In this document: one piece after another, positions 1 through 64,000 of the stretch
Layout: each line of letters opens with the position of its first letter
Numbering within the stretch: position 1 is the stretch's first letter
IMG/VR virus record: IMGVR_UViG_3300010399_000001
Coordinates: 51,047 to 115,046 of that record
Strand: one strand, 5' to 3'
Source: a virus
Length of the DNA stretch: 64,000 nt
Notes under the pieces: model-generated
Told to the model about the DNA's origin: nothing
Databases searched by the model: none
What the model saw: the letters and a program-made list of their open reading frames with translations, nothing else
Position numbers and translations under genes: made by a program

Positions 1-496
1 CGGCCTCTCGCGCCAGGCCGCGCTCATTCCGGCCATAGACGCGCTGAGACTTCTTCTTGGCTAATGCCCTTAGCCCATTGGCTAGGACCTCTAGCGCTTC
101 GGACTTGCGGCTTGCGGGGCGGCAGCAGCCGTCGCAGCCGTGGACCTGCCAGACATCGCGCCTGTCGTACCGCGCGAGCCAGTCCAGAGAGTCCGGGTCG
201 GGATGACCCACCCCGTGCGGGCAGATGCGCTCGCTCAGGGTCAGCTTCATCCCGTTGCGTACCACCTGGCGATCCATGCGGTGAACCAGCGGCCAGTGGT
301 TCATGTGGTGATTGGAGGGATTGTGGATGCAGCATCGCTGCCCCGCGCAGACCGAGGGGCTGTGGGTGTGCAGGACCGGACGACTATGGATCTCCTGATC
401 CGGACCATCCTTGCCGAGGATGGCGCTGATTTGATAGTCGTCGAAGATCATTGCATTGGCGATCCTGATGCCATCCCATGAACCGGACATGCTCAC
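1..496 (-). CDS. Cys/His-rich hypothetical phage protein, runs off the window start (not in the ORF track)
   Basis: Open frame from GTG 496 / ATG 490 to base 1: ...CAGQRCCIHNPSNHHMNHWP...ERICPHGVGHPDPD...HGCDGCC; GTGA overlap with the upstream stop. Confidence 0.7.
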   Translation of the reverse strand, partial: MSMSGSWDGIRIANAMIFDDYQISAILGKDGPDQEIHSRPVLHTHSPSVCAGQRCCIHNPSNHHMNHWPLVHRMDRQVVRNGMKLTLSERICPHGVGHPDPDSLDWLARYDRRDVWQVHGCDGCCRPASRKSEALEVLANGLRALAKKKSQRVYGRNERGLAREA

Positions 497-1029
497 TGCC
501 TGCTCCCCTCCGCCCATCGGCGGACGTTGCCGAGGTGCTTATCGGTGATACCGGTGCGAGGACTGACCGGCTCGTAGAGGGTCGGCGCGATCATACGGTC
601 CCGCATTCCGGCCTCGGTCAGATCCATCGGGGTGAACTCGTCATCCAGCCATGCGTACGGGCGATGGCGGACATACTCCTCCACGCTCGGCCGCTTCCAG
701 ATCCGCAGGGGATCGCCCCGCTGCCACACGCACTCGATGGTCGGTAACTGCGGCAGACCCAGGATGGGGGCGATCAGCTTGTTTGCCAGATCGTTCCACG
801 CGGTAGCCCAGACTAGATCCACAACGTCGGTCAGCTCAAGAAGCTGCCTGCCGTGATCGGGATTGAGCCACACCCGGATGCCACCCTTGACCCACGGGCG
901 GCCGAGTGGATCGGTGAATGCCCCGCTGAGCAGGCGGTGCGTCTGGAATCCCGGCGGCCTGCGGGTCGGCTTGGCCGCGTAGGGGTTGAGCGGACCGTCC
1001 ACATCGATCAGCAATAGCGGCTTGTTCAT
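493..1029 (-). CDS. HAD-superfamily protein, Swiss-Army-Knife RNA-repair-like HAD
   Basis: LLLIDVDGPLN (motif I), WATAW, WLDDE (motif IV); start reassigned to ATG 1029; directly downstream of Pnkp. Confidence 0.8.
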   Translation of the reverse strand: MNKPLLLIDVDGPLNPYAAKPTRRPPGFQTHRLLSGAFTDPLGRPWVKGGIRVWLNPDHGRQLLELTDVVDLVWATAWNDLANKLIAPILGLPQLPTIECVWQRGDPLRIWKRPSVEEYVRHRPYAWLDDEFTPMDLTEAGMRDRMIAPTLYEPVSPRTGITDKHLGNVRRWAEGSRQ

Positions 1030-1030
1030 C

Positions 1031-1993
1031 TCAGAAGTCTCCGTACTCGACCTGGTGGCAGGGCAGCTTGTAGACCAGCCGCCACAGATCGACCACCTGG
1101 TTGCGGTCGTCATAGACGGCCTCGACGTTGTAGCGGCCTCGGATGTTCTGCTCGAACAGCTGCGACTTGACCACGAAGTCCGGCCGCCTGTCCCCAGTGG
1201 GGCGCATGTGCAGGTCGCTGTACTTGATGTTGTGGGCTCGCAGCCACGCCTCGGTCTGCCTGCGGTACTCCTCCTGGCGGCCGGACAGAAGGATGATCTT
1301 GATCTCGCCGTCGACGTACGGGTAGATGTCGATCAGATTGGCAACTGCCTCGTTCAGGCTGTCGGTCTCCAGCTCCTCCAGGTCGTAGGGACCCCTATCC
1401 GCATGCTTCGCCAGGGTGCCGTCGATATCGAACAGCACGCACCAGGGCAGATCATCGTCGATAACGCAGGGCTGAACTGGGCGGATCAGGTCACGCCACT
1501 CGTTCATCCACTCATCGGTCAGCTTCCAGCCGTCCTTGCGGGTGGACTGATGGCGCTCCCACATACCCCGGATGACCGACTCGCCCACTCGCTCCCCATC
1601 GCGCCGCCCGGCGTCCACGGCGATGCACTCCTCGACCGTCATATCAGTCAGGTCGTGAACCCGGAAGATCACATTGCGGGTGGAGAGGGTCGTGCGGTAC
1701 CGATTGGGCAGCTTGTAGCCCATGTGGGTGTTGTCGATCACCACGTCGTATCCGGCGTCCACCGCGCTCATGACGCCGCGCAGCATGGCCTTCTGAACCA
1801 CCTTCTCGATGGCGTCATCCCATCTGGGGATGCTCATCATCCGGCGGTAGTCGTCCAGATTGAAGCGCATGGCCGAGATGCTGCGAGCGTACGTGCTCTT
1901 GCCAGAGCCGGGCAGGCCGTGCATCACATGGATCACCACCTCCTTACTGGATGGATCGTGACGCGGATCAGCCGCGAGATCGTAGACGCGCAT
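1031..1993 (-). CDS. pseT: Polynucleotide 5'-kinase/3'-phosphatase (T4 Pnkp-like)
   Basis: N-terminal P-loop GLPGSGKST plus IDNT; C-terminal HAD FDIDGTLA, SGR, RRPDFVVK, YDDRNQVV. Confidence 0.93.
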   Translation of the reverse strand: MRVYDLAADPRHDPSSKEVVIHVMHGLPGSGKSTYARSISAMRFNLDDYRRMMSIPRWDDAIEKVVQKAMLRGVMSAVDAGYDVVIDNTHMGYKLPNRYRTTLSTRNVIFRVHDLTDMTVEECIAVDAGRRDGERVGESVIRGMWERHQSTRKDGWKLTDEWMNEWRDLIRPVQPCVIDDDLPWCVLFDIDGTLAKHADRGPYDLEELETDSLNEAVANLIDIYPYVDGEIKIILLSGRQEEYRRQTEAWLRAHNIKYSDLHMRPTGDRRPDFVVKSQLFEQNIRGRYNVEAVYDDRNQVVDLWRLVYKLPCHQVEYGDF

Positions 1994-2042
1994 AGGTGTC
2001 TCCCGTCAGATGCAAGCGCTAGAGCGCTCCTAGCTTTATATA

Positions 2043-2056
2043 GAGTATTGTAGCAT
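2043..2056 (-). promoter_or_regulatory. Extended -10 promoter (TGCTACAAT) for pnkp; copy of a recurring phage motif
   Basis: Reverse complement ATGCTACAATACTC; identical copy at 59683-59696. Confidence 0.65.
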
Positions 2057-2081
2057 GTGCTTTAGATGAAGCTTGGATGTG

Positions 2082-2121
2082 CAGCTGCCCCGCTCTCAGG
2101 CCTGCGAGAGCGGGGCAGCTG
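2082..2121 (-). terminator. GC-rich hairpin after the Ro60 gene
   Basis: cagctgccccgctctc ... gagagcggggcagctg inverted repeat about 10 nt past the stop. Confidence 0.7.
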
Positions 2122-2132
2122 TATCAGCTCTG

Positions 2133-3797
2133 TTAGAAAGGCCAGCTACCATCACCGGCAGACAGCGAGGCCAGCATCGTGAACACCTTGTCGGAGAACC
2201 CGCCGATCTCGTACCGGTTCGGCTTGCTCGTGTCGATGCTGGATGCACCGTAACCCGAGGTGTTGATGCCGAACATCGGCACGCGGTCCGGAATGGCCTC
2301 CGACACGCTCATACCGCGCACCTTGCCGATCGCATCGTAGTAGCCGACCGAACCACCACCGGGGTAGTGGAACGCCTGCATGTCCGAGACGATGACCACC
2401 CGATCATGACCGGAGTAGCTGGCCTTGAGGGCGGCGACCGTCTCGGTACCGTGACCGACCGAGCCGACGCGCTTGCTGAATCCCTCGATGTCGCGCAGCA
2501 GGCTGCCGCCGTTCTTGAGCGGGTACTGGAAGACTCCGTTGGCGAAGCCGACCAGGTCCACATTCTTCGGACCGCACTTACGCGCGATCGCCACGCCGAT
2601 CAGAGCGCCGATATCGACATGACGGATGCTCGACTTGGCCGAGACGTTGCTGTGCATCGATCCGGAGGTGTCTACCAGGACCAGGGTGCGGCCCGGCAGG
2701 TTGGGGATGTTGGCGCATGCGTGACCCAGCGCCTCCTCCAGCGGCTGACCCCAGCGCAGCGAGTTGAGCGAGCGGTAAGCCGACAGGAACCGGTACGGGA
2801 ACTGGCGGGACTTGGCCACCTGAGCCGGGTCGCTGATGCGCGAGGCGACCTTCTCGTAGACCTCCTTGCCAAGCTTGGCCTCATCGAAGTTGCGCAGGTT
2901 GCGCAGCAGCGCCATGTAACCCATCGACGGGATGATCGCCTCCCAGGCGATGCGATCCATCGGGCCCTGGAGCCAGCCGGACAGCGCCTCCCAGGTGATG
3001 CCAGCCTCACGCAGCCGCTCCGCTGCACCGGAAGCCTTGACAAAGCTCCGGCGCTCAGCGAGGGGGAGGGACAGCAGCTCCTTGCGCTTGCGCAGCATCG
3101 TCAGCGACTCGGGGATCTCCTTGCCGCGCCCGTGCCTCTCGTCGATGATGTGCTCGAACAGGTCCCCCTGCTCGGGCGTGACGAATGCGGCGTTGAACCG
3201 GTCGACAGGGTGCACCATCTCGATCACGTCGGCGAAGCGCACACTCTTGTCCGGCGAGTCGTACTTGGAGTACGAGTACTCGCTGTAGAGGCGGCGCACC
3301 GCATCACCGGTACCGCGCTTGATCGAGATCGGGATGCGGTTGCGGCCATAGTTGGCGATCCAGTAGGCCAGCAGCTCCCCCGGCTCGTCGGCGCGAGAGC
3401 ACGCCAGGGAGATCAGGCGGCGGTTGATGCCGACCGGCACATCGTTGCGGATATCGGTCGGAGCCATGAGCGTGCGGGTACGCACCGCCTCGGCGGCGAT
3501 GACGATAGACGCGGTGCGCATGTTGGCCTCGTTGCGCAGCCACGGGATGAAGCCCAGCAGCCACTGCGGGTCCTCGCGCGCAACGGCGGCGGCCAGCTCC
3601 TTCAGGCGCTTGGCCTGGTCGCTCTTGGACTCGTAGAACTTGTCCTCGCCCATGTAGGTGACGGCCAGGATGAACAGGTCGCTCTTGGCGTCACGCTTGA
3701 ACGCCGCCCCACTCTCGAAGGTGGTGGTCTTCTCCCCCGTGGTGCGCACCGGCCCGAGGGTCGCAGTGCCACCCGAACGCTTGTTGAATCCAGACAT
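2133..3797 (-). CDS. rsr: Ro60/Rsr TROVE-domain RNA-binding protein with C-terminal vWA domain
   Basis: TROVE motifs (FYES, LRNEANMR, KYD, TWE, MGYMALLRNLRN, SRQFPYRFLSAY); vWA MIDAS DTSGSM, GT, VSDMQ. Confidence 0.95.
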   Translation of the reverse strand: MSGFNKRSGGTATLGPVRTTGEKTTTFESGAAFKRDAKSDLFILAVTYMGEDKFYESKSDQAKRLKELAAAVAREDPQWLLGFIPWLRNEANMRTASIVIAAEAVRTRTLMAPTDIRNDVPVGINRRLISLACSRADEPGELLAYWIANYGRNRIPISIKRGTGDAVRRLYSEYSYSKYDSPDKSVRFADVIEMVHPVDRFNAAFVTPEQGDLFEHIIDERHGRGKEIPESLTMLRKRKELLSLPLAERRSFVKASGAAERLREAGITWEALSGWLQGPMDRIAWEAIIPSMGYMALLRNLRNFDEAKLGKEVYEKVASRISDPAQVAKSRQFPYRFLSAYRSLNSLRWGQPLEEALGHACANIPNLPGRTLVLVDTSGSMHSNVSAKSSIRHVDIGALIGVAIARKCGPKNVDLVGFANGVFQYPLKNGGSLLRDIEGFSKRVGSVGHGTETVAALKASYSGHDRVVIVSDMQAFHYPGGGSVGYYDAIGKVRGMSVSEAIPDRVPMFGINTSGYGASSIDTSKPNRYEIGGFSDKVFTMLASLSAGDGSWPF

Positions 3798-3798
3798 G

Positions 3799-3827
3799 AA
3801 AAAACCCCTCTCGTCTTGACGGAGGGG
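3799..3827 (-). terminator. Intrinsic-terminator-like hairpin that sequesters the rsr Shine-Dalgarno
   Basis: Minus strand CCCCTC-CGTC-AA-GACG-A-GAGGGG-TTTTTT-C-ATG(rsr). Confidence 0.65.
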
Positions 3828-3834
3828 AAAGGCA

Positions 3835-3987
3835 TGGTAGCGCCCGAGATCAGAAGTCGGTGGCGGTGTTTTCAGTCTTATGCTCTACCTGACTGAGCTA
3901 CCCCACCCGAAGGCGGGGGCAGGATTCGAACCTGCGACCGTAAGATTAGCAATGAAGTATCCGTCACCTGCGCTTCGGGCGCTGCCA
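3835..3987 (-). ncRNA. yrlA: Y RNA unit 1, YrlA-type (circularly permuted tRNA-like domain)
   Basis: CCGAAGCGCAG...; T arm GCAGG-UUCGAAU-CCUGC, acceptor CCCCGCC-UUCG-GGUGGGG, D arm GCUC-AGUCAGGUA-GAGC; ...UGAUCUCGG; adjacent to rsr. Confidence 0.9.
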
Positions 3988-3994
3988 AAACCTT

Positions 3995-4081
3995 TCCCGA
4001 GATCAGTGTGAATGGCGGTATTATGCCTCGAACTACCATGTGAAGGTTATTGAGAAGTAACCGTCATTCTGCGCTTCGGGA
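3995..4081 (-). ncRNA. Y RNA unit 2 (short; hairpin with a tRNA-Val-like 7-nt loop)
   Basis: Same scaffold; insert ACC-UUCACAU-GGU in an imperfect hairpin. Confidence 0.8.
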
Positions 4082-4094
4082 TGAAGCCTTTGGT

Positions 4095-4204
4095 CCCTCC
4101 GAGATCAAGATGGCGATGGAGAGCGGGACTTGAACCCGCAGAATTCCGTTGCTTAGACAGAATCATTCAACCAATGAAGTAACCATCACCTGCGCTTCGG
4201 AGGG
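4095..4204 (-). ncRNA. Y RNA unit 3 (D-like arm, anticodon-like arm and T arm in normal tRNA order)
   Basis: CAUU-GGUUG-AAUG, AUUCUGU-CUAAGCA-ACGGAAU, GCGGG-UUCAAGU-CCCGC inside the scaffold. Confidence 0.82.
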
Positions 4205-4217
4205 TGAAGCAGTAGAT

Positions 4218-4370
4218 ATGGACATCCCCGAGATCGAGTCGACCAAGGTAACGTTAGGCGCTTTAGGCCACTAAGCTACCCCCGGATGAGCCCAGGGGGC
4301 AGGATTCGAACCTGCGATCTCCCGCTCCCAATGCGAAGTAACCCTATGTCTGCGCTTCGGGAATGTCCAT
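4218..4370 (-). ncRNA. yrlA: Y RNA unit 4, YrlA-type permuted tRNA-like domain
   Basis: T arm GCAGG-UUCGAAU-CCUGC, capped acceptor CCCCUGG/CCGGGGG, D arm GCUU-AGUGGCCUA-AAGC; terminal stem atggacat/atgtccat. Confidence 0.88.
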
Positions 4371-4382
4371 AACAAAGCAGGG

Positions 4383-4530
4383 GATGCGGTCCCGAGATCA
4401 ATTCGGCTGGGAGGTGTTTAACGTGCTGCCATTGCACCACCGGCCCAGGAGTGGACCGGACAGGATTCGAACCTGCATCTCTCCATTAGAAGTGAAGTAA
4501 CCCCTTATGCCTGCGCTTCGGGGCCGCATC
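4383..4530 (-). ncRNA. yrlA: Y RNA unit 5, YrlA-type permuted tRNA-like domain
   Basis: T arm GCAGG-UUCGAAU-CCUGU, acceptor CCGGUCC/GGGCCGG, D arm GUGC-AAUGGCA-GCAC; terminal stem gatgcgg/ccgcatc. Confidence 0.88.
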
Positions 4531-4559
4531 TTCTCATTCTCTATTCAGTTGTGAAAAGC

Positions 4560-4692
4560 ATCCCGAGATCAAGCCGGTGAACGAAAGCGCATTGGACCAC
4601 TCTGCCACGACCTGCCTGCACTAGTCAGACAGGCGCTGGGATTCGAACCCAGGTTCTCTGTGAGAAGTAACGCTCAACCTTCGCTTCGGGAT
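4560..4692 (-). ncRNA. yrlA: Y RNA unit 6, YrlA-type permuted tRNA-like domain with a long acceptor stem
   Basis: T arm CUGGG-UUCGAAU-CCCAG, extended stem CCUGUCUG/CAGGCAGG, Ser/Leu-like D arm GCAGAGUGGUCCAAUGC. Confidence 0.85.
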
Positions 4693-4703
4693 ATGAAGTT
4701 TGA

Positions 4704-4784
4704 CAGCTCCGAGATCAAGTCGATGCCAGGCGTTGGTGTCTAATTTACAGTTAGAAGTAACCCGGCTTCTTCGCTTCGGAACTG
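4704..4784 (-). ncRNA. Y RNA unit 7 (first transcribed; carries a tRNA-Tyr-like anticodon stem-loop)
   Basis: Scaffold plus UCUAA-CUGUAAA-UUAGA (5-bp stem, 7-nt loop CU-GUA-AA). Confidence 0.82.
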
Positions 4785-4789
4785 AGACT

Positions 4790-4818
4790 AAGCTACCGTG
4801 CTCATCGGCTAAGTGCAA
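4790..4818 (-). promoter_or_regulatory. Sigma70/HrdB-type promoter of the Y RNA-rsr operon
   Basis: TTGCAC-N17-TAGCTT on the minus strand; predicted start about 4784, the 5' end of unit 7. Confidence 0.75.
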
Positions 4819-4821
4819 GTC

Positions 4822-5601
4822 CTAACTGATGTGCCTGGCGAAGAACGCGGCGATCTCGTGGGTGTCCTCGTCCGGTACCGACGCCAGGAAGCATCCTGCC
4901 ACAGTGAGGGCTGAGTCCAGATCGTCATTAGCCAGAGCCGTGGCGATCTCGTACCCGGTAAACGAGACTCCGTCGATGCTCAGACCCCCATACGGAGCGG
5001 GCCCCGAGCTGGCGATCGCCGCCTTGGCCAGGCTGATCAGAACGCCGAGCTGGGTGTTCATCAGCCCGTCCGTACCAATCAGCGCCCTCCAGATCTTCTT
5101 GAAGGACTCCATGTCGTCCTTGGCCGACACAAGCTCCTGGTAGGCGATGTTGGAGGTCTCGGCGGAGTTGTGCGCGACCTCCTCCATGATCGGGCGCAAC
5201 ATGCTGATCAGCGCACCGAACAGCAACCGGGCGTTACCCTGCGGGTTGGCCTCGACATACCGCCAGATCATGTCGCCGAACACCTTGCTGTTCTCGGGCG
5301 AGGGCGTATTGCGCGCCATGTCTAGGAACGGCGGCACGTCCTTGGCGATCTGCGAGTAGTGCGCCTGATCCTGATTCAGGAACTCCACCGCCTTCTCGTT
5401 TGTATAGTCCTTGCCGACCCATACGCACAGCGCGCCGATAGAGCCCATGACCTTGAACTTCGCGGCCGGGTCCCCCTTCAGGGCGTTCGCCTCATTCAGG
5501 CCCCACCATGCAGAGCAGGCGAGCATCCCTTCGTCGCCGCTGTAGAAGCGGTACATGAGAGAACGTATCTCTTCGGCGAGATCTCCATGCGTCGTCCCCA
5601 T
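4822..5601 (-). CDS. Hypothetical alpha-helical protein
   Basis: Long ORF with coding-like codon usage; start reassigned to MGTTHG. Confidence 0.65.
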   Translation of the reverse strand: MGTTHGDLAEEIRSLMYRFYSGDEGMLACSAWWGLNEANALKGDPAAKFKVMGSIGALCVWVGKDYTNEKAVEFLNQDQAHYSQIAKDVPPFLDMARNTPSPENSKVFGDMIWRYVEANPQGNARLLFGALISMLRPIMEEVAHNSAETSNIAYQELVSAKDDMESFKKIWRALIGTDGLMNTQLGVLISLAKAAIASSGPAPYGGLSIDGVSFTGYEIATALANDDLDSALTVAGCFLASVPDEDTHEIAAFFARHIS

Positions 5602-5665
5602 GAGGACCCATCCTTTCGAAGCGCGGCGGACCGATGCGTACACCGGTCCGCCGCAAAGCCGGTGC

Positions 5666-6526
5666 CTACCTGCGAGGCTGGGGGAAGTTGTCGTTGGACA
5701 GTCCACCCTGCGGGAGCTGGAGCTTGTACCGCGACGCCTTAGAGCGGTACGCGTTCCATGCGTAGATGATGAATGCGATGTACACGTCGGACGGGATGCG
5801 CCGGTGCTCCTTCTGGCGACGGTCGTTCTCGCGCCGGATGCGGTCGCGCAGCACCAGGATCGGGTGATTGGCCTCCAGCCCCGCTCCGTCGCACAGGCGC
5901 TCCAGGAAGTACGTGCCTTCCACGGGATTGCTGTTCATCAGCAGCCAGTGCACGAAGGACAGGATGGAGGCGTGCACACCAACCTTGCGGTAGTTGGTGA
6001 TGCCGTAATCCACCGACACCCGCAGGTGCGGGTACCGGGCGAGCACGTCCTCCAGTTCAGAGTGGCTGGGGCGCAGGCCACTACCGCCCTGGACGTAGCA
6101 CCCAACCTCCCATAGGGCGATACGCCGCAGCGCCGCCGACAGGGTGGAGTAGTGCGACTCGCCAGCCAGGTTCAGCTGGTCACGGAACGCCCTCGGGCGG
6201 CCCGTATCGATCACCTTCTGGTCTTCGATCGAGGCTCCGTAGTGCACCAGAAGCTCTACGGTCGCACCAGACTGCGCGATAGCTGCCAGCCGGTGCTGAC
6301 CATCCACGATGACAAGGCCGCCATCCTGGGTCCTGGCGAACTCGACGGCCTTGGCGATGCGACGCCAGCGACCAGCGAGCATGTCGCGGGCGTACTGATC
6401 CACGACGGACTGGGAGATCGTGCGGTTGTGGCCGTTGCGCGTCTCCAGCCACAGCTTCGCCATGGCGGGAGTGACCTTCACCCACTGCGGGGCGGTCGGA
6501 GGTTCAGATTGAATGGCCTTGGGCAC
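5666..6526 (-). CDS. ParB/Srx-fold (DGQHR) DNA-associated protein
   Basis: VTPAMAKLWL..NR......V..YARDM..GRW...DGQHRLAAI; GTG start after the AGAAAGG RBS. Confidence 0.8.
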   Translation of the reverse strand: MPKAIQSEPPTAPQWVKVTPAMAKLWLETRNGHNRTISQSVVDQYARDMLAGRWRRIAKAVEFARTQDGGLVIVDGQHRLAAIAQSGATVELLVHYGASIEDQKVIDTGRPRAFRDQLNLAGESHYSTLSAALRRIALWEVGCYVQGGSGLRPSHSELEDVLARYPHLRVSVDYGITNYRKVGVHASILSFVHWLLMNSNPVEGTYFLERLCDGAGLEANHPILVLRDRIRRENDRRQKEHRRIPSDVYIAFIIYAWNAYRSKASRYKLQLPQGGLSNDNFPQPRR

Positions 6527-6716
6527 GTCATGCCTTTCTAGTGATGCTCTCGGCAAGCTCAGCATGTCAATCCCTGAGCATGTGAGCATCGTAGCATAAT
6601 GAATATCACCGGGCAAACATCTGAGCGCATCTTTATCTCTAGCTATTGATATCGCAAGGTGTGCGCTATGCGCGCAATGTGCTACGCTGCTCTCAGCGCT
6701 CCCGCTCATGCTTCCC

Positions 6717-6889
6717 CGCCCCCCAGCGGAGCGGGGGCGCGCTGCCTCCGCCCTCGCTCGTTGCCCCACGCTGCGAGCGAGGGCGGCTCCAGGGCACCCG
6801 GGTTCGAGACCTAATCGCCCGGGAGATCGGCCGTCGCTGGGGGCGGCCGATCTGCGACCCCGCCCTCACCGCACTGGGGGCGGGGTCGT
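6717..6889 (+). ncRNA. Putative structured RNA or DNA element of five consecutive hairpins
   Basis: Stems at 6717-6739, 6748-6786, 6797-6823, 6824-6853, 6854-6889; promoter-like motif at 6679-6692. Confidence 0.5.
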
Positions 6890-6935
6890 CTGCATGTAGG
6901 CTACAATGCTCATAGCGATCGGAGAGGAGGTCTCC

Positions 6936-7532
6936 ATGTTCCACCCACTATCCCAATTCGGCTCCGTGGTCGGTGTCGACTGCGACGAGATCACTGTCGC
7001 AACCGATGCAGCACTACATCCCGGTCGCGGGGTTCAAGGGCTGGCATTCCTGGCCAGCAATGGCAAGTACGGTCTCGCCCTGCGCGCCATCAACCCGAGA
7101 GATGGGTCCGATCGCACCACCGTGGCGGAACTCAAGGCCATCTCCTACGCCCTGGAGAAGCTGAGCAAGACTGCGCGCATCACGATCCTGAGCGACTCGC
7201 GCAATGCGTTGCGGATGATCGAGCGCTGGATATCCGGCGAAGAGGTCTACCCAGACGGTTACCACGCGGGTATCCGCGAGAACGGTGACCTGCCACGGCT
7301 GGTGGAGATGCGCGCGCTGATCCTGCGCGACCCTTCTCGTCTGACCCTGATCTGGCAGCAGGGGCATGAAGGGCACCCGCTCAATGAGTTTGCGGACTCG
7401 GCAGCAAAGCTGGCGCTGCGTACCGGCAAGGACGCGTCGCGCCTGGATGTGAAGACCCTGCCGAAGATCTGGGCCGCGACGCGCCTAGCCGATTGGCGCG
7501 CGCTACGCTCTGGAGCATGCCGAGCCGCGTAA
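6936..7532 (+). CDS. rnhA: Ribonuclease HI-like protein
   Basis: ATDAA, AELKAI, ILSDS, WQQGHEGHPLNEFADSAA (D-E-D-D plus His). Confidence 0.88.
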   Translation: MFHPLSQFGSVVGVDCDEITVATDAALHPGRGVQGLAFLASNGKYGLALRAINPRDGSDRTTVAELKAISYALEKLSKTARITILSDSRNALRMIERWISGEEVYPDGYHAGIRENGDLPRLVEMRALILRDPSRLTLIWQQGHEGHPLNEFADSAAKLALRTGKDASRLDVKTLPKIWAATRLADWRALRSGACRAA

Positions 7533-7786
7533 CACAGCCCCTGCTGGATACCGAGGATGTCTGGTACCTGGAGTACTTCGACGTTCAGGTAGAGGAGTGG
7601 ACGGGGCTTTACCCATACACCGAGTACCACTCAGAGGTCGCGGCGTGCCGCGCCCACCTGGAACACAAGAAGAAGGTGCCCGGCGGTAACGCTCGGGTGG
7701 TGCGCGAGACCCGGCAGCGCTATCTGGTGACCGGACCGCTGCAACCTAAGCGGCCGTTATCTCGCCGTAATCGAAACGATAGGTGA
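7517..7786 (+). CDS. Hypothetical protein
   Basis: ORF overlapping the end of rnhA, GGAG RBS. Confidence 0.55.
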   Translation: MPSRVTQPLLDTEDVWYLEYFDVQVEEWTGLYPYTEYHSEVAACRAHLEHKKKVPGGNARVVRETRQRYLVTGPLQPKRPLSRRNRNDR

Positions 7787-7792
7787 GGCAGG

Positions 7793-7798
7793 TAGCAT
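7793..7798 (+). promoter_or_regulatory. -10 box for probable leaderless transcription of the deazaguanine operon
   Basis: TAGCAT followed 6 nt later by ATG 7805. Confidence 0.5.
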
Positions 7799-7804
7799 GA
7801 GCCC

Positions 7805-8413
7805 ATGGCTACCTTCCTTGGGTTCGAGACTCTCAAGCTCGACGAACTGATTCCCTTCCCCGGCAATGCGCGTCGCGGTGACATCGACGGCATCCGCTCC
7901 TCGGTGCGCGCTCACGGCCAGTACCGCTCCCTGGTCGTTAGGCGCACTCCTGGTGGGGATGTGGTGCTCGCTGGCAACCACACGCTGCGCGCCCTGATCG
8001 CCGAAGGATTCACCGAGGCGCGCTGCGAGGTCATCGAGTGCAGCGAGGCTGACGCTATCAAGATCAACGTCGGAGACAACGGCTGGGGCGACAAGGCGAC
8101 CAATGACGAGAGCGCGCTGGCCGACCTGCTGGAGCTGCTGAACGGTGACTTTGAGGGCACCAGCTACACCCAGCAGGACTTCGAGGACATGCGCGGGCTG
8201 TGGGATGCGGATGAGAACTCCACGCCCGATCTGGACAAGCTGGCGGACGAGCTGGGAGATCCGGTCGACTCGGATCTGTGGCCCACGCTTCGCTTCAAGG
8301 TCCCCCCGCAGGTGCGCGACGACTTCTATGACCTGACGAACAATTGCGCCAATCCGAATGACGACAACAATCGGTTCATGCACCTGATCCAGAAGGTTCG
8401 GAGTGCAGAGTGA
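7805..8413 (+). CDS. ParB-like N-terminal domain protein leading the dpd cluster
   Basis: L.PFPGNARRGD...I..S...HGQYR.LVV....VLAGNHTLRA...DN. Confidence 0.85.
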   Translation: MATFLGFETLKLDELIPFPGNARRGDIDGIRSSVRAHGQYRSLVVRRTPGGDVVLAGNHTLRALIAEGFTEARCEVIECSEADAIKINVGDNGWGDKATNDESALADLLELLNGDFEGTSYTQQDFEDMRGLWDADENSTPDLDKLADELGDPVDSDLWPTLRFKVPPQVRDDFYDLTNNCANPNDDNNRFMHLIQKVRSAE

Positions 8414-9519
8414 CCTTCAGGTTCCTAGTCTCGTTCCACTATCACGAGAAGACGGACCTACAGGCGATCGTCGATGCCTACAACGGCCCATGCGAAGTGT
8501 TCGCCGACTCCGGCGCGTACTCCGCCGCCTCTCTCGGTGCGACGATCAAGCTCGCCGACTACGCCGCATGGCTCAAGGATTGGGAACACCTTCTGACCAT
8601 CAAGGCGACGCTGGATGTGATCGGGGACCCGCAGGCCACCGCCCGCAACACCCGCACGCTGGAGCGCCAGGGCATCAACGTGCTTCCCGTCTTCCATGTA
8701 GGCACCCCATGGGGCGAGCTGGAGAAGATGGTCAAGCAATACGACTATCTGGCCCTCGGGGGAATGGTCCCGCACAGCGGCAAGGCCGATGCGGTGATGC
8801 GCTGGCTGGTGAAGGCGTTCCAGGTGGCAAGGGAGACCGGCACCGTCTATCACGGCTTCGGTCAGACCAGACTGGAGACCATCAAGAAGCTGCCGTTCTA
8901 TTCGGTGGACTCCTCGGCATGGTCATCGGGGATGCGCTACGGCACGATCGTCCTATGGGATGAGAAGTCATCGAACTTCATCAAGCTACAGGCGTCAGAC
9001 CCGGCTCAAGCGCGCCGCTATGCAGCTCTCTTGCGCTCTCATGGCGCTAATCCGTCCCTGGTCGCGAAGCCAGGCTTCGCGATGCTCTCGCGCCGTACGC
9101 CGGAGCAGTTCAGGCGTGAGGTCTCGATGATGCGCGGAGCGCCCGCCATCGCCTATATGCGCATGGGGGAGTATCTGGCGCGGCGTCACAAGGTGCCCAG
9201 GCCCGCGAGCCTCGGCGATGGAAAGAACGGTACTGCCGTCTATGTGGCGGACGCCGCGATGAGGCATCTGGTGGACGCCGCACCCATCGTCAATGACGTT
9301 GGAACAGCTGTGTACCTGGCTGCGGATACCGGCGGCAGCTGCATGAAGATGGCGCTGGACCATATGCGCGATACCGGTACGCATGTCTATCTGGCCAACA
9401 CGGCTGCCATCAATCTGCGCGGCGCGGCAATGGTGGCGGGTGGCGTAGACGCTAACGAGGTAGACAAGAGTGTCTACATCGACGAGATCCGAAAGAAGAA
9501 GGATGGGGAGAATGAGTAA
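8410..9519 (+). CDS. dpdA: DpdA-like 7-deazaguanine DNA transglycosylase (TGT fold)
   Basis: DSGAYS, LDVIGD, PVFH, LALGG, YHGFG, SVDSSAW; directly upstream of queCDE-folE. Confidence 0.8.
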   Translation: MTFRFLVSFHYHEKTDLQAIVDAYNGPCEVFADSGAYSAASLGATIKLADYAAWLKDWEHLLTIKATLDVIGDPQATARNTRTLERQGINVLPVFHVGTPWGELEKMVKQYDYLALGGMVPHSGKADAVMRWLVKAFQVARETGTVYHGFGQTRLETIKKLPFYSVDSSAWSSGMRYGTIVLWDEKSSNFIKLQASDPAQARRYAALLRSHGANPSLVAKPGFAMLSRRTPEQFRREVSMMRGAPAIAYMRMGEYLARRHKVPRPASLGDGKNGTAVYVADAAMRHLVDAAPIVNDVGTAVYLAADTGGSCMKMALDHMRDTGTHVYLANTAAINLRGAAMVAGGVDANEVDKSVYIDEIRKKKDGENE

Positions 9520-10207
9520 GCCGCTTGCGGTGGTGTCCCTCTCGGGCGGGATGGACTCCACGACCCTGCTGGCCCACCTGCTGCAAGACAATGAGGTGCT
9601 GGCTCTATCGTTCGACTACGGACAGCGCCACCGCAAGGAGCTGGACGCGGCCAGGGATGTCTCGCAGTACTACGGCGTCGAGCATCACGTGATCGATCTG
9701 ACCTCGGTGGGCAAGCTGCTGACCGGCTCGGCTCTTACCGACAGCTCGGTAGAGGTTCCCGAGGGTCACTACGAGGCCGAGAACATGAAGGCCACCGTCG
9801 TGCCGAACCGCAACGCGATCATGGCCAGCATCGCCATCGGTATTGCCAGTTCGCGCAAGGCGAAGTTCGTGGCTCTCGGCATCCATGCCGGTGATCACGC
9901 GGTCTACCCGGACTGCCGGCCTGAGTTCGTCGAGGTGCTGCGGGAGCTGGCCTCTGTGGCGCTGGACGGCTTCCATGCCCCACGCATCGAGACTCCGTTC
10001 GTGCTGTGGTCCAAGACTGGCATTGCGCGTGAGGCTGGACGCCTCGGGGTCCCGATCGAGCGCACGTGGAGCTGCTACAAGGGTGGCGAGAAACACTGCG
10101 GCCGATGCGGTACCTGCGTCGAGCGCATCGAGGCGATGCGGGACGCAGACGTGGCAGATCTGACCGAATACGAAGATAAGGCGTTCGCCGAGGGGGTGCT
10201 GGCCTGA
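9512..10207 (+). CDS. queC: 7-cyano-7-deazaguanine synthase
   Basis: SGGMDS, FDYGQRH, VPNRN, YPDCRPEF, TWSCY, CGRCGTC. Confidence 0.97.
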   Translation: MSKPLAVVSLSGGMDSTTLLAHLLQDNEVLALSFDYGQRHRKELDAARDVSQYYGVEHHVIDLTSVGKLLTGSALTDSSVEVPEGHYEAENMKATVVPNRNAIMASIAIGIASSRKAKFVALGIHAGDHAVYPDCRPEFVEVLRELASVALDGFHAPRIETPFVLWSKTGIAREAGRLGVPIERTWSCYKGGEKHCGRCGTCVERIEAMRDADVADLTEYEDKAFAEGVLA

Positions 10208-10641
10208 TGTATGAGATCGCGGTACGGCATAACTTCGAGACCGCACATCGGCTACCGCACCTTGAGGGCAAGTGTCAGTCTCTCCACGGGCACTCCTGGT
10301 GGGCTGAGGTCACCGTTGCCGCACCTGTGCTGCGCGGCGGCATCCTAGTTGAGTTCGGACCGTTCAAGAAGGCCCTGCGCGAGTGGATCGACACCAACCT
10401 CGATCACGGTGCAATGCTCGGCTTCGATGATCCGCTGCTGCCGATCCTGCGCGGCCACGGCAGCAAGGTGTATGAGTTCACCCACTGGCCAACGGTTGAA
10501 GAGGTCGCATCCGAGATCGGCTTCAAGGCTCAGGAGATACTCACCACAATCACGCGCGCACCGGGAGCGGCGGTCATCCGCTGCGATGTGCAGGAGACCC
10601 ACGTCAACCGAGCATCTTGGACGCCGCCGCATGATGCCTGA
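10207..10641 (+). CDS. queD: 6-carboxy-5,6,7,8-tetrahydropterin synthase
   Basis: FETAHRL...KCQSLHGHSW, LDH, PTVE, ET. Confidence 0.95.
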   Translation: MYEIAVRHNFETAHRLPHLEGKCQSLHGHSWWAEVTVAAPVLRGGILVEFGPFKKALREWIDTNLDHGAMLGFDDPLLPILRGHGSKVYEFTHWPTVEEVASEIGFKAQEILTTITRAPGAAVIRCDVQETHVNRASWTPPHDA

Positions 10642-11338
10642 GAAGTCGCTGATGGTCAGCGAGGTATTCGGCCCCACCTTCCAGGGGGAGGGGCCGAGTA
10701 CCGGACGTAGGGCGGTATTCATCAGGCTAATGGGCTGCAATCTGACCTGCAAGTGGTGCGATACGCCGTACACCTGGGACGGCAAGAGGTTCGACCTGCG
10801 CGCCGAAGGCAAGCGGATGCAGGTCGCTCGGATCATCCGCAAGATCAGCGGTAAGCCGGAGCTGGCGGTTATCACCGGAGGCGAACCTCTGCTGCACCAG
10901 GAGCAGAGTGGCTGGATACCACTCCTGGATGAACTGGTCGCACATGGCCTGAAGATCGAGATCGAGACCAACGGTACCCAGCTACCCACGACGCAGACGG
11001 AGATGCGGGTGGCCCGCTTCAATGTCTCGCCGAAACTGGCGCACGCGGGCGACAAGGAAGATAAGCGCCTGAAGTACGACGTGCTGCGCGCGCTGGTGGT
11101 GACTGGAGCGGCGATCTTCAAGTTCGTCGCGCGCACCGCCTCCGATCTGGACCAGGTGGAGCGCATCGTAGAACGGGCTCAGATCCCTAACGAGCTAGTC
11201 TGGATCATGCCCGAGGGTACCGATGCCGAGACCCTGACCCGGGGCATCCAGACGCTAGCGCCGCTCGTCGTGACGCGCGGATGGAATCTCACTACGCGTC
11301 TGCATGTGATCGCGTATGGCGATAGAAGAGGTGTATAG
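10634..11338 (+). CDS. queE: 7-carboxy-7-deazaguanine synthase (radical SAM)
   Basis: TFQGEG, FIRLMGCNLTCKWCDT, ITGGEPLL, IETNGT, VSPKL. Confidence 0.96.
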   Translation: MPEKSLMVSEVFGPTFQGEGPSTGRRAVFIRLMGCNLTCKWCDTPYTWDGKRFDLRAEGKRMQVARIIRKISGKPELAVITGGEPLLHQEQSGWIPLLDELVAHGLKIEIETNGTQLPTTQTEMRVARFNVSPKLAHAGDKEDKRLKYDVLRALVVTGAAIFKFVARTASDLDQVERIVERAQIPNELVWIMPEGTDAETLTRGIQTLAPLVVTRGWNLTTRLHVIAYGDRRGV

Positions 11339-11914
11339 ATGACCGATACCGCTGCCGCTCAGGCTGGCGTGCGGGCGCTGCTGCTTGGCATCGGAGAGAA
11401 TCCGGACCGGCCTGGCCTGAAGGAGACTCCGCGCCGGGTGGCGAAGGCGCTTATCGACTTCACGACACCTACCGGTCCAAGTCCGCAGGAGCTTCTGGCC
11501 GTCACATTCAACGACGCCGATCCCGCACCGGACCAGATGATCACAGTAGGGCCGATCGAGTTCGCATCGCTCTGCGAGCATCACCTTCTACCATTCACCG
11601 GGCACGCGTATGTCGGCTACATCCCCGGCGCGGCCGGGGCGGTGGTGGGCCTGTCCAAGCTGGCACGCCTGGTGGACTGGTATGCGCACGGCCTCCAGAT
11701 CCAGGAGCGCCTTACCGCTCAGGTGACAGGGGCGATCGACAAGTACCTCGATACCCTCGGCTCGGCCTGCACGATCCACTCGTCGCATTCCTGCATGACC
11801 TCTCGCGGCGCTCACAAGCCTGGTGCGATCATGCGTACCACCTCTCTAACTGGAGCGTTCCGGGATCAGGATGCGACCAGGGCAGAGTTTCTAGCCCACA
11901 CGCGCTGCTGCTGA
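11339..11914 (+). CDS. folE: GTP cyclohydrolase I
   Basis: GENPDRPGLKETPRRVA, SLCEHHLLPF, GLSKLAR, QIQERLT, HSCM..RG. Confidence 0.97.
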   Translation: MTDTAAAQAGVRALLLGIGENPDRPGLKETPRRVAKALIDFTTPTGPSPQELLAVTFNDADPAPDQMITVGPIEFASLCEHHLLPFTGHAYVGYIPGAAGAVVGLSKLARLVDWYAHGLQIQERLTAQVTGAIDKYLDTLGSACTIHSSHSCMTSRGAHKPGAIMRTTSLTGAFRDQDATRAEFLAHTRCC

Positions 11915-12032
11915 GGGGTGTGCCCGAGCGCGCTCTTATGCTACGCTACTCAAGGCAGATGCACGCGAGATCTATCACCCTCGTGAGATGCATCAACACA
12001 TTGAGTCCCTACCCCCGGGAGAAGGGAGTGGC

Positions 12033-12281
12033 ATGGCCAGCAAGCTTTACCGCGTCAAGACTCTGACGCTAGGCGAGGTATCCATCGAGGAGGGTTCCGA
12101 AGCCAAGGAGCTGGAGGAGGCGATCGCCAAGGGCGAGGAAGCCGTCTTCGACCTCTTCAACGAGTACGAGATCGGCGTCGATCTGGATGACGCAGAAGTC
12201 GTCGGCGTGGAGATCATCGACGCCGATGGCAAGGTCATCGCCAAGAGAGGCCAGGAGTTGCCCGGAATCGTCCGGGTCTAG
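12033..12281 (+). CDS. Acidic hypothetical protein
   Basis: ATG after GGGAG RBS; promoter motif at 11938-11951. Confidence 0.6.
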   Translation: MASKLYRVKTLTLGEVSIEEGSEAKELEEAIAKGEEAVFDLFNEYEIGVDLDDAEVVGVEIIDADGKVIAKRGQELPGIVRV

Positions 12282-12292
12282 AACGGAGCAAC

Positions 12293-12472
12293 ATGCCCAG
12301 GCAGAAGAGGTCGGTATCCCCGAATCCGGGTAGGCGCAGCGGCGAGCCGTCGAAGCACCAGCGGCGCGTCAAGGCGAAGCTGGCCGAGCGCACCGCGCGC
12401 TACGAGGCCGTGCCTGCCCCGATCAAGGGCGGCTTCAGGAAGCCGGGTTCGCAGAACCTGCACCACCAGTAA
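12293..12472 (+). CDS. Small basic protein (59 aa, below the ORF-track cutoff)
   Basis: GGAG RBS; MPRQKRSVSPNPGRRSGEPSKHQRRVKAKLAERTARYEAVPAPIKGGFRKPGSQNLHHQ. Confidence 0.6.
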   Translation: MPRQKRSVSPNPGRRSGEPSKHQRRVKAKLAERTARYEAVPAPIKGGFRKPGSQNLHHQ

Positions 12473-12512
12473 CCCCTACGCGGGAGGGAGTCCACCACCC
12501 CCTCCCGCACCC

Positions 12513-12580
12513 GCCCCTGTCGCCCAATTGGCAGAGCATCCGGTGCACCGGAGATCGAGGTTCAAGTCCTCGCGGGGGCT
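12513..12580 (+). ncRNA. tRNA-like RNA lacking an anticodon loop (4-nt loop)
   Basis: Acceptor GCCCCUG/CGGGGGC, D loop AAUUGGCA, arm UCCGG-UGCA-CCGGA, T arm CGAGG-UUCAAGU-CCUCG; no CCA. Confidence 0.8.
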
Positions 12581-12614
12581 CTCTGCGGCCGACCGGCCGT
12601 GAGAGGAGGAGGTT

Positions 12615-13091
12615 GTGGATCTCAGTGGGGAGGCCAGACGCATCGGAGACGCACTCCGGCTGCACTGGCCTGAAACGAAGTTCTACGTCTCAACCCAGCC
12701 GTCCGAGGGTGAGCATTGCGCTCTGGTGATCGTCGAATGGGAAGACGCACCGCGCGCCACCATGGTGCGACATGTAGCCAGGGAGGCTGCTGACTTCTCC
12801 ACCAGCAAGAGGCCGGGATGGAAGATCGCCTTCCGTCACCGCATCTCCCGCGACCTGCGCCTTCGGGTGCGCGAGGTGATTCTGGCCCAGTATCCGGGCT
12901 ATGACTACATCACGCAGACCGGTGATCTGAATCCGGATGCCGTCTGGCGCTACCTCGCACCGCCGATCGTGATCCCGGTGGATGAACTCGGTGAAGAATC
13001 CACGGTCAAGTGCAAAGACCGTGATGGCAACTTCCTGATCAAGGCGGTCGCCTATGCGATCCTGCGGCGCGAGGGCGCGAAGGATGTCTAG
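12615..13091 (+). CDS. Hypothetical protein
   Basis: Strong AGGAGG RBS. Confidence 0.65.
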   Translation: MDLSGEARRIGDALRLHWPETKFYVSTQPSEGEHCALVIVEWEDAPRATMVRHVAREAADFSTSKRPGWKIAFRHRISRDLRLRVREVILAQYPGYDYITQTGDLNPDAVWRYLAPPIVIPVDELGEESTVKCKDRDGNFLIKAVAYAILRREGAKDV

Positions 13092-13117
13092 CCATATCCG
13101 GAGGGGGGTGAAGAAGG

Positions 13118-13375
13118 GTGAGAAGACCTAACTGGCTCAGGGACATCATCGAAGGCATCCGGGAGGGACTCGAAGAGGGTCACGAGAGCGCACATACGCG
13201 CGTGGTGATGCAGATGCCGCTGGATTGGCCGTGCACGACGTGTAGCGGTAGAGGTAGCGGGCCCAATCAAGATGCGTGCACCAGGTGCGACGGCAGCGGC
13301 TATGCGTTATCACCGCGCGGCGAGGAGCTGGCCTCCTTCCTGAAGCGGCATGGTTTCACGCGCTCGATCCGATAG
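13118..13375 (+). CDS. DnaJ-type zinc-finger protein
   Basis: CTTCSGRG...CTRCDGSG (two CxxCxGxG). Confidence 0.7.
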   Translation: MRRPNWLRDIIEGIREGLEEGHESAHTRVVMQMPLDWPCTTCSGRGSGPNQDACTRCDGSGYALSPRGEELASFLKRHGFTRSIR

Positions 13376-13491
13376 AACCCCGCGATGCAAGCGGCTGCGT
13401 CACAGGCGCAGCCGCTTGCTGCTTGTGCGCTGATCTTGCGCACATGCTACGCTACTCGCGCGCAAGAAAGCGCATAGAGAGGAGCGCACCC

Positions 13492-13701
13492 ATGGACGAG
13501 ATCATCATCGGGGCGGGCTGCAAGATCGAGTGCGGCGAGAGCTTCGGCCGGACGATCATCGACCTGATCTATCCGGGCGACACGGTGACCCTCAGCTTCG
13601 AGGGTACCGACGAGGAGATTCGCGACTGCGCCATGCGGCTGACCCTGGCTGCGGCGGAGGTCTACAGCGACGCCAGTCGGCGCATTGCGGGCCGTGGCTG
13701 A
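13492..13701 (+). CDS. Hypothetical protein
   Basis: GAGGAG RBS; promoter motif at 13444-13457. Confidence 0.6.
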   Translation: MDEIIIGAGCKIECGESFGRTIIDLIYPGDTVTLSFEGTDEEIRDCAMRLTLAAAEVYSDASRRIAGRG

Positions 13702-14465
13702 TGTTCATCGAGCGCAGCGGTAAGAGGGGCAGAGAGCCGCAGTATCTGATCTGCTACCCGTCCGTGACCGACGTGGGCGATCGTTCGATCCTGATCGACA
13801 ACCTGCGCGCTATAGAGGCTGGCGAGGTGGATGTCGAGCCGACCGTCTATCACTCACCCTCGGGCAGCTCCGAGTTCATCGAGGTTGAGTGCAAGACGAG
13901 CCTGATCGATGACCAGCCAGGCAGACGCGAGACCAGAGTCAAGACCCTTCAAGGGGATCTTGTCGACGAGCTGGAGTGGTGGATCGAAGGGGCTGGTAGC
14001 CCGAAGAAGGCTGGCAAGAGGAAGATCGGAAAGAAGCCGTGGCGGCCCAAAGCGACCTTCTATCTGCTAGCCGAGGTCTTTCCGCTTCCCGGCGGCGAAC
14101 GGCGCTTCACGCCGATCGGGATCTTCTTCAAGCTGGCCAAGGCCCAGGACTGGGCGCAGGAGATGACGAAGGACTACGAGCAGTCCGCAAGCCAGTTCGA
14201 CGACCCACCACACCCCCTGGAGTTCTGCTGGTCCACCGATAAGAAGACCGGCGAGATGTCGCTGCGCACCTCGATCAACGGTATGGGTGTAGGCATCGTG
14301 CAGTTCATCATCCAGGGGATTCCCTGCGATCCTGCACTGCGCGACACCTATAACGAGATCAGGGCGGTCGCAGCAGAGCGCGCTCGTGCGGCAGGCGACG
14401 AGAAGTCGGCGCTGGATATCGAGGCCAGCAAGAAGGGCCGCAGAAGGGTGCATCGTGGCGACTGA
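13701..14465 (+). CDS. Hypothetical protein
   Basis: TGATG coupling with the upstream gene. Confidence 0.65.
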   Translation: MFIERSGKRGREPQYLICYPSVTDVGDRSILIDNLRAIEAGEVDVEPTVYHSPSGSSEFIEVECKTSLIDDQPGRRETRVKTLQGDLVDELEWWIEGAGSPKKAGKRKIGKKPWRPKATFYLLAEVFPLPGGERRFTPIGIFFKLAKAQDWAQEMTKDYEQSASQFDDPPHPLEFCWSTDKKTGEMSLRTSINGMGVGIVQFIIQGIPCDPALRDTYNEIRAVAAERARAAGDEKSALDIEASKKGRRRVHRGD

Positions 14466-14670
14466 CGGTCCGGATCGAATCACCGTTTGCCTGGACGCAG
14501 ACGCCAGGGCCGCCCTGGCTCGCCTGCTAGGCCGTACTGATCACTCCAAGACGGAGGTCACGCAGCGCGCGCTGAAGGTCTACGACCTCGTGGACGATTC
14601 CATCCGCAAGGGCGGCAGGGTCTACGTCGAGGATGCAGACGGCAAGTTCATCGAGGTGAGAATCCTATGA
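14455..14670 (+). CDS. Ribbon-helix-helix (CopG-like) DNA-binding protein
   Basis: RITVCLD..ARAALARL......SKTEVTQRAL.VY. Confidence 0.65.
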   Translation: MATDGPDRITVCLDADARAALARLLGRTDHSKTEVTQRALKVYDLVDDSIRKGGRVYVEDADGKFIEVRIL

Positions 14671-16362
14671 GCGACGTGGCCCAGGCGCGGCACGTGATCG
14701 ACCATTGGGATACGGCCGCCAAGATAGGCGATGACGAGTGGGAGCTGGACGGTCACGAGTTCACCAGGCAGGAGGCGCTGGATAAGGTCGCCAGACTGCG
14801 CTCGATCGTGCCAACGATGGATCACCGCCCTGTGCACGTGACCGGGCACATCCAGTTCACCGAGGAGGCTCCGTGAGCAAGGAGCCGCTGCAAGGTGAGA
14901 CTTCCGAGGACTACTGGGACCTGATCGCGCCGACCGGCATCGGCGGCGGCTGGGAGCTGTTCGGTAAGAGGCTGGATAAGCAGTCCGCCAAGAATCAGGC
15001 TGCCAATGCCAACGGCATGTTCCCGCTTGCCGATGTGCGCGCAGTGCACGTCACCACGTCTATGCGCTTCACCGAGGAGGACTAGTGGAGCCTCTATTCG
15101 AAGTCATGGACTGGGTGATGCTCCAGAACTGCCCCAGCCCCGGCATGGTGCTGGACCGCCAGGTGCGCGAGGGTGACTTCCATTACCGGATGGACTGGCC
15201 GGATCACCCGAAGGATCACAAGTACTACCCGCAAAGCGATCTACTGCCGACCCGTGCGCCCAGTGAGCATGGGGCGCAGAGTGATGTCGGATAACGAGAG
15301 GAGCAGGTCATGAGGGGTTTCTTCGCAGCACTGATCAGCGGTGCAGTCGTGCTCACCGGTCATGTGGTCGGGTTCCCCATGTGGGAGGACTTCACGGCCG
15401 GAGTCGTGCTGGGCTCCCTGCTCGGCGGACCGACGACCACGATGCTGTGGGATGACGGCCATAAGCGCAAGAACAAGAGACTGCCGAAGTAGATGGCAGT
15501 CGACGGTAGACGACGATGAAGGGATCGAATGATGGGGGTCTTCCAGAAGCGGGGCGGCTCGGCATGCATCGTGACGGGCTGCACGGACCCGATGCTGGCA
15601 CTGGTGCTCGCGATGGCGCTGGTGAAGGTCGCGCCGAAGGTGCGCAAGAGGCGGGCGAGGTAAGCCGGGAGAAGACGAAGCTGTCGCCGGAGAGGTGGGC
15701 TGCAACAGTCACTTTCGTACTGGCGAATCAGCCGGAGCTGGCTGGCGTGACGGTGCAGGCGATGCAGGAGGGAATCCTCATCGCCAATGACCGCCTGCGC
15801 GACCGCGTTGCTGCCGTCAGCCTGGGGTTGGTCGAGGCCATGAACACGAGGCTGACCCACAAGAAGCGGCGGCATGACGTGATCATCCGCGCGATCAAGG
15901 CCAGCGTCGTGTTCGGCTCGAAGTGGTCCGACGACATGATCGCCAGCGAGAGCGAGGCGCAGAAGGAATGAGCGCCGCAGATCTCGCCAGGGCTCATCCC
16001 GCAGCAGCGCAGGTCGTCCTCGGGGTCTATGTGACCTTTCTGGTCGGCGCTGGGATCTGGTTGGTTATTCAGTTATGGAGGCGCAGGTGAGCGACCAGCC
16101 AAGCTTGGGGCCGGAGCAGATCGACAGGGTCGGCTGTACCTGCTACGGGTGCATCCTTGATCGGAACGTGCCCTTGGATCGGGCGACCGTGACGCAGGTG
16201 CACGACATGCTTCAGGGTCGGCTCATCAATGCCACCGGCATCGACAGAAGCGAGTTCCTGACCGTCTGTGACGGCACCGGCAAGGTCGTACGGGTGATCA
16301 AGCCGGAGAGCAACGATGAGTTTCTCGACGCGATAAACACGAACAACTGGAGGATCAGATGA
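14667..16362 (+). other. Run of small coupled hypothetical ORFs (14667-14876, 14873-15085, 15085-15294, 15310-15492 membrane protein, 15516-15971, 16075-16362)
   Basis: ATGA/GTGA overlaps and GGAGG-type RBSs; no recognisable domains. Confidence 0.55.
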
Positions 16363-16589
16363 TGGACGAGCAAGGACCCGCCGAAGTCTCAGTCGAAGAT
16401 CCGGATGAGCTGGACTGCGCACCGCCCGGCGCGAAGCTGGTGGTGTATCCGATCCGCTTCCCGGCCGATCGGGTCGAGCAGCTGCGGCGGGTCGCGGAGT
16501 CCAGGGATGTCAAGCCCACCGTCCTGGTGCGCGACTTCACCCTTATGATGCTCGATGTCGTCGATCGCAAGGGTGCGGAAACCAGGTGA
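16359..16589 (+). CDS. Putative ribbon-helix-helix DNA-binding protein
   Basis: VYPIRFPADRVEQLRRVAESRDVKPTVLVRDF. Confidence 0.55.
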   Translation: MMDEQGPAEVSVEDPDELDCAPPGAKLVVYPIRFPADRVEQLRRVAESRDVKPTVLVRDFTLMMLDVVDRKGAETR

Positions 16590-16936
16590 GCGCACTGCTC
16601 GGCGGTATCATCGATGCCGCTGCTGGCGGCCTTGGCGGTTACGTGTTCGGACGCATTCGCGGTGCGATGCTCAAACCGAAACCGAAGCCGGACCCGACGC
16701 CGATCTGTCTGTGCAGTCACGCCATCTCGTTCCATGAGGACAAAATCGGGCGGTGCATCAACGTCGACCTGAAGAAACTCAATACCGAGGTGGCCGCCCT
16801 CGACGGCAACGGTGACGTGATCTTCGATGATGACGACTATCCGGTGTTCAATGTCACCGAGTCATTCGTCGAGAAGCCGTGCGGCTGCCTGCACTACGTC
16901 GGTCCAGATCCGATACCGACGATGATCGCACTCTGA
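16586..16936 (+). CDS. Membrane-anchored Cys/His metal-binding protein (paralogue A)
   Basis: N-terminal hydrophobic helix; PICLCSHAISFH....GRC ... PCGCLHYVGP. Confidence 0.65.
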   Translation: MSALLGGIIDAAAGGLGGYVFGRIRGAMLKPKPKPDPTPICLCSHAISFHEDKIGRCINVDLKKLNTEVAALDGNGDVIFDDDDYPVFNVTESFVEKPCGCLHYVGPDPIPTMIAL

Positions 16937-16949
16937 GGGGGTGAAATAG

Positions 16950-17210
16950 ATGAGTGGACAACTCATAGAAGGTGCCGTGATCGCATTCGCGGCAGTCGGC
17001 ATCGGCTTCAGCCTGCCAAGTAGGCGCAGGAGGCCGAACCCGAAGAAGGCGATCTGTGGCTGCACACACCACCTGGCCCTGCATGATCCGGAGACCAGGG
17101 AATGCAGCTCCACCGTACCGGTGCCGATTTACGACAGCACTGGTGAGGTGAGAGGCTACGAGCGCAAGCCATGCGCCTGTAGGCAGTACATCGGGCCGCC
17201 TGCGGCCTAG
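16950..17210 (+). CDS. Membrane-anchored Cys/His metal-binding protein (paralogue B)
   Basis: TM helix; AICGCTHHLALH.....EC ... PCACRQYIGP. Confidence 0.65.
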   Translation: MSGQLIEGAVIAFAAVGIGFSLPSRRRRPNPKKAICGCTHHLALHDPETRECSSTVPVPIYDSTGEVRGYERKPCACRQYIGPPAA

Positions 17211-17216
17211 AACGAC

Positions 17217-17255
17217 AAAACAGCCCTCCGGCCCCGAAGGACCGGAGGGCTGTTG
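17217..17255. terminator. Terminator at the convergence of the accessory and late operons
   Basis: aacagccctccgg...ccggagggctgtt hairpin; T-tract on the minus strand. Confidence 0.8.
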
Positions 17256-17273
17256 CCATCTCCCGAGATGATC

Positions 17274-18254
17274 TTAGTTGATGCCGAGTGCCGCACTGGT
17301 ACGCGGACCGGCGATGCCATCGGCCACAAGGCCTCGGGTCATCTGGAAGTGCACTAGCGCAGTCATCGTGAGCGGGCCCGCCATGCCATCGATGGCCAGG
17401 CGCGAGCCGTGCCCATTCAGAGCGCCCTGTACGAGCTTTACGCGGGCCACCAGAGCACCCCACGTATGCGGGCCGCAGATGCCATCGGCAGCGAGCCCAT
17501 GAGCGCTCTGGAAGGCTCGCAGGGCTGCCAGGGTGCGAGGCCCGAAGGTCCCATCCTGAGCCCCCGGAACCTGCCCGGCGAGCATGAGTGAGCGCTGCAT
17601 CAGGATCACAGCGGCTCCGGTGCTGCCCTCGCGCAGGATGGGCAGATTGGCGGGCTGCGGCACGGTAGAGGCAGCGGGCCACTGCCCGTACTCGTCGGTC
17701 ATCGCTTCATCCAGATCGACCTGCACGCCGCCGATGTAGTTATCGACAGCCGTCTGGCGGATGGAAGCCGACCCATGCCACTTAGTCGGATTGCCGGACC
17801 AGGCGAAGGTCTGCCATGCGTACCTGAATCCCGCTGCGAGGGTGGCTGCAACGGTGTCGTACCCACCATAAACGCCGACCAGATCCTTCGATCCCTCGGC
17901 GTCCGCCACGCCATGAAGATAGTCGAGCACCGTGGAGATCTGGGCGAGAGTGGCGTCGAAGTCGACCGAGTAGTAGATAGGCACGCTTGCCGGGGCTCCG
18001 AGCGCCTGAGCCTGTGCGCGGGCCGTCCTGCCATCCGCTAGGCCGCCCTGATAGCCGCGCAGAGCCATCTGGGCGGTCGTCTCCCAGTTGAGAACGACCG
18101 AGATGCCAGCGCCATGCAGTGCGGAAAGCTCAGTGGCGGTCAGATTCTTGGAGGGGTCAGTCGACAGGTAGCGGCAGACAAACCCGATACCGGCGGACTT
18201 CAGGGATGAGGTGTCCGGATGGGTGAATGCGTAGTCGGCACCGGCAGTGGTCAT
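17274..18254 (-). CDS. Endolysin: DUF1906/GH25-like hydrolase plus peptidoglycan-binding repeats
   Basis: FVCRYLS...KNLT..E, IYYSVDFD, GVYG, WQT.AWS; C-terminal DG.FGP.T..A...FQ..HGL.ADGI.GP.T repeats. Confidence 0.9.
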   Translation of the reverse strand: MTTAGADYAFTHPDTSSLKSAGIGFVCRYLSTDPSKNLTATELSALHGAGISVVLNWETTAQMALRGYQGGLADGRTARAQAQALGAPASVPIYYSVDFDATLAQISTVLDYLHGVADAEGSKDLVGVYGGYDTVAATLAAGFRYAWQTFAWSGNPTKWHGSASIRQTAVDNYIGGVQVDLDEAMTDEYGQWPAASTVPQPANLPILREGSTGAAVILMQRSLMLAGQVPGAQDGTFGPRTLAALRAFQSAHGLAADGICGPHTWGALVARVKLVQGALNGHGSRLAIDGMAGPLTMTALVHFQMTRGLVADGIAGPRTSAALGIN

Positions 18255-18718
18255 GAGCTTGCCTCCGGGGGAGATGGGGCTAGTTGAGATAGGTGCTCGA
18301 TGATCTTCTCGATTCGGTCATCCTGAGCGGTCAGATGCGACTGTATCTCCAGAGCCTCGTGCAGCGCGGCGGAGGCATCCTTGAAGGTCTGCTCCGCTCG
18401 CGCGTCCGAGGCCTGGGCCTGCACGTTCTGGCCGACCATGATGATCGAGAGAAGGACCAGCTGGAGGAAGGTCTGCGCGATCCACGAGATGATCGCAGCC
18501 GTGCCCAGCCGGATAGCGGACGGTAGGGAGATGCAGTCGAACAGCGCGAACGCATAGGCGCACCACATGCTGCCGACTATCTTGGTGATCACCAGGGCAA
18601 GGCGGGTGTTGAAGCGGGTGATCACACTGCCGGTCGGGTGCTGATCTGCGACCTTGACCGGGCCCTCTTGCCTGCGCTGTTCGATGTGAGGGTGCGGCAT
18701 GTGCTCATAGGTACTCAT
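18251..18718 (-). CDS. DUF1003-like membrane protein (holin candidate)
   Basis: VGSMWCAYAF, LQLVLLSIIMVGQN; two TM helices; adjacent to the endolysin. Confidence 0.65.
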   Translation of the reverse strand: MSTYEHMPHPHIEQRRQEGPVKVADQHPTGSVITRFNTRLALVITKIVGSMWCAYAFALFDCISLPSAIRLGTAAIISWIAQTFLQLVLLSIIMVGQNVQAQASDARAEQTFKDASAALHEALEIQSHLTAQDDRIEKIIEHLSQLAPSPPEASS

Positions 18719-19023
18719 CGGTGCGTCACCAAGAGTGTGACGACGATGGCCATGGCTGCGATCAGCAACCCAGTGGCGGTACCGAGGATCGTGATCAAGA
18801 ACCGACTGCGGTTGGTGTCCTTCTCTTCCACTCTCTCCTCCGTCTCCTTCTCCTTCGTGATGGCGTTCACCTTGATTTCGACTGCACCGACGCGGTGCTC
18901 AAGATTGTTCACGTCAGCTCTATCCGCCTTACCGGTCAGGACGTTCATCATCAAGTCCAGCTTGCCGTCCAGGCGCGATATCAATTCCTTGACGGAGAAG
19001 ACGATTGCCGGTTCCTCAGCCAC
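18715..19023 (-). CDS. Coiled-coil protein with a C-terminal TM helix (lysis accessory candidate)
   Basis: Coiled coil plus hydrophobic C-terminus in the lysis cassette. Confidence 0.6.
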   Translation of the reverse strand: MAEEPAIVFSVKELISRLDGKLDLMMNVLTGKADRADVNNLEHRVGAVEIKVNAITKEKETEERVEEKDTNRSRFLITILGTATGLLIAAMAIVVTLLVTHR

Positions 19024-19104
19024 TAGTGACCTCCAGTATTCGGCCATGGGCATCACGGGCGCCGTCCGCCACACCTGATAGGGCCGCTAGGGCGAGGATT
19101 GGCA

Positions 19105-19545
19105 TCATGCGTCCTTGGCCGGAACGAACTCAGCGGCGGGCTTGGCCCCGGCGCGATGCCAACGTAGGGTCTCCCAAAGGGCTGAGGGAATGACGTGAAC
19201 CCCGTAGTGCGTGCGGTGGTGGTTGGTGCACAGGACTTCCAGGTTGCCGGGTGACTCCACCCATGCCTGGAAGTCCTCATCGTTCTCGAAGTGCAGTCCA
19301 AGCCCCTGCTCGACCCGATGAGAGTCCACCGCGTTGATCTGCGAGAACTCCACGTGGCTGTGATGCAGCTCGGGTCCACCACCACACAGGTCGTCGTTGA
19401 TGATGCACTTCCACAAGCCCTGACGCTTGAGCCGCGCCTTGGCCTGCTCGAACAGATGGTAGTGCGGGTCGTCCTCGCGCGGCTCATGCTCGGGCACATG
19501 CGCGAGGATGTGCAGGGTCATCGACTGATCATGCTCTGCCGTCAT
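19105..19545 (-). CDS. His-rich HNH-like protein
   Basis: C...C....ELHH..VE....N ... NLEVLC..HH.....VH. Confidence 0.55.
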   Translation of the reverse strand: MTAEHDQSMTLHILAHVPEHEPREDDPHYHLFEQAKARLKRQGLWKCIINDDLCGGGPELHHSHVEFSQINAVDSHRVEQGLGLHFENDEDFQAWVESPGNLEVLCTNHHRTHYGVHVIPSALWETLRWHRAGAKPAAEFVPAKDA

Positions 19546-19553
19546 AGCTTCTC

Positions 19554-20267
19554 CTAGACCAGAAGGGTGATAGCAAGCGATACGTGACCGCCAGTTACGT
19601 TCACTGCCGCAGCGGCCTCTGCGTATGCGCCTAGCTGGATGAGGTCGCCAGCATTGAACTGCTGGATGTCCGCCACCTGGCAGTCCCCACCGTTTATCAC
19701 GATGTACTCGGAACCCCGAGCAAAGACCGTGCCGTTCTTAGTGAGAACTGGAGCCTGGGAGAAGCTGGTGGATGCCAGGGTGGTGCCGATGGTCCCGTGA
19801 ACCAGCCAGTACCCTCCGGAGAAGGGGATGGTGAAGCGGTGATTGGCGGCGGAGAACATGCCGTGCGGATCTTCTCCGGTCGCAACGCTGTTGAGGTTTA
19901 GAACATCGAAGCCGGACTGCCCCGAGCGGGATGTGAGCGTCTGAGATCCAGTCTGCGTCGCCCGGCCGTGATAGTTCCCACCCCCATGACGCCACCACGT
20001 GCCAGGCGTACCGGCAACCGCACAGATCCACACGAAGCCGTCTTGCGAGATGATCATGTCGCCTTGCAGGAATGTCCCCGATGTAGGTGGCCCTGCGGTC
20101 GTGCCGCCTACATATCTAGACGCAGAGGGTGCGCCGACAGTTACGGCCTGGATGCCATTGGAGACCGTTACCTGAGTCGTAGGATCTGAACCATTGAGCA
20201 GGTTGCTGACCTGATTGATGTCCTGGGCATTGAGAAATGTACCAGTCGAGACGGTATACAACGACAT
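19554..20267 (-). CDS. Tail fibre / receptor-binding paralogue 4
   Basis: Shared N-terminus (A.D.NQ..NLLNG), PPTSGTF..GD..W.C..AGTPGTW, C1q-like beta C-terminus. Confidence 0.65.
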   Translation of the reverse strand: MSLYTVSTGTFLNAQDINQVSNLLNGSDPTTQVTVSNGIQAVTVGAPSASRYVGGTTAGPPTSGTFLQGDMIISQDGFVWICAVAGTPGTWWRHGGGNYHGRATQTGSQTLTSRSGQSGFDVLNLNSVATGEDPHGMFSAANHRFTIPFSGGYWLVHGTIGTTLASTSFSQAPVLTKNGTVFARGSEYIVINGGDCQVADIQQFNAGDLIQLGAYAEAAAAVNVTGGHVSLAITLLV

Positions 20268-20275
20268 AGCGCCCC

Positions 20276-21022
20276 CTAGTTTCCCATGAACGTGCCCTGA
20301 AGGACGTTGTCGGTGTAGCCGAGAGTTACCGAGTATGAGCCCTCGCTGTAGATACCGAGCTGAATGACATCACCGACGACAGTGGTCACCAGAGAGGAGA
20401 CCTGGACGCTGGGCGTCCCGTAGCCGAGGAACTGGGAGCCAAAGCAATATGGCTGACCGTTCTTGAGCAGCAATATTCCGATGTCCTCACCAACGGTTCC
20501 ACCGCCTAGCGAGATCGAACCGGAGAACAGGTAGGTGCCCGGATACTGAATGGTGATCGCCGATTGAACGGCAGAGCTGCCGGGGAAGTTATGAACCTTC
20601 TGCCCGATAACCTCATCGAAGTTGACGATATCGAATCCGGTGCGACCCGTTCTCGTGGTGAACACTTGACCGGTATTGAGTACTCGTATACCACCAGCCG
20701 TATTGCCGCCGCCGATGCGGTACCACGTGCCGGGGGTGCCAGCTGAGACGCAGACCCAGAGGCACAGCAGCACTGGATCTGTCATCAGATCACCGACAGC
20801 CCAGGTGCCGGATGTCGGAGGCCCACCGGTCGCCGAGCCGATCGCTGCCGACATTCCTACTAGACCGGTCGCAGCAGTAGCACCCGTAAGCTGGGCGCGG
20901 ATACGATTGGCGATCGTTATGCCGCCCTGCATCGGCCCAGAGGTCCCGCTCAGCAGCATGATCGCCTGGTTCAGGTCTTGCGCTGCGGGTGGATAGGTGT
21001 TCTGCACCGTATATAGCGCCAC
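20276..21022 (-). CDS. Tail fibre / receptor-binding paralogue 3
   Basis: AQDLNQ..LLSG, PPTSGTW..GD, WVCVSAGTPGTW. Confidence 0.65.
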   Translation of the reverse strand: MALYTVQNTYPPAAQDLNQAIMLLSGTSGPMQGGITIANRIRAQLTGATAATGLVGMSAAIGSATGGPPTSGTWAVGDLMTDPVLLCLWVCVSAGTPGTWYRIGGGNTAGGIRVLNTGQVFTTRTGRTGFDIVNFDEVIGQKVHNFPGSSAVQSAITIQYPGTYLFSGSISLGGGTVGEDIGILLLKNGQPYCFGSQFLGYGTPSVQVSSLVTTVVGDVIQLGIYSEGSYSVTLGYTDNVLQGTFMGN

Positions 21023-21032
21023 GCGGTGCCCC

Positions 21033-21842
21033 CTATTCGACGTGCCAGACCGAGATGTACGTACGATCCGGACCCGACACGTCTACATTGAAAGCCGCCG
21101 GGGCGGATGCAAGCGGACTCATCGCGAGTTGCATACCTGGTCCGGCGTTCATGAAAGCGCAGAAGTAGGTGCCGGTATACTTATGCGTATTGTCCTGCAC
21201 CGCAGAGATCTGGATACCGGCCGGGCCGACGGTATTCATGGCTGTGAATAGCCACGAGACATTCATCGAGTTGACGCCAGAACCATGCACTGCCGCTGCG
21301 ATACCCCAGATGCCGTCGAATGGGATCTGGATTGCGATACCAGGGCCGAAGATACTCGGCCTGATCATCCCTCGCGGATCGAAGTCGACAGTATCACCCG
21401 TGACGTATGTGATCAGAGTCGTAGAGACTGACACCGCAGCGGTCTGATGGATGCGGCATACGTATCCAGATACTCCCGTGGGGCTAGAGTCTAGCCCCTC
21501 ATTCGTCACGTAGTTGTATACGCCGATTGGGCCGCCCGTGCTGGCCCAGGATAGATCCCCGTTCTGATAATACGTACCCTGACCCATTCCCTGACCATCG
21601 AAGTCAGTCGGGAATGGAGAATCGGAGAACGTTGAATAGTTGAAGTTGAATGTCGGCTGATTCGGATATGGGGTACGGCCGCCGACATAACGCAGAGGGG
21701 CTGGGGCGGGGGAGAGCTGGGCGGAGATGGGGCCATTGACCGTCACCTGGGTATTGGTCGTCGTGCCGTTTAGCAGATTGACTACCTGATTGAGATCGGC
21801 GGCGCTGCTCGTGTTGCCCTCGGTGATGAGAGTTAGCGCCAT
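21033..21842 (-). CDS. Tail fibre / receptor-binding paralogue 2
   Basis: AADLNQVVNLLNGTTT; divergent middle and C-terminus. Confidence 0.6.
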   Translation of the reverse strand: MALTLITEGNTSSAADLNQVVNLLNGTTTNTQVTVNGPISAQLSPAPAPLRYVGGRTPYPNQPTFNFNYSTFSDSPFPTDFDGQGMGQGTYYQNGDLSWASTGGPIGVYNYVTNEGLDSSPTGVSGYVCRIHQTAAVSVSTTLITYVTGDTVDFDPRGMIRPSIFGPGIAIQIPFDGIWGIAAAVHGSGVNSMNVSWLFTAMNTVGPAGIQISAVQDNTHKYTGTYFCAFMNAGPGMQLAMSPLASAPAAFNVDVSGPDRTYISVWHVE

Positions 21843-21845
21843 CGG

Positions 21846-22625
21846 TCACATCCACCCGTACAGATAGAAGCGCGATCCGGCGACGAAGTTACCGGATGCG
21901 GGGTACAGCTTGAGCGAAGTGACCGGACCTACGTTGGTCGTGCTACCACCGAACACGCCCGCAATACCCGTAGCGGAGTTGCCGAGATTCACGCAGGTCG
22001 CCACGATTGGAATATAGTTGGTGTCCTGCGCGCCATTAATATCGACAGTGCCGCTTCCGAAGTAGTTCGCGTTGCTGCTGGTGCCCGGTAGCGTACCGAT
22101 CAGAAGATTTGCAGTAAGCGACAGAGCCCCGGCGACGGTGCTGTTGTTGGCGTCGATAAACTGCGACAGGTATGAGCTAGAGGTGACTCCGTTCACCTGC
22201 ATGTTCATATTCTGCGTCACAGTGGCAGCATCCCCCTTGGCATGCCACTTGAGCGTGAGACAGTTGAACGCTGGAATGCTTGAGAAGGTGATCGATGCTA
22301 GTGAGCTGATCAGTGTCTGCGAGCTGATCAGCGTCGGGCCGGTGCTCCATGTGCCGGGACTGCCACCAGCCGTGCACACCCATTCCACCCCGAGGGTGCT
22401 ATCGATGATGAAGTCACCGGCGACGAAGGTGCCGGAAGACGGTGGTCCGCCAGCGATCTGTCCGACGTACCCACCGGAACCGGCCGTAGCACCAGAGAGC
22501 TGGGCGCGGATACGACCGGAGTTGGTGATCTGAACGCCTGTAGTCGTGCCGTTAAGCAGGTTGGTGAACTGATTCACGTCATTTGGGGAGATGACGGAAG
22601 CGGCCTGCACCGCATATAGAGCCAC
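21846..22625 (-). CDS. Tail fibre / receptor-binding paralogue 1
   Basis: NDVNQFTNLLNGTTT, PPSSGTF..GD, WVC.AGGSPGTW; C-terminus ..GSRFYLYG. Confidence 0.65.
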   Translation of the reverse strand: MALYAVQAASVISPNDVNQFTNLLNGTTTGVQITNSGRIRAQLSGATAGSGGYVGQIAGGPPSSGTFVAGDFIIDSTLGVEWVCTAGGSPGTWSTGPTLISSQTLISSLASITFSSIPAFNCLTLKWHAKGDAATVTQNMNMQVNGVTSSSYLSQFIDANNSTVAGALSLTANLLIGTLPGTSSNANYFGSGTVDINGAQDTNYIPIVATCVNLGNSATGIAGVFGGSTTNVGPVTSLKLYPASGNFVAGSRFYLYGWM

Positions 22626-22635
22626 GGCGGACCCC

Positions 22636-22845
22636 CTACTCGCTCAGTACCGCGACGCGACTCTCCAGCTCGGCGATCCTCGCCTCGGCGGCCAGGAGCT
22701 TGTCATGGACATCGTTGGTCTCGGCTGCCCGCTGCTGGAGAACCTTGGTCAGTTGCTTGATGTATGCCATCGCCTTGCCGAGTTCCGCATAGGCGGTGTC
22801 GACATCCGGCTGGAACGGCGGGACGGCGGGGGGCAGATCGGTCAT
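22636..22845 (-). CDS. Small coiled-coil protein
   Basis: Heptad pattern; located in the tail module. Confidence 0.55.
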   Translation of the reverse strand: MTDLPPAVPPFQPDVDTAYAELGKAMAYIKQLTKVLQQRAAETNDVHDKLLAAEARIAELESRVAVLSE

Positions 22846-22853
22846 CGACTACC

Positions 22854-23603
22854 TCATGCTGATTGCAGGGTCATGGAGAAGTTGAGCGTGGCGGTCTGAG
22901 CGCTCGTCTTGGTCACCGAGGGCGAGAGCAGCGCGTGATCAAGCAGGGTGCCGGTGTTATAGGCCACCGTCGTGCCGATCGCGAACGAGCTGACTGCGGT
23001 GAACGAGCTGACGTTGATAGTCGTCGAGCCTGCGGTAGTGATGCCGGAAGTCACCACGCTCTGCGTCTGTCCGGTGCCAGCGCCGTAGTTGATGATCAAC
23101 GTAGAGCTGGCAGGGATAGTGGCAGTGGTGGCGCTGACGGCGAGCGAGGTGTAGGTCTGGTTCAGCGTGAGGCCGCTAGAGAGAGTGACTTGCTGGGTGG
23201 AGGCCTGCACGAACACACCCATCTCGGTGACCGTGCCGTTGCCTGCGGTGGTAGGAAAGAAGAACTGATACGTCAGCACATTGGCGCTGTCGGTGCCGGT
23301 GGTCACCAGCTCTCGGCCGATCTCATTACCGAGGGCGATATCCCCTGCTACCGGAGTGGCTACGCCAGTGCCGACCGCGCCATAGATGTCGCCGAGGTTG
23401 CCAGAGGTCGAGGCGAAGGGGCTACCCCATCCGCTGTTGTAGTTCTGAATGAACGCCCAGTTCAGCGCAGAGGCTATGACGTTGAGACCGGAGGTGACGA
23501 TCAGGTTCTTCGAGGAGCGCGAGTCCACCAGATCACCGGACTCGGCGTCGAAGACATCCAGCCGCAGAACGCCGAACATGCCGAAACGATCCCGATGGCT
23601 CAT
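22854..23603 (-). CDS. Minor tail / baseplate protein
   Basis: NLIV.SG, AVGTG..P..GD.ALGNE, NGTVTEMG, .KTS..T motifs typical of tail-fibre attachment proteins. Confidence 0.65.
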   Translation of the reverse strand: MSHRDRFGMFGVLRLDVFDAESGDLVDSRSSKNLIVTSGLNVIASALNWAFIQNYNSGWGSPFASTSGNLGDIYGAVGTGVATPVAGDIALGNEIGRELVTTGTDSANVLTYQFFFPTTAGNGTVTEMGVFVQASTQQVTLSSGLTLNQTYTSLAVSATTATIPASSTLIINYGAGTGQTQSVVTSGITTAGSTTINVSSFTAVSSFAIGTTVAYNTGTLLDHALLSPSVTKTSAQTATLNFSMTLQSA

Positions 23604-24598
23604 TTCCACTGGAACGTCCCCCATTGCGTGCTCGTGCCGTTATAGGTGGCAACCGTGGGAGCAGAGTAACCCGGATATGGGGTGATGCCGTACTGCGTCG
23701 CTCCACCGCCATACGCCTCGGCGAGCGCATCGGAAGCGATGCCCCAGTTGTAATGCGTGCTCACCTGGGTTGGCGTAAGCGGCTTGCGGTAGATCGCCAC
23801 CTCGGCCATGGACATCTGGCATGTCTGAAAGACGCCATAGTTTCCAAGGACCACATTATTGGCGGTGTTGGACGGTACTGTCGTATACGTCTGGCTGCCG
23901 ACCTGCGAGCCGTTGATATAGACCTTGATGGCCTTCGCGCTGCCATCTCTGGTCACTACCACGTGATACCAGTTGTTGAGCGACATGGAGCCGGAAGCGA
24001 AGGCAGCGAGCCCGTTCTGCGCGAAACCGATCTGACCGACCCCAGAGTTGTTGTATAGGTATACCTCGAACTCTCCGGTGGAGCCTCCGGTGTTCGCCTC
24101 CTTCACGATCAGGGAGTACAGACCGCCAGTGGTGTTGAACGAGGTGAAGAAGACCCAGAACTCCACCGAGAGGTCGCCGGTGATCTGTAGTGAGGAGTTG
24201 TTGTTGAACACGATATTGCTTGCGGTGAAGCTGGTGAACTGGGACGCATGAGAGTGGGCGAGAAAGCTACTGGCATTCTGAGTGATGCCAGTCATAGACG
24301 ATGATGCGATGCGCGGATAGATCGAGAAGTAGCCCTGATTCGAGTCGTACGCCACGCCACCAGAGGACTCGGCGAGACGCCAGTAAGAGGTTGGCATGTC
24401 TCCGGAGGCGTTCGTTGGATAGATCGTCGAGGTGGTGAACGTGGGCGCAGAGCCGCTCACATTGAAGTTCAGGGCCTCGATATCCGAGTAGAACTGATTG
24501 AGGACCTCGGTAGAGTCAAGCGGGATGTTCTCGGTCGAGTTGTTCGCGAGCTGGGCGAACAGATCCTGCATGGTCAGCGCGCGCCCCGGAGTCGGCAT
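23600..24598 (-). CDS. Minor tail protein with a LamG/concanavalin-A-like domain
   Basis: SYWRLAE..G..AYDS, SVEFWV, WYHVVVT, VYING, EVAIY...LT..QV..HY. Confidence 0.82.
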   Translation of the reverse strand: MPTPGRALTMQDLFAQLANNSTENIPLDSTEVLNQFYSDIEALNFNVSGSAPTFTTSTIYPTNASGDMPTSYWRLAESSGGVAYDSNQGYFSIYPRIASSSMTGITQNASSFLAHSHASQFTSFTASNIVFNNNSSLQITGDLSVEFWVFFTSFNTTGGLYSLIVKEANTGGSTGEFEVYLYNNSGVGQIGFAQNGLAAFASGSMSLNNWYHVVVTRDGSAKAIKVYINGSQVGSQTYTTVPSNTANNVVLGNYGVFQTCQMSMAEVAIYRKPLTPTQVSTHYNWGIASDALAEAYGGGATQYGITPYPGYSAPTVATYNGTSTQWGTFQWK

Positions 24599-24606
24599 CG
24601 CACCCC

Positions 24607-26016
24607 CTAGAAGATTCCGGCCGGACCGTTGGCCCTGGCGGCAGTGATCTGGTAAACGCGATATCCAGCGCCCTTGTCGGATGCCTGGATCGTAAGCTGC
24701 ACCACGATGAAGGTGTCGTTGATGCCGACCGAACCGCCGTTATAGAAGTCCGGCGTGGAGGAGTTGATGAACGTGAACAGCTCTCCCGCTCGGATGTGAC
24801 CCGGCCAGTCGTCAGTGGTGTAGAACTGAACTCGATCCTCTGGATAGCCGAAGGTGTGCACCTCAGTCTGGCCGCGAAGCTGCGCGGCCTCCAGCGACTG
24901 AAGGTTGGTATCTGCGATGTAGACGGAGAAAACGCCCCGGTTCGGCAGGGACGCGTACTTGGCGATCGAGGCTGGGGCGGTGACCTCTGCGATGTTCGGA
25001 GCCACGTACTTGTACTTTATCACGATCGAGGCACCGGCTCCAGGGATGGAGCCGAAACTGCCATTGACCTGGAGGAACCACTGACCCGACAGGTTCGGCT
25101 GAATAACGAATGCCGTGGTCTGGCTGGTGCCGAGCTGAGCCGATACCGTCTGGGTTACTCCCGCGACCTTGAGGTTGATGCTGGAGATGGCAGTAGTATC
25201 GGGGGCCTGCGTCAGAGGCCAGGCCGTCTGTGAACCATTGCCGACGAATGTGTCCACCTGTGCCACGAAGTACGTCGAACCGCGCACCACTGCGCGGTTG
25301 CGCATCTGCGTGGCGTCCCAGCCGTACATGAAGTTGTCCACGTCATAGAAGCCGAATGTCGTGGAGACTGGGCTATTGCCGCCGATCTGCGCGGTGAGGT
25401 TGTCGCTGAAGGTGATACCCGATACCGGAGCATTGGCCAGCGGGTAGAAGTGCAGATTGCGATTCTCGTCGATATACCAGCCCCAGCTGGTGTAGGTCGC
25501 AGCGAGCTGGACGGTGTTGGTCAGTGCGGCCGAGAGGGTGTTGAAGATGTACTTGGCGCGCACCACCAGCGGTCCCGGATAGACGAATCCGGCCGGAGCC
25601 AAGGCCGCATTGATGCCGCAGTTCGCATTGGCCACTGCGGCAAGCACGATCTGGTCGGTGGTCATATTGGAGGTGTCGAGCTGAACCAGGGCGCGATCAG
25701 ACAGATACGTCCAGTCAGTGCACTGAAGCTCCCAATAGGCCAGGTTTGGACCGGGGCGGGTCAGCTCTGGGTATGTACACAGCCCGGAGAACAGGGTCAC
25801 GCCGAGAGTGTTGTCGACGAAGACAACCTGAGAGAGGGGCTGGACCGTGAAGGTCAGGGAGACACCGCCCTCGGTGATCGAGGGGTGCTCGTCCACCAGA
25901 TAGAAGGTGGCGGTGTCTCCCTGGCGCGACCACTGCTGCGTGATGGTCCAGGTGTCCTGTTCCAGATACTGAGTCAGATCGACTCCGTTGACGAGGAACT
26001 GGACAGTATTGGCCAT
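24607..26016 (-). CDS. Minor tail / hub protein
   Basis: Follows the tape measure; WYIDENRNLHFY, NRAVVRG, SIAKY motifs. Confidence 0.7.
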   Translation of the reverse strand: MANTVQFLVNGVDLTQYLEQDTWTITQQWSRQGDTATFYLVDEHPSITEGGVSLTFTVQPLSQVVFVDNTLGVTLFSGLCTYPELTRPGPNLAYWELQCTDWTYLSDRALVQLDTSNMTTDQIVLAAVANANCGINAALAPAGFVYPGPLVVRAKYIFNTLSAALTNTVQLAATYTSWGWYIDENRNLHFYPLANAPVSGITFSDNLTAQIGGNSPVSTTFGFYDVDNFMYGWDATQMRNRAVVRGSTYFVAQVDTFVGNGSQTAWPLTQAPDTTAISSINLKVAGVTQTVSAQLGTSQTTAFVIQPNLSGQWFLQVNGSFGSIPGAGASIVIKYKYVAPNIAEVTAPASIAKYASLPNRGVFSVYIADTNLQSLEAAQLRGQTEVHTFGYPEDRVQFYTTDDWPGHIRAGELFTFINSSTPDFYNGGSVGINDTFIVVQLTIQASDKGAGYRVYQITAARANGPAGIF

Positions 26017-26025
26017 CACGATCTC

Positions 26026-29000
26026 CTAGTAGGTGGCTCGCGGGATCTGGATACCGGCAGTCGGCACTGCCTTCTGCACGAACTGCTTGTTGATCTGCTG
26101 CATGATCCAGTTGATCGAGTTAGGACCGGCGATCTGCGAGTTGGGGAACGAGAAGTTGACCTGTACGTTGCCCTGATTGCGCGCCGATGCCACCGAGGAC
26201 AGCGAGCTATTGCCGCCGCTGACCACAGGATTGATGGAGGTGGTGACGGTGCCAGTGACCTGACTGAGCTTCTTCTTCAGGGTCTCGATCTGAGAGTCGA
26301 TACCGGTGATGAAGCCCTGCATGACCAGCTGGCCGTTCTGCACCAGAAGGATCTTGTCCTTGCTGGGCGGGCCCTTCCAGCTGGTGATGGCGCTGGTGAT
26401 ATCGCTGAAGAAGCCCTGCACGTCGCCCCACATGGACTTCAGGCCGTTGATGAAGCCGGTGAGGATGTCCCGCCCGGCGTTGTAGAGCCAGGTGCCAGCA
26501 TCCTTGAAGAACCTGATGAACGTGTTCCAGAGCTCTATCAGGGCGTTCCAGACCCCACCGAGAGCATCGTTGATGCCCCTGATGAACGATCCCCAGATGT
26601 TGCTCACCAGACTGACGACGAAGTTGCCGATGGTCGAACCGATCGACTTGAGGAACGACCAGATGTTGTTCCACGCGTCCTTGAAGATCTTTTCGAAGTC
26701 ACCCCATAGCTTGCCCCACTGACCGGTCACTAGGTCGGCGAAGAACTTGAGGATGTCCTTGACGGCGTCCAGCACGGTGTTGATGGTCGTCTTGACCGCT
26801 TCCCAGACGATCTTGATGACCGCAAGGATGGCGTCCCACGCAGTCTGGAGTACGCCCATGATCACGGTAAGCGAGCCCTTGATGATCCCGTAGATGATAT
26901 CCCAGGCCATCTTGACTATTCCGGAGATCAGATCCCAGGCCACATGGAAGATGCCCTGGATGATGTCCCAGCCGCCCTTGACGTAGCCGGAGATCATAGT
27001 CATATACGACTTGAACCAACCGGCCATCAGGTTCCAGACCAGGCGTACGCCATCTTTGATCTCATCCCAGTGGCGGGCGATCAGAGCGACCAGCTTTCCA
27101 CCAGTCGCATTCCAGATGGTCGTCAGCGAGTCCCAGATCGAGGACAGATCGTCGGAGATATGCTTCCACTCATCAGTCAGAGGCTTGGATATATCTCCCC
27201 AGATACCCTTGAAGAAGTTGGCGACATCCTGCGCGCCACCCTTGATGTCCTTCCATAGCCCCTCGAAGAACGCCTTGACCTGCTTCCAGTGCATGACGAT
27301 CTCAAGAACCAGCGCGATCAGCATGCCGATCGGACCGCCGAGCAGGGCCAGTGCGCCTGCGACCATGTTGACGTGGGACTTGATGAAGTTCCACGCCTCC
27401 TCTGCGGTCTTCTTCAGCCAGCCCCAGAACTCCTCGATCCACTTCTTGACGGTGGACCAGTGGGTGATGATCAGTAGGGCTACGACGGCGATGAGGGTGA
27501 TTGCTGCGACGACCGGATTGAACTCGGTGGCCTCGGTGATCGCGGTGAAGGCGATCCACGACTCCTTCAGCAGGGTGATGACCTTCATCACCGCGATGAA
27601 CGTGGTGATCACCACGCCGATGACGCCGATGATGGCAAGGAGCGTTGCTGCCAGGGTCTTGTTATGTCCGATCCAGTTGGCGATCGGCTCCACGATCTTC
27701 ATGACCCAGTCCAGCAGCTTGGTGACCATCGGCAGCAGTGCGGTGCCGAGCTGGATTGCGGCGACGTTGGCGGAGGCCTTCAGCTCGGCGAGCTTCTGGT
27801 TCATCGTCTGCTGGATCAGAGCCCAGCCGTTCACGTCGCTACCGGTCTTCTGGGATGCGGCACCGACCTTACCGACGATCGAGTTGAGATCCTGGCCCTG
27901 ATTGGCCGTGAGCATCAGCGCGGTCTTCAGCGACGTGGAACCGCCAAGCATGGTCGATAGGGCGGCATTGAAGGTCATGGCGTCCGGATTACCGGCCTTG
28001 AGCATCTGGTTGAAGCCGTTGGCCTTATCCGCAAGCGTCATGAACTGCGTCATCACATTGCGCTGGAGCGGCGGCATCGCGTACAGATCGTTGCGGTATT
28101 CCTTCGCCGTGATCGATCCGTTCATGAAGGCGTTGGCGACCTGCTGCATGGCTGGTGTCATATCGCCGAGCATGACCTTCAGGTCCTTGGCTGCGGCCGA
28201 AGAGTTATACCAGTCTTGCAGCATGATCTTGCCGTTGTGGGTGTTGTTCGCGATGGCCTGGAGCAGGGTGTTCATCGTCCCCGTCAGGCCGTTCTTGCCG
28301 AGGTCGTTCGATAGCTTGTTGGAGTCGACGCCCATCTGCTGCATCATCTGGATGGCCTGCTGGTTGGGCTTCTGGAGCTGGCCGATCATGTGAGCCAGGT
28401 CCTGCGTGGACTGCTGAGCGCTCATGCCCTGGCGGGTCATGGTCGCGATAGCGCCACCGACCTGCTCGAAGCTAAGGCCTGCGGAGTGTGCGATCGGTAG
28501 GACGGCGGAGAGGGATGAAGAGAGATCCTGCGTGGTCATCTTTCCGTTCTGGACCACGGTGATCATCTCGTTCATGGCCTGGATAGGACCACCCTTGATC
28601 TTGTCGCCATAGTTGACCATGATCGTGGTCAGAGCATTGGCGACAGTGCCAAGGTCCGCATTTTCGGCCTTCGCGCCCTGGGCTGCGGCCTTGAGGGTGT
28701 CGTACTGCTGCGAGGTCTTAATGCCAGCCGAGCCGATCTGGTACATCGCGTTGATCAGCTGCTGCGTACTGGTGCCGGTGCTAGCGGACAGGCTCAGAAT
28801 GTCCTGTCTGGTCTTCTCGATCGTCGCCTGAGTCTGACCGCCAGAGGTCATCAGCACGGTGGTGGCAGCTTGGAAGTTCGCAGCCGACTTCACCGACTCA
28901 TAGCCGATCGCGGCGACGGCTACAGAGGTCGCCATGGCGACCTTGCCGACCTGGCTCAGGCCTATACCGGTCGCATCGCTCTCTGTGGATGCCTTCTTCT

Positions 29001-29430
29001 GGGCGTCCGCCATATATGCGGCCCGCTCTGCTACCGAGTCTTCCGCCTTGCGCACCGCATCGAGGGCGGCGACCTGATCGGCTGATGCGACCTGAACGAT
29101 CTTCGCCGCATCCGATGCGGCCTTGGCGTCGGTCATATCGGTGGCGGCTAGCGCCTCCTGGGACTGGCGCAGGGAGGTGCTGGTGATTCGCAGCCGCTCC
29201 ATCGCGGCATTCTGTTCGTCGAGAGCGGCGCGGTGGGCGTCCTCGGCTGCGATCGCCTTGAGCTGGGCGGCCTCCAGCTCATCGCCGGTAAGGACTGCGG
29301 TGCCGCCCATCTCCTTGATCTTCGCGCCGAGGTTGTCGAGGGTCTTGCCGAGACCGCCGATAAGGCCGCTGGCCTTATCCATCGCCTCGATCATCAGCAG
29401 GACCGTGATCTCCGTCCTCGTAGACGGCAT
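26026..29430 (-). CDS. Tape measure protein
   Basis: About 1134 aa, Ala-rich helical, TP901-like core, TM segments, W/F-periodic repeats. Confidence 0.93.
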   Translation of the reverse strand: MPSTRTEITVLLMIEAMDKASGLIGGLGKTLDNLGAKIKEMGGTAVLTGDELEAAQLKAIAAEDAHRAALDEQNAAMERLRITSTSLRQSQEALAATDMTDAKAASDAAKIVQVASADQVAALDAVRKAEDSVAERAAYMADAQKKASTESDATGIGLSQVGKVAMATSVAVAAIGYESVKSAANFQAATTVLMTSGGQTQATIEKTRQDILSLSASTGTSTQQLINAMYQIGSAGIKTSQQYDTLKAAAQGAKAENADLGTVANALTTIMVNYGDKIKGGPIQAMNEMITVVQNGKMTTQDLSSSLSAVLPIAHSAGLSFEQVGGAIATMTRQGMSAQQSTQDLAHMIGQLQKPNQQAIQMMQQMGVDSNKLSNDLGKNGLTGTMNTLLQAIANNTHNGKIMLQDWYNSSAAAKDLKVMLGDMTPAMQQVANAFMNGSITAKEYRNDLYAMPPLQRNVMTQFMTLADKANGFNQMLKAGNPDAMTFNAALSTMLGGSTSLKTALMLTANQGQDLNSIVGKVGAASQKTGSDVNGWALIQQTMNQKLAELKASANVAAIQLGTALLPMVTKLLDWVMKIVEPIANWIGHNKTLAATLLAIIGVIGVVITTFIAVMKVITLLKESWIAFTAITEATEFNPVVAAITLIAVVALLIITHWSTVKKWIEEFWGWLKKTAEEAWNFIKSHVNMVAGALALLGGPIGMLIALVLEIVMHWKQVKAFFEGLWKDIKGGAQDVANFFKGIWGDISKPLTDEWKHISDDLSSIWDSLTTIWNATGGKLVALIARHWDEIKDGVRLVWNLMAGWFKSYMTMISGYVKGGWDIIQGIFHVAWDLISGIVKMAWDIIYGIIKGSLTVIMGVLQTAWDAILAVIKIVWEAVKTTINTVLDAVKDILKFFADLVTGQWGKLWGDFEKIFKDAWNNIWSFLKSIGSTIGNFVVSLVSNIWGSFIRGINDALGGVWNALIELWNTFIRFFKDAGTWLYNAGRDILTGFINGLKSMWGDVQGFFSDITSAITSWKGPPSKDKILLVQNGQLVMQGFITGIDSQIETLKKKLSQVTGTVTTSINPVVSGGNSSLSSVASARNQGNVQVNFSFPNSQIAGPNSINWIMQQINKQFVQKAVPTAGIQIPRATY

Positions 29431-29704
29431 CGTGAACGCCTCCCTGCTGTCGCAGCGCCTGGAAGGCCGCCTCGGTGTCATCTATGGATTGCGACGAACC
29501 AGAGGATGATCCGCTGTTATTGAGTGCGGCCTCTATCTCCCACAGCTTCATCGCCCGCTCGAAGTCCGCATGCGTGTAAAGCGCACGAGCCTGCTCAGTA
29601 GTCAGGCCCGTGCGCGTCCACCATGCCTCTCGCATCCATAGATCCATGATCAGCGGATGGTTGGTCCGCTTCATGCGGACTGCGCTAGTCGCCCGAGCTA
29701 CGAA
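29375..29704 (-). CDS. Tail assembly chaperone, second (frameshift-extension) ORF
   Basis: Overlaps the end of the chaperone in the +1 frame; sits just before the tape measure. Confidence 0.55.
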   Translation of the reverse strand, partial: FVARATSAVRMKRTNHPLIMDLWMREAWWTRTGLTTEQARALYTHADFERAMKLWEIEAALNNSGSSSGSSQSIDDTEAAFQALRQQGGVHDAVYEDGDHGPADDRGDG

Positions 29705-30185
29705 AGTCGGCCTTGTCATCCGACCCCTTGGAGTCGTCGGCATTCTTCTCGACGCGGGTGACCAGCATGTCGTACACACCCGGCGGTAGGCGCTTGATGG
29801 AGCGGCGCTTGGCGTCCAGTGGCGCTAGCGGCAGCTTCTGATCCATCTCGTCGGTCAGATTCCAGTCGACGATGGCAAGCGCCAGAAGCTCCAGCCGGTA
29901 TGCAGCGGTATCCATGCGCACCTGGGTGCGGGTACCGGAAGTCTGCTCCTCTTCCGGCTCGACCGGAAGGCCGAGCATCTGGCGCTTCGCGCGCTCCTTG
30001 GCGGCGCGAACGGCGCTTGCATCATCGTTCGCCATTGCGGTCATCTGGAGCTTCTTGCCCTCGGCGATGTCTAGCTCGGCCCCTGAGAGCGTCTTCTTGA
30101 TGTCAACCCACCAGTGCCCATCCGGGTCTGCGGGTTCGGTGATGTCGATGCGGACCGTGCCGCCGTAGAGCGAGAGAAAGCCCAT
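29685..30185 (-). CDS. Tail assembly chaperone
   Basis: Between tail tube and tape measure; AIVDWNLTDE...LP motif. Confidence 0.78.
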   Translation of the reverse strand: MGFLSLYGGTVRIDITEPADPDGHWWVDIKKTLSGAELDIAEGKKLQMTAMANDDASAVRAAKERAKRQMLGLPVEPEEEQTSGTRTQVRMDTAAYRLELLALAIVDWNLTDEMDQKLPLAPLDAKRRSIKRLPPGVYDMLVTRVEKNADDSKGSDDKADFRSSGD

Positions 30186-30194
30186 GAGCGATCC

Positions 30195-31415
30195 TTACAG
30201 GGGAAGGTAAGACTGGTTGATGATGGTGGCGGAGATGGTCTGGAGAGTCGCGAGGTTCAGGAACACCTCGTACTCCAGGGAGGTCATGATCACGTCTTCG
30301 AACTTCACCGAGTCGGCAGCCTTCTTCAGCAGCACCTTCGGCATCGTGAACGACACGGAACCGCCCGATGCCGGATGGGTGAGGCTGAGGGTCAGAGTGC
30401 CGCTGGTGCCAGCGACCATCTGGTTGAAGTAGCCCCAGGTCGCATCGTCAAGCGAGGTGAAGACCACATCGATCTTGCCGGAGACGTGCCGGGTGACCGG
30501 AGTCAGGAAGTTGAGATTGTGCGTGGTGTTCATCGTGTACGTCGACTTCAGGCCGTTGTCGATATCCAGGGTGAAGCTGGAGGCCTGGAGGACGTTCTGG
30601 CCGAACAGGGAGACGGACGCCTCGGCGAAGACGAACGGCGATTCGTTGGTGATCGTGATCGCGGAGGGGGAGGCCAGAACTGCGACCGACTTGGCCACCG
30701 CGTCCACCGACATGGTGGCTTCGGCATCCGTGGATGTAGCGGCGATCGACAGCTTGCCCACGCGGGAACCGGCGAACTGGAGCGACTCGAAGGAGCCAAG
30801 GTTCTTCTCGATCGTGAACGAGGAGAGCTGGTTGGCCTGCTGCACCGAGTGCGTATACGGAGCGACGACTCCGATCACATTCACACCGGAGGCATGGTTG
30901 TAGCTTATGGCGGAGTCGATGGTGAGCGTATTGGTGACGATGTTGGTGATCTTGCGGCACTCGGCCGTCGTCGGACCGACAGTGTTGTTCACGTCGATCT
31001 GGATGACCTGCCCCTGAGTGAAGCCAGCGGCGGAGGTGACATTCACCGTGGTGGTACCTGCGGTCAGGGTGCCGGAGGTGGTGGTGGAACCGGTACCGAC
31101 CGTCCCGATCACGCCGAAAGACGCCTGCGCGTCCGGACCGATAGCGCCAGGGATGAACAGAGCACCGTTGGTCGGGAACAGGGCGGCCGCCAGACCGCCG
31201 GAGTTCTTGTACTGGCCGAACAGCGGGAAGGTATTGACATCCCTCTGGCCGAACATGACCTTCGGGCTGAACAGTCCAGGGTCCAGCTGAAGCTCGTTGC
31301 CCGTCATGGGCAGGAAGGTTGTAGGCACTACGGGAGTACCGAAGGTGGTAGCCCCCTCACGGGCGGCACCGGTAGCGGACAGGGACCCGTACCGCTCAAC
31401 AACGGCAGTAGTCAC
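30195..31415 (-). CDS. Major tail (tube) protein
   Basis: E.TTFGTP...FLP, SFTIEK...F.G..V.KL, ..IDN.L, R.VSG; internal Ig-like insert. Confidence 0.85.
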   Translation of the reverse strand: MTTAVVERYGSLSATGAAREGATTFGTPVVPTTFLPMTGNELQLDPGLFSPKVMFGQRDVNTFPLFGQYKNSGGLAAALFPTNGALFIPGAIGPDAQASFGVIGTVGTGSTTTSGTLTAGTTTVNVTSAAGFTQGQVIQIDVNNTVGPTTAECRKITNIVTNTLTIDSAISYNHASGVNVIGVVAPYTHSVQQANQLSSFTIEKNLGSFESLQFAGSRVGKLSIAATSTDAEATMSVDAVAKSVAVLASPSAITITNESPFVFAEASVSLFGQNVLQASSFTLDIDNGLKSTYTMNTTHNLNFLTPVTRHVSGKIDVVFTSLDDATWGYFNQMVAGTSGTLTLSLTHPASGGSVSFTMPKVLLKKAADSVKFEDVIMTSLEYEVFLNLATLQTISATIINQSYLPL

Positions 31416-31438
31416 ACAGCTCCTATGGGGTTAAGCGA

Positions 31439-31777
31439 TCACGGGTGGCGAATCGCGTCCTGGTCGACAGGTTCGCCGGCATAACTGACGAATCGTCCAG
31501 TACGCAGAAGAGACTCGACGAGATAGTCGGGAGCAGCGACGATTTCGCCCGCGTGCAGCTCGCCGAACGGCGCAATTACCAGATCGTCACCCCGGTACGC
31601 CAGCAGAGTGCGCGGCCCCTGCTCGCTGGGCATTTCCAGCGAGATCTCGGGTGCCTCGGGAGCGCTCGGAGCGGCCTCCTGAGCGCTTTCGATCATGCCT
31701 TCGGCATCCGCGCTAGCTGCGGGTGCCTCGGGCAGCTCAGCATCGCTCTGCGCGCTTTGCTTACGGGTGGCGGGCAT
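31439..31777 (-). CDS. Hypothetical virion-module protein
   Basis: In the operon, coupled to neighbours. Confidence 0.55.
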   Translation of the reverse strand: MPATRKQSAQSDAELPEAPAASADAEGMIESAQEAAPSAPEAPEISLEMPSEQGPRTLLAYRGDDLVIAPFGELHAGEIVAAPDYLVESLLRTGRFVSYAGEPVDQDAIRHP

Positions 31778-31779
31778 CG

Positions 31780-32247
31780 TCAGATCCTCTCGAACAGCGC
31801 AGCGAACGACGAGGAGATCATGGGGAGCATCTTCTCCATCGCCTTCTGGTGGAAGGGGTTGGCGTGCGCGCCCTTATGGAAGGTGTGATTGCGGAAGATC
31901 ATCGTTCCGCTCGCGTCCGGGAAGTGCAGCGCCAGACCGTTGGTCGGGGTGATCGCGTGCGGCCTGGTGCCTTCGATCACATACTTCGCAGCCGGATCGG
32001 TGCTGTGGAAGGTCAGAACAACTCCGCCGACAGAGGTGCGGCGCTGATAGTTGATCGAACCTTGCAGGCGGCCGGAACCTTGACGGCCCCGCTTGTCCAC
32101 GGGAGCCTGAGACTTGAGTTCATGCTCCATGGCCAGGCCCACCTTGTCGGCCCAGGAGACCATTCGCAGGGTGGCGTTGAACCTTTCCATGCGCGACGCA
32201 GCACCGGAGTCGCCGCCCATTCCGAAGGACAGCAGCGGATTGGCCAT
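31780..32247 (-). CDS. HK97 gp10-like neck protein
   Basis: APV....GRLQGSI, AKYVIEGTRPH.I.P....ALHF, H.GA.ANPF. Confidence 0.75.
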   Translation of the reverse strand: MANPLLSFGMGGDSGAASRMERFNATLRMVSWADKVGLAMEHELKSQAPVDKRGRQGSGRLQGSINYQRRTSVGGVVLTFHSTDPAAKYVIEGTRPHAITPTNGLALHFPDASGTMIFRNHTFHKGAHANPFHQKAMEKMLPMISSSFAALFERI

Positions 32248-32255
32248 GGGTTCTC

Positions 32256-32756
32256 CTATGCCTGGATGATTTCCTTCACATCGACCGTGAGCCTGGCGGT
32301 GTAGCGCAGCATGCGCTGGTCCTCCAGTGAGTGAACGGGGGCATAGTCCCAGCTCATAGTCTCGCCGATCATCTCCACCGTGGACTTCATGCCGGTGACC
32401 GGATCGATGATGGGTACCTGCATTTGTGTGTCTCGCAGAATCGCCATGACCGAATCGATGACGGCTGGAAACGACGAGTCCACAGCCTCATCATCCGCAT
32501 AGGCGCAGAAGATCAGCCACAGATCGATCGTGTGCTCGATCCACTTGAAGCCGCCGGAAGAGTAGTTGCCTGGCGCGTGGCGAGGCATGCTCTGGCGCTT
32601 CTCATGGGCCACCGATCCCCAGATGTAAACGGTCGGATCGATGCCCTCGCCGGGATCTGGCGGAGTGATGAAGGCTTGAAGGGTGCCCAGTCCCAGCGGG
32701 AGCTGGGCACCGTCCAGGAGGCCCTTTACGTAGGTCTGAATGCTGGCAAGCGGCAT
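32256..32756 (-). CDS. Putative tail terminator / head-tail joining protein
   Basis: Position and size. Confidence 0.5.
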   Translation of the reverse strand: MPLASIQTYVKGLLDGAQLPLGLGTLQAFITPPDPGEGIDPTVYIWGSVAHEKRQSMPRHAPGNYSSGGFKWIEHTIDLWLIFCAYADDEAVDSSFPAVIDSVMAILRDTQMQVPIIDPVTGMKSTVEMIGETMSWDYAPVHSLEDQRMLRYTARLTVDVKEIIQA

Positions 32757-33724
32757 TAGACGACCCTCCGGTACGGATGCAGTATCTCCCTGGCGGCCTC
32801 GATGAACTGCTTGGAGCTTGCACCGGGGCCGACAGAGGTACCGGGCACGGCTTGAACTGTGGTGGCGGTAGCACCTCGGGTCAGAGCCTGCGCCACCGCG
32901 TAGAGGATGACCGCCTGCTGGATCGAGCCGGGGATGGTGGAGACCATCGTGCCGTAGCCGTGCGCATAGCTAAGCGCCCTGCTCAGGGTCAGAATGCCTG
33001 GACCCGAGATCGCGGACGACGCAGTGCAGGTGATCGTCTCCTGCTGACCGCCGTCGTATATCACCCCGGTCGCACCTGTGATGCTCGTGCCGGTGGGAGC
33101 CCATCCGGTGCAGTCATCGATCTGTATCGTGCTGGAGCCAGCCGATACCGGGGCGGTGAGCGACCCGTGCGGCCAGCCGTTCACGTAGGTGATCTGGAGG
33201 TCGTACGCATTGCGGCCGAATCCCCAATTGGCGATACCAGGAGCCATCACCACCGTCTGACCGCCATCGCCGGAGCCACCGGGGGAGGTGGTGCCATACA
33301 CCCCGATAACCGGCTGGTATACGCGGAACTGATTGGCGTTGATCGTAGTCCACTGCGCCGGGAAGGCGGTTGCGGGAGTGATCTGGCCGCCGAGCACCGA
33401 GACGATCGGAGAGCGCGAGAGCAGCAGCCATGCTCGCTGGTTACCGTTCTGGAGCTGAAAGCGGAAGTCTCCCGGACCGGTGAGCTGCTCGGTATCGATG
33501 GTCGCATGGATGGGCTGATTGAGGTATCCGGCCGCCATGGATGACGCGCGCTTGCAGATGTTCAGCTGCTCGGAGTACTGCTGCTCCACCGTGGGGCGGG
33601 AGTTACCCGGACCGCCGACAGTGGACCACTGGATTCCGGTTGCGGCCGACAGCAGGATCTCAGGGGTGATATACGGAGTGCCAGGTCCGATTACCGGCAC
33701 ATCCTCCGGCGAATAGACCGGCAT
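32756..33724 (-). CDS. Head-to-tail adaptor
   Basis: YIT.E, RAS....YL.QP, ITY..G, IP.SIQQAVI. Confidence 0.65.
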   Translation of the reverse strand: MPVYSPEDVPVIGPGTPYITPEILLSAATGIQWSTVGGPGNSRPTVEQQYSEQLNICKRASSMAAGYLNQPIHATIDTEQLTGPGDFRFQLQNGNQRAWLLLSRSPIVSVLGGQITPATAFPAQWTTINANQFRVYQPVIGVYGTTSPGGSGDGGQTVVMAPGIANWGFGRNAYDLQITYVNGWPHGSLTAPVSAGSSTIQIDDCTGWAPTGTSITGATGVIYDGGQQETITCTASSAISGPGILTLSRALSYAHGYGTMVSTIPGSIQQAVILYAVAQALTRGATATTVQAVPGTSVGPGASSKQFIEAAREILHPYRRVV

Positions 33725-33727
33725 GAC

Positions 33728-33907
33728 CTACCCCTTTCGCGCGCACCTGGTGCAGATCTCGGCTCCGGCCTCGCTGTCCCACACCTTGTGTCTAAGGCAT
33801 ACGGGGGACAGGCAGCGGTGGCAGTATCCGGCGATGGCTGCCCGGCGGCCCGCGCGTCCCCGCTTAGGGCCTCCGCAGAGGGCGCACACGCCGCCGGGAC
33901 GGCCCAT
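33728..33907 (-). CDS. Small zinc-finger protein (59 aa, below the track cutoff)
   Basis: MGRPGGVCALCGG...YCHRCLSPVCLRH...ICTRC; TAATG coupling. Confidence 0.6.
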   Translation of the reverse strand: MGRPGGVCALCGGPKRGRAGRRAAIAGYCHRCLSPVCLRHKVWDSEAGAEICTRCARKG

Positions 33908-34407
33908 TACGACTGCTTCCGAGGGCGACCCGGAGAACGCTTGATCGGAGTCTGCGGCTTGTCACCATCATCTGCCGTTGCATCCGAGGCGAGACCGGCC
34001 CGCTTGAGCAGGGCGGCGAGCTGATCCTGCGGCAGATCGTCGAGGGCGGCCAGAACATCCTCCGTGGCCACCTCGACCTTCTGCGCCTTCTGCTCGACCC
34101 TGGGCTTGTCGACCATAACCAGCTCGGCGATCTTCTCGCCGATAGCCTTGGCCGCGAGGGACTGGGCCGTAAGACCGGTAGCCTTGGCCTCTTCCAGCGC
34201 TGCATTCTCATCCACCGTGAGCTTCACTCCGTGCGGAGTGCCAGCCCAGCCCAGCGATGGGATGTCCAGCAGAGCAATGGCGCACATCGGGCAACTGATG
34301 CCCCTGCCGCCAGTGTCGGCCTCGATGACCTTGTGGCTATCACCACAGCCGCCAGAGACGGTGATGCTCTGCACGTCGGTAGGTGCGTACGCGGCAAGAC
34401 TTGCCAT
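33907..34407 (-). CDS. Hypothetical protein (Cys motifs, C-terminal AT-hook-like PGRPRK)
   Basis: GC..SH, CPMC; start reassigned to MASLAAY. Confidence 0.6.
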   Translation of the reverse strand: MASLAAYAPTDVQSITVSGGCGDSHKVIEADTGGRGISCPMCAIALLDIPSLGWAGTPHGVKLTVDENAALEEAKATGLTAQSLAAKAIGEKIAELVMVDKPRVEQKAQKVEVATEDVLAALDDLPQDQLAALLKRAGLASDATADDGDKPQTPIKRSPGRPRKQS

Positions 34408-34685
34408 TAACTTTCTCCTTCGATGGTTGGCTCGCCGCAACGCGGACAAGTCACGCTCCATGCATTCCAGGCACGCTTACACGGGGTACACAGCTTGGTC
34501 TTCTTCGTTCCGAAGGAGAGGGACTGGGAGTCCGCCATGACGCCGCTCTGTCCATACCAGCTCGTCTTCAGATACTTGGCATGCTCGCTGGACATCTCCA
34601 CGCGGCCTGTACCGTCCGCGTTGTACTTGGTGCCATCGGCCATATCGAGGCCGGAGCAGCCCGAGGGGAGCGTGACCTTTGCCAT
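34407..34685 (-). CDS. Zinc-ribbon hypothetical protein
   Basis: CTPC...CPRCG. Confidence 0.65.
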   Translation of the reverse strand: MAKVTLPSGCSGLDMADGTKYNADGTGRVEMSSEHAKYLKTSWYGQSGVMADSQSLSFGTKKTKLCTPCKRAWNAWSVTCPRCGEPTIEGES

Positions 34686-34695
34686 ACGCGGCCTT

Positions 34696-34974
34696 TCAGG
34701 TCTGGAGCACGGATACGACGCTGCTGGTTGCGCAGACGGCGTAGATGGAGTCCCCAGGGAACAGGGGGACGGTGAAGTACGTGGTCGCGGAGGTGGCGAC
34801 GGCTAGGCCATTGGTGGTCGAGACGTTCGCTCCGCCGAGATAAACCGTCGCGCCAGTGTTGTTGATCACCACCGAGCCCACCTGGCCGTAGCCAGGGGAG
34901 CCGGTGGTGGGTGGCGCGGAAGCGATCAGTACGGCGGTGGTGGTCACCGTGTACTGCGCAGATCCGGCAGCCAT
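34696..34974 (-). CDS. Small beta-rich virion protein
   Basis: N.GATVYLGG.NV...NG; head module. Confidence 0.6.
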   Translation of the reverse strand: MAAGSAQYTVTTTAVLIASAPPTTGSPGYGQVGSVVINNTGATVYLGGANVSTTNGLAVATSATTYFTVPLFPGDSIYAVCATSSVVSVLQT

Positions 34975-34976
34975 GA

Positions 34977-35504
34977 TCAGCCCACGCGACGGCAGATGAT
35001 CTGCGCGTTATACGACGAGGATGCGGTCGCGCTGGCGATCGCCTTGATGTTCACCGTGTCCGCGCCGGAGAGGTTGAGAACGACCGGACCGAAGGACCAG
35101 CCGACAGTTGAGCCAGTGGTGCCGGGCACCGCGATCTGAAGCACCTGGCGTGAGGTGCCGGTCTGATGCAGGCCCATGTTGTTCGAATCGGTAGCGGCGA
35201 CCGTAGTGCCGGTGATGGCGATAGAGCCCTCGACCTCCCACAGCCCTGCGGTACCGGGAGTGCACGTGGCTACAACGGTGCCAGCGGTAGGGGCCGCCTG
35301 AATACCGGTCGCCTGAACCGTGACGACGGAATCGCGGAAGTTGGCGGTCTGAAGGTTGGCGACGCCACCGGAGGCTAGAGATGTCGCATAGGCATTACCG
35401 GACGGGTCTGCCGGAGTCTCGATCTGCTCGGTGATGCCGGATGCGGGCTGGGCATAACCGCCGGGGACCGGAGTGCCCTGCTGACTGAAGTTCGGATTGG
35501 GCAT
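34977..35504 (-). CDS. Putative capsid decoration / virion protein
   Basis: T/A/G/S-rich beta protein downstream of the capsid gene, strong RBS. Confidence 0.55.
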   Translation of the reverse strand: MPNPNFSQQGTPVPGGYAQPASGITEQIETPADPSGNAYATSLASGGVANLQTANFRDSVVTVQATGIQAAPTAGTVVATCTPGTAGLWEVEGSIAITGTTVAATDSNNMGLHQTGTSRQVLQIAVPGTTGSTVGWSFGPVVLNLSGADTVNIKAIASATASSSYNAQIICRRVG

Positions 35505-35520
35505 GGTCTCTCCTTAAAGG

Positions 35521-35548
35521 GGAAAGCCGCCCCGAAGGGCGGCTTTCC
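35521..35548 (-). terminator. Hairpin (cUUCGg loop) downstream of capsid-associated genes
   Basis: ggaaagccgcc-ccgaag-ggcggctttcc. Confidence 0.7.
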
Positions 35549-35550
35549 AA

Positions 35551-35859
35551 CTACGACAGGGTGATCTCAGTGAAACACTGGATGTTGGTCACCGGGGCGT
35601 TGAGAGAGGCCTTCAGGTTCACCAGCTCGGCAGCAACGAAGTCGCGAACCAGCTCGCGGGCGATCTTGATGCCCGACTCGGGCCACGAGATCGTGACGGC
35701 TGCGCTTGAAGCCGTAGCGGTGGCTGCGGTCAGAGATACGGCCGGAAAGACTGCACCGTTGAAGGCTGCGGCGATCAGAGTCGCATCACCGTTGGTGTTA
35801 CCCGGCGCGTTCAGGGTGACGTAGGTGTAGTAGGTAAGCGTACCGGCAGGAGCCGCCAC
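35551..35859 (-). CDS. Small virion protein
   Basis: Follows the capsid gene; GAGGAG RBS. Confidence 0.6.
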   Translation of the reverse strand: MAAPAGTLTYYTYVTLNAPGNTNGDATLIAAAFNGAVFPAVSLTAATATASSAAVTISWPESGIKIARELVRDFVAAELVNLKASLNAPVTNIQCFTEITLS

Positions 35860-35880
35860 ACAGTCTCCTCACGTGAGGGA

Positions 35881-35904
35881 GGGGGGCGCTTGATAGCGCC
35901 CCCC
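35881..35904 (-). terminator. Hairpin after the major capsid gene
   Basis: ggggggcgct-tgat-agcgcccccc. Confidence 0.6.
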
Positions 35905-35910
35905 AGCCGA

Positions 35911-37752
35911 TTAGGACCAGGTGCCGGTAGAGCCGGAGCGGTCCGACTTCTGGATGCCCTGCATGATGCCGCAGTACTGCGGGGCGTTGGCCACCAGGGC
36001 TCCATACATGAACATGGAGAACCGGAAGGTGGCGTCGATCACGGGCCAGCTGATGCTCAGGTAGTCCTGAACGGCCACGAACTCCCACACGTTGGACACG
36101 TTGGACCAAGCGAACGGGAGGGTGTAGCTCATCGCCATGACGGTGCCCTGCGGCAGCCACGGGTGGACCAGGAGCTTGAGGATGCTGCGGGTGATCGGGT
36201 TCTGGAACTCGGAAACCGCAGCACCGGCGCGCACGCCAGGAACCTCGGACTGCTCCACGAACAGGCGGTAGTTCGTGGTGGTGCCCGAGTTCACGATGTC
36301 GTTGCTCAGGCGCATCAGGTCGCCACCCTCACCGATCAGCTCGGCGGGGTCGGCGCGGTAAGCGCCGGGCGCGTCCCACAGGCCCTGAAGCATCGTGTTG
36401 ATGTTCGAGATGTGCAGGGTGTCGCCGACGTTCTGGTTGACGTAACCGCCCTGCCAGTTGGCCGGGTAGACCTGGCCGGAGCCCTGAGAGTGACCAGCGA
36501 GCACCGGGATGATGCCCTCCTGGCCATTGGTCGAACCAGTACCGGTGTCGGCGGCCGGAACGACGGTGCCAGAGGTCGGCAGAGCGCCCTGGAGGGTGAA
36601 GTTCAGACCACCCACCTGCGACTGCATCAGGTAGTAGGTACCGGCGGAAGCGCCCGTGGTGACGTACAGGTTGTACCACTGCGCGCCAGGGACCGGAGAG
36701 ATGGTCACGTCCACGACATTGCCGTTGGAGGTGGCGACCGAAGCACCGGATGCGGCGGCGGTCTCACCGAACCAGTTGGCAGCGGTGACCTTCACGAACA
36801 CGTTGGTGGTGACGCCGGACAGACCGGTCTCACCCGAGTTCGCGGAGCGCGCCGTCAGAGTCGCAGTGGCAGGGGTGCCGAGGTTCGTCGAAGTGGAGGC
36901 AAGGTGCATGGCCTCTTCCGACAGCATGAACTCCTGAAGCAGGATCAGGTTCGCCAGGGCCGAGATGTCCTCGAAGCCCTGACCACCGAACTGCGCGAGC
37001 CACGAGAGCGACTCGCTCAGGCCCCAGAACTTGTACGGGACGTTGAGGTCCACGGCGTCCTGAGCACCGCTGCCCGGCAGGTTGAGCGGCCAGTTCTGCA
37101 TCGAGCCGGTGCCGGAGACCAGCTCCGGAATACCCAGGTTGACGAACTTGCCGCCCGAGGTGCCGGTCTGCGAGCCGGAGATGCCGGTCACGACCTTGGT
37201 GCGGCGGGAAGTGCCCTGGCCCGGAACTCGCGCCAGCTTGTTGCGAATCGGGCTGTAAACCGGGTAGATCAGGCGGCTCGGAGCCACCAGGTCGAACGGC
37301 ACCAGGCCCGACGCCAGCGGCGAGGGCAGGGTGAAGTTCTTCGACACGTCCTTGCCAAGCAGATCACCGATCTGCGAGGTGATCGAGCCGAGGAACTGCG
37401 TCATGGCGTAGTTCTGCGGCGTCGAACCCAGGAAGGAGCCGAACTGGTTGGCGAACTCCGGAGAGAGGCCCTTGATGACCTCTGCGGGCCGGTTCAGGCC
37501 GTCCTTGACGGCCTTGGTCAGCAGCTTCTCGGCGCGCATCGAGCGGGTGAAGACCTGCTCGTCGTCCATAAGCGGCTGGTTGCCACCGGCCTTGGCGTAG
37601 CCCACGCCCTTGACCAGGGGCTGCATCTTGCCCGCGAGCATCTTGTTGATGCCCTCGGGGTTCTGCGCGGCGGACTCTACGTCAGACCACGCACCTGCGA
37701 AGTACTGCTCATCCGCGACATCGCGGACGTTATCAAGCACGGTGTTACCCAC
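35911..37752 (-). CDS. Major capsid protein with an inserted Ig/FN3-like domain
   Basis: Follows the protease/scaffold; FDL.AP...IYP..SP.RN.L.R..GQG; highly biased codons; central VKVTA.N..GET.AS...V.VT...V.GA..YN.YV insert. Confidence 0.8.
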   Translation of the reverse strand: MGNTVLDNVRDVADEQYFAGAWSDVESAAQNPEGINKMLAGKMQPLVKGVGYAKAGGNQPLMDDEQVFTRSMRAEKLLTKAVKDGLNRPAEVIKGLSPEFANQFGSFLGSTPQNYAMTQFLGSITSQIGDLLGKDVSKNFTLPSPLASGLVPFDLVAPSRLIYPVYSPIRNKLARVPGQGTSRRTKVVTGISGSQTGTSGGKFVNLGIPELVSGTGSMQNWPLNLPGSGAQDAVDLNVPYKFWGLSESLSWLAQFGGQGFEDISALANLILLQEFMLSEEAMHLASTSTNLGTPATATLTARSANSGETGLSGVTTNVFVKVTAANWFGETAAASGASVATSNGNVVDVTISPVPGAQWYNLYVTTGASAGTYYLMQSQVGGLNFTLQGALPTSGTVVPAADTGTGSTNGQEGIIPVLAGHSQGSGQVYPANWQGGYVNQNVGDTLHISNINTMLQGLWDAPGAYRADPAELIGEGGDLMRLSNDIVNSGTTTNYRLFVEQSEVPGVRAGAAVSEFQNPITRSILKLLVHPWLPQGTVMAMSYTLPFAWSNVSNVWEFVAVQDYLSISWPVIDATFRFSMFMYGALVANAPQYCGIMQGIQKSDRSGSTGTWS

Positions 37753-37777
37753 ACTTAGCCCTTTCGGGTAGGGGTTG

Positions 37778-40387
37778 TCAGGAAGCCAGCACCTTTTCCA
37801 GGACGGCTGCGGCCTTCTCGCGGTCTTCGCCGCGAGGAGCGTGATCGCGCGCCTTTACCAGGTAGGCGATCAGATCGCGCCGCTCCTGGGCTTCGATGTC
37901 GATGGGTGCCTTAGCGGACTTCTCCACGGGAGAAATCGGTTCGGCGGGCTTCCGGACTGCACCCCTCGGCGGGGCCTGAGTCTCATCGGCCTGTGAACCC
38001 AGCTTGTCGATCTCCGCCTGCATCTTGGAGATCGTCTGCTCATACTCGCTGCGCAGGCTGCTGACTTCCTGCGCCACGAGAGACTTGATCAGTTGCGGAT
38101 CGACCGTCTTCTCTCCGGGGGCACGGCCCTGGGCCGGAGCATTGACGGGCGTCGGCGTTGCGCCGCTGTTCATGCCTGCGGGCGGAATCGGACCGGAGGC
38201 AGGGGCCAGCGCGCACATGTCAGGATACGTCTTCGCGATCTGGTCGTGAAGATTCTGGAGGGCGTTACGCGTCGCTTCGCGAGATGCGGACGGGTAGAAC
38301 CCGCGTGCACCGCTGTGCGCCCCGAAGGTCGGATTGTTGCCGCTCTTGTTGCCGGGGCTCGGGCGCTCCTGGCCAGCGGTGAGCGGACCACGGGAGAAGT
38401 CGTCCGGGTCCGGGGTGTGAGTGCTGGACGGGATGCGCGGAGAACCGCCGGGCTTCATCAGAGCGTGACCGGTACCAATGAACGGGCGGCGGAACTGGCC
38501 CGGCTGCGGGGGGGCGGCCGGAGTGAGGTGGATGTTCGGGTAAGAGTCCATGAACATCTTGCTCAGTTCGGCGCGCGCATCCGATAGCAGGTCGCGATCA
38601 ACGCTCTTGATTGCCTCGGCGGTGTCGGCCAGAGAGCGAAGACGTGCGGTCTTCTTGGCCTTACCTGCACGATCGGCCTCGGCTGCGGCGTCGCGCCAGA
38701 AGTTCGGGTCGATAGCATCGGCGATCGTATCCAGCGACGGGTAGACGCTCTTGACCGAGTTCTCGTGGTACGCGGCGCACAGGGCGTCGTGCATCCGGCG
38801 AGTGCCATAGCTCGGCCCGCTCTTGACTGAGGCGGGTACCTTGTCCGGCGTCGGGTCCGGATCGGTGGCCATGCCTGCGTCACTCTCGAACGGCTCCACG
38901 GTGCTGGTCCCATCCGGCTCGCGGTGAGTACCGGCAGGGGCGATAGCCGGGTCGGTGTTGCCACCCTGCTCGCCGAGACTGACCGGCTTGGTGTTGCCCG
39001 GACCGGCATCCATGGCGGAACCCGGCATCAGGGAGTCGCCCTTGGCCAGGGCGCGTGCATCCTCGATGGACACAGCGCCTGCGAGGATGTCAGCCAGGAG
39101 CTTCTCGGCCTTGTTGCTCTTGGTGGCCTTCAGCTTGGTACCGCAGCTCTCGCAGCGCTTGGCCGGGGAGTCCGCATCGTAGTCGTGACCGCACTTCGGG
39201 CAGTCCTTGGCACCCTTGGTGGCGGCAGGCTTCTCGTCCACATCCTTGCCGTCGCCATCAGAGTCCTTGCCGTCAGCATCCTCCTTGCCGAATGGCTTGG
39301 CGGCACCGTTGAACGGCTTCTTCTTGCCCTTACCCTTGGCCTTCTCGATCTCTGCCTCGTCCATCTTCCAGGTATCGGGCAGCTTGGCCTCGAACGCCGC
39401 GCCCTTGCGCTTGGCGATGCGGATCAGGTTGGCCTTGATCTGCTCAGCCGAGTAGTTGTCGCTGCCAGCGCGGCCCAGAGAGCGGGCGGCGTCGGCGATA
39501 TCCTGCGGAACGACGATCGGGAAGGAGCGATCCTTGCCAGCGAAGTCCTCGGCCGGGATCTTGTCGCGGTCTACGCCGCCTCCGACATTCGGGTCCATCT
39601 TTCGCTTGGCGACCCAGATGGTGAAACCCTCGTCATCGCCACGCTCGAAGCCGTAGTCCTCACCGAGCTGCGACCACTTCTGCCATGCGGCGCGGGCGAT
39701 CAGGTAATCGGTGCCGGAATGCGACTTCTCGCTCGTCGGCTCAGAGTCGAGCCAGACCTTGCGATCTTCCCAGTACATCTCTCGCGCCGACTTGAGAGCC
39801 ACACCTGAAGCGGGGACCTCATCCTGCGGCTCGGCCTCAGCCTTGGCGAGCATGTCATCGAGATCGCCATAGGTCCACTCGTCATCGCCGAGCTGCTTGT
39901 CGGCGCTCTTGACCAGAGTGATACCGCAGTTGCGGTTAGCCGGACGGTCCACCAGGGAGATCTCGCAGATCTCGGTGTTGTCGCCGAACTTGATGACGCC
40001 ACCACGGGCCTTGCCGGAGATGTCGCGCTCGATGATCGGGTGGGCGATGCCAACCGAGTAGGCGCGCAGGACCCCGGCCTTCACGAGCTTCTTGGCGGTG
40101 TCTTCGACCACCAGAGACTTCACGAAGTGGCCATCTGCGGTGGTCTCAACCTCAAGACCTCGGCCAGCGGGGTAGAGCTTCGGGTTGTGCTGAACGCGGA
40201 CGTTGCCGCCGGTGTCCAGCCACTTGCGCAGTGCGTCCGCGCTGCCCTGCGGATCGACGATCTGGAGGTCTGAGTCGATAGAACCATCCGTCGCCTTGCC
40301 GTAGACGATCAGATTCCCATCTGCATCCTCTTCGGACTTGATGATGGGAAAGGACGCGTAGATAAGGTTGTCGCTGGTCGTAGCCAC
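37778..40387 (-). CDS. Prohead protease fused to a scaffold-like region
   Basis: N-terminal HK97-type protease (VYG.AT....D.D.QIV, NVRVQH, AYSVG, EISLVDRPAN); C-terminal coiled coil. Confidence 0.85.
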   Translation of the reverse strand: MATTSDNLIYASFPIIKSEEDADGNLIVYGKATDGSIDSDLQIVDPQGSADALRKWLDTGGNVRVQHNPKLYPAGRGLEVETTADGHFVKSLVVEDTAKKLVKAGVLRAYSVGIAHPIIERDISGKARGGVIKFGDNTEICEISLVDRPANRNCGITLVKSADKQLGDDEWTYGDLDDMLAKAEAEPQDEVPASGVALKSAREMYWEDRKVWLDSEPTSEKSHSGTDYLIARAAWQKWSQLGEDYGFERGDDEGFTIWVAKRKMDPNVGGGVDRDKIPAEDFAGKDRSFPIVVPQDIADAARSLGRAGSDNYSAEQIKANLIRIAKRKGAAFEAKLPDTWKMDEAEIEKAKGKGKKKPFNGAAKPFGKEDADGKDSDGDGKDVDEKPAATKGAKDCPKCGHDYDADSPAKRCESCGTKLKATKSNKAEKLLADILAGAVSIEDARALAKGDSLMPGSAMDAGPGNTKPVSLGEQGGNTDPAIAPAGTHREPDGTSTVEPFESDAGMATDPDPTPDKVPASVKSGPSYGTRRMHDALCAAYHENSVKSVYPSLDTIADAIDPNFWRDAAAEADRAGKAKKTARLRSLADTAEAIKSVDRDLLSDARAELSKMFMDSYPNIHLTPAAPPQPGQFRRPFIGTGHALMKPGGSPRIPSSTHTPDPDDFSRGPLTAGQERPSPGNKSGNNPTFGAHSGARGFYPSASREATRNALQNLHDQIAKTYPDMCALAPASGPIPPAGMNSGATPTPVNAPAQGRAPGEKTVDPQLIKSLVAQEVSSLRSEYEQTISKMQAEIDKLGSQADETQAPPRGAVRKPAEPISPVEKSAKAPIDIEAQERRDLIAYLVKARDHAPRGEDREKAAAVLEKVLAS

Positions 40388-40431
40388 ACCACTCCCGGGG
40401 TGTCGTCTGCCGGTGGGAAACGCGCCGCATA

Positions 40432-41190
40432 CTAGGCCTGGTTGACAAGCGCGGCGCGCACTAGCTCCCAGTCGTCGAAAATCCACACTCCGGGCGGAGG
40501 GTGGGAGGGGGTTTTCGGCAGGTGCGGTGTCCACACGCTGATACCTGGGCCTGCTGCAAGCCACTGCTGCGGCTTGTCGTCTATCAACACTGCCGGATTG
40601 TCCGGTCCATACCTACCGCGCACCCAATCGATCTTGCGGCCCCTGCCGACCAGGGCCAGGCCATCACGCGGTACGTTCCAGCGATCCAGCCAGTCATTGG
40701 TTACTGGGGTCAGAGACGGATCACGCGCGCTGGTGATGTGCACGTGGTAGCCGATGCGCTTGGCGAAGCCGATCACATCTATGGCGTGGTAGTTCGGTGC
40801 GATGTTCTCGTAGATGTCGCTCTTACTCATCTGCACGGAGAGCCACTGTCGCTGGGTGCGGTCAAGGATCATGTCCCATTGCGCACCAGCGACATCGCTC
40901 GCCTTGTATCCGGTATCGAATGCTGCATTGATCGCAGTCATGGCCGACTCGCTTGAGAAGGCGATGGTGTCATCGATATCGACTATGAGGACTGGCAGCG
41001 CGAGAGCGGCAGCGAACTGCCTGCCGGGATCGGAGACCTGGACATCGTGGTAGGTATCCACCATATTGGCCAGAGCCTGATCTGGCAGGATGCCAGATGC
41101 AGTCGCGGCGTCCACTAGCTCGCTCAAAACGATATGCCGACCATCTCCATGAGAGTTGGTCGGCATATGGCAGCCGCAGTCGAGGCACAT
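40432..41190 (-). CDS. HAD 5'(3')-nucleotidase-like protein with an N-terminal MCLDCGC motif
   Basis: IVDIDDTIA, ITSAR, T..WL, K, LIDDKP. Confidence 0.75.
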   Translation of the reverse strand: MCLDCGCHMPTNSHGDGRHIVLSELVDAATASGILPDQALANMVDTYHDVQVSDPGRQFAAALALPVLIVDIDDTIAFSSESAMTAINAAFDTGYKASDVAGAQWDMILDRTQRQWLSVQMSKSDIYENIAPNYHAIDVIGFAKRIGYHVHITSARDPSLTPVTNDWLDRWNVPRDGLALVGRGRKIDWVRGRYGPDNPAVLIDDKPQQWLAAGPGISVWTPHLPKTPSHPPPGVWIFDDWELVRAALVNQA

Positions 41191-41199
41191 CTATGCCCC

Positions 41200-44100
41200 C
41201 TAATGATTGAGCTTGGCCTCGTTCATGATCTTGCCCCACGGTCCGGTCTCCGTGGAGACCTTCCCGATCCAGGCCTTGATGCTCTTGGCGCCCGCGTCAT
41301 GGAAAGCGGCGAGGCGGTGATAGCCGTCAGCCACCTTGTACGGGGGGCTCGATGGCGTCTGCACCAGCACTACCGGGCTGTCGGGTGGGGTGCCGTCCTT
41401 GATGGAGTGGACCATCATCGACACCTTCTCCTCGTCGCGCGCCCCGCCGGGGCGGCGCTCGAATTGGATCTCCGAGAGATCTACCGACACCGGTCCGCGC
41501 CAGACTGCACCCTTGACCCACTCGATCACGTCGAGTGGGTAGTGGCGGGCCAGGTAGGCGTAGACATGCTCGGTCTCATCCGGCAGGTGATGATCGCCAT
41601 GATCTTCATGGGTGACCTCGGTAGCGGACCCCTCTTCACTGAGGGCCGGTGGAAGCTCCGGAGCCGGATCGGCCTTCTTACCCTTCTTCTTACCCTTCTT
41701 CTTTTTCTTGCCGAGCACTGCGCGCCTAGCCTCAGCCATACCGCCGTGCTCGGGTGCGACGTGGCCACCCATTGATGCGACATCGCCGTGCAGGCGTTCG
41801 GCCACACCGGATACTCCGGTGGGCATCTCATCTTCGGCTGGAACCGCGTCATTAGGTGTAGAGGCCAGGAATGCCTCACGGGCTGCGCGGATGTCCTGTG
41901 CGATCTGGCTTGCGCGGTTCAGATCATCGCCGAATAGATCGTCGAGGCCACCGCCCGACATCGGGTTGATGCCGATCGAGCTTTGATCGCCCTGCACTGC
42001 TTCCAGGTAGCACTTGCAGTTCGGGCCGCCCATGCATAGACCCATGCCGGATGCGGACATACCGCCGAATCCACCATCCCCAGGCCAGCCGGGAAGCGTT
42101 GCAGCACTGTAGACCTGCCCGTCACGCGGTGCGCACAGATCACACGGCCTGGCTGAAGTGGTGTGCCAGATGATGTATGCGTCCGGATCGGCCGCGAACA
42201 CGCTCATGCCGAAGCCCTGCTCGAACGCCGAGCGGACCTGAGCGCCGTACAGGCCGAAACGAGAGAGGAACGCATCGATCAGCAGGCCAGCCGTAAGCAG
42301 GTCCTGAAGCAGACCCTGGAGGAAGTCTGACTGCTCACCGCCGAGCTGATCGGCTAGCGAGGCCAGATACTCCCCATAAGGACCGTCAAGGATCGACTCG
42401 ATGTCGTAGTCCTCACCGTCATCCTTGGTGACCGGATGGGCGGGGGACAGGGCCAGGCGTGCACCAGCGAACAGCCCAGAGCGGATGCCGCTGCGCATGA
42501 GCGCTGTGCCCTTGTCGATGAACTCCATGTGACCGATGGTGCCCTGCCGCACGCTCTGCGCCAGCGAGCCCAGAGTGCGAGCCAGGGAGGCGGCCTCTTC
42601 GTTCACGACGGCATCGCGAGCGGCCAGGCGGTCTGCGGACTTGATCATGGCCCGAGCCCGGTTGATAGCGGCTATCGGCTCGACGTGCTCGGCCTTGAGA
42701 ACCTGCACCACATCATCGGGCACGAACTCGAATACCCAGTCATCAGTATCGCGACCCCTGATCATGCGGCGGCGATATAGATCGATCTCCCGAAGGGCTG
42801 CGACCTTGCTGGTCGTCTTCTTCGGTGTGACTACCGCCCGTCCGGTGGACTGGGCGGGCTTGGTGCTCGCGCCCGAGGTGGCATGGGCGGGCGTGCCGGT
42901 GACTGGGCGGGTGGTGGATGGGGTCTTAGCGGGGGTTGCAGCAGGCTTGGCTGTGGGCTTTGCCGGGGTAGTAGCAGGCTTAGCCGGAGAGCCTGGCTTT
43001 GTCGGAGCAGGTGCGGGCCCTTGGGTGGCCACACCTGCCTGAGTCGGCAGGGCAAGCTGCTCGCCCATCGGGCGGCCAGTAGAGGGATCGATCGCGCCGA
43101 CAGGGACGATGCCGGTAGCGGTAGCCCATACCGGATCGGAAGTCAGAGGCAGACCCCACGGCTGCTCGCCAAGCTCGACCCTGGCCTCATCGATGCTCAT
43201 CAGGCCATGCTCGACCTGGTTGATGAGGTTGTCGATCAGGGACTCGCGATCCTCGCCCTCCTCAAGCCCTTCCCAGGTGAACTGCATGTCCTCCTGGCCG
43301 CAGACCTTCTGGAGAACGAAGTCGAAGACGTTCTCCTTGAGCCAGAGCAGCAGCGGCTTGAGGGACTTGCGCTCATGGATGGACTGAGAGGCCTTGGCCA
43401 TCTGGTTGCTTGCGCCGGGCGACATCGTGGTGGAGACCTTGGGTGCGATACCCAGCTCCATCGGCATGATGTCGAAGGCCATGCAGACCTGAGTCATGAC
43501 GACTTCATCGAACTGATCGGCCAGTGGAACCGGCCGCATCGGCTCGATACGACTACCGCCGGGAAGCACGATGATCTTGTGCTTCCATGCCGGGTCGCCA
43601 GCCATGGCGTTCAGAGCATCCTGGAGGGTGCGCAGCTGGTTGGGTGTAGCAGTAGAGTCACCGGAGGAGATGAAGATGCCGGGGATGGACCCTTCAGAGA
43701 AGTAGTCCAGCTGGTACTTCTGCTTCTGGAGGCCCGAGAGGATCGGGACCAGAGCCTTCTCGATGCAGGCGAATCCGTACGGAGTCCAGTTGCGCTGCTC
43801 GTAGGGCAGATACAGGAGCTGATCGCCCCGGTATTCGGCCTCTAGTGCATTCGGGTCGATGTCCTTGATGTCAGCCCCGGCGATCGCGGTGGTCATATCC
43901 ACGCGCGGGATGCCGAAGTTGAAGATCTGATAGGCCACATTCGGTGGCTGCGGGGTACCGCCCATCACATCTAGCAGCGGACGCACCGTAGAGCCGTCGA
44001 TCAGACGCAGCGATTGCAGATTGCTGCCCAGCAGCCCCTTGCCCGGTAGACGAGTGGGCTGGAGGTAGACCGAGAGGGCGTCGATGACCAGGATGTCTTC

Positions 44101-44709
44101 AAGTACCGCAGAGAGCCACGTGGTGAACGAGCGATACTTGCCGGGGTCCGGGTTCTCGAAGAAGGCGATCGCCTCTGCGCGCCGCTTCTCGAAGTCCTTG
44201 CGGGCGGAAGAGACGCCGCCGCCCATCTTCTTCTCGGCCTCACGGGTCGGCGCGATGTTCCACGCTAGACCTAGGACCTCCTGCTTGCGTACGTTGATGC
44301 AGGCGCGGGCCACCGAGTAGGTATCGGCCATGGCGCGCAGGGTGGCAAACGGTACGAGCTTGAGGCCCTCGTCACCTGGGGTGCCGACCGGCATGTTCCA
44401 GGCGACAGGGTAGGTGAAGCGGCGCGGCTCCGGACGGCCGGAGATCGGATCTGGCGTATCGATACCGACCGGCTCGATCGGCGCGAGAGGGCCGAACGAG
44501 CCAGACAGGAATGTCTGCCATTCACGCGGTAGCGGGTTGCCGTACGGGCGACCCTGAGTCCACTGCTGATAGCTACTGACCACGGGCGAGGTGCCGCCCA
44601 GGTTCTGAGAGCCGAACGTCGACTGCACGCCACCGAAGCCGCCGGGCGACATCGCTCCGGGGTTGAGAGGGGGTAGGGCGCGGGCGACATTGCGGGCGTT
44701 GGAGGCCAT
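41200..44709 (-). CDS. Portal protein fused to MuF-like and C-terminal ParB-like domains
   Basis: Portal (F.TLR..A...VARACI..R, DG.TVRPL, YG...IE, YFSEG.IP, SIDEAR..LG.P); MuF (W.T....C..C..DG..Y...P...GPNC.C); ParB (PVVLV...VADGYHRLAA). Confidence 0.88.
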   Translation of the reverse strand: MASNARNVARALPPLNPGAMSPGGFGGVQSTFGSQNLGGTSPVVSSYQQWTQGRPYGNPLPREWQTFLSGSFGPLAPIEPVGIDTPDPISGRPEPRRFTYPVAWNMPVGTPGDEGLKLVPFATLRAMADTYSVARACINVRKQEVLGLAWNIAPTREAEKKMGGGVSSARKDFEKRRAEAIAFFENPDPGKYRSFTTWLSAVLEDILVIDALSVYLQPTRLPGKGLLGSNLQSLRLIDGSTVRPLLDVMGGTPQPPNVAYQIFNFGIPRVDMTTAIAGADIKDIDPNALEAEYRGDQLLYLPYEQRNWTPYGFACIEKALVPILSGLQKQKYQLDYFSEGSIPGIFISSGDSTATPNQLRTLQDALNAMAGDPAWKHKIIVLPGGSRIEPMRPVPLADQFDEVVMTQVCMAFDIMPMELGIAPKVSTTMSPGASNQMAKASQSIHERKSLKPLLLWLKENVFDFVLQKVCGQEDMQFTWEGLEEGEDRESLIDNLINQVEHGLMSIDEARVELGEQPWGLPLTSDPVWATATGIVPVGAIDPSTGRPMGEQLALPTQAGVATQGPAPAPTKPGSPAKPATTPAKPTAKPAATPAKTPSTTRPVTGTPAHATSGASTKPAQSTGRAVVTPKKTTSKVAALREIDLYRRRMIRGRDTDDWVFEFVPDDVVQVLKAEHVEPIAAINRARAMIKSADRLAARDAVVNEEAASLARTLGSLAQSVRQGTIGHMEFIDKGTALMRSGIRSGLFAGARLALSPAHPVTKDDGEDYDIESILDGPYGEYLASLADQLGGEQSDFLQGLLQDLLTAGLLIDAFLSRFGLYGAQVRSAFEQGFGMSVFAADPDAYIIWHTTSARPCDLCAPRDGQVYSAATLPGWPGDGGFGGMSASGMGLCMGGPNCKCYLEAVQGDQSSIGINPMSGGGLDDLFGDDLNRASQIAQDIRAAREAFLASTPNDAVPAEDEMPTGVSGVAERLHGDVASMGGHVAPEHGGMAEARRAVLGKKKKKGKKKGKKADPAPELPPALSEEGSATEVTHEDHGDHHLPDETEHVYAYLARHYPLDVIEWVKGAVWRGPVSVDLSEIQFERRPGGARDEEKVSMMVHSIKDGTPPDSPVVLVQTPSSPPYKVADGYHRLAAFHDAGAKSIKAWIGKVSTETGPWGKIMNEAKLNH

Positions 44710-44726
44710 GGCCTACCCCCTTGCGT

Positions 44727-44984
44727 CTATCTGGTCATGATCCGTGACGCATCAAAGTAAGCGTCATAGGTATCCGGCAGGGTCGGGCACAGCGCCTCGT
44801 GCGCATCCCGAGAGCGGATGCCGGTCTTCCAGCCATCACCGCGATTGACCGTGCGCGTCCAGCCGCAGCGCGCTGCCGAGGAGCGGCAAAGCAGCACATA
44901 GGGCAGATGGCGCGGGATGCAGTCCTCATCCTGGATCTGGATGGGCGCTATGGTCTTGGGTCCATGTCCGTTCACTCTTGCCAT
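44727..44984 (-). CDS. Hypothetical protein (C..C..H..C)
   Basis: ORF in the operon. Confidence 0.5.
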   Translation of the reverse strand: MARVNGHGPKTIAPIQIQDEDCIPRHLPYVLLCRSSAARCGWTRTVNRGDGWKTGIRSRDAHEALCPTLPDTYDAYFDASRIMTR

Positions 44985-44985
44985 G

Positions 44986-45321
44986 TCAGCACACCGGGTA
45001 CGGGAAGCGGCGCGGCTGCTGATGGGCGAAAGGTGGATCGACCGGTTCGCCAATATCCCACACGTGATTGCGCACCTGGCTCGATGCCATGTACGTGTCA
45101 TAGTCAGCGCCGAACGTGCATGCGCTGGCGATACCGACTAGATCGTGGCGCTCCTTGAGCTGATCTGCCACTTCCCAATCAACGCCGAAGGCGTGCGCCA
45201 TCAGGGGGCGGGTAGTCTTGCCAAGCCTGCGACCGTAGATGAGGCCGGGTGGCTCGACTCCCGGATCGGTGGTATGGCCCCAGAACATCAGCTCGCTGGC
45301 CTGATCCATCGGTGCGGTCAT
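44986..45321 (-). CDS. Hypothetical protein
   Basis: ATGA coupling. Confidence 0.5.
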   Translation of the reverse strand: MTAPMDQASELMFWGHTTDPGVEPPGLIYGRRLGKTTRPLMAHAFGVDWEVADQLKERHDLVGIASACTFGADYDTYMASSQVRNHVWDIGEPVDPPFAHQQPRRFPYPVC

Positions 45322-45770
45322 TCGCTCATCTCCGGGGAGTCGGGGAAGATCACATTCTCGGTCGGCCACTTGCCATCGGGCCAGAATTCGACCTCGGCAA
45401 GGGCGCTGTTGTCGTGGTACCGCATGCGTCGCACCCTCGGGCATGCCCTGTTGTGGACGCCGCGACAGTGTGCGCAGACCTCATTGGCCTCGAAGTAGGC
45501 CCTGGCCCTGTCCCGCTGCTCGGGCGTCATACTCGGCTGCGCAGGCTCCATGGCCAGGAGAGCCTGATGATATCGGTACGCGGCCTCTCCGATGGGCAGC
45601 GCGCCCTCTTCATAGGCCTTGACCCTATCGGCGCTCACACCTAGAAGCTCCGCTAGAACCGAGCGGCTGATGCCAGCCTGATCTCGGATCTCGCGCCGAG
45701 TCCTTGCGGGTATGTCTCGAAGCGCATGGACCGCCATGGCGATCTCATGTAGTTGATCAAGCTCGCTCAT
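45318..45770 (-). CDS. XRE-type HTH protein with a C-terminal C..C...H...CP zinc motif
   Basis: RREIRDQAGISRSVLAELLGVSADRVKAYEEG. Confidence 0.7.
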   Translation of the reverse strand: MSELDQLHEIAMAVHALRDIPARTRREIRDQAGISRSVLAELLGVSADRVKAYEEGALPIGEAAYRYHQALLAMEPAQPSMTPEQRDRARAYFEANEVCAHCRGVHNRACPRVRRMRYHDNSALAEVEFWPDGKWPTENVIFPDSPEMSE

Positions 45771-45828
45771 GTAACCCCTCTACATGGCTCGCGCCAGACG
45801 CTACCCGAAGGCCGCGTCTGGCGCGAAG

Positions 45829-45896
45829 TGCGCCCATGAGGATTTGAACCTCAAACCTCCGGTAAACCGGTGCTCTGGCAGTTGAGCTACAGGCGC
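45829..45896 (-). ncRNA. tRNA-like RNA lacking an anticodon loop (4-nt loop)
   Basis: GCGCCUG/UGGGCGC acceptor, D arm GCUC-AACUGCCA-GAGC, CCGG-UUUA-CCGG, T arm UGAGG-UUCAAAU-CCUCA; hairpin 45789-45826 follows. Confidence 0.8.
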
Positions 45897-45902
45897 TTGG
45901 TG

Positions 45903-46949
45903 TTACGGGAGATAACGGTAGTCCATCTTCCCGTGCTCGTCCAGTTCGAGCTTGCGGGCTCCGCCGATCGTGATAGACGCATGATGAACGGCATGACCGT
46001 CCTTCAGTAGCTGATCGACGAACTCCTTGAGCCGCACCTCTGCGTCATAGTCCATGCCGTTGTCATGAACTCCGTGGCCGTCGATTGAAATGTGCCAGTT
46101 GCCCATAGTTCTTCACTCTCTCATTGAAGTCCAGCCAGTCCTGGATGCACTCCTGGACCTGATCTAGTCTGATTCCGGTGGCCAGTCTCCTCTTATCCGA
46201 GGTTTCCAGCCAGCACAGCACGCCATGAGTGGGATCGGTGTACTCGTGAATGGTCACGCCGTTCGCTTCGGCGAACCGCCTGATCTCGCCCTCGTCTATC
46301 ACAGATAGAACCCGATGTGCCGCTCGGGCTGTGGATGGTCTAGCTGAGTGTCGATGGTGACAATCACGCGCTCGCTGATAAGACGATCATCCTTGTCGTA
46401 CTGGCGGTTGATCGTCTCATACTTGACCGCGCCGCCCGGAGGCTCTTTCTCGTTGTTCATTGCGCACCCGATCGTCGCATACCTTGTGACATGGCTGATT
46501 GGTCGCCGGATGCCGCATCGATGCCTGGCCGCCGCAGTGCATGCACGGCCCCATCCAGCCGACGCGGGATGTCGGCGCGTGAGACCAGTCCAGCGCCCCC
46601 CATGAGGTGAGCGCTGGACCCTCTATGCGCCGATAGGTCATTACATCGTCAGCTGGTAGGTGACCCCAGCGCTCAGGGGTGCGTTATTGGAGACGTTCCA
46701 AGTCACTACCGGCTGGCCGATCCAGTGCAGACCGCCAGGGCAGTACGGGGGTGGAACGTTGATCGCGGGCTGCCCGGTCTCCGGATCGCCATAGAGCCTG
46801 GTGATCTCGAAGATGCCATCAGCCAGAGAGGGCCACTCATTCAGGCGCTCCACCGCAGCTTCGGCGTCCATCTCATAGCTGTAGGGGCCGAAGACCTGAA
46901 GCAACTTGGTGTGCTTGGCGTTCCAGAACAGAACCGCATACTTGGTCAC
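45903..46949 (-). other. Small hypothetical ORFs (45903-46106, 46063-46302, 46299-46460, 46417-46641, 46641-46949)
   Basis: Coupled short ORFs; 46417-46641 has C..C and CH..C. Confidence 0.5.
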
Positions 46950-46967
46950 GTTGATCCTCTGCTTATC

Positions 46968-47043
46968 GGTGGCGGGGGCGGGATTTGAACCCGCGACTTG
47001 CGGGTTATGGGCCCGCCGAGCTACCTAGCTGCTCCACCCCGCT
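46968..47043 (-). tRNA. tRNA-Met(CAT), initiator-like
   Basis: Cloverleaf; 1:72 mismatch (A:C); three G-C pairs at the base of the anticodon stem; loop CCCAUAA (C33); ends ACC then G. Confidence 0.88.
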
Positions 47044-47244
47044 TTGACCAGGTGGTATTGCCACCCGCATCGTCAGCGCCAGCGTAGCATAGATCTCTTG
47101 GTGATCAACTCTTTCGCCGTTGATGGTGCAGCCGACCCGAAGACTGGTTATCAGGTCTTCAAGCTGAGCGATTCGCCGCTCCAGGAGCCTGATCGCTTCG
47201 GCGTCGTCCATGAGACCACCTTGGGTCGTGGAGGCTTGCCCCTT

Positions 47245-47348
47245 GTGGACCGTCCGGAGTCGAACCGGATACCCGAAGGTGGGGAATCCTAACCCCCTGA
47301 TCCGTTTGATCTTCGAACCTGCGCGCGGTGATCCGGTTCGGCGATCTA
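47245..47348 (-). ncRNA. Aberrant tRNA-like RNA with an expanded D region and a variable arm
   Basis: T arm UCCGG-UUCGACU-CCGGA, variable arm ACC-UUCG-GGU, arm GGGGG-UUAGGAU-UCCCC, acceptor UAGAUCG/CGGUCCA. Confidence 0.5.
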
Positions 47349-47377
47349 GTGCGACTCTAGCGGATGCGAGGGACAGA

Positions 47378-48796
47378 TCACAGCTTCTCGGCGGCGCATT
47401 TCGGGCAGCGCTCGTGCACCTCGCCCATGTACTTGTGGGTGCACTTGTGGCACTCGACGACGCCGTAGGCTCCGAACCAGTCGCCGGAGGACAACGAGTG
47501 CAGCTCGGTGATGGCCCAGACCATAGCGTCCAGGCGGTCGGGAGATCCCGGAACCCCTGGAGCCCAGGTGCACATCTGATCCTCTAGCTCGGTCAGCAGT
47601 CCCACATGATGAACGCGATTCTGCTCGTAGAGCGCGGAGACCGGCTCGGCCCGAAGCGCCTTACCTCGGGTGGCGTGCACCACCTTGTAGGGCACGTTCG
47701 GATCGACCGTGCGCAGCAGGGTGCCGATGTAGTCGCCACCGTTGTTGACCTCACCCACAATGCAGTCTGCCTTGTGGTCATAGAAGGCCCGAACCACCCG
47801 CTCCATCACATTGTGCGGCGATGCCACGCGGGAGTAGTCGGCAAGTACATAGCCGTGGCCACCCTTCTCGCCGACCACCACGATGCCGGACTCATCCGAG
47901 TTCTCATCGGCGGATACGGCCGGGTCGATGGCCACCACGATGCGATCCAGGTCCGGCAGATCCTTGTAGGCCACCCGGTTTCGGTCGATGATGTCGGCGT
48001 TCCATAGCGCGCCCTCGACATCCTCCAGCAGTTCGCCTTCAAGCTCCTGCCGCTCAAGGCGGGTACCCTTGGCGCGGCCGACGACCTCCGCGAAGAAGGC
48101 CTCGGACAGGTTGCTGGCGTTATCCACCGTGCGCAGACGAGCCACTGGAACGTTCGGATCGTCCAGCAGCATCTTGACTAGAGCCTTGGCCTTACGAGAG
48201 GCCTTTGGAGTTCCAGTCACGACGATCTGGGCCTTGCCGAGGCGTACCGCGTAGCCCAGCGACTCCATCCACGCGATCTGCCACTTGTCCCACAGGCCGA
48301 TCTCGTCGGCCCATGCGCCCTTGAGGTTCTTTCCCTGGATGCGCAGGCCTCCGTCATCAGCGGAGGCCACGCGGATCAGATGGCCGCTGTGGAAGCGAAG
48401 CTCACCCCAGGAGCGGTTCCAATGCGAGACCAGAGGGCTCTTGCGCTGCTTGACATCCGCTGCGGTCGTGCCCAGGGCGGCCAGGATGCCGCTCGGGCCC
48501 TCGATGCAGGTTGCCCAGCCGTCCTCGAAGGTGGGTGCGATGACGCCCCACTCACCCGGATCGGGGTCGGACAAGATCCACTCGCACAGGATGTGAGCGC
48601 CGCTCCAGGTCTTGCCGGAGCCTCGGCCACCCCTAAGATACGCCGTCCTCCAGTTCCCCTCCGGGGGTAGCTGGTCCTGGCGGGCCTTCAATCTCCAGTG
48701 GCCGAATCTCAGGGTAGCCAGCAGGCGATCCTGGTCTGCCTTGGACCAGTTGTGAAAAGACTCTGGCAATTTCGGCGCTGGCTGTTGCCGAGTCAA
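47378..48796 (-). CDS. terL: Terminase large subunit
   Basis: GGRGSGKT, WADEI, TGTPK, RQELEGE, IDPA, DESGI, EVNNGG, K..RAEP, SPDRLDA. Confidence 0.96.
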   Translation of the reverse strand: MTRQQPAPKLPESFHNWSKADQDRLLATLRFGHWRLKARQDQLPPEGNWRTAYLRGGRGSGKTWSGAHILCEWILSDPDPGEWGVIAPTFEDGWATCIEGPSGILAALGTTAADVKQRKSPLVSHWNRSWGELRFHSGHLIRVASADDGGLRIQGKNLKGAWADEIGLWDKWQIAWMESLGYAVRLGKAQIVVTGTPKASRKAKALVKMLLDDPNVPVARLRTVDNASNLSEAFFAEVVGRAKGTRLERQELEGELLEDVEGALWNADIIDRNRVAYKDLPDLDRIVVAIDPAVSADENSDESGIVVVGEKGGHGYVLADYSRVASPHNVMERVVRAFYDHKADCIVGEVNNGGDYIGTLLRTVDPNVPYKVVHATRGKALRAEPVSALYEQNRVHHVGLLTELEDQMCTWAPGVPGSPDRLDAMVWAITELHSLSSGDWFGAYGVVECHKCTHKYMGEVHERCPKCAAEKL

Positions 48797-49244
48797 TGGT
48801 CGTCACCTCCACCGCAGAGCGAGTCGGCTGATCTAGGCCAAGCAGCTTTGCCCGACGCTCCTGGATGCGAAGCAGCGAGGAGATGGCCTGGAGAGTGGGC
48901 CCGTCATCGATGAGGACCTCTTTGGTGTCCGGATGGCGGGCCACGTTGCCGGTAGCAGAGACGGCATAGTGAGGCTTGCCCAGAACCTTCCAGGCCACCC
49001 GCTCCATGGCATCGAGCTTCTCAGCCTCAAGGGATCGCAGATCCTCGACCGCAGCGCCCAGTTCGGCGGTGCGATGCTTGAGGGTTCGCTCTATGTCATG
49101 CCTGACCTGACTTACGCTCAGACCGAGCTGCCTGGCGATCTGATCGGGAGTAGCGCCAGAGACTCGCATATTGACGACTCTGGCGCGTCTCTCGGCCATC
49201 ACCGCATCTTTCGCTCCGCGAGCGGGATCACGCGGCCTTGCCAT
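48633..49244 (-). CDS. terS: Terminase small subunit (HTH)
   Basis: R..G.T..QIA.QLG.S; QERRAKLLGLD; immediately upstream of terL. Confidence 0.8.
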   Translation of the reverse strand: MARPRDPARGAKDAVMAERRARVVNMRVSGATPDQIARQLGLSVSQVRHDIERTLKHRTAELGAAVEDLRSLEAEKLDAMERVAWKVLGKPHYAVSATGNVARHPDTKEVLIDDGPTLQAISSLLRIQERRAKLLGLDQPTRSAVEVTTIDSATASAEIARVFSQLVQGRPGSPAGYPEIRPLEIEGPPGPATPGGELEDGVS

Positions 49245-49252
49245 GCGGCTCC

Positions 49253-49474
49253 TTAGTCCTCGGCGACGGAAATCTCGTGGATGGTGAGAACCTCATCGCG
49301 CGCCACGCCAAGAACGATGTGGTGATCTAGAGCCTTGAAGACCACGAATCCCTCAGCCTCCGCAGCGCCGCTCACCGTCGAGGAGCCACCGCACATCCAG
49401 TAGGCGGCGTCTATGGTCAGACAACCGCCACTGCGCATCTTGATCTGGAATTTGCGCATCTTCTTGTCGGCCAT
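49253..49474 (-). CDS. Hypothetical protein
   Basis: AAGGAG RBS. Confidence 0.55.
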   Translation of the reverse strand: MADKKMRKFQIKMRSGGCLTIDAAYWMCGGSSTVSGAAEAEGFVVFKALDHHIVLGVARDEVLTIHEISVAED

Positions 49475-49490
49475 GATCTTCTCCTTGCTG

Positions 49491-49829
49491 TTACTGGGTT
49501 ATCTGGATCTGGCCTACGTTCTCCACGTAGATCTCGGGACTCGCGAGGATCTGTAGCCAGACGTCATAGGTGGTGCCATTGGCGAGCGCGATGGTGCCGC
49601 CGGAGGGACCGACGAGGCATTGCGCCACATAGCCCCCCTGTGCGGTCACCGTCCAGCCGCCGGTCTTCCAATCGGTGTTGAGGGGCGCTGAGTTGCTTAT
49701 CACCGGGATGAAGGCCATGTTGATCGTGAATCCGGTCGGATTCACCTGCACGCCGCCGTTATCCGCATAGACGGGAACGCGCACGTAGGTGGTGGCCTGA
49801 GAGCTGAGCTGAGCTACGCCGCCAGACAT
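49491..49829 (-). CDS. Ig-like virion protein (tailspike adaptor candidate)
   Basis: Beta-rich; LVGP....L..GTTYDVW..I...PE. Confidence 0.55.
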   Translation of the reverse strand: MSGGVAQLSSQATTYVRVPVYADNGGVQVNPTGFTINMAFIPVISNSAPLNTDWKTGGWTVTAQGGYVAQCLVGPSGGTIALANGTTYDVWLQILASPEIYVENVGQIQITQ

Positions 49830-49964
49830 ACCGCCCCTAGTCCGCGATCTCGGGCGCTTGGGTCATCCACTTGATGTAGATCTCACCGAAGCGCGGCATA
49901 TAGGCGAACGGGGCCTGCGCGATCCACTTGATCACCGGAGCGCCGGTTACGAATCTGATTGCCA

Positions 49965-52463
49965 TCAGTCGAGCACCCAAATCGCGGTAGGGAGAACGGC
50001 GCAGTTGACCTTGATGTACTGTCCGGGGCCAACCCGCACCGGGAACGGGGTTGCAATGGTTCCTGCGGCGGTGAAGTCCGCCACGGTACTGACCGCCGGA
50101 ACGCTAGCGCCACCGGCCAGGGCTGATACCTGAATGGTGGTCACCGTGGTGCCACCGGTCAGATAGACCGTCGCAGGCCGCCATAGGTTGTTCATGACGG
50201 CGGTGTTGGCCACCAGGGATGGGGGAGCGCCCGCGACTCCGGGGGAGATCTGCTCCTTGATCACCCGCGCCAGGAAGCCTGTGCCGGTGGTCACCGTGAT
50301 AGCGCTGGGAGAACCGGCGAGGCGTATCTCACCCTGAAGGGTGTTCAGGGATGCACCGTTGCTCGGGTTGTCGCGGAACTGGAGAGTACCCTCGGTGTCC
50401 ATCGTCCAGTGCACGATCGGGCCGATGCCTGCTGCGCCCGAGCCGAACACGTTGATATGGAAGGTGCATGCCTCTACGCATAGCTGGTCGAACCAGGAGG
50501 CATGCAGGGCCGAGACGGCGTTTGCGCCGGAGTCGTTGTAGTTACCGCATGGGCAGATACCGCTCCAGCAGTACAGGATCGTCACATCGTTGCCCACGGT
50601 GTGCTCCGTGGCCACCAGGCCATAGGTGTATCCGCCATTGCAGACGATGTTGTTGAGGTAGTTGCTGGCGTTGTTGCCATTGCTCGGCATCAGCAGGCCG
50701 ATGCTCAGGCCGCCGGAGAGCAGGGTGACGTTGGTGAAGTCCCCGTTGTTGCCGTTGAACAGCTCGATGACACCCGTGGTGCCGTAGGTGAAGTTTCTGG
50801 CATGGAAGCGGGCGACGCCGAACATGTTGGCAGCCGAATAGGTCCATCCCGAGTTGCAGTGCGTGGTCAGGATGGAGATGTCCTGGAAGACCACCATGAC
50901 GTTGTTGTAGAGGGGCGTTGGAGTACCCACTCCATAGCCGAACTTACCGGTGGGGCCGCCGATCACCGAGGCGTTGCCGTTGCCCGAGATGTTGTTGGAC
51001 TGGTTCAGGGCGGTGGTGAACACGCCGAACGAGACGATCGGGGAGCCGCTGAACGCGGGGACGGTGGTGTTCCAGTAGCGAGTCTGGCCACCGTCTCCGG
51101 TGCCACGAAAGACCAGGGTGATGCCCTGGTTGTGCTCCGCATTGACCGGGATGGTCAGCTGGGAGTTGTAGACCGCATTGACGCCATCGGTATTCTTCAG
51201 CGCCCCGCCGACGCCATAGAACAGTCCGACCGGGGCGGGGAAGAACACCTCGGCCAGACCGTGAGCCTGCGCATAGATGGTCGCCGCAGCTATCGCGCTC
51301 TGGATTGCCACCGTGTCATCGGTGGCCCACAGGACCTGAAGGCCGGTAGCGGTTAGAGTCGGAGTCGTATTCCATGTTGCGGTGAACGAGGTGGAGGAGT
51401 TCACCGTAGTGATCGTTCCGACCGAGGTGGTCTGCCCGCTGGTGCTGCGGTCCTGTAGTGCATTCTTGACCATGACGATCTTGCCGACATCCGCCTGCGT
51501 CAGTACAGATTCACTGATGGTCACGGTGGTGGTGCCGTTGGTCGCCCCGGTGTTGCTGATCTTGCCATCAGCCTTGGCTCCGTAGGCCATTACGGTGAAG
51601 CGCCACGCCTCCAGCGGGTGCCCGTGACCGCCATCAGCCGATAGGCCGGTCTGACCGGCATTTCCAACACCCTGTGGCAGCAGATCGGACGCCGTGGAAT
51701 CGAGCCGCAGAGCGCCCTGGACCGCCGTGGTGCCAGTAGGCAGATCTGCGGCGAGGATCGCGCTCAGGGATGCATTGGTGCCGTCGCTGCGCAGATACCT
51801 GCCCGAACTCTGAGCCCCGGTCAGGGCATTGATGGCCGCCTGCTGCGTACCGGCCGAGGTGCCGCCTTGGGCGAACGGCAGGGGACTGGACAGGTGGGTG
51901 GAGATGACCTGCGGAGAAGAGTTGGTGCCACCCAGATCTCCGCCGATCTGCACTGCGCCAGGCGGTACCGCCCAGGTGCCATCAGCCCGCAGGAATGCGG
52001 TGGTGCCACCTGGCGGTAGAGCGATGGTGGTGGTGCCCAGGGCGATACCGGCGCTGAAGGTGTTGAGCTGCGTGAAGACGTTTGCCCCTGCGATCACCGC
52101 ATACGGGCTCACGTTCGGCAGGGGAGTGGTGACCACCAGGGTGCTGAAGTCGACGCTGGAGCCCAGGGTGTGCGGTAGCAGATATGAGCCGGTTATAACG
52201 GTAGGACCGGCCTGGAAGATGATCGTGTAGGTCCAGTTGGACGGTGCGATGTTCGCATTGTCCGTGCACACCAGACCGGAGATCGAGAATGCGCCGTTGA
52301 CCAGGCTCTGAGTGATCGGCTGCGGAGAGATGATCACATGGCCGGTGCTATCGGTGATCGTCGCTGACGGTGTGATGATGATCGTGCCGTTCAGCGCCGC
52401 CCCGGTAGCGCTGACCGCCGTACCTGTCAGAGTAATAGTCGTCAGATCGGCGGGCAGCGCCAC
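49965..52463 (-). CDS. Tailspike / depolymerase-like protein (pectate-lyase-like beta helix)
   Basis: N-terminal virion attachment domain, FLRADGTW, YGAKADG...TDDTVAIQSAI...VFFP; N/G/T-rich repeats. Confidence 0.78.
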   Translation of the reverse strand: MALPADLTTITLTGTAVSATGAALNGTIIITPSATITDSTGHVIISPQPITQSLVNGAFSISGLVCTDNANIAPSNWTYTIIFQAGPTVITGSYLLPHTLGSSVDFSTLVVTTPLPNVSPYAVIAGANVFTQLNTFSAGIALGTTTIALPPGGTTAFLRADGTWAVPPGAVQIGGDLGGTNSSPQVISTHLSSPLPFAQGGTSAGTQQAAINALTGAQSSGRYLRSDGTNASLSAILAADLPTGTTAVQGALRLDSTASDLLPQGVGNAGQTGLSADGGHGHPLEAWRFTVMAYGAKADGKISNTGATNGTTTVTISESVLTQADVGKIVMVKNALQDRSTSGQTTSVGTITTVNSSTSFTATWNTTPTLTATGLQVLWATDDTVAIQSAIAAATIYAQAHGLAEVFFPAPVGLFYGVGGALKNTDGVNAVYNSQLTIPVNAEHNQGITLVFRGTGDGGQTRYWNTTVPAFSGSPIVSFGVFTTALNQSNNISGNGNASVIGGPTGKFGYGVGTPTPLYNNVMVVFQDISILTTHCNSGWTYSAANMFGVARFHARNFTYGTTGVIELFNGNNGDFTNVTLLSGGLSIGLLMPSNGNNASNYLNNIVCNGGYTYGLVATEHTVGNDVTILYCWSGICPCGNYNDSGANAVSALHASWFDQLCVEACTFHINVFGSGAAGIGPIVHWTMDTEGTLQFRDNPSNGASLNTLQGEIRLAGSPSAITVTTGTGFLARVIKEQISPGVAGAPPSLVANTAVMNNLWRPATVYLTGGTTVTTIQVSALAGGASVPAVSTVADFTAAGTIATPFPVRVGPGQYIKVNCAVLPTAIWVLD

Positions 52464-52485
52464 ACAACCACCATGCTTTCCAGGG

Positions 52486-53052
52486 TTAGGTTCTAGTCAG
52501 TCTCGCCATCTCGTAACGGGAGAGATAGCCGCCAAGATCGCGATGCCAGAGCGCATCAGAGAGGGCATTGTGGATGGATGCCGACTTGTTGCGGATCATC
52601 GGTGCCCCGAGGCGCACGCGCTCCTGCTCCAGGTCGAAGGTGGTCATAGGCACCTGATCCGGCAGGTCGGCCATAGTACCGAACAGCTGGGCCAGCACGA
52701 CATGGTCGTAGGCCGGATACCAGGACCACAGCTGCGGGTTCGGGGTCTCCAGGGTGAACTGATAGACCTTCGCGCGGATGGTCTCGCGATTCCATACGCA
52801 CGCACCGTACTCGGCGTCGTCCTCGTCCCACTCGAACCAGCGAGGCATGTCGAACAGCGGCTCGTCGTGGATGATGATCGGTAGGTGCGGTAACACGTTC
52901 TGGCGCAGCCAGTCATGCCGCAGCGCCCGGCCTATCGCACCCTCGCCGTTGATGCAGTACAGCTCGCGGCCATCCTCGGCCACCATCCCGATCGAGATCA
53001 GATCGATGGTGGAGCCGTCCTCGATGAACTCGGTGTCGTAGTAGATGCGCAT
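52486..53052 (-). CDS. DEDDh 3'-5' exo(ribo)nuclease, Rv2179c-like
   Basis: YDTEFIEDG.TIDLISIG, AYDHV.L.QLFG.M..LP, HNALSDA. Confidence 0.88.
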   Translation of the reverse strand: MRIYYDTEFIEDGSTIDLISIGMVAEDGRELYCINGEGAIGRALRHDWLRQNVLPHLPIIIHDEPLFDMPRWFEWDEDDAEYGACVWNRETIRAKVYQFTLETPNPQLWSWYPAYDHVVLAQLFGTMADLPDQVPMTTFDLEQERVRLGAPMIRNKSASIHNALSDALWHRDLGGYLSRYEMARLTRT

Positions 53053-53528
53053 CAGATCTTGGTCTTCGCGGTAGAGAACTGTCGACGCAGCTCGTCGGCG
53101 ACCACACTGATCACCGCATTGCGAAAGTCAATGGTCTTGAGGAGGTTCAGGGTGCCCGGCGGCAGCGAGATCGCATGCTCCCAAGAGGGATCATCCCGAA
53201 TCGCATCGATGGCGGCCCACAGCTCCTCCTCGTTGCGGCGGCGCTCTGCGGGCTCCTCCTGTACCAGGCTCAGCTTGCGGGCTACCTTCATCGACTTTGG
53301 GTCATAGTCGAGATCATCTTCGAACTCGAATCGAGTCGCACCATTGTGGCCGTGGATGGCCACCGCATCCTCAAGCGATGCGTAGACGGCAGTGGAGCGG
53401 TGTTCGCTTCGCCAGCGCAGAACGGTGGTTCCGTCACCGAATACAACGCCATCGGCCACGTGGCCCGCTCCACTGACGCCGCTGACATCAGTATCGCGCA
53501 TCAGCTTGAAAACGCGGGGTGCGGTCAT
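53052..53528 (-). CDS. Conserved actinophage hypothetical protein
   Basis: F.L.RD.DVSGVSG.G.VA.GV.F.DG..V.RW...HGH.G.T. Confidence 0.65.
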   Translation of the reverse strand: MTAPRVFKLMRDTDVSGVSGAGHVADGVVFGDGTTVLRWRSEHRSTAVYASLEDAVAIHGHNGATRFEFEDDLDYDPKSMKVARKLSLVQEEPAERRRNEEELWAAIDAIRDDPSWEHAISLPPGTLNLLKTIDFRNAVISVVADELRRQFSTAKTKI

Positions 53529-54052
53529 GCAATCACCTCGTAGGGGTTCATCCACTTTTGACCGGCAAGGTTTGCGGGGGTGACCTCGCTGGCATCACGC
53601 TTGCCGCACATCCAGTCGTACCCTGCGGCCTTGCCCATCATGGCCACGGCCTGAGAGCAGATCAGCTCGTGATCGCCACTGGCCAGATCTGCCAGATAGC
53701 GCCAATGGACGCCGATGGCCTCCAGGCCGTCATCGACGATGCCAAGGTCGTTATAGGGCACGCCAACCATCGAGTAGGCAGCCTTCACTATGGCGTCCTG
53801 CTGGTCCTTGCCCATCGAGATGCCGGAAGAGATCTTCATCGGCCTACCGGCGTACTGCGAGATGTGGGATCTCTCGACCCCGCCAGGCATGGCCTGCACG
53901 ATCTCCCCATCCATCGAGGTGATCATGAAGGCATGATCGTACCGGCTGTGGGTGCCCAGCTTGATGGCCAGCGGACCGAGGCCGGGGGTGCCGACGCACA
54001 CATAGAAGCCAGGGGTGAAGCCCTGCGCCCCAAGCGAATTGGTGAACTTCAT
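53525..54052 (-). CDS. Permuted papain-like NlpC/P60 (YiiX/YebB-type) hydrolase
   Basis: S.YDHA, G.PY, ICSQ.V, V.P..L. Confidence 0.75.
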   Translation of the reverse strand: MKFTNSLGAQGFTPGFYVCVGTPGLGPLAIKLGTHSRYDHAFMITSMDGEIVQAMPGGVERSHISQYAGRPMKISSGISMGKDQQDAIVKAAYSMVGVPYNDLGIVDDGLEAIGVHWRYLADLASGDHELICSQAVAMMGKAAGYDWMCGKRDASEVTPANLAGQKWMNPYEVIA

Positions 54053-54336
54053 GCGTCGATCCTCTCGAACGCGATGATGTCGTAGTCATCCCAGTACAGC
54101 GGCCTGTAGCGCAAGGCGGCGGGTAGCAGATTCAGGGTCAGCACGCCATCGGTGAACGAGAAAGATCTCGGTGGCGCACTATCCAGCAGCATCGCGGTGA
54201 TATTCAGGTAACGGGGAGCCGGTCCGATCACCCTCATGTCCTGCGGATCGATGGTGATCTCGCCGGTCTCGATCTGCGGACCGTCATACGGCTTACCGCT
54301 GCGCAGGTGCTGACGTACCTGCTGGGCGATCGTCAC
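54049..54336 (-). CDS. Hypothetical protein
   Basis: GTGA coupling. Confidence 0.5.
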   Translation of the reverse strand: MTIAQQVRQHLRSGKPYDGPQIETGEITIDPQDMRVIGPAPRYLNITAMLLDSAPPRSFSFTDGVLTLNLLPAALRYRPLYWDDYDIIAFERIDA

Positions 54337-54566
54337 TCGACGATGATCCAGTCGCTCGCCAGCAGATCGGTCTGCGAGGCCAGCCATGGCACCAGCTTTC
54401 CACCCACCGTGCTCAGGTACAGATAGGGCAGGGTCATCTTGGAGTGCTCATCGGGGACCTGGAGGGCCACCCACATGCCGGTACCGTTCCAGCCCAGGCG
54501 CGCGATGCGCTTGCCATCCTTGACCCAAGCCAGGGCCTGCTCGAACGGGGCGTCGATGTTCACCAT
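54333..54566 (-). CDS. DUF2829 / Thoeris anti-defence 2 (Tad2)-like protein
   Basis: F..AL...K.G.RIAR.GWNG.GMW...PYL......VPW.ASQTD.LA.DW. Confidence 0.85.
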   Translation of the reverse strand: MVNIDAPFEQALAWVKDGKRIARLGWNGTGMWVALQVPDEHSKMTLPYLYLSTVGGKLVPWLASQTDLLASDWIIVE

Positions 54567-54769
54567 CAGTTGCTCTCCACGACCTGCGTAGCGGCGCTCT
54601 CGGCAGCCTTCTCGGCCTCGCTGGCGACCTTCTCGGCCTCAGTCTTGACCTCATCGACCACTGGAGCCTCCTGCTTGGTGAAAGCATGCTCGAATCGCAG
54701 CGCCAGCGACTTCACGTCATCACCGAGACGGTGGATCAGATCGGAAAGCTCATGCAGCGGGTTAGCCAT
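54566..54769 (-). CDS. Small acidic protein
   Basis: Coupled ORF. Confidence 0.55.
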   Translation of the reverse strand: MANPLHELSDLIHRLGDDVKSLALRFEHAFTKQEAPVVDEVKTEAEKVASEAEKAAESAATQVVESN

Positions 54770-54983
54770 GGGTTATCGCCTTTCGGTTGCGCGCGGCGCG
54801 CTTGGCGGCCTGCGCTGTATTGGCCTCGTCTAGTGCGTCTAGCGAGTAGAGGCGGCGTTTGGGGGCCATCGGATCGGGGACGCTGGGTACCCGGTAGAGA
54901 CTCACCCAATAGTGGATCGTACCTGGCGCTACTCGAAACAGCAGGGCTGCCGCTTTGACATCTGCGAACCTCGCCGGAGTCAA
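54762..54983 (-). CDS. MerR/Xis-like HTH protein heading the late operon
   Basis: AAALLFRVAPGTIHYWVS...RRLYSL. Confidence 0.65.
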   Translation of the reverse strand: MTPARFADVKAAALLFRVAPGTIHYWVSLYRVPSVPDPMAPKRRLYSLDALDEANTAQAAKRAARNRKAITHG

Positions 54984-55148
54984 TACGTCCCCCTCTCGAT
55001 CATCGGGGGAGACGTATAAGCCAATACTCGCAGGCTAACGACCATCTTCTTGGTGATCATGATCGCTGTCAAGCCGGTGATGTGCCAGACTCCTTGCTAC
55101 AACGCTCTACAACCGGAGGACTCATTGCAGTCGAACCATGAAGTGATC

Positions 55149-55811
55149 ATGGGAGAGATCCGAGCGCGGGTGCGCCGCGCCGGTAGCAAGCGCGTGAGCA
55201 GGGTCGAAGAAGACCGCCTCTACCTGCTCGGAGAGGTGGATCGACTCGCTCGCGCCATGGCTGGCGTAGAGGCCGATGCGAACCATCAGGTAGAGACCCA
55301 GCTGGCGTTCCTGCGGGGACGGATCAAGACGCTGGAGGCCGAGAAGAGGGAGCTTTCGTCGCAGGCCGAGATCTACCGAGAGCAGCGCGACGCATCGGTC
55401 GCCAGCTATGAGAGCCTGTCGGCTTCGATCTCTCATCTGGTAAACGCCTCAGAGGACTTCACGGTCGCAGATCGCATGCGGCTGCAAGCTGCGATGGCCC
55501 ATAGGGTCAAGCAGATCGAGGAGGCGTGCGCCATCCGCGAGCAGGAGTGCGAGATCACCGAGCGCTACGCCGAGGAGCGCATCAACTCCGTCGAGGAGCA
55601 GGCGCAGCGCGAGAAGGACATCCGGCGCAGGGTGCATGAGCGCTTCAAGCGCGTGCGGCGCGATGCGGTGGCGGCCTCTTACGAGATCAACCGGCTGCGG
55701 CGAGAGCTTGAGGCCGAGAAGGATCTGGGACGCCAGGCGCGCAAGTTCGCCGCTCTGGCATACCGGGTTCTTGAGTGCGAGGAGAGCGAGGTCGAGCCGA
55801 CGTGGCCATAG
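55149..55811 (+). CDS. Coiled-coil protein
   Basis: E/R/A-rich heptads. Confidence 0.65.
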   Translation: MGEIRARVRRAGSKRVSRVEEDRLYLLGEVDRLARAMAGVEADANHQVETQLAFLRGRIKTLEAEKRELSSQAEIYREQRDASVASYESLSASISHLVNASEDFTVADRMRLQAAMAHRVKQIEEACAIREQECEITERYAEERINSVEEQAQREKDIRRRVHERFKRVRRDAVAASYEINRLRRELEAEKDLGRQARKFAALAYRVLECEESEVEPTWP

Positions 55812-56155
55812 AGACCTGTCCGCACTGCGGCTCGCCACGGGCATCGCGCAAGGTCTCGTGCCCAGATGGGCGAGAGGGTTGCGCGGTTCTGCATAAGAGA
55901 TTCTACTGCCCCAACTGCGAGGAGAAGAAGATGAAGATGGAAATCGGCGGCCCCGGTGGATCTGTGGTCGTCGATAACGGCAAGGTTTACATCGATGGTG
56001 AACGGTGCTATCCGCATGACCTGATCGAGGAACTGGATGAAGCCTGGCATGAGATGGTGCTCTACTACGAGCCGCATGCCGTGGGCGATATCCACCGCCT
56101 AGGCGAGATCTCCAGGCGGGTGCGGACCATCCGAAGCATCCTGGGTCTGGCGTGA
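55802..56155 (+). CDS. Zinc-binding hypothetical protein
   Basis: CPHC, CPDGREGCAVLH, CPNC. Confidence 0.6.
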   Translation: MAIETCPHCGSPRASRKVSCPDGREGCAVLHKRFYCPNCEEKKMKMEIGGPGGSVVVDNGKVYIDGERCYPHDLIEELDEAWHEMVLYYEPHAVGDIHRLGEISRRVRTIRSILGLA

Positions 56156-56835
56156 GGCTGCTAGATCTGTACTGCGGCGCTGGCGGGGCGTCGGTTGGAT
56201 ACCACCGGGCGGGGTTCGATGTAACGGGAGTCGACATCGAACCCCAGCCTGATTACCCATTCGAGTTCATCCGGTGCGATGCGATCGAGGCGATCACGGA
56301 TATCGCCGATTCGTTCGATGCGGTGCACGCATCCCCACCGTGCCAGGATGTCATCGCGATCACCGCTGGCAACCGTGGTCGGCCCGGATGGAGTGATAAC
56401 CATCGCAACATGGTTCCCATCACCCGCGCGCATCTAGCAGAGCTGCGGATGCGCAAGGGCATACCGACTCTGATCGAGTGCGGCGTGGGTAAGCATCTGC
56501 GCAAGGACTTGCAGCTGTGCGGTGAGATGTTCGGTCTATCGGTCATACGGCACCGCACCTTTGAGATCGAGGGAATCGACATACCTCAACCTCGGCACAT
56601 CAAGCACCGTGGCAGGGTCTCAGGCTGGCGGCACGGCGAGTTCTTCGAGGGACCATATGTCGCGGTATACGGTGAGGGTGGTGGCAAGGGATCGGTACCG
56701 CAGTGGCAGGACGCGATGGACATCCACTGGACCCGCAGTCGCAGATCGATTGCCGAGGCGATCCCTCCGGCGTATACCGAGTACATCGCAACGATGATGA
56801 TGACGACGATGAGAGGCCGCAATGATCAGTCATAG
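56152..56835 (+). CDS. Short C5-cytosine DNA methyltransferase-like protein
   Basis: LDLYCGAGG (motif I), HASPPCQ (motif IV), RHR.FE, EAIPPAYT. Confidence 0.85.
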   Translation: MRLLDLYCGAGGASVGYHRAGFDVTGVDIEPQPDYPFEFIRCDAIEAITDIADSFDAVHASPPCQDVIAITAGNRGRPGWSDNHRNMVPITRAHLAELRMRKGIPTLIECGVGKHLRKDLQLCGEMFGLSVIRHRTFEIEGIDIPQPRHIKHRGRVSGWRHGEFFEGPYVAVYGEGGGKGSVPQWQDAMDIHWTRSRRSIAEAIPPAYTEYIATMMMTTMRGRNDQS

Positions 56836-57775
56836 CGAGATAGCCGCGATGATCCAGGACATCCCGAGCGTCGAGGGATGGTCTGATGAGCGGATGGAGC
56901 TGGCGTACTGTGAGCTTGCCGAGCGCATGATCGAGTTCGGCGTACCAGCGCAGCATGCGGCGGACATACTCACCGAGGCGTTCGCCTATGCGATGGCGGA
57001 GTTGGCCGCCGAGCTGCGGGGAGAGTAGCGATGCCCGGCATCAACGTCCCGCTGGATGACGGCACGCCCTTTGGTATCGGGGCCTGTCGCAAGTGCTCGA
57101 TGATCTGGAAGCTGACCGCAGAGGGAAAGCTGGAAGACCACCAGTATCGCGGCCTGCTGGTCGGTACCCGTTGCCAGGGGAGCGGCGAGGAGCCCTGGGA
57201 CTATAGGGGGTAGATGTGGACGCTCAGATGAAGCTGGCCAAAGTCATCCTCAAGAGGGTGCGAGAGACCGATCCGTTGTCGTGGATCGCCAGCGGCGATA
57301 TCGACCACATGCGCGAGTGCCAAGATGCATGGGTCGACAATCCGCAGTACATGGAGAACGTGTGCGACTTCGATACCTGCTGGTGGACCGTGCTGGAGGC
57401 GATCATCACCTGCCCGCACGGCAAGAGGCTGGAGTTCGTCTACGAGAGCCTCGATACCGTGGATGACCTGTTCACAGAGATGGACCAGATGTGACCGAAG
57501 CAGATGAGAAGGTTCAGCGGCTGCTGGTGAAGCTGTTCCGCGATGGTCGCGGCGAGACTCAAGGGGTGCGCGGAACGATCAAGCATCTGCGCGAGTGCGC
57601 TACCACGCAAGCCGAAGATGTGGACGGTGGAGATAGCTTCTATGGCTGCGATACCGGATGCGAGTACGTGCGCCTGAAGGCGAGCATCCGGTGCAAGTGC
57701 GGTCGAGTCGCCTACTACGAGTATAACGAGTTCGGCGACATGGAGGGGCTGTTCTACGATATGGATCACGCATGA
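56822..57775 (+). other. Four small hypothetical ORFs (56822-57028, 57031-57213, 57216-57494, 57491-57775)
   Basis: Coupled ORFs; the last two share a C..C.Y/W..L.A.I.C..G....Y pattern. Confidence 0.55.
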
Positions 57776-57946
57776 CTCGCGACCGGATGATGGGGCGCTA
57801 CTTCTCGCAGTGCCCCGGATGCCGCTCTCATCGCTCCAGCGGGCCCGATTGCGCGGGGGGCGGCCAGCTATCGCGAGGCCGCATCAGAGCGCGGGAGAAG
57901 CGCTCCTGGCGCGCTCTAGAGGGCATCTAGAGCAGCGCGCTTAGCG

Positions 57947-58019
57947 CTGGCCCGGCAGGGATCGAACCTGCGACGTTCCGGTTAACAGCCGGATGCTCTG
58001 CCATCTGAGCTACGAGCCA
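57947..58019 (-). tRNA. tRNA-Asn(GTT)
   Basis: Canonical cloverleaf UGGCUCG...UCCGG-CUGUUAA-CCGGA...GCAGG-UUCGAUC-CCUGC-CGGGCCA-G; CCA not encoded. Confidence 0.95.
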
Positions 58020-58129
58020 TTGGACTGCGGGCGAGCCTGGTACCAGACTGAACTTTCCTTGCGCCGATGGATCGCGTAGCCCTCGGCGTCGAGGGGTGTT
58101 GTATCCGCTTGGACCCGCAGATTGCTAGC

Positions 58130-61100
58130 TTACTCGTCCCTGCCGTAGGCCTGGTCGCGCGCCCTGCGCAGGGCCTTGATCAGATCGTTGATCTCGCTGC
58201 GGCTGAGCACCATGGAGAAGGTCTCCTTCTTCTCGCCCAGCAGATCGACGTGGCGTACCGCGTCGCGCTCGGCAATGGCCTTCTCCAGGCGAGCGCAGTA
58301 CTCGTCCCAGGTGGCGTCGTTGTACTCGACAAGGGAGACCTGCACGTTGCCGGTGCGATCATGCCCGGCGGCGGCCCAGCGAACGGAGATCTGCGGCCAG
58401 GTGTCCGTCATGACGACGCACTCGGGTGGGCATCCGCCAGGATGGCAGTTGCGGTGCACCTGCTGCACGTCGGGAAAGCCGATCATTTCCTTCGGCATCA
58501 CGCCTCTTTTCCATCACGGAAGGGTCTTGCCCATCACGGGCAAGACCACCATACCGCTAGGAGAGCAGGCCGAGAAGGGCCTGGTTGCATACCGAGCAGA
58601 CCCTGGCCTTGAAGTGGATCGAGACGGCGTTTCCGTCGAAAGACTTGCGCCAGGTCACCGAGGGCTGCTCGTCGATGATCACCAGATGCCGCTGGAGGAT
58701 GGGCATGGCGATGTCCCGATCCTCGCCATGAAAGGTGATGTAGCCGGGGTGCAGGGAAGACTCACCCATCTTCTCGATCAGGGCCATATGCTCATCGGAG
58801 ATGGGTTTGACGCTGTAGTCGATGTTCGGGAAGTCCATGCAGCCACCCTGGCAGCAGTGGCCGGTGCGCACTCCGGCCGCCACCAGCTCCTCCACCAGAT
58901 CGACCATGCCCTCGTCGATCTTCTCCAGGCGGCCGTCGATCTCGATCAGGCGGTACGGGTGATGGTTGGGCGCGTAATCCCGATACAGCCCGCACTCGCA
59001 CGAGTCGGTCGATGGGTACGGCGCGCTGTTGGGGTGGTCGAACCTGAAAGCGTGCTGGTGCATCTACGGCCTCTCCAAGGCGAATAGCTCGTACGAATAC
59101 CACAGGTTGCTGCGGTTGTCCTGGCCCCACTGGTCAGCGAGTTCGCGGCTATCGAACGGGCCGACCACCCTCATGGCCTGGTCGTCGATCTCCTGCATCA
59201 CATAGAAGATCATCACGCACCATTGCAGGCGCGGGTCCGGCGCAGGCCCATAGCCATGCGGAACGCTCCACTGCATCAGATGATCCTCACCTCGTCGCTG
59301 GGTGCGTAGATCTGCTCGATACCCTCCAGCGGTTCGATCAGGTCGATGCGCACCACCTGGCGACCGCCCCAGATCCTCTCTGCCGCCCCGTATCCCTCAT
59401 AGGTGCGCCCGTTGTCCACGTGGCTCAACTTGCGGCCCTGATACCTGCGCATGGAGTTCAGGTCCATCACCATTGCTGCTCAGATGGGTAACTTGTAGTA
59501 GCCATCCTGGCCTTCCATGATCTTGTCTATGCTGTCGATGTGGTCCTCGCACAACAGGAAGACCGCTGTGATGTCAACCACCAGGGGATGCGTACCGGCG
59601 TTCGGGCATGGCTCGCTCCAGCCCTGATGGAGGGTATTGGTCAGATCTCGACCGGCCGCACAGGGTCTCATCTCGTCCATACGAGTATTGTAGCATGTTT
59701 CATATCAAGCTATCAACATCCCGCTGTGCGCTAGAGTTTTGGTACCGGCAAGACGCGCACGCCGAGCCGCATCGCCCGCACACGATGGCAGGCCAAGGCC
59801 CCTCGGGCCCGCGCGCCGCGCCCCTGACACCACCTCCGCAGGGGCGCGGCTATAAATCTACGACGGCGGACATTTACCCCAGATCTCGTACATGACCTGA
59901 TCGCCCAGGGTGCAGCACAGCTTGCCCGCATCCGCCATCCACTGATTGCGACCCTGCGGGGTGGCACCGTCCGGCATCAGAGCGATCATCTTCTGCATCA
60001 CCGTGAGGGTCGCGGCAATACCGTTCGCGCCGTAGACCGGACACGGTGCCCAGTGACGCCAGCACCACTGATCGTGCGTCCAGCCTTCCGGGGTGTCGTC
60101 AAGAAACTGATCGAACCACTTGGAGGGGTCTTGCCGCATGGCGCACCCGGCCTAGATCGAGGAGTTGAAGCCGATCGAGGCCTTCTGCTTACGCTCCTGC
60201 GAGTTCCCCCGCACCAGCGTTGCCAGGCTGCCCGGCTCGACCCTGTTCACCCGGCTTACGATCTGACCCTTTTCGTCCAGTTCCATCACCCTTCTCCTCT
60301 CGCTTGTCATGATTCCCGCTCAGCGTCTTGTTCGCCGCGCGGAAGCTGTCGTCGATACCCGTGGCATCGCTCCACTCGAACATGAACGGCTCGGTGCCGT
60401 CCCCGATCAGCTCCCAGCCGATCGCCTTGTCATCCTTGAACACCAGCACCATCGCGTACCCTCGCGGGTGCAGGACGGCGGTATTGACGAGCCATAGCAG
60501 GCCGCTGGTCGACAAGTCTTCGAAGTTCCTCATCGCTTACCTCTACCAGTCGCCGATGGTCGGTGTGCTGCGCGATCAATCTATCCGCCTGCTCCAGCGC
60601 GGTGATCATGTCGTCGCCCTTGTGGAATATGCGGGCCTTGAACCACGGGTGCATGTCGCAGGCCAGGTGGATGTGTCCGGGGCGCTTCTGGCGGGTGATA
60701 CCCGGCTCGATCCTGCGCCACGGTGCGTCGATTGTGGTGGTCCACATCCGCACGATGTGCTCGATCACAGCGCCACCTGACCTTGAGGACTCTCCCGATG
60801 GGCATTCTGCACCAGGGTCATGATGCTCATCGCGATCTTGGTGCTCTTACCGGGGAAGTTGAACACAAAGGTGCAATCGGTGCACCGCAGGTGAGGCTGG
60901 CCGCCGATCACCAGCTCCATGTCGTGATCACTCACATCGGCTCCGGGTCTTCAGGCTCCGGCTCCACCCCTGCGCAGTCGGCATGTACCACTACGGTGCC
61001 GCCATTAGCCCAGAGGCGACCTTCCCGGCGGTCCTCGGGGTGGAAACCCACCAGGACCATGGTGATCGGGGTGCCTTCAAAGCCCTGGTCGCATACCGGA

Positions 61101-61955
61101 CACGTCCAACCGTCACGGATCAGCCAGTGATCGGGCTGCGGAGGGGGTTTCCACCCGAAGGTGGTGATGGGAGAGTCAGTCTTCGCCCTGATGGGAACCA
61201 TCGGCATTCTCCTTGATCCACTTGAGCTTGGCCAGACCGCCGTCGTCGATGATCTGCTTGAGGATTTGGGCGACATGCTGCGCTTTGCGCTCGCTGCACT
61301 CGCAGTCGCAACCCTCGATCGCATAGGGAGAGTCGCAGCAGTTGCACTCCTCGTCGCAGGGGACCGAGTACTGCTTGCATGAGCACTGCCCGACCCTAGG
61401 CAAGATTCATCCCGAGGGGAGGGTGCTGGATGGGGTTACCGGCCTTGGCGTCGCGCACGGCGCGGATCGCGAACTGCTCGGCAACCTCATCACTGAGCGG
61501 CGCGGGGCGATCGGGATGATGACCCTTGCCGTAGAACAGGTCCAGATCGCCCTGATGGGCGCGCTTGAAGTACTCGGCCCACAGCCGGGTCTGGGCGATG
61601 TCTCGAAGATCATCGAAGCTACCGGTCATGACTCCTGCCTGATCTTGTCGGCGACCATGCGCAGCAGGTAGATGAGCTGATGGTCGTTATAGCACTGCGG
61701 ATCGCGCTCGATATTGGATGCCATGTACTCCAGGATCTCCGGGTTGCTGCGTCGGCGGATGTGCAGGGTCGTGGCGTGACCCTCACCGGCGATGATGGTG
61801 CTCTCGCGTAGGGCATCGGTGCGATCGAACGCATCGGACCACGCGGTAGGCATGGGCTCGGTCGGCATCCGATCATCGGGGGTGTAGGCCATCGGCTCAC
61901 CCATCGCCTGATGGAGGCGCTCGCAGATCGGGCACCAGATCACCTCGTCGCTCAT
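58130..61955 (-). other. Run of small minus-strand hypothetical ORFs (58130-58501, 58557-59063, 59064-59276, 59276-59473, 59480-59680, 59858-60139, 60189-60533, 60430-60768, ~60932-61200, 61176-61403, 61396-61629, 61626-61955)
   Basis: Tightly coupled short ORFs, many Cys-rich; typical early accessory region. Confidence 0.55.
59683..59696 (-). promoter_or_regulatory. Extended -10 promoter; leaderless transcript of ORF 59480-59680
   Basis: TGCTACAAT then 6 nt to ATG 59680. Confidence 0.65.
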
Positions 61956-62509
61956 TGCCTCTCCGCCAGCGTCGTCAGCAGCTTCTCCATGGCCATGCGC
62001 TTGTTCTCCATCTGCGACCCGCCGCCCTCGCCGATGGCCACAAGACCGGTCGGCAGATGGGTGATGCGCACCACGTTCTGCGTGGGCCGAGTGATGTTGC
62101 CCGCGACCCCGGCGGTGCGGAAGATCTCGATGCGCAGTTGATCCGGGGGTAGTTCGATGTCGTGGATGCTCGGCTCGCTGCGCGACGGGGCGCGCACCTG
62201 GATCTTGATGTCACCGACCCACTCACCCTGCGGGTCTACATCTATCCACGGACCCCAGTGCGGGGTGAAACCCGGAGTGCCATCGTCCACGTCATCCCAG
62301 ACGCGCACCTGGAAGCCTGATCGCTCGATCAGGGCCCGCAGGTCATCGGGCGAGATAGAGCGGCGCAGGTCACCGATGTAACCGGAGCGCAGGTCGCTGT
62401 AGGTGCCGTACAGGATCACCGATTCAAGGGTGCAGCCCTCAACGGCGTCGGCCACCAGATCATCCATGGCCGAGGACAGGGCGGCGAACGCCCGTTGGGC
62501 CGGGGTCAT
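61952..62509 (-). CDS. Protein with a C-terminal class I release factor (RF-1) domain lacking GGQ
   Basis: LRIEIFRTAGVAGNITRPTQNVVRITHLPTGLV......SQMENKRMAMEKL matches the RF domain 3 pattern; GGQ replaced by AGN. Confidence 0.8.
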   Translation of the reverse strand: MTPAQRAFAALSSAMDDLVADAVEGCTLESVILYGTYSDLRSGYIGDLRRSISPDDLRALIERSGFQVRVWDDVDDGTPGFTPHWGPWIDVDPQGEWVGDIKIQVRAPSRSEPSIHDIELPPDQLRIEIFRTAGVAGNITRPTQNVVRITHLPTGLVAIGEGGGSQMENKRMAMEKLLTTLAERQ

Positions 62510-63510
62510 CGGTACTCCTCTCGCAGTAGATGGGGAGCCTCGGCGCGGACCCTTGCCATCACACCCTGATAGCAGTCATCACAGACGGTCAAGATCTCCT
62601 CGCCTGCAAGATTCTCAGCCGGGATGCTGTCCAGCAGTTCATCCCAGCACTCCTGATCCGGCCGGGTCTTGGGGTAGACCGCATGGCAGTTGGCGCACTC
62701 AAAGGTCCCGCTCATAACTGACTCCAATGGCCGATCGCGCGTACGACCTTGAGGGATCGCTCCCCTACCGTGCGCACCTGGGCCCACTGCCTGCCATGGC
62801 GCACCCAGAATAGAGCGTCGCCATCAGGCTCGGTGAGCACCGCGAACCACTTGACCGGATCTTTGGGGGGCAGGAACCCAACCCCCTCGAACAGTTCGAT
62901 CATCACTCCGTTCACCTCCAGGCTCATAGCTCATCCCGCATCCTGTAGTACATCCTGCGCGCGACCTCGCGGGCCTTATCCAGGCTGCTACAGGGCCCGG
63001 AGCGCACCTCGATCTGGAGATGGTCATCGACCCAGATCACGTCAGGGTGCTTGGTATCGTGATCGCACCAGATGATCGATTCGCGCACCTGCATCGGCAT
63101 ATAGCCGCCCACGCGCAGTTCCAGCGCCGCAAGGTGCTGCTGCACCTGCTCCAGCCCCTCGCACAGCCGAGAGATAAGGGCGGCGGCATCGCGCAGCAGG
63201 CCGGTCTGGACGGTCAGAAAGGTGGTCAGCCGCACCACGTCGGCTTGCAGGATCTCGATCTGCGTCGACTGCTCACCCATCAGGCGATCTGGCCATAGCG
63301 GGAGATGTCCTCGAACTCGATCGAGTAGTACAGCACCGCCAGATCATCCGCGCACCGGCCGACCTTATCGGCAGCGCACTGGACGGCCAGGTCGAACAGC
63401 TGAGACTGGCTGGAGATCTTCTCCTCATCCGATCCGATGACCCCGGCGTAGGTGCTCCTCTTGAAGCCCCCCGCGATGCGATACTCCACGGTCACGATCA
63501 CATGCCACAT
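62506..63510 (-). other. Small hypothetical ORFs (about 62506-62715 with C..C..C..C, 62712-62927, 62924-63280, 63280-63510)
   Basis: ATGA couplings; RBS before 63510. Confidence 0.55.
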
Positions 63511-64000
63511 GGTCTTGCCCCTCTCTCTGCATTGAGCTTGTAGCTTTATATCATGAGCTTGCCATCAATCGCTACAGCTCATGAGCTTGCTCTCTTCCGC
63601 GCGAGCGCTCTAGACCCGGGGAACTGCGGTACCTATAACGGGCAATGATCCCGCAGCATAGGCCGTAAAACAGGACCTGAGAGGGTCCGACAGTCCGAAA
63701 TAACGGGTCAGGCGATGGCTATAGGGTCGAGGTATGTAGCTTAATCTATAGAGTCCGTTAGAAGGCTCCAGGTCAGGAGATTTTGGGGCTGAGAGGAGTG
63801 CCGAGATTACCGGGCTGAGACTGTGGTTGGAGTAATGTAGCATGGCGAATAGAGATGAAGGAGAGTTGAGTAGAGGGAGGACCCCGTAGGGGCTCAAGGG
63901 GGTACCTCCCACAACGCCATGGGGTGATATGCAGCGGGTGATCATCAGCGCTCGTCTCACGGTCGTGATAACGGCCTATCACCGAGCGGATATGCAGGGC

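Follow-up and report, generated by a model that had tools for sequence, protein, structure and literature searches.

An uncultured 115-kb actinobacterial phage carries a locus that represents a compact form, lacking a ligase, of RNA-damage kits that have been described in phages before. Within the window (the whole 64-kb stretch of DNA that we analyzed), an array of Y RNAs and a set of enzyme genes adjoin on the minus strand at positions 493-4784, a span of 4.3 kb. Read along that strand, seven tandem Y-RNA-like units are followed by a terminator-like hairpin, rsr (encoding Ro60), pnkp, and a gene for a HAD phosphatase, with a gap of 140 nt between the Ro60 and Pnkp genes. The four parts named in a preliminary description of this DNA (Y RNAs, a TROVE-vWA protein, a kinase-phosphatase, and a second HAD protein) are all present and co-oriented at the positions it gave. 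The flanking genes belong to DNA metabolism and encode ParB-like, RNase H, RecE-like, endonuclease VII-like, and HNH proteins. Downstream of the HAD gene lies a gene for a Cys/His-rich protein of 175 aa (1..517, minus strand), which extends past the window edge. This gene is also found beside Pnkp in other phages, and its membership in the module is uncertain. No near relatives at the DNA level were found by megablast of the locus against phages or by a single-protein scan of IMG/VR, and an IMG/VR scan with the Y scaffold pattern returned three matches, none of them a near relative.

The seven units of the array (U1 to U7, all on the minus strand) lie 40-990 nt upstream of rsr. Every unit has CCGAAGCG at its 5' end, then GGTTACTTC, and TGATCTCGG at its 3' end, with the exceptions of U7, which has GGATACTTC in place of GGTTACTTC, and U4, which has CGATCTCGG in place of TGATCTCGG. 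The 5' and 3' ends of the unit form a scaffold helix, in which CCGAAGCG is paired with GAUCUCGG. In the 64-kb window, CCGAAGCG has 12 matches against a chance expectation of 3.4 for the whole window, and 7 of the 12 fall within the 810-nt array. The closing stems vary in sequence and keep their complementarity, with double compensatory changes in five of nine consensus pairs. The units depart from the published GNCGAAN0-1G motif in lacking its G.

Different payloads are carried on this scaffold. U1 (4704..4784), identified by its scaffold motifs and fold, and U6 (3992..4084), which is YrlB-like, are both short and have no T arm; U1 carries as its payload a 5-bp hairpin whose 7-nt loop reads CUGUAAA. 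U2 (4558..4694) contains the T-arm-like GGTTCGAATCC and further hairpins, and U5 (4094..4205) contains a T-arm-like hairpin and one more stem-loop. Two units are YrlA-like, with partial YrlA matches: U3 (4387..4527; 25.4 bits, together with its fold and stems), which also exceeds the tRNA model threshold at 30.6 bits, and U4 (4223..4365; 27.9 bits, together with its stems), which has a 10-bp closing stem beyond the conserved CCGA:UCGG. The best YrlA match is U7 (3839..3983), which aligns over the full Rfam YrlA model (RF02553) with 50.2 bits (E = 5.7e-10) and falls short of the gathering score, which is 69. We ruled out that a seven-unit array is unique, since the scaffold matches seven times at locus L058 as well; at L072 it matches six times, with 5 nt between two of the matches.

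The rsr gene (2133..3797, minus strand) encodes a Ro60 protein of 554 aa with TROVE and vWA domains. The protein matches Pfam TROVE over the cut-off (1.8e-14) and phrog_850 (2.8e-50), and its MIDAS motif, VDTSGSM, is conserved among 16 homologs. Its best solved relative is Ro60 from Thermus phage phiLo (9kop, 3.5e-23). Between the array and rsr, a terminator-like hairpin followed by a U6 tract (3799..3827, minus strand) has a predicted fold of -15 kcal/mol (z = -2.8). Because the rsr Shine-Dalgarno sequence lies in the 3' arm of this hairpin and the U tract stops 2 nt short of the rsr ATG, there is no room between hairpin and ATG for a separate rsr promoter. We read the hairpin as a putative attenuator inside a Y RNA-rsr transcript.

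On the other side of rsr, a perfect 17-bp hairpin without a U tract (2082..2121, minus strand) directly follows the stop codon. The 142-nt intergenic region between rsr and pnkp has a predicted fold of -56.8 kcal/mol (z = -4.3). Upstream of pnkp, the extended -10-like site TGcTACAAT (2047..2055, minus strand) was identified by eye and is a consensus match only. A strict sigma-70 scan, which also missed the bulged terminator, returned no promoters. Our statements on promoters come from reading the sequence alone.

The bifunctional 5'-kinase/3'-phosphatase encoded by pnkp (1031..1993, minus strand; 320 aa) matches the profiles HAD_PNKP (1.8e-46) and AAA_33 (4.6e-12). The motifs of the kinase and the phosphatase are intact (P-loop GLPGSGKST, DDYRR, DIDGT, and YDDRN). 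Its best solved relative is Pnkp1 (4xrp, 3e-39, residues 23-320), followed by T4 Pnkp (1ltq), and the closest homologs in cultured phages are from cluster L mycobacteriophages including LeBron (38% identity). The protein belongs to the T4/Pnkp1 type, and its two active sites are predicted to be intact.

The HAD gene starts 1 nt past the pnkp stop codon (TGAgATG), and the two genes are predicted to be translationally coupled. The preliminary description was right that a second HAD gene is present; the real gene is not the 206-aa open reading frame but runs from 1029 to 493 on the minus strand and encodes a stand-alone capless phosphatase of 178 aa. This protein is close to the HAD_SAK_2 family (PF18143), scoring 27.0 bits against a curated cut-off of 27.5, and 17 of its 23 close homologs match HAD_SAK_2 at E ≤ 0.001. 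All four HAD motifs (I-IV) are invariant across the family (D9/D11, T76, K112, and D129/D130). Its AF2 model (pLDDT 91) has a capless HAD fold that most resembles MDP-1, KdsC, and Scp1 (TM ~0.5).

Six-frame family searches of the complete 115-kb genome identified no RtcB, Rnl1, Rnl2/5, or ATP- or NAD-dependent DNA ligase; the PF09511 ligase profile gave no match in any control genome, and that family is present in other viral records. Likewise, tblastn with ligases from five relatives, at E values up to 10, yielded nothing below E 0.2 in the phage genome. Proteins near the module were rejected as hidden ligases: the 461-aa downstream protein resembles actinobacterial HTH_36 proteins, the 294-aa upstream protein has no family match and no KxDG motif was seen in it, and the 175-aa protein has no credible family. 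A CCA-adding enzyme was also not found in the phage genome. The phage encodes no type of ligase, which leaves a heal-and-seal route of the T4 kind incomplete.

Ro60, an ATP-dependent RNA ligase, and Pnkp are clustered in three other viral or metagenome contigs, which use two unrelated ligase types. The gene orders are Ro60-x-x-Rnl1-RlaP-Pnkp (L160), Ro60-x-metallophosphoesterase-Rnl2-like-x-Pnkp (L085), and Ro60-Thg1-like-Rnl1-Pnkp (G083). At L138, Ro60 is followed by a stand-alone PNKP-type HAD phosphatase. The nearest homologs of our proteins are on contigs of 113875, 97785, and 33720 bp, with identities of 77, 75, and 63% for Ro60 and 76, 62, and 52% for Pnkp. A Pnkp with 86% identity lies on a further contig of 4378 bp. 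Taking the same three contig sizes as a proxy for co-location, the nearest relatives appear to co-inherit Ro60, Pnkp, and the HAD protein.

Such adjacency is uncommon, with Pnkp lying within 7 kb of Ro60 at only 4 of ~160 Ro60 loci. Where Ro60 and a full-length Pnkp share a record, they are separated by 0.14, 2.4, 3.0, and 3.6 kb in four cases, two of which were found only through adjacency, and by 18 kb in G090. In LuckySocke, Alone3, and LeBron, the genes are 10-50 kb apart, among replication genes (~50 kb in LuckySocke and ~10 kb in LeBron, both cultured relatives). Pnkp is missing from most phages with Ro60, and Ro60 from most phages with Pnkp. A PNKP-type HAD domain occurs anywhere in 6 of 50 Ro60-bearing viral records, three of which have a full-length Pnkp. 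We do not regard Pnkp as enriched among Ro60 phages (6/50 records versus 2386/50697 phage records overall, a rough comparison whose background does not consist of comparable actinophages). RtcB is present in 1 of the 50 Ro60-bearing viral records.

The enzyme found most commonly near phage Ro60 is a phosphatase, the small capless HAD, and not a kinase or ligase. Members of the HAD family lie <10 kb from Ro60 at 16 of 80 viral loci, compared with none of 80 bacterial loci. The 16 viral loci form 11 clusters at 70% identity and show at least five arrangements, and 19 of 50 viral records that carry this HAD also encode TROVE. Common descent of large actinophages may account for part of this association. 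None of 80 bacterial HAD homologs is near rsr or pnkp; given the 0/80 bacterial loci, we rejected the HAD protein as an obligate Rsr partner in bacteria.

The observed gene identities, intact catalytic motifs, scaffold covariation, ligase absence, and comparative linkage point, with moderate confidence, to an RNA-damage-response cluster whose parts share one pathway and not one machine, the shared step being dephosphorylation of 3' ends. Since the phage has no ligase and a phosphatase is the commonest enzyme near Ro60, that step would be the cleaning of blocked 3' ends. The seven Y RNAs would be expressed together with rsr as one transcript, within which the attenuator hairpin would keep Y RNAs in excess over rsr mRNA. 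Ro60 would bind the constant bulged scaffold helix of each Y RNA (CCGAAGCG with GAUCUCGG), from which the seven different payloads would protrude. We infer as likely substrates the RNA ends produced by metal-independent host ribonucleases, which Pnkp and the coupled HAD phosphatase could remodel, converting 5'-OH to 5'-phosphate and 3'-phosphate or 2',3'-cyclic phosphate to 3'-OH. With their blocked 3' ends cleaned, broken structured RNAs would be handled by Ro60-Y RNPs and host enzymes, perhaps with some contact between Ro60 and the phage enzymes, and would finally be resealed by a host ligase or decay. Counting against this reading are the missing ligase, the hairpin and promoter-like site between rsr and pnkp, the lack of Pnkp enrichment among Ro60 phages, the bacterial HAD homologs distant from rsr and pnkp, and the DNA-metabolism neighbors.

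The preliminary description proposed that Ro60-Y RNPs are coupled to the Pnkp route instead of RtcB. The absence of RtcB and the recurrence of the linkage (L160, L085, and G083) agree with this proposal; the lack of a ligase in the phage, adjacency at 4 of ~160 loci, and the hairpin and promoter-like site between rsr and pnkp speak against it. In its full form, this model is T4-like healing and sealing of tRNAs cut by host anticodon nucleases, with tethering by Y RNAs and a host or unrecognized ligase. We consider it unlikely, even though our T4/Pnkp1-type Pnkp retains two intact active sites, several Y RNA payloads appear tRNA-like, and in relatives the genes between Ro60 and Pnkp encode Rnl1-like or Rnl2-like ligases, RlaP, and a Thg1-like enzyme. 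Neither the six-frame family searches nor tblastn found a ligase, and the 461-aa and 294-aa neighbors have no ligase features. Moreover, RtcB requires unhealed ends, so that Pnkp would counter host RtcB. That Y RNAs physically hold healing enzymes, and that the locus counters abortive infection, is pure conjecture.

Alternatively, the genes could be neighbors without a shared job, a possibility that we rate as somewhat unlikely. The Ro60-Y RNP would then act alone, for example through hijacking of host PNPase or as tRNA-like decoys, and Pnkp-HAD would independently heal 3'-phosphate/5'-OH nicks in phage DNA (or RNA) for sealing by host LigA, with adjacency reflecting clustered early nucleic-acid genes. 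The flanking DNA-metabolism genes favor this explanation, since Pnkp amid such genes could serve DNA end repair with host LigA, and the absence of an RNA ligase likewise fits DNA repair via a host DNA ligase. The hairpin and promoter-like site between rsr and pnkp, the occurrence of Ro60 and Pnkp mostly in separate phages, and their wide separation in LuckySocke, Alone3, and LeBron also fit. However, Ro60 and full-length Pnkp in the same record are often close (the four cases at 0.14-3.6 kb), RNA ligases and tRNA-repair enzymes lie between them in the close cases other than this window, and the HAD partner is linked to Ro60 in viruses. It is also conceivable, if distinctly improbable, that ends are healed for decay and not for religation. 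On tRNA or rRNA fragments left by host defense ribonucleases, the phosphatases and the Pnkp kinase would remove 2',3'-cyclic or 3'-phosphates and phosphorylate 5'-OH ends, making the fragments substrates of host PNPase guided by Ro60-Y RNA and of 5'-phosphate-dependent RNases. Jammed or alarm-signaling fragments would thereby be cleared, and the seven Y RNA payloads would be adaptors or decoys for different partners. Such a route would account for the more frequent linkage of phage Ro60 with a lone phosphatase than with a kinase or ligase.

To our knowledge, it is still unclear what Ro60 and Y RNAs do in bacteria and phages. Comparative genomics of phage RNA-repair gene sets was reportedly carried out by Burroughs and Aravind in 2016. 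In actinophages, Ro60 recurrently sits next to RNA end-healing enzymes that belong to the ATP-ligase route and not to that of RtcB, and the Ro60 clusters include two independent ligase types and a Thg1-like tRNA 5'-end repair enzyme. In the phage studied here, the healing enzymes are kept without a ligase. If the link to Ro60 is functional, 3'-end dephosphorylation would be a step on which Ro60 RNPs depend; if it is not, the locus is a known phage accessory kit in compact form.

Among phage RNA-repair parts, Iyer et al. (2021, PMC7824862) list TROVE, PNK-HAD, and stand-alone Swiss-army-knife HAD proteins. In those sets, kinases and phosphatases occur with ATP-grasp ligases, whereas our locus has no ligase and fits its parts, including a seven-unit Y RNA array, into 4.3 kb. 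Our Pnkp shares its two-domain architecture and motifs with T4 Pnkp-Rnl1 and bacterial Pnkp1-Rnl-Hen1 (4xrp); in contrast to those systems, the phage has no ligase or Hen1, has an extra stand-alone HAD protein, and has Ro60 and Y RNAs adjoining. The cluster L1 mycobacteriophage LeBron, with a Ro-like gp53, Pnkp gp74, and RNA ligase gp85 (PMC13148394), is likewise an actinophage with both Ro60 and Pnkp. Its genes are spread over 16 kb and include the RNA ligase, whereas our locus has 140 nt between Ro60 and Pnkp, a second HAD gene, and no ligase. Thermus phage phiLo encodes Ro60 with the Y-like RNAs Yrl1 and Yrl2, which carry a CGAA motif, upstream, and involves host PNPase; the paper describing it (PMC12135203) does not mention Pnkp, polynucleotide kinase, or RtcB. 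Both phages have Y RNAs upstream of Ro60, two in phiLo and seven here, and the Ro60 proteins share ~24% identity.

The rsr-yrlBA-rtcBA operon of Salmonella Typhimurium (PMC7790460; Chen et al. 2014, PMC4201824) similarly places Ro60 and same-strand Y RNAs beside RNA end-processing enzymes, with at least one Y RNA that is tRNA-like there and probably so in the phage. The setting here is a phage without RtcB, and its enzymes make 3'-OH/5'-phosphate ends, the opposite chemistry to RtcB. The phage Y RNAs number seven, not two, and lie upstream of rsr, as in M. smegmatis.

The locus carries all of the parts named in the preliminary description, namely co-oriented Y RNAs, Ro60, Pnkp, and a second HAD gene, and all of them lie on the minus strand. 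Seven Y RNA units (U1 to U7; positions 4784-3839) are located upstream of rsr, the gene encoding Ro60 (2133-3797), followed by pnkp (1031-1993) and a stand-alone HAD phosphatase gene (493-1029). The source record is a complete genome (115,046 bp, with direct terminal repeats; the window is its positions 51047-115046) with a G+C content of ~62%, and its genes have their homologues in actinobacteria or actinophages. Earlier work has already described phage Ro60 with Y RNAs, phage Pnkp, and Swiss-army-knife HADs (PMC4201824, PMC12135203, PMC7824862). New here are the close packing of Ro60, Pnkp, and HAD without any ligase, the seven-unit Y RNA array, and a virus-specific Ro60-HAD linkage, put in numbers below.

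The seven tandem Y RNA units share a constant scaffold, with CCGAAGCG at the 5′ end, then GGTTACTTC, and TGATCTCGG at the 3′ end; GGATACTTC replaces GGTTACTTC in U7, and CGATCTCGG replaces TGATCTCGG in U4. The 64-kb window contains 12 matches to CCGAAGCG (3.4 are expected by chance over its full length), and seven of these sit within the 810-nt array, interleaved in register with the 3′ motif. The ends are paired in the fold of every unit. Outside an invariant CCGA:UCGG core, the flanks have unit-specific sequence with complementarity kept over 2-10 bp, and aligning the seven units showed that 5 of 9 consensus pairs are preserved via changes on both sides. A second, inner helix, read by eye, appears to covary as well. 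Units differ in the payload carried between their scaffold strands. U2, U3, U4, and U7 contain T-arm-like GGTTCGAATCC and D-arm-like hairpins, whereas U1 and U6 are short. U3 scored over the tRNA threshold, and U7 gave a full-model match to Rfam YrlA (50.2 bits, E = 5.7e-10) that falls under the gathering score of 69. The U1 payload (4739-4755) folds into a 5-bp stem capped by the 7-nt loop CUGUAAA and resembles the anticodon arm of tRNA-Tyr. Two other viral contigs also have large Y RNA arrays, of up to seven CGAAG...TACTTC scaffold units immediately 5′ of Ro60 (L058, 5710-6900; L072, 6379-6900), so such arrays are a trait of the lineage and not a singleton. No observed array exceeds the seven units found here, a number that L058 equals.

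The transcription signals of the locus were read from sequence only. U7 is followed by a bulged hairpin that ends in six U residues (3799-3827; -15 kcal/mol, z = -2.8), and the rsr Shine-Dalgarno (GAGAGGGG) lies within the 3′ arm of this terminator-like structure. Since the U tract ends 2 nt ahead of the rsr ATG (3797), there is no room for a separate rsr promoter. We read the hairpin as a putative attenuator inside a Y RNA-rsr transcript, a layout that could set the Y RNA:Ro60 ratio and gate rsr translation. A perfect 17-bp hairpin, lacking a U tract, is found immediately 3′ of the rsr stop codon; TGcTACAAT, a GGGAG ribosome-binding site, and the pnkp ATG come next, and HAD starts 1 nt from the pnkp stop (TGAgATG). 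These hairpin, TGcTACAAT, and stop/start spacing signals point to two likely transcription units, Y1-7 plus rsr and pnkp-HAD plus downstream genes, possibly joined by read-through.

Ro60 (554 aa) contains a TROVE and a vWA domain, the latter bearing a MIDAS motif, and its best solved relative is Ro60 of phage phiLo. It is 52-58% identical to Rsr of Streptomyces and Catenulispora versus 35-42% to Ro of cultured actinophages, which hints at separate capture from a host. Pnkp (320 aa) can be aligned over its whole length with Pnkp1 from the Pnkp1-Rnl-Hen1 complex (3e-39), also aligns with the T4 Pnkp phosphatase domain, and retains the P-loop, the DDYRR kinase motif, DIDGT, and DD. HAD, first taken as a 206-aa ORF, was corrected to 178 aa. 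The four HAD motifs show no variation across 23 homologues, 17 of which match Pfam HAD_SAK_2 (HAD itself scores 27.0, cut-off 27.5), and the predicted structure (pLDDT 91) most closely resembles capless HADs. A 175-aa Cys/His-rich protein (1-517; full gene L169:11036-11563, minus strand) had no family match; it recurs next to Pnkp in Streptomyces phage LuckySocke and in the viral record G092, and also near Ro60 in three surveyed loci (L043, L080, and L128).

Six-frame searches of the complete genome detected no RtcB, Rnl1, Rnl2/5, ATP-dependent or NAD-dependent DNA ligase, and no CCA-adding enzyme. Using five ligases of related loci as tblastn queries, we found nothing below E 0.2, and neighbouring genes were ruled out as ligases. 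ARAGORN called only three tRNAs in the whole genome; uncalled was a tRNA-like gene (45829-45896, minus strand) with a deleted anticodon loop, scoring 53.6 bits on the tRNA model. A queuine tRNA-ribosyltransferase-like gene (8410-9519, plus strand; phrog_887 and phrog_7068) adjoins ParB-like genes (7805-8413 and 5666-6769), and we suspect that it serves 7-deazaguanine DNA modification rather than tRNA modification.

In IMG/VR, Ro60 was located within 10 kb of HAD at 16 of 80 HAD loci, which represent 11 clusters when HAD is grouped at 70% identity and show no fewer than five arrangements. TROVE was present somewhere in 19 of 50 HAD-bearing records; among the 28 of these with a completeness of 90% or more, 11 have it. 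Neither Ro60 nor Pnkp occurred within 10 kb of HAD at any of 80 bacterial loci with the HAD. The cultured-phage collection holds the HAD family in only seven phages, all Streptomyces phages, and all seven also encode Ro60, ~30 kb away. The order in L010 is HAD, tRNA-like and YrlA-like RNAs, then Ro60; in L138 (6911-10193), Ro60 is followed after a 340-nt gap by a 142-aa stand-alone PNKP-type HAD phosphatase without a kinase and then by a DUF7873 protein. The association of Ro60 with HAD in viruses is real, is confounded by the common ancestry of large actinophages, and is not obligate.

Ro60, Pnkp, and HAD are co-inherited in the closest relatives, judging from homologues on contigs of identical size. 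The Ro60 homologues of highest identity (77, 75, and 63%) are encoded on single contigs of 113875, 97785, and 33720 bp. Among relatives with long contigs, the closest Pnkp homologues (76, 62, and 52%) are on contigs of exactly these lengths, and the closest HAD homologue (59%) is on the 113875-bp contig. Across IMG/VR and metagenomes, a survey of the neighbourhoods of TROVE genes bore out the proposed Ro60-Pnkp pairing only in part: Pnkp lies within 7 kb of Ro60 at only 4 of ~160 Ro60 loci, and a PNKP-type HAD is present at any position in 6 of 50 viral records that bear Ro60, but three full-length Pnkp cases, all with ligases, are telling. These are L160 (Ro60-x-x-Rnl1-like-RlaP-Pnkp), L085 (Ro60-x-metallophosphoesterase-Rnl2-like-x-Pnkp), and the complete 124.7-kb phage G083 (IMGVR_UViG_3300005337_000004; Ro60-Thg1-like-Rnl1-like-Pnkp). 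The G083 row, broken by arbitrary contig ends, was joined across the terminal repeat (loci L330 and L331), and its Thg1-like protein is a tRNA 5′-end repair enzyme (PF04446). The ligases of L160 and G083 share 54% identity, and that of L085 is 44% identical to LeBron gp85; two different ligase types have therefore come to lie between Ro60 and Pnkp.

Our preferred interpretation of the locus is a pathway-level RNA-damage module, in which Ro60-Y RNPs and two end-healing enzymes are grouped, as in other actinophages, here without a sealing enzyme. The earlier proposal of a route other than RtcB is correct in its general thrust, since ATP-dependent ligases outnumber RtcB in actinophage Ro60 loci, but is incomplete for this phage; its suggestions that healing enzymes are tethered and that abortive infection is countered are speculative. 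Partly because a phosphatase is the most recurrent partner of phage Ro60, we lean to 3′-end cleaning as the shared step. A heal-to-degrade route, the most novel of the readings considered, seems unlikely; in it, the phosphatases and Pnkp would prepare RNA ends for Ro60-Y RNA-guided host PNPase and 5′-phosphate-dependent RNases instead of religation. A serious rival to the RNA-damage module is that the neighbouring genes have independent functions, with Pnkp-HAD serving DNA ends together with host LigA; DNA-metabolism genes are encoded in the wider flanks of the locus.

[quoted passage not shown] Looser forms of the locus occur in cultured phages: Ro, Pnkp, and RNA ligase are dispersed over 16 kb in LeBron (PMC13148394), and Ro and Pnkp are ~50 kb apart in LuckySocke. 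In GiJojo and Atuin, Ro lies within tRNA arrays, with no Pnkp nearby.

What the first reader, a model, noticed from the sequence alone, without database searches (positions are those of the whole stretch)
493..62509. Genome-wide theme: a tRNA-mimicry and translation-protection toolkit
Independent elements converge on tRNA biology: seven Y RNAs with tRNA parts plus Ro60, Pnkp and HAD, two anticodon-less tRNAs, a D-arm-expanded tRNA-like RNA, a C33 initiator tRNA, tRNA-Asn(GUU) and a GGQ-less RF domain. Inference: the phage meets tRNA- or ribosome-targeting abortive defences with decoy, repair and replacement strategies together.
Basis: inference. Interest (0 to 1): 0.7.

Follow-up and report, generated by a model that had tools for sequence, protein, structure and literature searches.

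The report
Phage Ro60/Y-RNA module plus unlinked tRNA oddities
A 115-kb phage of actinomycete type carries a real, enlarged Ro60/Y-RNA locus with RNA end-healing enzymes, and separately some odd tRNA-like genes and a catalytically disabled release-factor domain, but these parts do not travel together in related phages, so a single "toolkit" is unproven.

Summary
Eight of the nine listed element types are in the sequence. These are seven Y RNAs, Ro60, Pnkp, a HAD phosphatase, two tRNA-Asn-derived RNAs with a 4-nt loop in place of the anticodon loop, an initiator-type tRNA-Met with C33, tRNA-Asn(GUU), and an RF-1 domain with GGQ replaced by AGN. The "D-arm-expanded tRNA-like RNA" was not confirmed.

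Only one coherent module is supported: Y-RNA array, then Ro60, with a HAD phosphatase nearby. The nearest complete relative (about 50% protein identity) has HAD, nine Y RNAs and Ro60, with recognisably matching paralogues.

The rest assorts independently.
- Full-length Pnkp is in 3 of 50 Ro60-bearing viral records, against about 4% of all phages.
- RF-1 domains are in 2 of 50, both with GGQ, and in different records from Pnkp.
- The nearest relative lacks Pnkp, the RF-like gene and the anticodon-less RNAs.
- I found no RtcB or Rnl2-type RNA ligase in the phage; the Rnl1 test was uninformative.

The idea of decoy, repair and replacement against tRNA-targeting defences is already published for phages. 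It is plausible here but untested.

This scan has reported Ro60-linked Y-RNA arrays on many other phage genomes. Verdict: an ordinary-to-interesting new member of a known kind. The unexplained parts are the anticodon-less tRNA-like RNAs, the GGQ-less RF domain and anticodon-loop-like Y-RNA hairpins.

The parts
493..1029 (-). HAD-family phosphatase (DVDGP and DD motifs), last gene of the cluster
   Evidence: HAD_SAK_2 26.3 bits, below the 27.5 cut-off. Motifs read. Homologues lie within 6 kb of Ro60 in 3 of 83 viral loci. The G002 homologue scores 30.0 bits.
1031..1927 (-). Polynucleotide 5'-kinase/3'-phosphatase (Pnkp)
   Evidence: HAD_PNKP 158 bits and AAA_33 47 bits. phrog_505 255 bits. Walker A GLPGSGKST and DIDGT motifs.
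2133..3797 (-). Ro60/Rsr orthologue (TROVE plus vWA with a DxSxS site)
   Evidence: TROVE 54 bits. phrog_850 172 bits. D376, S378 and S380 are invariant in A1. 58% identity to Catenulispora Rsr.
3800..3828 (-). G+C-rich hairpin followed by a U run, between the last Y RNA and the Ro60 start codon (terminator-like)
   Evidence: Read directly. The scanner did not list it, probably because the loop exceeds its limit.
3838..3983 (-). Y RNA unit 7: handle plus YrlA-type permuted tRNA-like domain (T arm, closed acceptor, D arm)
   Evidence: Rfam YrlA 50.2 bits over the full model. Fold. Matches unit 9 of G002.
3991..4084 (-). Y RNA unit 6: handle with a short non-tRNA interior
4093..4205 (-). Y RNA unit 5: handle plus non-permuted tRNA-like body (hairpin, 7-nt-loop arm, T arm)
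   Evidence: tRNA model 19.4 bits. Matches unit 4 of G002.
4222..4365 (-). Y RNA unit 4: YrlA-type
   Evidence: Rfam YrlA 27.9 bits. Matches G002 unit 6.
4386..4526 (-). Y RNA unit 3: YrlA-type, with a V hairpin whose loop is CUUCUAA
   Evidence: Rfam YrlA 25.4 bits and tRNA 30.6 bits. Matches G002 unit 7. Loop.
4557..4694 (-). Y RNA unit 2: handle plus T arm, closed stem and D-like arm
4703..4784 (-). Y RNA unit 1: handle plus one hairpin with loop CUGUAAA (the tRNA-Tyr GUA anticodon loop)
   Evidence: The same loop sits on a covarying stem in G002 unit 1.
12513..12580 (+). TL1: tRNA-Asn-derived tRNA-like RNA with anticodon arm UCCGG-UGCA-CCGGA
   Evidence: Rfam tRNA 39.2 bits. Not called by ARAGORN. 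Fold z = -2.5. Aligned to tRNA-Asn.
45829..45896 (-). TL2: tRNA-Asn-derived tRNA-like RNA with CCGG-UUUA-CCGG, followed by a strong hairpin
   Evidence: Rfam tRNA 53.6 bits. Fold z = -2.6, or -5.75 with the hairpin. Best phage matches are tRNA-Asn genes of Gordonia and Mycobacterium phages.
46968..47043 (-). Initiator-type tRNA-Met(CAU) with C33 and an A1:C72 mismatch
   Evidence: ARAGORN and Rfam 57.8 bits. All 11 distinct CAU tRNAs in related loci have U33.
47240..47345 (-). Isolated T-arm-like hairpin; the claimed D-arm-expanded tRNA-like RNA is not confirmed
   Evidence: T arm found. No tRNA match. Fold z = -0.45.
57946..58019 (-). tRNA-Asn(GUU), canonical
   Evidence: ARAGORN and Rfam 64.7 bits.
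61952..62509 (-). 185-aa protein: unknown N-terminal part plus an RF-1 (GGQ) domain in which GGQ reads AGN
   Evidence: RF-1 37.5 bits. Alignment to RF2. Homologue P0002 has AGS.

Best explanation
The window holds one coherent functional module and several unlinked accessories, not one co-inherited toolkit.

**The module.** It is an enlarged Ro60/Y-RNA ribonucleoprotein locus.
- Seven paralogous YrlA-type Y RNAs are probably cut from one transcript that mostly ends at a hairpin just before the Ro60 gene.
- Each Y RNA keeps the same Ro60-binding handle and carries a different tRNA-like cargo.
- By analogy with bacterial Rsr, the Ro60 ring binds the handle. The cargo then engages tRNA-recognising proteins or tethers an exoribonuclease for structured or damaged RNA. 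This step is inferred, not shown here.
- Pnkp and the HAD phosphatase, encoded directly behind Ro60, would heal 5'-OH and 3'-phosphate or cyclic-phosphate RNA ends. Sealing would need a host ligase. This step is also inferred.

**The accessories.** These are the C33 initiator tRNA, tRNA-Asn, two anticodon-less tRNA-Asn derivatives and the GGQ-less RF-domain protein.
- They are separate, individually acquired or evolved items that touch translation.
- Some may help against tRNA-targeting defences.
- Their presence together in this genome is not evidence of joint function.
For: **The locus is real and ordered**
- Gene order and motifs are shown.
- The handle helix covaries.

**The Y RNAs match a widespread family**
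- A 36-nt handle model hits almost only the Ro60 strand just upstream of Ro60. It gave 216 hits in the window and 83 viral loci, and 100 hits (99 on the Ro60 strand) in 40 actinomycete loci.
- By my reading of those tables, loci usually carry 2-5 copies, and 6-9 only in this phage and four other records. Three of those share its terminase at 44-53% identity.

**The array is conserved in a distant relative**
- G002 has HAD, then nine units, then Ro60.
- Units pair up between the two phages: u1/U1, u5/U4, u3/U7, u4/U6 and u7/U9.

**The other elements assort independently**
- This is shown.
- Relatives carry 7-30 ordinary tRNAs where this phage has 3.

**Background**
Against: - No expression, binding or activity data exist for any element.
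- Pnkp sits next to Ro60 here and in a few other records: L068, and possibly G034 across the record ends. A functional link is therefore possible even though it is rare.
- The two anticodon-less RNAs differ by compensatory changes at pairs 3:70 and 49:65. That argues they are maintained, so they may belong to a tRNA-directed strategy after all.
- The co-occurrence counts come from 50 records. Many are fragments, and the counts are not corrected for phylogeny.
Confidence: 0.5

Rival explanations
1. This is the first reader's reading: all elements form one integrated counter-defence. Y RNAs and anticodon-less tRNA-like RNAs would act as decoys. Pnkp and HAD (with Ro60) would repair RNA. The C33 initiator tRNA and tRNA-Asn would be nuclease-resistant replacements. 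The GGQ-less RF domain would protect the ribosome. All would be aimed at tRNA- or ribosome-targeting abortive-infection toxins.
For: **Published precedent for phages**
- tRNA provisioning, RNA repair, a TROVE protein with a tRNA-like partner, and ribosome rescue are described in PMC7824862.
- Anticodon-loop mutant phage tRNAs are described in PMC10264068.

**Evidence in this genome and its relatives**
- The canonical tRNAs are Asp(GUC) and Asn(GUU), and Y RNA unit 1 shows a Tyr(GUA) loop. I know these GUN anticodons as targets of colicin E5-type nucleases.
- The Tyr-like loop is conserved with a compensatory stem change in G002.
- Y-RNA V hairpins are enriched for anticodon-loop-like loops.
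- TL1 and TL2 keep their helices through compensatory changes.
- C33 is absent from all 11 related CAU tRNAs.
Against: - The elements assort independently.
- No RtcB or Rnl2-type RNA ligase was found. The Rnl1 test was uninformative.
- The anticodon-like V loops are equally a feature of cellular actinomycete Y RNAs, so they are not a phage-specific weapon.
- No defence system or host is known.
- One listed element is not real.
Confidence: 0.2
2. This is the relic reading. The phage descends from tRNA-rich ancestors and is losing its tRNA set. On this view TL1, TL2, the T-arm fragment and the odd tRNA-like genes outside the window are decaying tRNA genes. The C33 tRNA and the GGQ-less RF domain would be degenerating genes with little or no function.
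For: - Relatives carry 7-30 tRNAs, often just upstream of Ro60, against 3 here.
- Truncated tRNA remnants occur in relatives (G027).
- TL1 has a mismatch in its D stem, and TL2 lacks the GG of the D loop.
- No other viral contig has a tRNA-like RNA matching the shared anticodon-arm pattern. All 13 pattern hits were chance matches without a T arm.
Against: - Both TLs lost exactly three bases at the anticodon loop and re-closed the arm.
- Acceptor and T stems stay fully paired, with two double compensatory changes between the copies.
- They still score 39-54 bits as tRNA.
- The GGQ loss is shared by a 72%-identical homologue (AGS) with the rest of the domain conserved.
Confidence: 0.15
3. This is the processing-signal reading, for TL1 and TL2 only. 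The anticodon-less tRNA-like RNAs would serve as RNase P and RNase Z cleavage sites. They would punctuate long phage transcripts or set mRNA ends, as mascRNA does for MALAT1 and tRNAs do in mitochondria. They would not be decoys.
For: - Both lie in short gaps inside same-strand gene runs.
- TL2 is followed by a strong hairpin and then the next start codon. The tRNA-Met gene ends about 20 nt before the next start codon.
- Acceptor and T arms, which I know as the parts recognised by RNase P and RNase Z, are the parts kept intact.
- TL1 also gives a weak match to the mascRNA family (28.4 bits).
Against: - There are no transcript data.
- Ordinary tRNAs would do the same job, so this does not explain the loss of the anticodon.
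- It is not conserved in the relatives examined.
Confidence: 0.15

Closest known systems
Bacterial Rsr (Ro60) with YrlA/YrlB Y RNAs (M. smegmatis, S. Typhimurium; Chen et al. 2014, PMC4201824; Rfam RF02553)
   Same: - The protein has a TROVE domain and a vWA part.
- The RNAs lie directly upstream on the same strand.
- The 5' handle has the CGAAG motif.
- The permuted tRNA-like domain runs T arm, closed acceptor, D arm.
- Several paralogous Y RNAs occur per locus.
- Unit 3 shares the CUUCUAA V loop implied by the M. smegmatis YrlA probe.
   Different: - There are seven units instead of the 2-5 seen in actinomycete loci.
- No unit reaches the Rfam gathering score; the best is 50.2 bits against 69.
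- Two units have no tRNA-like domain and one has a non-permuted one.
- The locus sits in a phage and is linked to Pnkp and HAD.
Salmonella rsr-yrlBA-rtcBA RNA repair operon (Hughes et al. 2020, PMC7790460)
   Same: Ro60 and Y RNAs are encoded together with RNA end-processing enzymes.
   Different: - Here the partner is a kinase-phosphatase (Pnkp) plus a HAD phosphatase, not the RtcB ligase and RtcA cyclase.
- RtcB is absent from the phage.
- The 5'-phosphate and 3'-OH ends that Pnkp makes are not RtcB substrates (from my own knowledge).
T4 Pnkp plus Rnl1 repair of PrrC-cut tRNA-Lys, and mycobacteriophage Pnkp enzymes
   Same: It is a bifunctional 5'-kinase/3'-phosphatase with the same motifs. 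It is 36-39% identical to annotated Pnkp of Mycobacterium, Gordonia and Streptomyces phages.
   Different: - No Rnl2-type ligase or RtcB is encoded. The Rnl1 search was uninformative because its control was silent.
- No target nuclease is known.
Phage tRNAs with anticodon-loop changes that evade host tRNases (van den Berg et al. 2023, PMC10264068)
   Same: A phage-encoded tRNA differs from the norm inside the anticodon loop (C33 in an initiator-type tRNA).
   Different: - That paper reports that phages generally avoid encoding tRNA-fMet where it is the target.
- No nuclease that depends on U33 has been identified for this host.
- The link is untested.
Small phage RF-1 domain / ArfB-like proteins and class I release factors
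   Same: The C-terminal 70 residues align to RF2 domain 3 (E about 6e-11). RF-1 domain genes occur in 85 phage records.
   Different: - GGQ is replaced by AGN here and by AGS in the one close homologue.
- The N-terminal 110 residues are of unknown type.
- There is no codon-recognition domain and no ArfB-type tail.
- The RF-1 genes of two other Ro60-bearing phages keep GGQ.
Phage counter-defence framework of tRNAs, RNA repair and ribosome rescue (Iyer et al. 2021, PMC7824862; Burroughs & Aravind 2016, cited there)
   Different: That work covers jumbo phages and reports that kinase and phosphatase genes go with ATP-grasp ligases. Here no such ligase was found.

Membership tests
Ro60/Rsr (TROVE) | TROVE domain above the Pfam cut-off | tested here: met
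   54.2 bits against a cut-off of 23.
Ro60/Rsr (TROVE) | C-terminal vWA part with a DxSxS metal site | tested here: met
   D376, S378 and S380 are invariant in the alignment with three phage Ro proteins.
Ro60/Rsr (TROVE) | Binds Y RNA on its outer surface | not testable with these tools
   This needs immunoprecipitation or a structure.
YrlA (Rfam RF02553) | Score at or above the gathering score (69 bits) | tested here: not met
   The best unit scores 50.2 bits; others score 27.9 and 25.4. The same is true of all 50 related viral records.
YrlA (Rfam RF02553) | Permuted tRNA-like domain (T arm, closed acceptor stem, D arm) | tested here: met
   Units 3, 4 and 7 match the YrlA model in this region. 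Unit 2 shows the same layout by eye and fold. Units 1, 5 and 6 differ.
YrlA (Rfam RF02553) | 5' handle motif GNCGAAN0-1G, and a position next to rsr on the same strand | tested here: met
   CCGAAG is in all seven units, though the first G of the motif is C or U. All units lie within 1 kb upstream of Ro60.
Pnkp (T4 PseT type) | P-loop kinase domain plus HAD phosphatase domain with DxDxT | tested here: met
   GLPGSGKST and DIDGT motifs. HAD_PNKP 158 bits. phrog_505 255 bits.
Pnkp-ligase tRNA repair pathway | A partner RNA ligase (Rnl1, Rnl2 or RtcB) in the same genome | tested here: not met
   There is no RtcB or Rnl2-type domain in the 115-kb genome. The Rnl1 search was empty, but so was its control.
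HAD_SAK_2 (HAD domain of RNA repair proteins) | Pfam score above the cut-off (27.5 bits) | tested here: not met
   26.3 bits. The homologue in relative G002 scores 30.0. The DVDG and DD motifs are present.
Canonical tRNA (for TL1, TL2) | Seven-base anticodon loop on a 5-bp stem | tested here: not met
   The loops are 4 nt, UGCA and UUUA. ARAGORN calls neither.
Canonical tRNA (for TL1, TL2) | Acceptor, D and T arms that fit the tRNA model | tested here: met
   Rfam tRNA 53.6 and 39.2 bits against a cut-off of 29.
Bacterial initiator tRNA | Three G:C pairs at 29-31:39-41, no Watson-Crick pair at 1:72, and A11:U24 | tested here: met
   Read from the alignment. The 1:72 mismatch is A:C rather than the usual C:A.
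Bacterial initiator tRNA | U33 | tested here: not met
   It has C33. All 11 related CAU tRNAs have U33.
Class I release factor / ArfB | GGQ motif | tested here: not met
   AGN is aligned to the GGQ of RF2. AGS is in the homologue.
Class I release factor / ArfB | RF-1 domain above the Pfam cut-off | tested here: met
   37.5 bits against a cut-off of 35.

The most novel reading that the evidence does not exclude
The variable cargo of these Y RNAs, together with the two anticodon-less tRNA-Asn derivatives, would form a displayed library of tRNA parts. This includes the hairpins with anticodon-loop-like YU-NNN-RN loops, such as the conserved Tyr(GUA) loop. Ro60 particles would use the library to capture or divert tRNA-directed enzymes, whether anticodon nucleases or modification enzymes. 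Phage lineages with 6-9 Y RNAs would have expanded the library under pressure from host tRNA-targeting immunity.
Probability: 0.12. Interest if true: 0.8.

Novelty: new member of a known kind. Interest (0 to 1): 0.4.

Why it matters
**If the bundle worked as one system**
It would show a phage combining RNA decoys, end repair and replacement tRNAs against host attacks on translation.

**What the evidence actually gives**
- Ro60/Y-RNA loci in actinomycete-type phages are conserved and can expand to 7-9 distinct paralogues that are kept across about 50% protein divergence.
- The linkage to Pnkp is rare.
- Counting tRNA-related oddities in one genome does not establish a joint function.

**Three parts that deserve study on their own**
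- The anticodon-less tRNA-like RNAs that appear to be maintained.
- A release-factor domain that has lost GGQ in two homologues.
- The anticodon-loop-like V hairpins of YrlA-type RNAs.

Tried and rejected
- **Megablast of 10 kb against phage records:** no match.
- **The search for related loci with the Ro60 protein alone:** found nothing. An alignment of four Ro proteins was needed.
- **A regular expression for the window's handle:** it did not transfer to other loci, because their handle sequence differs.
- **Counting Y RNAs with the Rfam YrlA model:** this overcounts in tRNA-rich phages. In L055, 8 of 9 hits are junctions of tandem tRNAs. I therefore built a handle-only model.
- **Pattern scan of viral contigs for the shared anticodon-less arm:** 13 hits, all without a T arm, so chance matches.
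- **Structure prediction of the RF-like protein:** mean pLDDT 62, with the N-terminal part below 65. It was too poor for a fold search.
- **Atlas look-up for the RF-like protein:** it gave only RF-1 domain clusters.
- **Search for a hidden ligase near the cluster:**
  - The 453-aa ORF downstream resembles actinomycete HTH proteins.
  - The 168-aa, 259-aa and 271-aa neighbours have no informative match.
- **The Rnl1 family search:** its control was silent, so it is uninformative.
- **The preQ0/TGT-like genes as part of a tRNA theme:** rejected. They form a DpdA-type DNA modification cluster.
Full report
**What the window is.** The window is bases 51047-115046 of a 115,046-bp viral record with 123-bp terminal repeats and about 62% G+C. 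No close relative is in the phage collection. Protein matches point to phages of actinomycetes:
- The terminase is about 40% identical to diverse phages.
- Ro60 is about 40% identical to Streptomyces and Gordonia phage proteins.
- Ro60 is up to 58% identical to Rsr of Catenulispora, Streptacidiphilus and Streptomyces.

**Checking the list: the Ro60 cluster.** On the minus strand the order is seven small RNA units (3838-4784), a G+C-rich hairpin with a U run, Ro60 (2133-3797), Pnkp (1031-1927) and a HAD phosphatase (493-1029).
- Every unit has the same handle: a terminal stem, CCGAAGCG(C/A)AG, a second helix and GGUUACUUC on the 5' side, and UGAUCUCGG plus the stem on the 3' side.
- The terminal helix is 94% paired. 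Five pairs change on both sides, and none of 500 shuffles reaches this.
- Rfam's YrlA model matches units 7, 4 and 3, all below its gathering score. Unit 2 has the same layout by eye and fold.
- Unit 5 has a non-permuted tRNA-like body. Units 1 and 6 have short interiors.
- Pnkp has intact kinase and phosphatase motifs and matches phrog_505 at 255 bits.
- The HAD gene is just under the Pfam cut-off for HAD_SAK_2 (26.3 against 27.5 bits).

**Checking the list: elements elsewhere in the window.**
- ARAGORN finds only tRNA-Met(CAU) and tRNA-Asn(GUU).
- The Met tRNA has the initiator marks: three G:C pairs in the anticodon stem, A11:U24 and a mismatched 1:72 pair. It also has C33. All 11 distinct CAU tRNAs in related loci have U33.
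- Two further sequences score as tRNA (53.6 and 39.2 bits) but have a 4-nt loop where the anticodon loop should be.
- Their nearest phage matches are tRNA-Asn genes, and they align with this phage's own tRNA-Asn.
- The RF-1 domain protein aligns to RF2 domain 3 with AGN in place of GGQ. Its one close homologue has AGS.
- The 'D-arm-expanded tRNA-like RNA' could only be the stretch at about 47240-47345. It has a T-arm hairpin, no tRNA match even in a very small search, and a fold no better than shuffled sequence. I count it as not confirmed.

**Which parts belong together.** I fetched 80 viral loci and 80 bacterial loci that encode relatives of this Ro60.

*Y RNAs and Ro60.*
- A 36-nt sequence model of the 5' handle was built from 22 units of four loci.
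- It hits almost only the Ro60 strand just upstream of Ro60. It gave 216 hits in the viral set, and 100 hits in 40 actinomycete loci with 99 on the Ro60 strand.
- The RNA family and its link to Ro60 are therefore general.
- By my reading of those tables, loci usually hold 2-5 copies. Six or more occur only in this phage (7), G002 (9), G022, G048 and one other record. The three named records share this phage's terminase at 44-53% identity.

*The nearest complete relative, G002.*
- G002 is 111 kb, with terminase 53% and Ro60 52% identical.
- Its order is HAD (30.0 bits, above the cut-off), nine units, then Ro60.
- Units can be matched between the two phages by their interiors. The first and last units are in the same places.
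- Unit 1 of both carries the loop CUGUAAA, which is the tRNA-Tyr(GUA) anticodon loop. The two stems differ by a compensatory U:A to A:U change.
- This is good evidence that the array and its diversity are under selection.

*The other elements do not follow.*
- Within 6 kb of Ro60, Pnkp is found in 1 of 83 viral loci and HAD in 3. Neither is found in 80 actinomycete loci.
- Over whole records, full-length Pnkp is in 3 of 50 Ro60-bearing records. That compares with 2159 of 50,697 phage records overall.
- RF-1 domains are in 2 of the 50, in different records from Pnkp, and both keep GGQ.
- In cultured phages the genera with Ro60 and those with RF-1 homologues do not overlap.
- G002 and four other terminase relatives lack full-length Pnkp and the RF-like gene. 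I saw no anticodon-less tRNA-like RNA in the five records scanned for tRNA: four terminase relatives plus G034.
- Those relatives carry 7-25 ordinary tRNAs, and another Ro60-bearing record has 30, where this phage has three.
- The phage has no RtcB or Rnl2-type ligase. The Rnl1 search was uninformative.

**How it most likely works.**

*Shown here:* a canonical Ro60 gene preceded by seven conserved-handle RNAs with different tRNA-like cargo, conserved as a set in a distant relative.

*From the literature:*
- Bacterial Rsr binds the Y RNA handle. In Deinococcus and Salmonella, Y RNA tethers Rsr to PNPase for degradation of structured RNA.
- YrlA is recognised by tRNA enzymes.
- M. smegmatis YrlA is cut by RNase P and receives CCA (PMC4201824).

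*Inferred:*
- The phage makes Ro60 particles whose specificity is set by which Y RNA is bound.
- Pnkp and HAD process damaged RNA ends nearby.
- Sealing, if it happens, uses a host enzyme.

I hold this at about 0.5.

**The integrated toolkit reading.** It is plausible, and its parts are already in print for phages (PMC7824862, PMC10264068). The distribution data do not support joint inheritance, and nothing here tests function. I give it 0.2.

**The anticodon-less RNAs.**
- Both lost three bases at the loop.
- They are each other's closest relatives in the T arm.
- They differ by double compensatory changes at pairs 3:70 and 49:65.
- This favours maintained structure over decay.
- It does not say whether they are decoys, processing signals inside operons, or something else.

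**Novelty.**
- The theme is a known idea applied to one more genome.
- The Ro60/YrlA pairing in phages has been known since 2014.
- This scan has itself reported Ro60-linked arrays of handle-sharing RNAs on many other phage genomes.
- What is less ordinary is the size and conserved paralogue set of the array, the two anticodon-less tRNA-Asn derivatives, and the GGQ-less RF domain.
- One observation made in passing may also be unusual. The hairpin after ACUUC, which is the 'V' arm of Chen et al., often has a loop with the anticodon-loop signature. This holds in phages and actinomycetes alike: 72 of 132 and 37 of 89 such hairpins, against 24 of 377 control hairpins.

**Limits.**
- Many viral records are fragments.
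- The counts are not corrected for relatedness.
- The host is unknown.

Noticed in passing
window 7805-11914 (+): A cluster of a ParB-like protein, a DpdA-like transglycosylase (phrog_887/7068), QueC, QueD, QueE and GTP cyclohydrolase I. This is the gene set for 7-deazaguanine modification of phage DNA, not a tRNA function. TL1 lies about 600 bases downstream.
   Followed up: partly
83 viral loci (L009-L091) and 80 bacterial loci (L142-L221), just upstream of Ro60; window units 1 and 3: Right after the conserved ACUUC, many Y RNA units have a 5-bp/7-nt hairpin whose loop fits the anticodon-loop pattern YU-NNN-RN. This holds for 72 of 132 viral and 37 of 89 cellular hairpins, against 24 of 377 at random positions. 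The commonest triplets are GUU, GCU, UCU, GGU and CAU. I found no mention of this in PMC4201824, which calls the hairpin the V (variable) arm.
   Followed up: partly
L013 4739-5950 (relative G002): This is an array of nine Y RNA units between a HAD_SAK_2 gene and Ro60, with a variant handle (CCCGGUGCC...AAUCUCGG). Several units correspond one-to-one to units of the window.
   Followed up: yes
L055 1559-5931 and other tRNA-rich loci: The Rfam YrlA model gives sub-threshold hits at junctions between tandem tRNA genes (8 of 9 hits in L055). YrlA counts in tRNA-rich phages are therefore inflated.
   Followed up: yes
own genome 46975-47245, minus strand (3.8-4.1 kb before the window): After a normal tRNA-Asp come two odd tRNA-like elements. 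One has an acceptor stem and T arm but an unusual interior. The other has three T-arm-like hairpins. They were not analysed further.
   Followed up: no
relative G034 (L045), 124,744-bp record with terminal repeats: Ro60 lies at about 121.3-122.9 kb and a full-length Pnkp at 0.7-1.6 kb. The two would be about 2.5 kb apart if the record is circularly permuted. This record has no clear tRNA gene.
   Followed up: no
window 6936-7532 (+) and 52486-53052 (-): There are two separate RNase H-family genes in one phage genome.
   Followed up: no
own genome 28410-31833, minus strand (L094 8410-11833): This is a run of an AAA+ ATPase (501 aa) and two vWA-domain proteins, of unknown role.
   Followed up: no

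What the first reader, a model, noticed from the sequence alone, without database searches (positions are those of the whole stretch)
3835..4784. Polycistronic array of seven Y RNAs with one constant Ro60-binding scaffold and interchangeable tRNA-part payloads
Seen: seven tandem units on the minus strand. Each reads 5'-[unit-specific stem]-CCGAAGCG(C/A)AG-[stem]-(U/A)UACUUC-[variable domain]-[stem']-GAUCUCGG-3'. Terminal stems covary between units, which indicates selection on structure. A TTGCAC-N17-TAGCTT promoter points at unit 7, and rsr lies directly downstream of the array. The payloads differ: units 1, 4, 5 and 6 are circularly permuted T-acceptor-D elbows, unit 3 has D-anticodon-T arms in normal order, and units 2 and 7 are bare anticodon stem-loops. 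Known: YrlA-class Y RNAs with a permuted tRNA-like domain sit next to rsr in bacteria and some phages. Inference: this phage builds a library of Ro60 RNPs that each display a different face of tRNA, a modular tRNA-mimic or decoy system, plausibly against host anticodon nucleases or tRNA-sensing immunity. I do not know of Y RNAs displaying anticodon arms.
Basis: partly seen in the sequence, partly recalled or inferred. Interest (0 to 1): 0.95.

Follow-up and report, generated by a model that had tools for sequence, protein, structure and literature searches.

The report
Seven-gene Y RNA array before phage Ro60
An uncultivated 115-kb phage carries seven back-to-back small RNA genes that share one docking module for the phage's Ro60 ring protein but carry different tRNA-derived heads; this is a large, well-supported example of a known RNA-protein partnership, and what the heads do is still untested.

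Summary
Seven units on the minus strand (3839-4784) share CCGAAGCG(C/A)AG...(U/A)UACUUC...GAUCUCGG (0 expected by chance). Each closes with its own covarying stem, and a TROVE/Ro60 gene follows directly.

A covariance model built only from other phages' units finds all seven: 112, 110, 93 and 54 bits for the four YrlA-type units, 27-43 bits for the other three.

Such arrays are common. Eighty viral loci fetched by Ro60 homology gave 191 model hits, all on the rsr strand and nearly all upstream of it. Arrays reach nine units, and this scan has reported similar arrays on other DNA.

The scaffold is uniform within a phage. Head types are shared between phages.

The non-YrlA heads are not decay. 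Unit 7's hairpin (loop CUGUAAA) and unit 3's D-like/anticodon-like/T cloverleaf both recur in a phage whose Ro60 is 52% identical. Unit 2 has no orthologue.

An anticodon-arm-like hairpin (C-U-N-N-N-A-A loop) right after UACUUC is strongly enriched family-wide (51/159 against 0.1%).

The units are Y RNAs for the phage Ro60. The proposed role as decoys against anticodon nucleases is untested, and the triplets vary between orthologues. I class this as a new variant of a known kind.

The parts
4790..4818 (-). Promoter-like TTGCAC-N17-TAGCTT, directly after the stop codon of the upstream ORF. The second hexamer ends 6 nt before unit 7.
   Evidence: Read from the sequence. The sigma-70 scan did not report it. 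Inferred only.
4704..4784 (-). Unit 7: a minimal Y RNA of 81 nt. Scaffold plus one hairpin, UCUAA-CUGUAAA-UUAGA (4739-4755).
   Evidence: Model R1 gives 43.2 bits, E 2e-10. Orthologue at L469:1239-1320 has the identical loop and a compensatory change in the stem.
4559..4693 (-). Unit 6: YrlA-type, with T arm, 8-bp closed acceptor hairpin and a D arm like that of class II tRNAs.
   Evidence: R1 54.5 bits, E 2e-11. Aligned in A4. A similar D arm is seen in L469:2173-2303.
4386..4527 (-). Unit 5: YrlA-type. It also has an anticodon-arm-like hairpin, CUUCA-CUUCUAA-UGGAG (4481-4497), 4 nt before the T arm.
   Evidence: R1 92.7 bits. Rfam YrlA 25.4 bits. The Rfam tRNA model scores 30.6 bits across its 5' half. 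Hairpin listed.
4217..4371 (-). Unit 4: YrlA-type, with a 13-bp terminal stem.
   Evidence: R1 112.2 bits, E 2e-25. Rfam YrlA 27.9 bits. Nearest head is L220:4649-4793, 77% identical.
4095..4204 (-). Unit 3: cloverleaf in tRNA order. D-like hairpin UUCA-UUGGU-UGAA, a long hairpin with loop CUAAGCA (4150-4156), and a T arm (4123-4139). The scaffold stem stands in the acceptor position.
   Evidence: Fold. Rfam tRNA 19.4 bits, E 0.68. R1 40 bits through the scaffold only. Orthologue L469:1560-1673 is 73% identical.
3995..4081 (-). Unit 2: short Y RNA of 87 nt with an imperfect hairpin, apex ACC-UUCACAU-GGU (4035-4047).
   Evidence: R1 27.3 bits, E 1.6e-6. Its only relative is the motif ACC-AUUCACA-GG in BRock and GiJojo units. 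No orthologue was found.
3839..3983 (-). Unit 1: canonical YrlA-type, with T arm, 7-bp closed acceptor hairpin and D arm.
   Evidence: Rfam YrlA 50.2 bits, E 7e-10, below the gathering score of 69. R1 109.8 bits.
3799..3827 (-). Terminator-like hairpin CCCCUCC...GAGGGG followed by U6. Its 3' arm holds the likely ribosome-binding site, and it ends 1 nt before the rsr ATG.
   Evidence: Present in both the MFE and the centroid structure. The terminator scan missed it because the stem is imperfect. Function is inferred.
2133..3797 (-). rsr: phage Ro60 orthologue of 554 aa.
   Evidence: Pfam TROVE 1.8e-14. phrog_850 2.8e-50. Thermus phage Ro60 structures 9KOP/9L5Y, E 3.5e-23.
1031..1993 (-). Polynucleotide kinase-phosphatase (Pnkp).
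   Evidence: HAD_PNKP 1.8e-46 and AAA_33 4.6e-12. phrog_505 5e-76.
493..1113 (-). HAD phosphatase of the 'Swiss Army Knife RNA repair' type.
   Evidence: HAD_SAK_2 1.1e-5, just under the Pfam cut-off. Homologues lie beside the Y RNA arrays of L469, L176 and L199.

Best explanation
The region is a row of seven Y RNA genes, probably made as one transcript and cut into separate RNAs.

Each RNA has the same docking module: a terminal helix, a conserved internal loop (CGAAGCG.AG opposite UGAUCUC), an inner helix, then the YUAY-type element UUACUUC. This module is most likely the binding site for the phage's own Ro60 ring protein, which is encoded directly downstream.

The heads differ:
- Four are YrlA-type tRNA elbows (T arm, closed acceptor stem, D arm).
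- One is a cloverleaf in normal tRNA order.
- Two are minimal hairpins.

The most likely role of the heads is as adaptors or gates. On this view each Ro60-Y RNA particle is steered to a different partner, such as host PNPase, tRNA-processing or tRNA-modifying enzymes, or RNA-repair enzymes, or to a different RNA substrate during infection.

Shown here: the anatomy, the membership of all seven units, the synteny with rsr, and selection on both scaffold and heads. Inferred: transcription, processing, Ro60 binding and the partners.
For: Identity of the units:
- Seven exact scaffold copies, 0 expected.
- A covariance model built from 22 units of other phages finds all seven, on the rsr strand only, at 112 to 27 bits.
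- The YrlA-type fold is backed by covariation: 94.5% of cells are paired against 63.5% in shuffles and 33-45% in slid controls, and 29 of 33 pairs show compensatory changes.
- The constant CGAAG and UUAC match the GNCGAAN0-1G and YUAY features of YrlA (PMC4201824, section 6).

Linkage to rsr:
- 26 of 28 tandem arrays have rsr on the same strand: 25 directly downstream, one (L044) upstream of the array. The two without are truncated loci.
- 191 model hits in 80 loci chosen by Ro60 protein all lie on the rsr strand, and nearly all lie upstream of rsr.

Evolution of scaffold and heads:
- The 3' scaffold motif is uniform within an array and differs between arrays. One motif maps to one well-supported Ro60 clade.
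- Heads behave the opposite way. Each YrlA-type head in the window is closer to a head in another phage (0.46-0.77) than to its neighbours (0.35-0.52).
- Short heads are 76-91% conserved among phages whose Ro60 genes are 71-73% identical at the DNA level.

Precedent: the Ro60 of Thermus phage phiLo, a homologue at E 3.5e-23, binds two upstream Y-like RNAs and forms a complex with host PNPase (PMC12135203).
Against: - There are no expression, processing or binding data for this phage, which is known only from a metagenome.
- All Rfam YrlA scores are below the gathering threshold (best 50.2 against 69).
- The promoter is weak by consensus.
- Partners of the heads are unknown.
- Unit 2 has no orthologue, so selection on it is not shown.
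- The Ro60 tree is poorly resolved at depth, so co-evolution of scaffold and protein is shown for one clade only.
Confidence: 0.62

Rival explanations
1. Decoy library. The heads, above all the anticodon-arm-like hairpins, imitate host tRNAs. They would soak up or block anticodon nucleases or tRNA-sensing immune proteins, and Pnkp and the HAD phosphatase would heal whatever still gets cut.
For: - A hairpin with a C-U-N-N-N-A-A loop directly after UACUUC is strongly enriched: 13/50 against 1.2% background (p 4e-14). In an independent set it is 51/159 against 0.11% (p 9e-90).
- Unit 7's loop CUGUAAA matches, from memory, the usual bacterial tRNA-Tyr anticodon loop. It is kept, with a compensatory stem change, in L469.
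- tRNA finders read this hairpin as an anticodon arm in the GenBank records for GiJojo, LuckySocke and VanLee.
- Pnkp and HAD genes follow rsr.
- A competitive-inhibitor role for YrlA has been suggested in print (PMC7790460, section 17).
Against: - The middle triplet varies among orthologous short units (GUA, GUA, GCU, AUU, CUU) and takes 22 values overall. 71% of loops end in UAA, which fits a protein-binding loop motif as well as it fits an anticodon mimic.
- Pnkp lies next to rsr only in this phage, in 0 of about 108 other loci.
- No Rnl2-type ligase or RtcB is present in the genome.
- Three of the four YrlA-type heads (u1, u4, u6) expose no such loop.
- Nothing here tests nuclease binding.
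Confidence: 0.2
2. Cis-acting leader. The array is mainly a structured 5' leader of the rsr mRNA. On this view Ro60 binds its own leader and, together with the terminator-like hairpin over the ribosome-binding site, sets its own synthesis.
For: - 25 of the 26 arrays with a linked rsr sit directly upstream of it on the same strand, as do nearly all the model hits.
- A hairpin plus U6 covers the likely ribosome-binding site and ends 1 nt before the ATG.
Against: - Every unit is a closed, self-contained fold with its own terminal stem, like processed Y RNAs.
- In L044 the array lies downstream of rsr.
- Bacterial YrlA/YrlB and Yrn1/Yrn2 are cut from polycistronic precursors into stable RNAs (PMC4201824, sections 8-9).
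- Seven different conserved heads are not needed for feedback.
Confidence: 0.1
3. Relics. The units are decaying copies of YrlA or of tRNA genes with no present function.
For: - Unit 2 has no orthologue.
- Unit 3 scores poorly on the tRNA model.
- In many related phages the arrays lie inside tRNA clusters.
Against: - Scaffold motifs are identical in all seven units while the heads have diverged.
- Covariation is strong.
- Units 7 and 3 have orthologues in a distant phage.
- Short units are as conserved as the Ro60 gene.
Confidence: 0.03

Closest known systems
YrlA / YrlB Y RNAs with Rsr (Salmonella Typhimurium, Mycobacterium smegmatis, mycobacteriophages; Rfam RF02553; Chen et al. 2014, PMC4201824)
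   Same: - Encoded next to rsr on the same strand.
- A 5'/3' stem carrying a CGAA-type motif, and a YUAY element.
- A permuted T arm / closed acceptor stem / D arm head, in units 1, 4, 5 and 6.
- A shorter companion RNA without that head.
- Production from a polycistronic precursor, shown for the bacterial RNAs.
   Different: - Seven genes instead of two.
- Scores below the Rfam gathering threshold.
- A family-specific scaffold (GA[A/U]GCG.AG ... UUACUUC ... UCUC) that is uniform within a phage.
- Extra head types: a normal-order cloverleaf and anticodon-arm-like minimal hairpins.
- Nothing has been tested experimentally.
Deinococcus radiodurans Yrn1 / Yrn2 (PMC4201824, sections 6, 9 and 10)
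   Same: Yrn1 is modelled with D-like features, an anticodon-like arm and a T arm in tRNA order, which is the topology of unit 3. Yrn2, tRNA-Asp and Yrn1 are made as one precursor.
   Different: - The Ro-binding helix has a different sequence.
- Yrn1's anticodon-like loop has 6 nt; unit 3's has 7 nt on a longer stem.
- In this phage the two topologies share one scaffold in one array.
Thermus phage phiLo Ro60 with Yrl1 / Yrl2 (PMC12135203; PDB 9KOP, 9L5Y)
   Same: A phage Ro60 homologous to this one (E 3.5e-23), with Y-like RNAs upstream that carry a CGAA motif in a stem-bulge-stem. Binding and a complex with host PNPase were shown in vitro.
   Different: Two simple hairpin RNAs. 'tRNA-like' and 'YrlA' do not occur in that paper's text. 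Host and phage lineage are different.
Phage tRNA repair (T4 Pnkp with Rnl1 against the PrrC anticodon nuclease; from my own knowledge)
   Same: A Pnkp gene sits two genes from the array, and the system has a tRNA theme.
   Different: No RNA ligase was found in this genome. The Pnkp linkage is not conserved in other arrays. No nuclease target is known.

Membership tests
Bacterial/phage Y RNA, YrlA family (RF02553; Chen et al. 2014) | Encoded within about 4 kb of a Ro60 orthologue, on the same strand | tested here: met
   Unit 1 ends 41 nt before the rsr ATG, and all units are on the minus strand.
Bacterial/phage Y RNA, YrlA family (RF02553; Chen et al. 2014) | 5' and 3' ends pair into a stem that carries a conserved CGAA-type motif near the 5' end | tested here: met
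   All seven units have CCGAAGCG next to a unit-specific terminal helix. The leading G of the published GNCGAA motif is not always present.
Bacterial/phage Y RNA, YrlA family (RF02553; Chen et al. 2014) | YUAY element that opens the V region | tested here: met
   (U/A)UACUUC is present in all seven units. The hairpin that follows starts inside it.
Bacterial/phage Y RNA, YrlA family (RF02553; Chen et al. 2014) | tRNA-like head: T arm, closed acceptor-like stem, D arm, in that order | tested here: met
   Met for units 1, 4, 5 and 6. Not met for units 2, 3 and 7, which are Y RNAs of the YrlB or Yrn1 kind rather than YrlA.
Bacterial/phage Y RNA, YrlA family (RF02553; Chen et al. 2014) | Score at or above the Rfam gathering threshold (69 bits) | tested here: not met
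   The best score is 50.2 bits, for unit 1. Units 4 and 5 score 27.9 and 25.4 bits, and the rest give no hit. The family-specific model R1 gives 27-112 bits.
Bacterial/phage Y RNA, YrlA family (RF02553; Chen et al. 2014) | Stable small RNA bound by Ro60 in vivo | not testable with these tools
   Needs Northern blots or small-RNA sequencing and Rsr immunoprecipitation.
tRNA (RF00005) | Cloverleaf scoring above 29 bits, with a free acceptor end and an anticodon arm | tested here: not met
   ARAGORN calls no tRNA in the array. Unit 3 scores 19.4 bits. The 30.6-bit hit at 4452-4525 spans scaffold, hairpin, T arm and half of the closed acceptor stem of unit 5, so it is not a tRNA gene.
Ro60 / Rsr protein (TROVE) | TROVE (HEAT-repeat ring) domain and homology to solved Ro60 structures | tested here: met
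   PF05731 1.8e-14, phrog_850 2.8e-50 over residues 19-549, 9KOP E 3.5e-23. The vWA/MIDAS residues were not examined.
Yrn1-type Y RNA (tRNA-order head) | D-like, anticodon-like and T arms in tRNA order, with the Ro-binding stem in the acceptor position | tested here: inconclusive
   Unit 3 folds this way, and its orthologue in L469 keeps all three hairpins, but the tRNA-model score is not significant. Clear examples on the same scaffold are L115:1999-2061 at 47.1 bits and L163:3706-3767 at 37.2 bits.

The most novel reading that the evidence does not exclude
Phage Ro60 arrays are a combinatorial set of RNPs whose heads each present a different part of tRNA: the elbow, the whole cloverleaf, or the anticodon arm alone. 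The anticodon-arm-like hairpin (C-U-N-N-N-A-A) would be a working mimic that binds host enzymes acting on anticodon loops, meaning nucleases of immune or toxin systems or loop-modifying enzymes. That would make the array an RNA-based counter-defence or tRNA-surveillance device, with a repertoire that differs from phage to phage.
Probability: 0.17. Interest if true: 0.85.

Novelty: new variant of a known kind. Interest (0 to 1): 0.6.

Why it matters
Why bacterial Y RNAs imitate tRNA has been an open question since 2014, and these arrays offer a natural experiment. One Ro60 protein is paired with up to nine heads that fall into conserved classes: three tRNA permutations and bare hairpins. Each class can therefore be deleted or swapped on its own in cultured relatives such as BRock, GiJojo and LuckySocke.

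The finding also has a practical side. These genes are unannotated, or mis-annotated as tRNAs, in deposited actinophage genomes. The standard Rfam model misses most of them.

If the anticodon-arm-like hairpin proves to bind tRNA-targeting enzymes, phage Ro60 particles would join phage tRNAs and tRNA repair as a third answer to tRNA-directed immunity.

Tried and rejected
- **Close relatives by DNA.** Megablast against GenBank phages found none. The distant mode gave only 44-90-nt matches, such as BRock at 78% over 90 nt.
- **Single-protein scan.** The search for related loci with the Ro60 protein alone found nothing. An alignment of nine Ro60 proteins was needed.
- **Pattern scans of metagenome and genome collections.** They returned mostly single matches. 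Only one metagenome locus (L231) had rsr nearby, and no bacterial-genome locus did, so nothing can be said about host Y RNAs.
- **First-hairpin survey by local MFE.** It was too crude because it often picked T arms. I replaced it with an explicit enumeration and a background control.
- **Ro60 tree.** It is poorly resolved, and two rows (L184, L158) were wrong ORFs. I used it only for the UUUCUA clade.
- **GAAG/CUUC pairing inside the scaffold.** RNAalifold suggested it, but it does not covary: GAUG variants keep CUUC. Rejected.
- **'Largest array'.** This held only in my first sample. The protein-based set contains 8- and 9-unit arrays.
- **CACCA after the unit 7 hairpin as a CCA-like tail.** It is not conserved in the orthologues.
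- **Reviews.** Two Ro60/Y RNA reviews, PMC10870794 and PMC6542706, are not held in the library.
Full report
**Source and observation**

The window is the second half of a complete 115,046-bp viral record with direct terminal repeats and 62.5% G+C.

On the minus strand between 3839 and 4784 the pattern CCGAAGCG(C/A)AG-N5-14-TACTTC occurs exactly seven times. None occurred in 100 shuffles, and there is no other copy in the genome. Each copy is followed 40-110 nt later by GATCTCGG. Each is closed by a terminal helix whose sequence is private to the unit. At seven variable positions of those helices, 5.1 pair with the cognate strand and 2.8 with the strands of other units.

- The proposed promoter TTGCAC-N17-TAGCTT is there (4818-4790), and its second hexamer ends 6 nt before unit 7. 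It is weak by consensus and the scan did not report it.
- Between unit 1 and the next gene lies a hairpin followed by U6. It covers the likely ribosome-binding site.

**Surroundings**

- The next gene (2133-3797, same strand) is a Ro60 orthologue: TROVE 1.8e-14, phrog_850 2.8e-50, and homology at E 3.5e-23 to the solved Ro60 of Thermus phage phiLo.
- A polynucleotide kinase-phosphatase and a HAD phosphatase follow.
- The genome has no Rnl2-type ligase and no RtcB.
- It encodes only tRNA-Asp, tRNA-Met and tRNA-Asn, plus one odd tRNA-like gene.

**Are the units Y RNAs?**

Rfam's YrlA model hits unit 1 (50.2 bits, E 7e-10), unit 4 (27.9) and unit 5 (25.4). All are below the gathering score of 69.

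The constant elements match what Chen et al. describe for YrlA: a CGAA-type motif near the 5' end, and a YUAY that opens the V region (PMC4201824, section 6).

For an independent test I collected related arrays, aligned 22 YrlA-type units from other phages and built a covariance model with no window sequence in it. In the window it finds all seven units, on the minus strand only:

| Unit | Bits |
|---|---|
| u4 | 112.2 |
| u1 | 109.8 |
| u5 | 92.7 |
| u6 | 54.5 |
| u7 | 43.2 |
| u3 | 40.0 |
| u2 | 27.3 |

Units 7, 3 and 2 are matched through the scaffold alone.

In a 26-unit alignment that includes the four long window units, the structure is terminal helix, inner helix, T arm, closed acceptor-like hairpin and D arm. 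In it 94.5% of cells are paired, against 63.5% in shuffles and 33-45% when partners are slid. 29 of 33 pairs show compensatory changes.

**How general is the arrangement?**

A loosened 5' core, GA[A/T]GCG-N1-2-RG-N5-14-[A/T]TACTTC, occurs in tandem in 28 fetched loci. These include the GenBank phages BRock, GiJojo, LuckySocke and Neville.

- 26 of the 28 have rsr on the same strand: 25 directly downstream, one (L044) upstream of the array. The other two loci are cut short.
- Eighty further loci were fetched through an alignment of Ro60 proteins rather than through any RNA pattern. They gave 191 model hits at E <= 0.001. All are on the rsr strand and nearly all lie upstream of rsr.
- Those loci carry 1 to 9 UACUUC units each, so seven is large but not the record.
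- Earlier notes of this scan report similar arrays on other DNA, up to about ten or eleven units. I did not check those.

The papers I could search describe one or two Y RNAs per locus and YrlA in 22 phages. None describes arrays of this size or head diversity.

**Scaffold against heads**

Within an array the 3' scaffold motif is uniform; between arrays it differs. The window has UGAUCUC, the BRock clade has UUUUCUA, and others have AGUUCUC, GGUUCAC or UGAACAC. The UUUCUA form maps to one well-supported Ro60 clade.

Heads behave the other way round.

- Each YrlA-type head in the window is more like a head in another phage (0.63, 0.77, 0.60, 0.46) than like any sister head (at most 0.52).
- The constant scaffold parts are more alike within the window (0.83) than across phages (0.73).

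This is what one expects if all units of a phage must fit one protein while head classes are old and non-redundant.

**The non-YrlA heads**

They are conserved.

- In BRock, GiJojo and LuckySocke the two short unit types are 76-91% identical, while the Ro60 genes are 71-73% identical at the DNA level.
- L469 comes from a 111-kb contig whose Ro60 is 52% identical to the window's. It has nine units.
- Its first unit has the hairpin UUCAAA-CUGUAAA-UUUGAA. The loop is the same as in unit 7, and the stem carries a compensatory change.
- Its fourth unit is 73% identical to unit 3. It keeps the D-like hairpin, a 5-bp stem with loop CUUCCAA, and an almost identical T arm.
- Its eighth unit shares unit 6's class-II-like D arm.
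- Its fifth unit shows yet another order: closed acceptor hairpin, D, anticodon-like arm, T.
- L115 and L163 carry tRNA bodies in normal order inside the scaffold, at 47.1 and 37.2 bits on the tRNA model. The topology claimed for unit 3 is therefore real in the family, even though unit 3 itself scores only 19.4 bits.
- Unit 2 has no orthologue. Its only relative is a shared motif, ACC-(A)UUCACA-GG, in the BRock clade.

**The anticodon-like hairpin**

The hairpin of unit 7 is not a special graft. A hairpin starting inside UACUUC is common to the family, and unit 5 has one too (CUUCA-CUUCUAA-UGGAG, 4 nt before its T arm).

I counted candidate hairpins with a 7-nt loop and at least 4 bp placed directly after UACUUC, and asked how many have C-U-N-N-N-A-A loops.

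| Set | After UACUUC | Background hairpins, same loci | p |
|---|---|---|---|
| First set | 13 of 50 | 1.2% | 4e-14 |
| Independent protein-derived set | 51 of 159 | 0.11% | 9e-90 |

Related sequences inflate these numbers, but the effect is large. The middle triplet takes 22 values. 71% of the loops end in UAA.

GenBank annotators' software read this hairpin as an anticodon arm. It called tRNA-Arg(cct) in GiJojo, tRNA-Ser(gct) in LuckySocke and tRNA-Arg(tct) in VanLee, each inside a Y RNA unit.

The feature fits mimicry of an anticodon loop. It fits equally a loop motif for some other protein, or a relic of descent from tandem tRNA genes. Chen et al. note that a tRNA dimer resembles YrlA (PMC4201824, section 18).

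**Function**

Best supported is a set of Ro60 particles with one docking module and several adaptor heads.

- The phiLo phage Ro60 binds its upstream Y-like RNAs and joins host PNPase in vitro (PMC12135203).
- In bacteria, Y RNA tethers Rsr to PNPase, and the rsr-yrl-rtcBA operon responds to broken tRNAs (PMC4201824; PMC7790460).

The decoy idea is not excluded, and a form of it has been voiced before (PMC7790460, section 17). Against it:

- the Pnkp linkage is unique to this phage, found in 0 of about 108 other loci;
- no ligase is present;
- the triplets drift between orthologues.

I put the Y RNA identity near 0.9, the adaptor model as a whole at about 0.6 and the decoy model at about 0.2.

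**Verdict**

The feature is real and strongly supported. It is a new variant of a known kind (YrlA/Yrn-type Y RNAs with Ro60), notable for the number of units, the coexistence of tRNA permutations on one scaffold, and the conserved anticodon-arm-like hairpin.

Noticed in passing
window 45829-45896 (minus strand): A 68-nt tRNA-like gene (Rfam tRNA 53.6 bits) whose anticodon arm is replaced by a CCGG-UUUA-CCGG tetraloop hairpin. ARAGORN does not call it. It is a tRNA body without an anticodon in a phage that also has the Y RNA array.
   Followed up: partly
window 9527-10144 (plus strand; G000 60573-61190): A QueC (preQ0 synthesis) gene about 5 kb from the array, at 1.4e-63. No Pfam TGT match was found in the genome. 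The two decoding tRNAs called by ARAGORN besides Met are Asp(GUC) and Asn(GUU), both GUN anticodons like the GUA in unit 7's loop. This may be coincidence.
   Followed up: partly
L102:2269-2343, L103:2274-2347, L105:2177-2248: GenBank records of the phages GiJojo, LuckySocke and VanLee annotate tRNA-Arg(cct), tRNA-Ser(gct) and tRNA-Arg(tct) just upstream of Ro. Each call lies inside a YrlA-type Y RNA unit and takes the post-UACUUC hairpin as the anticodon arm. The other units of those arrays are unannotated.
   Followed up: partly
L469:1681-1827: A Y RNA unit with a third tRNA permutation: closed acceptor hairpin, then D arm, anticodon-like arm and T arm. The scaffold joins between the T stem and the acceptor strand.
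   Followed up: no
window spacers at 4694-4703, 4205-4216 and 4082-4094; L008 spacers: Three of the six spacers end in CUUCA just before the next unit's terminal stem, and BRock spacers carry ACUUCA likewise. This echoes the UACUUC of the scaffold. It could be a processing signal or a trace of duplication.
   Followed up: no
window 493-1113; L469:642-1136; L176; L199: Homologues of the HAD phosphatase (35-39% identical) lie beside the Y RNA/Ro60 locus in three other phage contigs. Pnkp does not.
   Followed up: partly
L008, L102, L103, L143, L165, L176, L082, L199: In many related phages the Y RNA array and rsr sit inside clusters of 10-25 tRNA genes. This phage has almost no tRNA genes, and none near the array.
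   Followed up: partly
window 4822-5706 (minus strand): The 294-aa ORF that ends 4 nt upstream of the promoter-like site has no Pfam or PHROG match and no homologue in the other array loci.
   Followed up: partly
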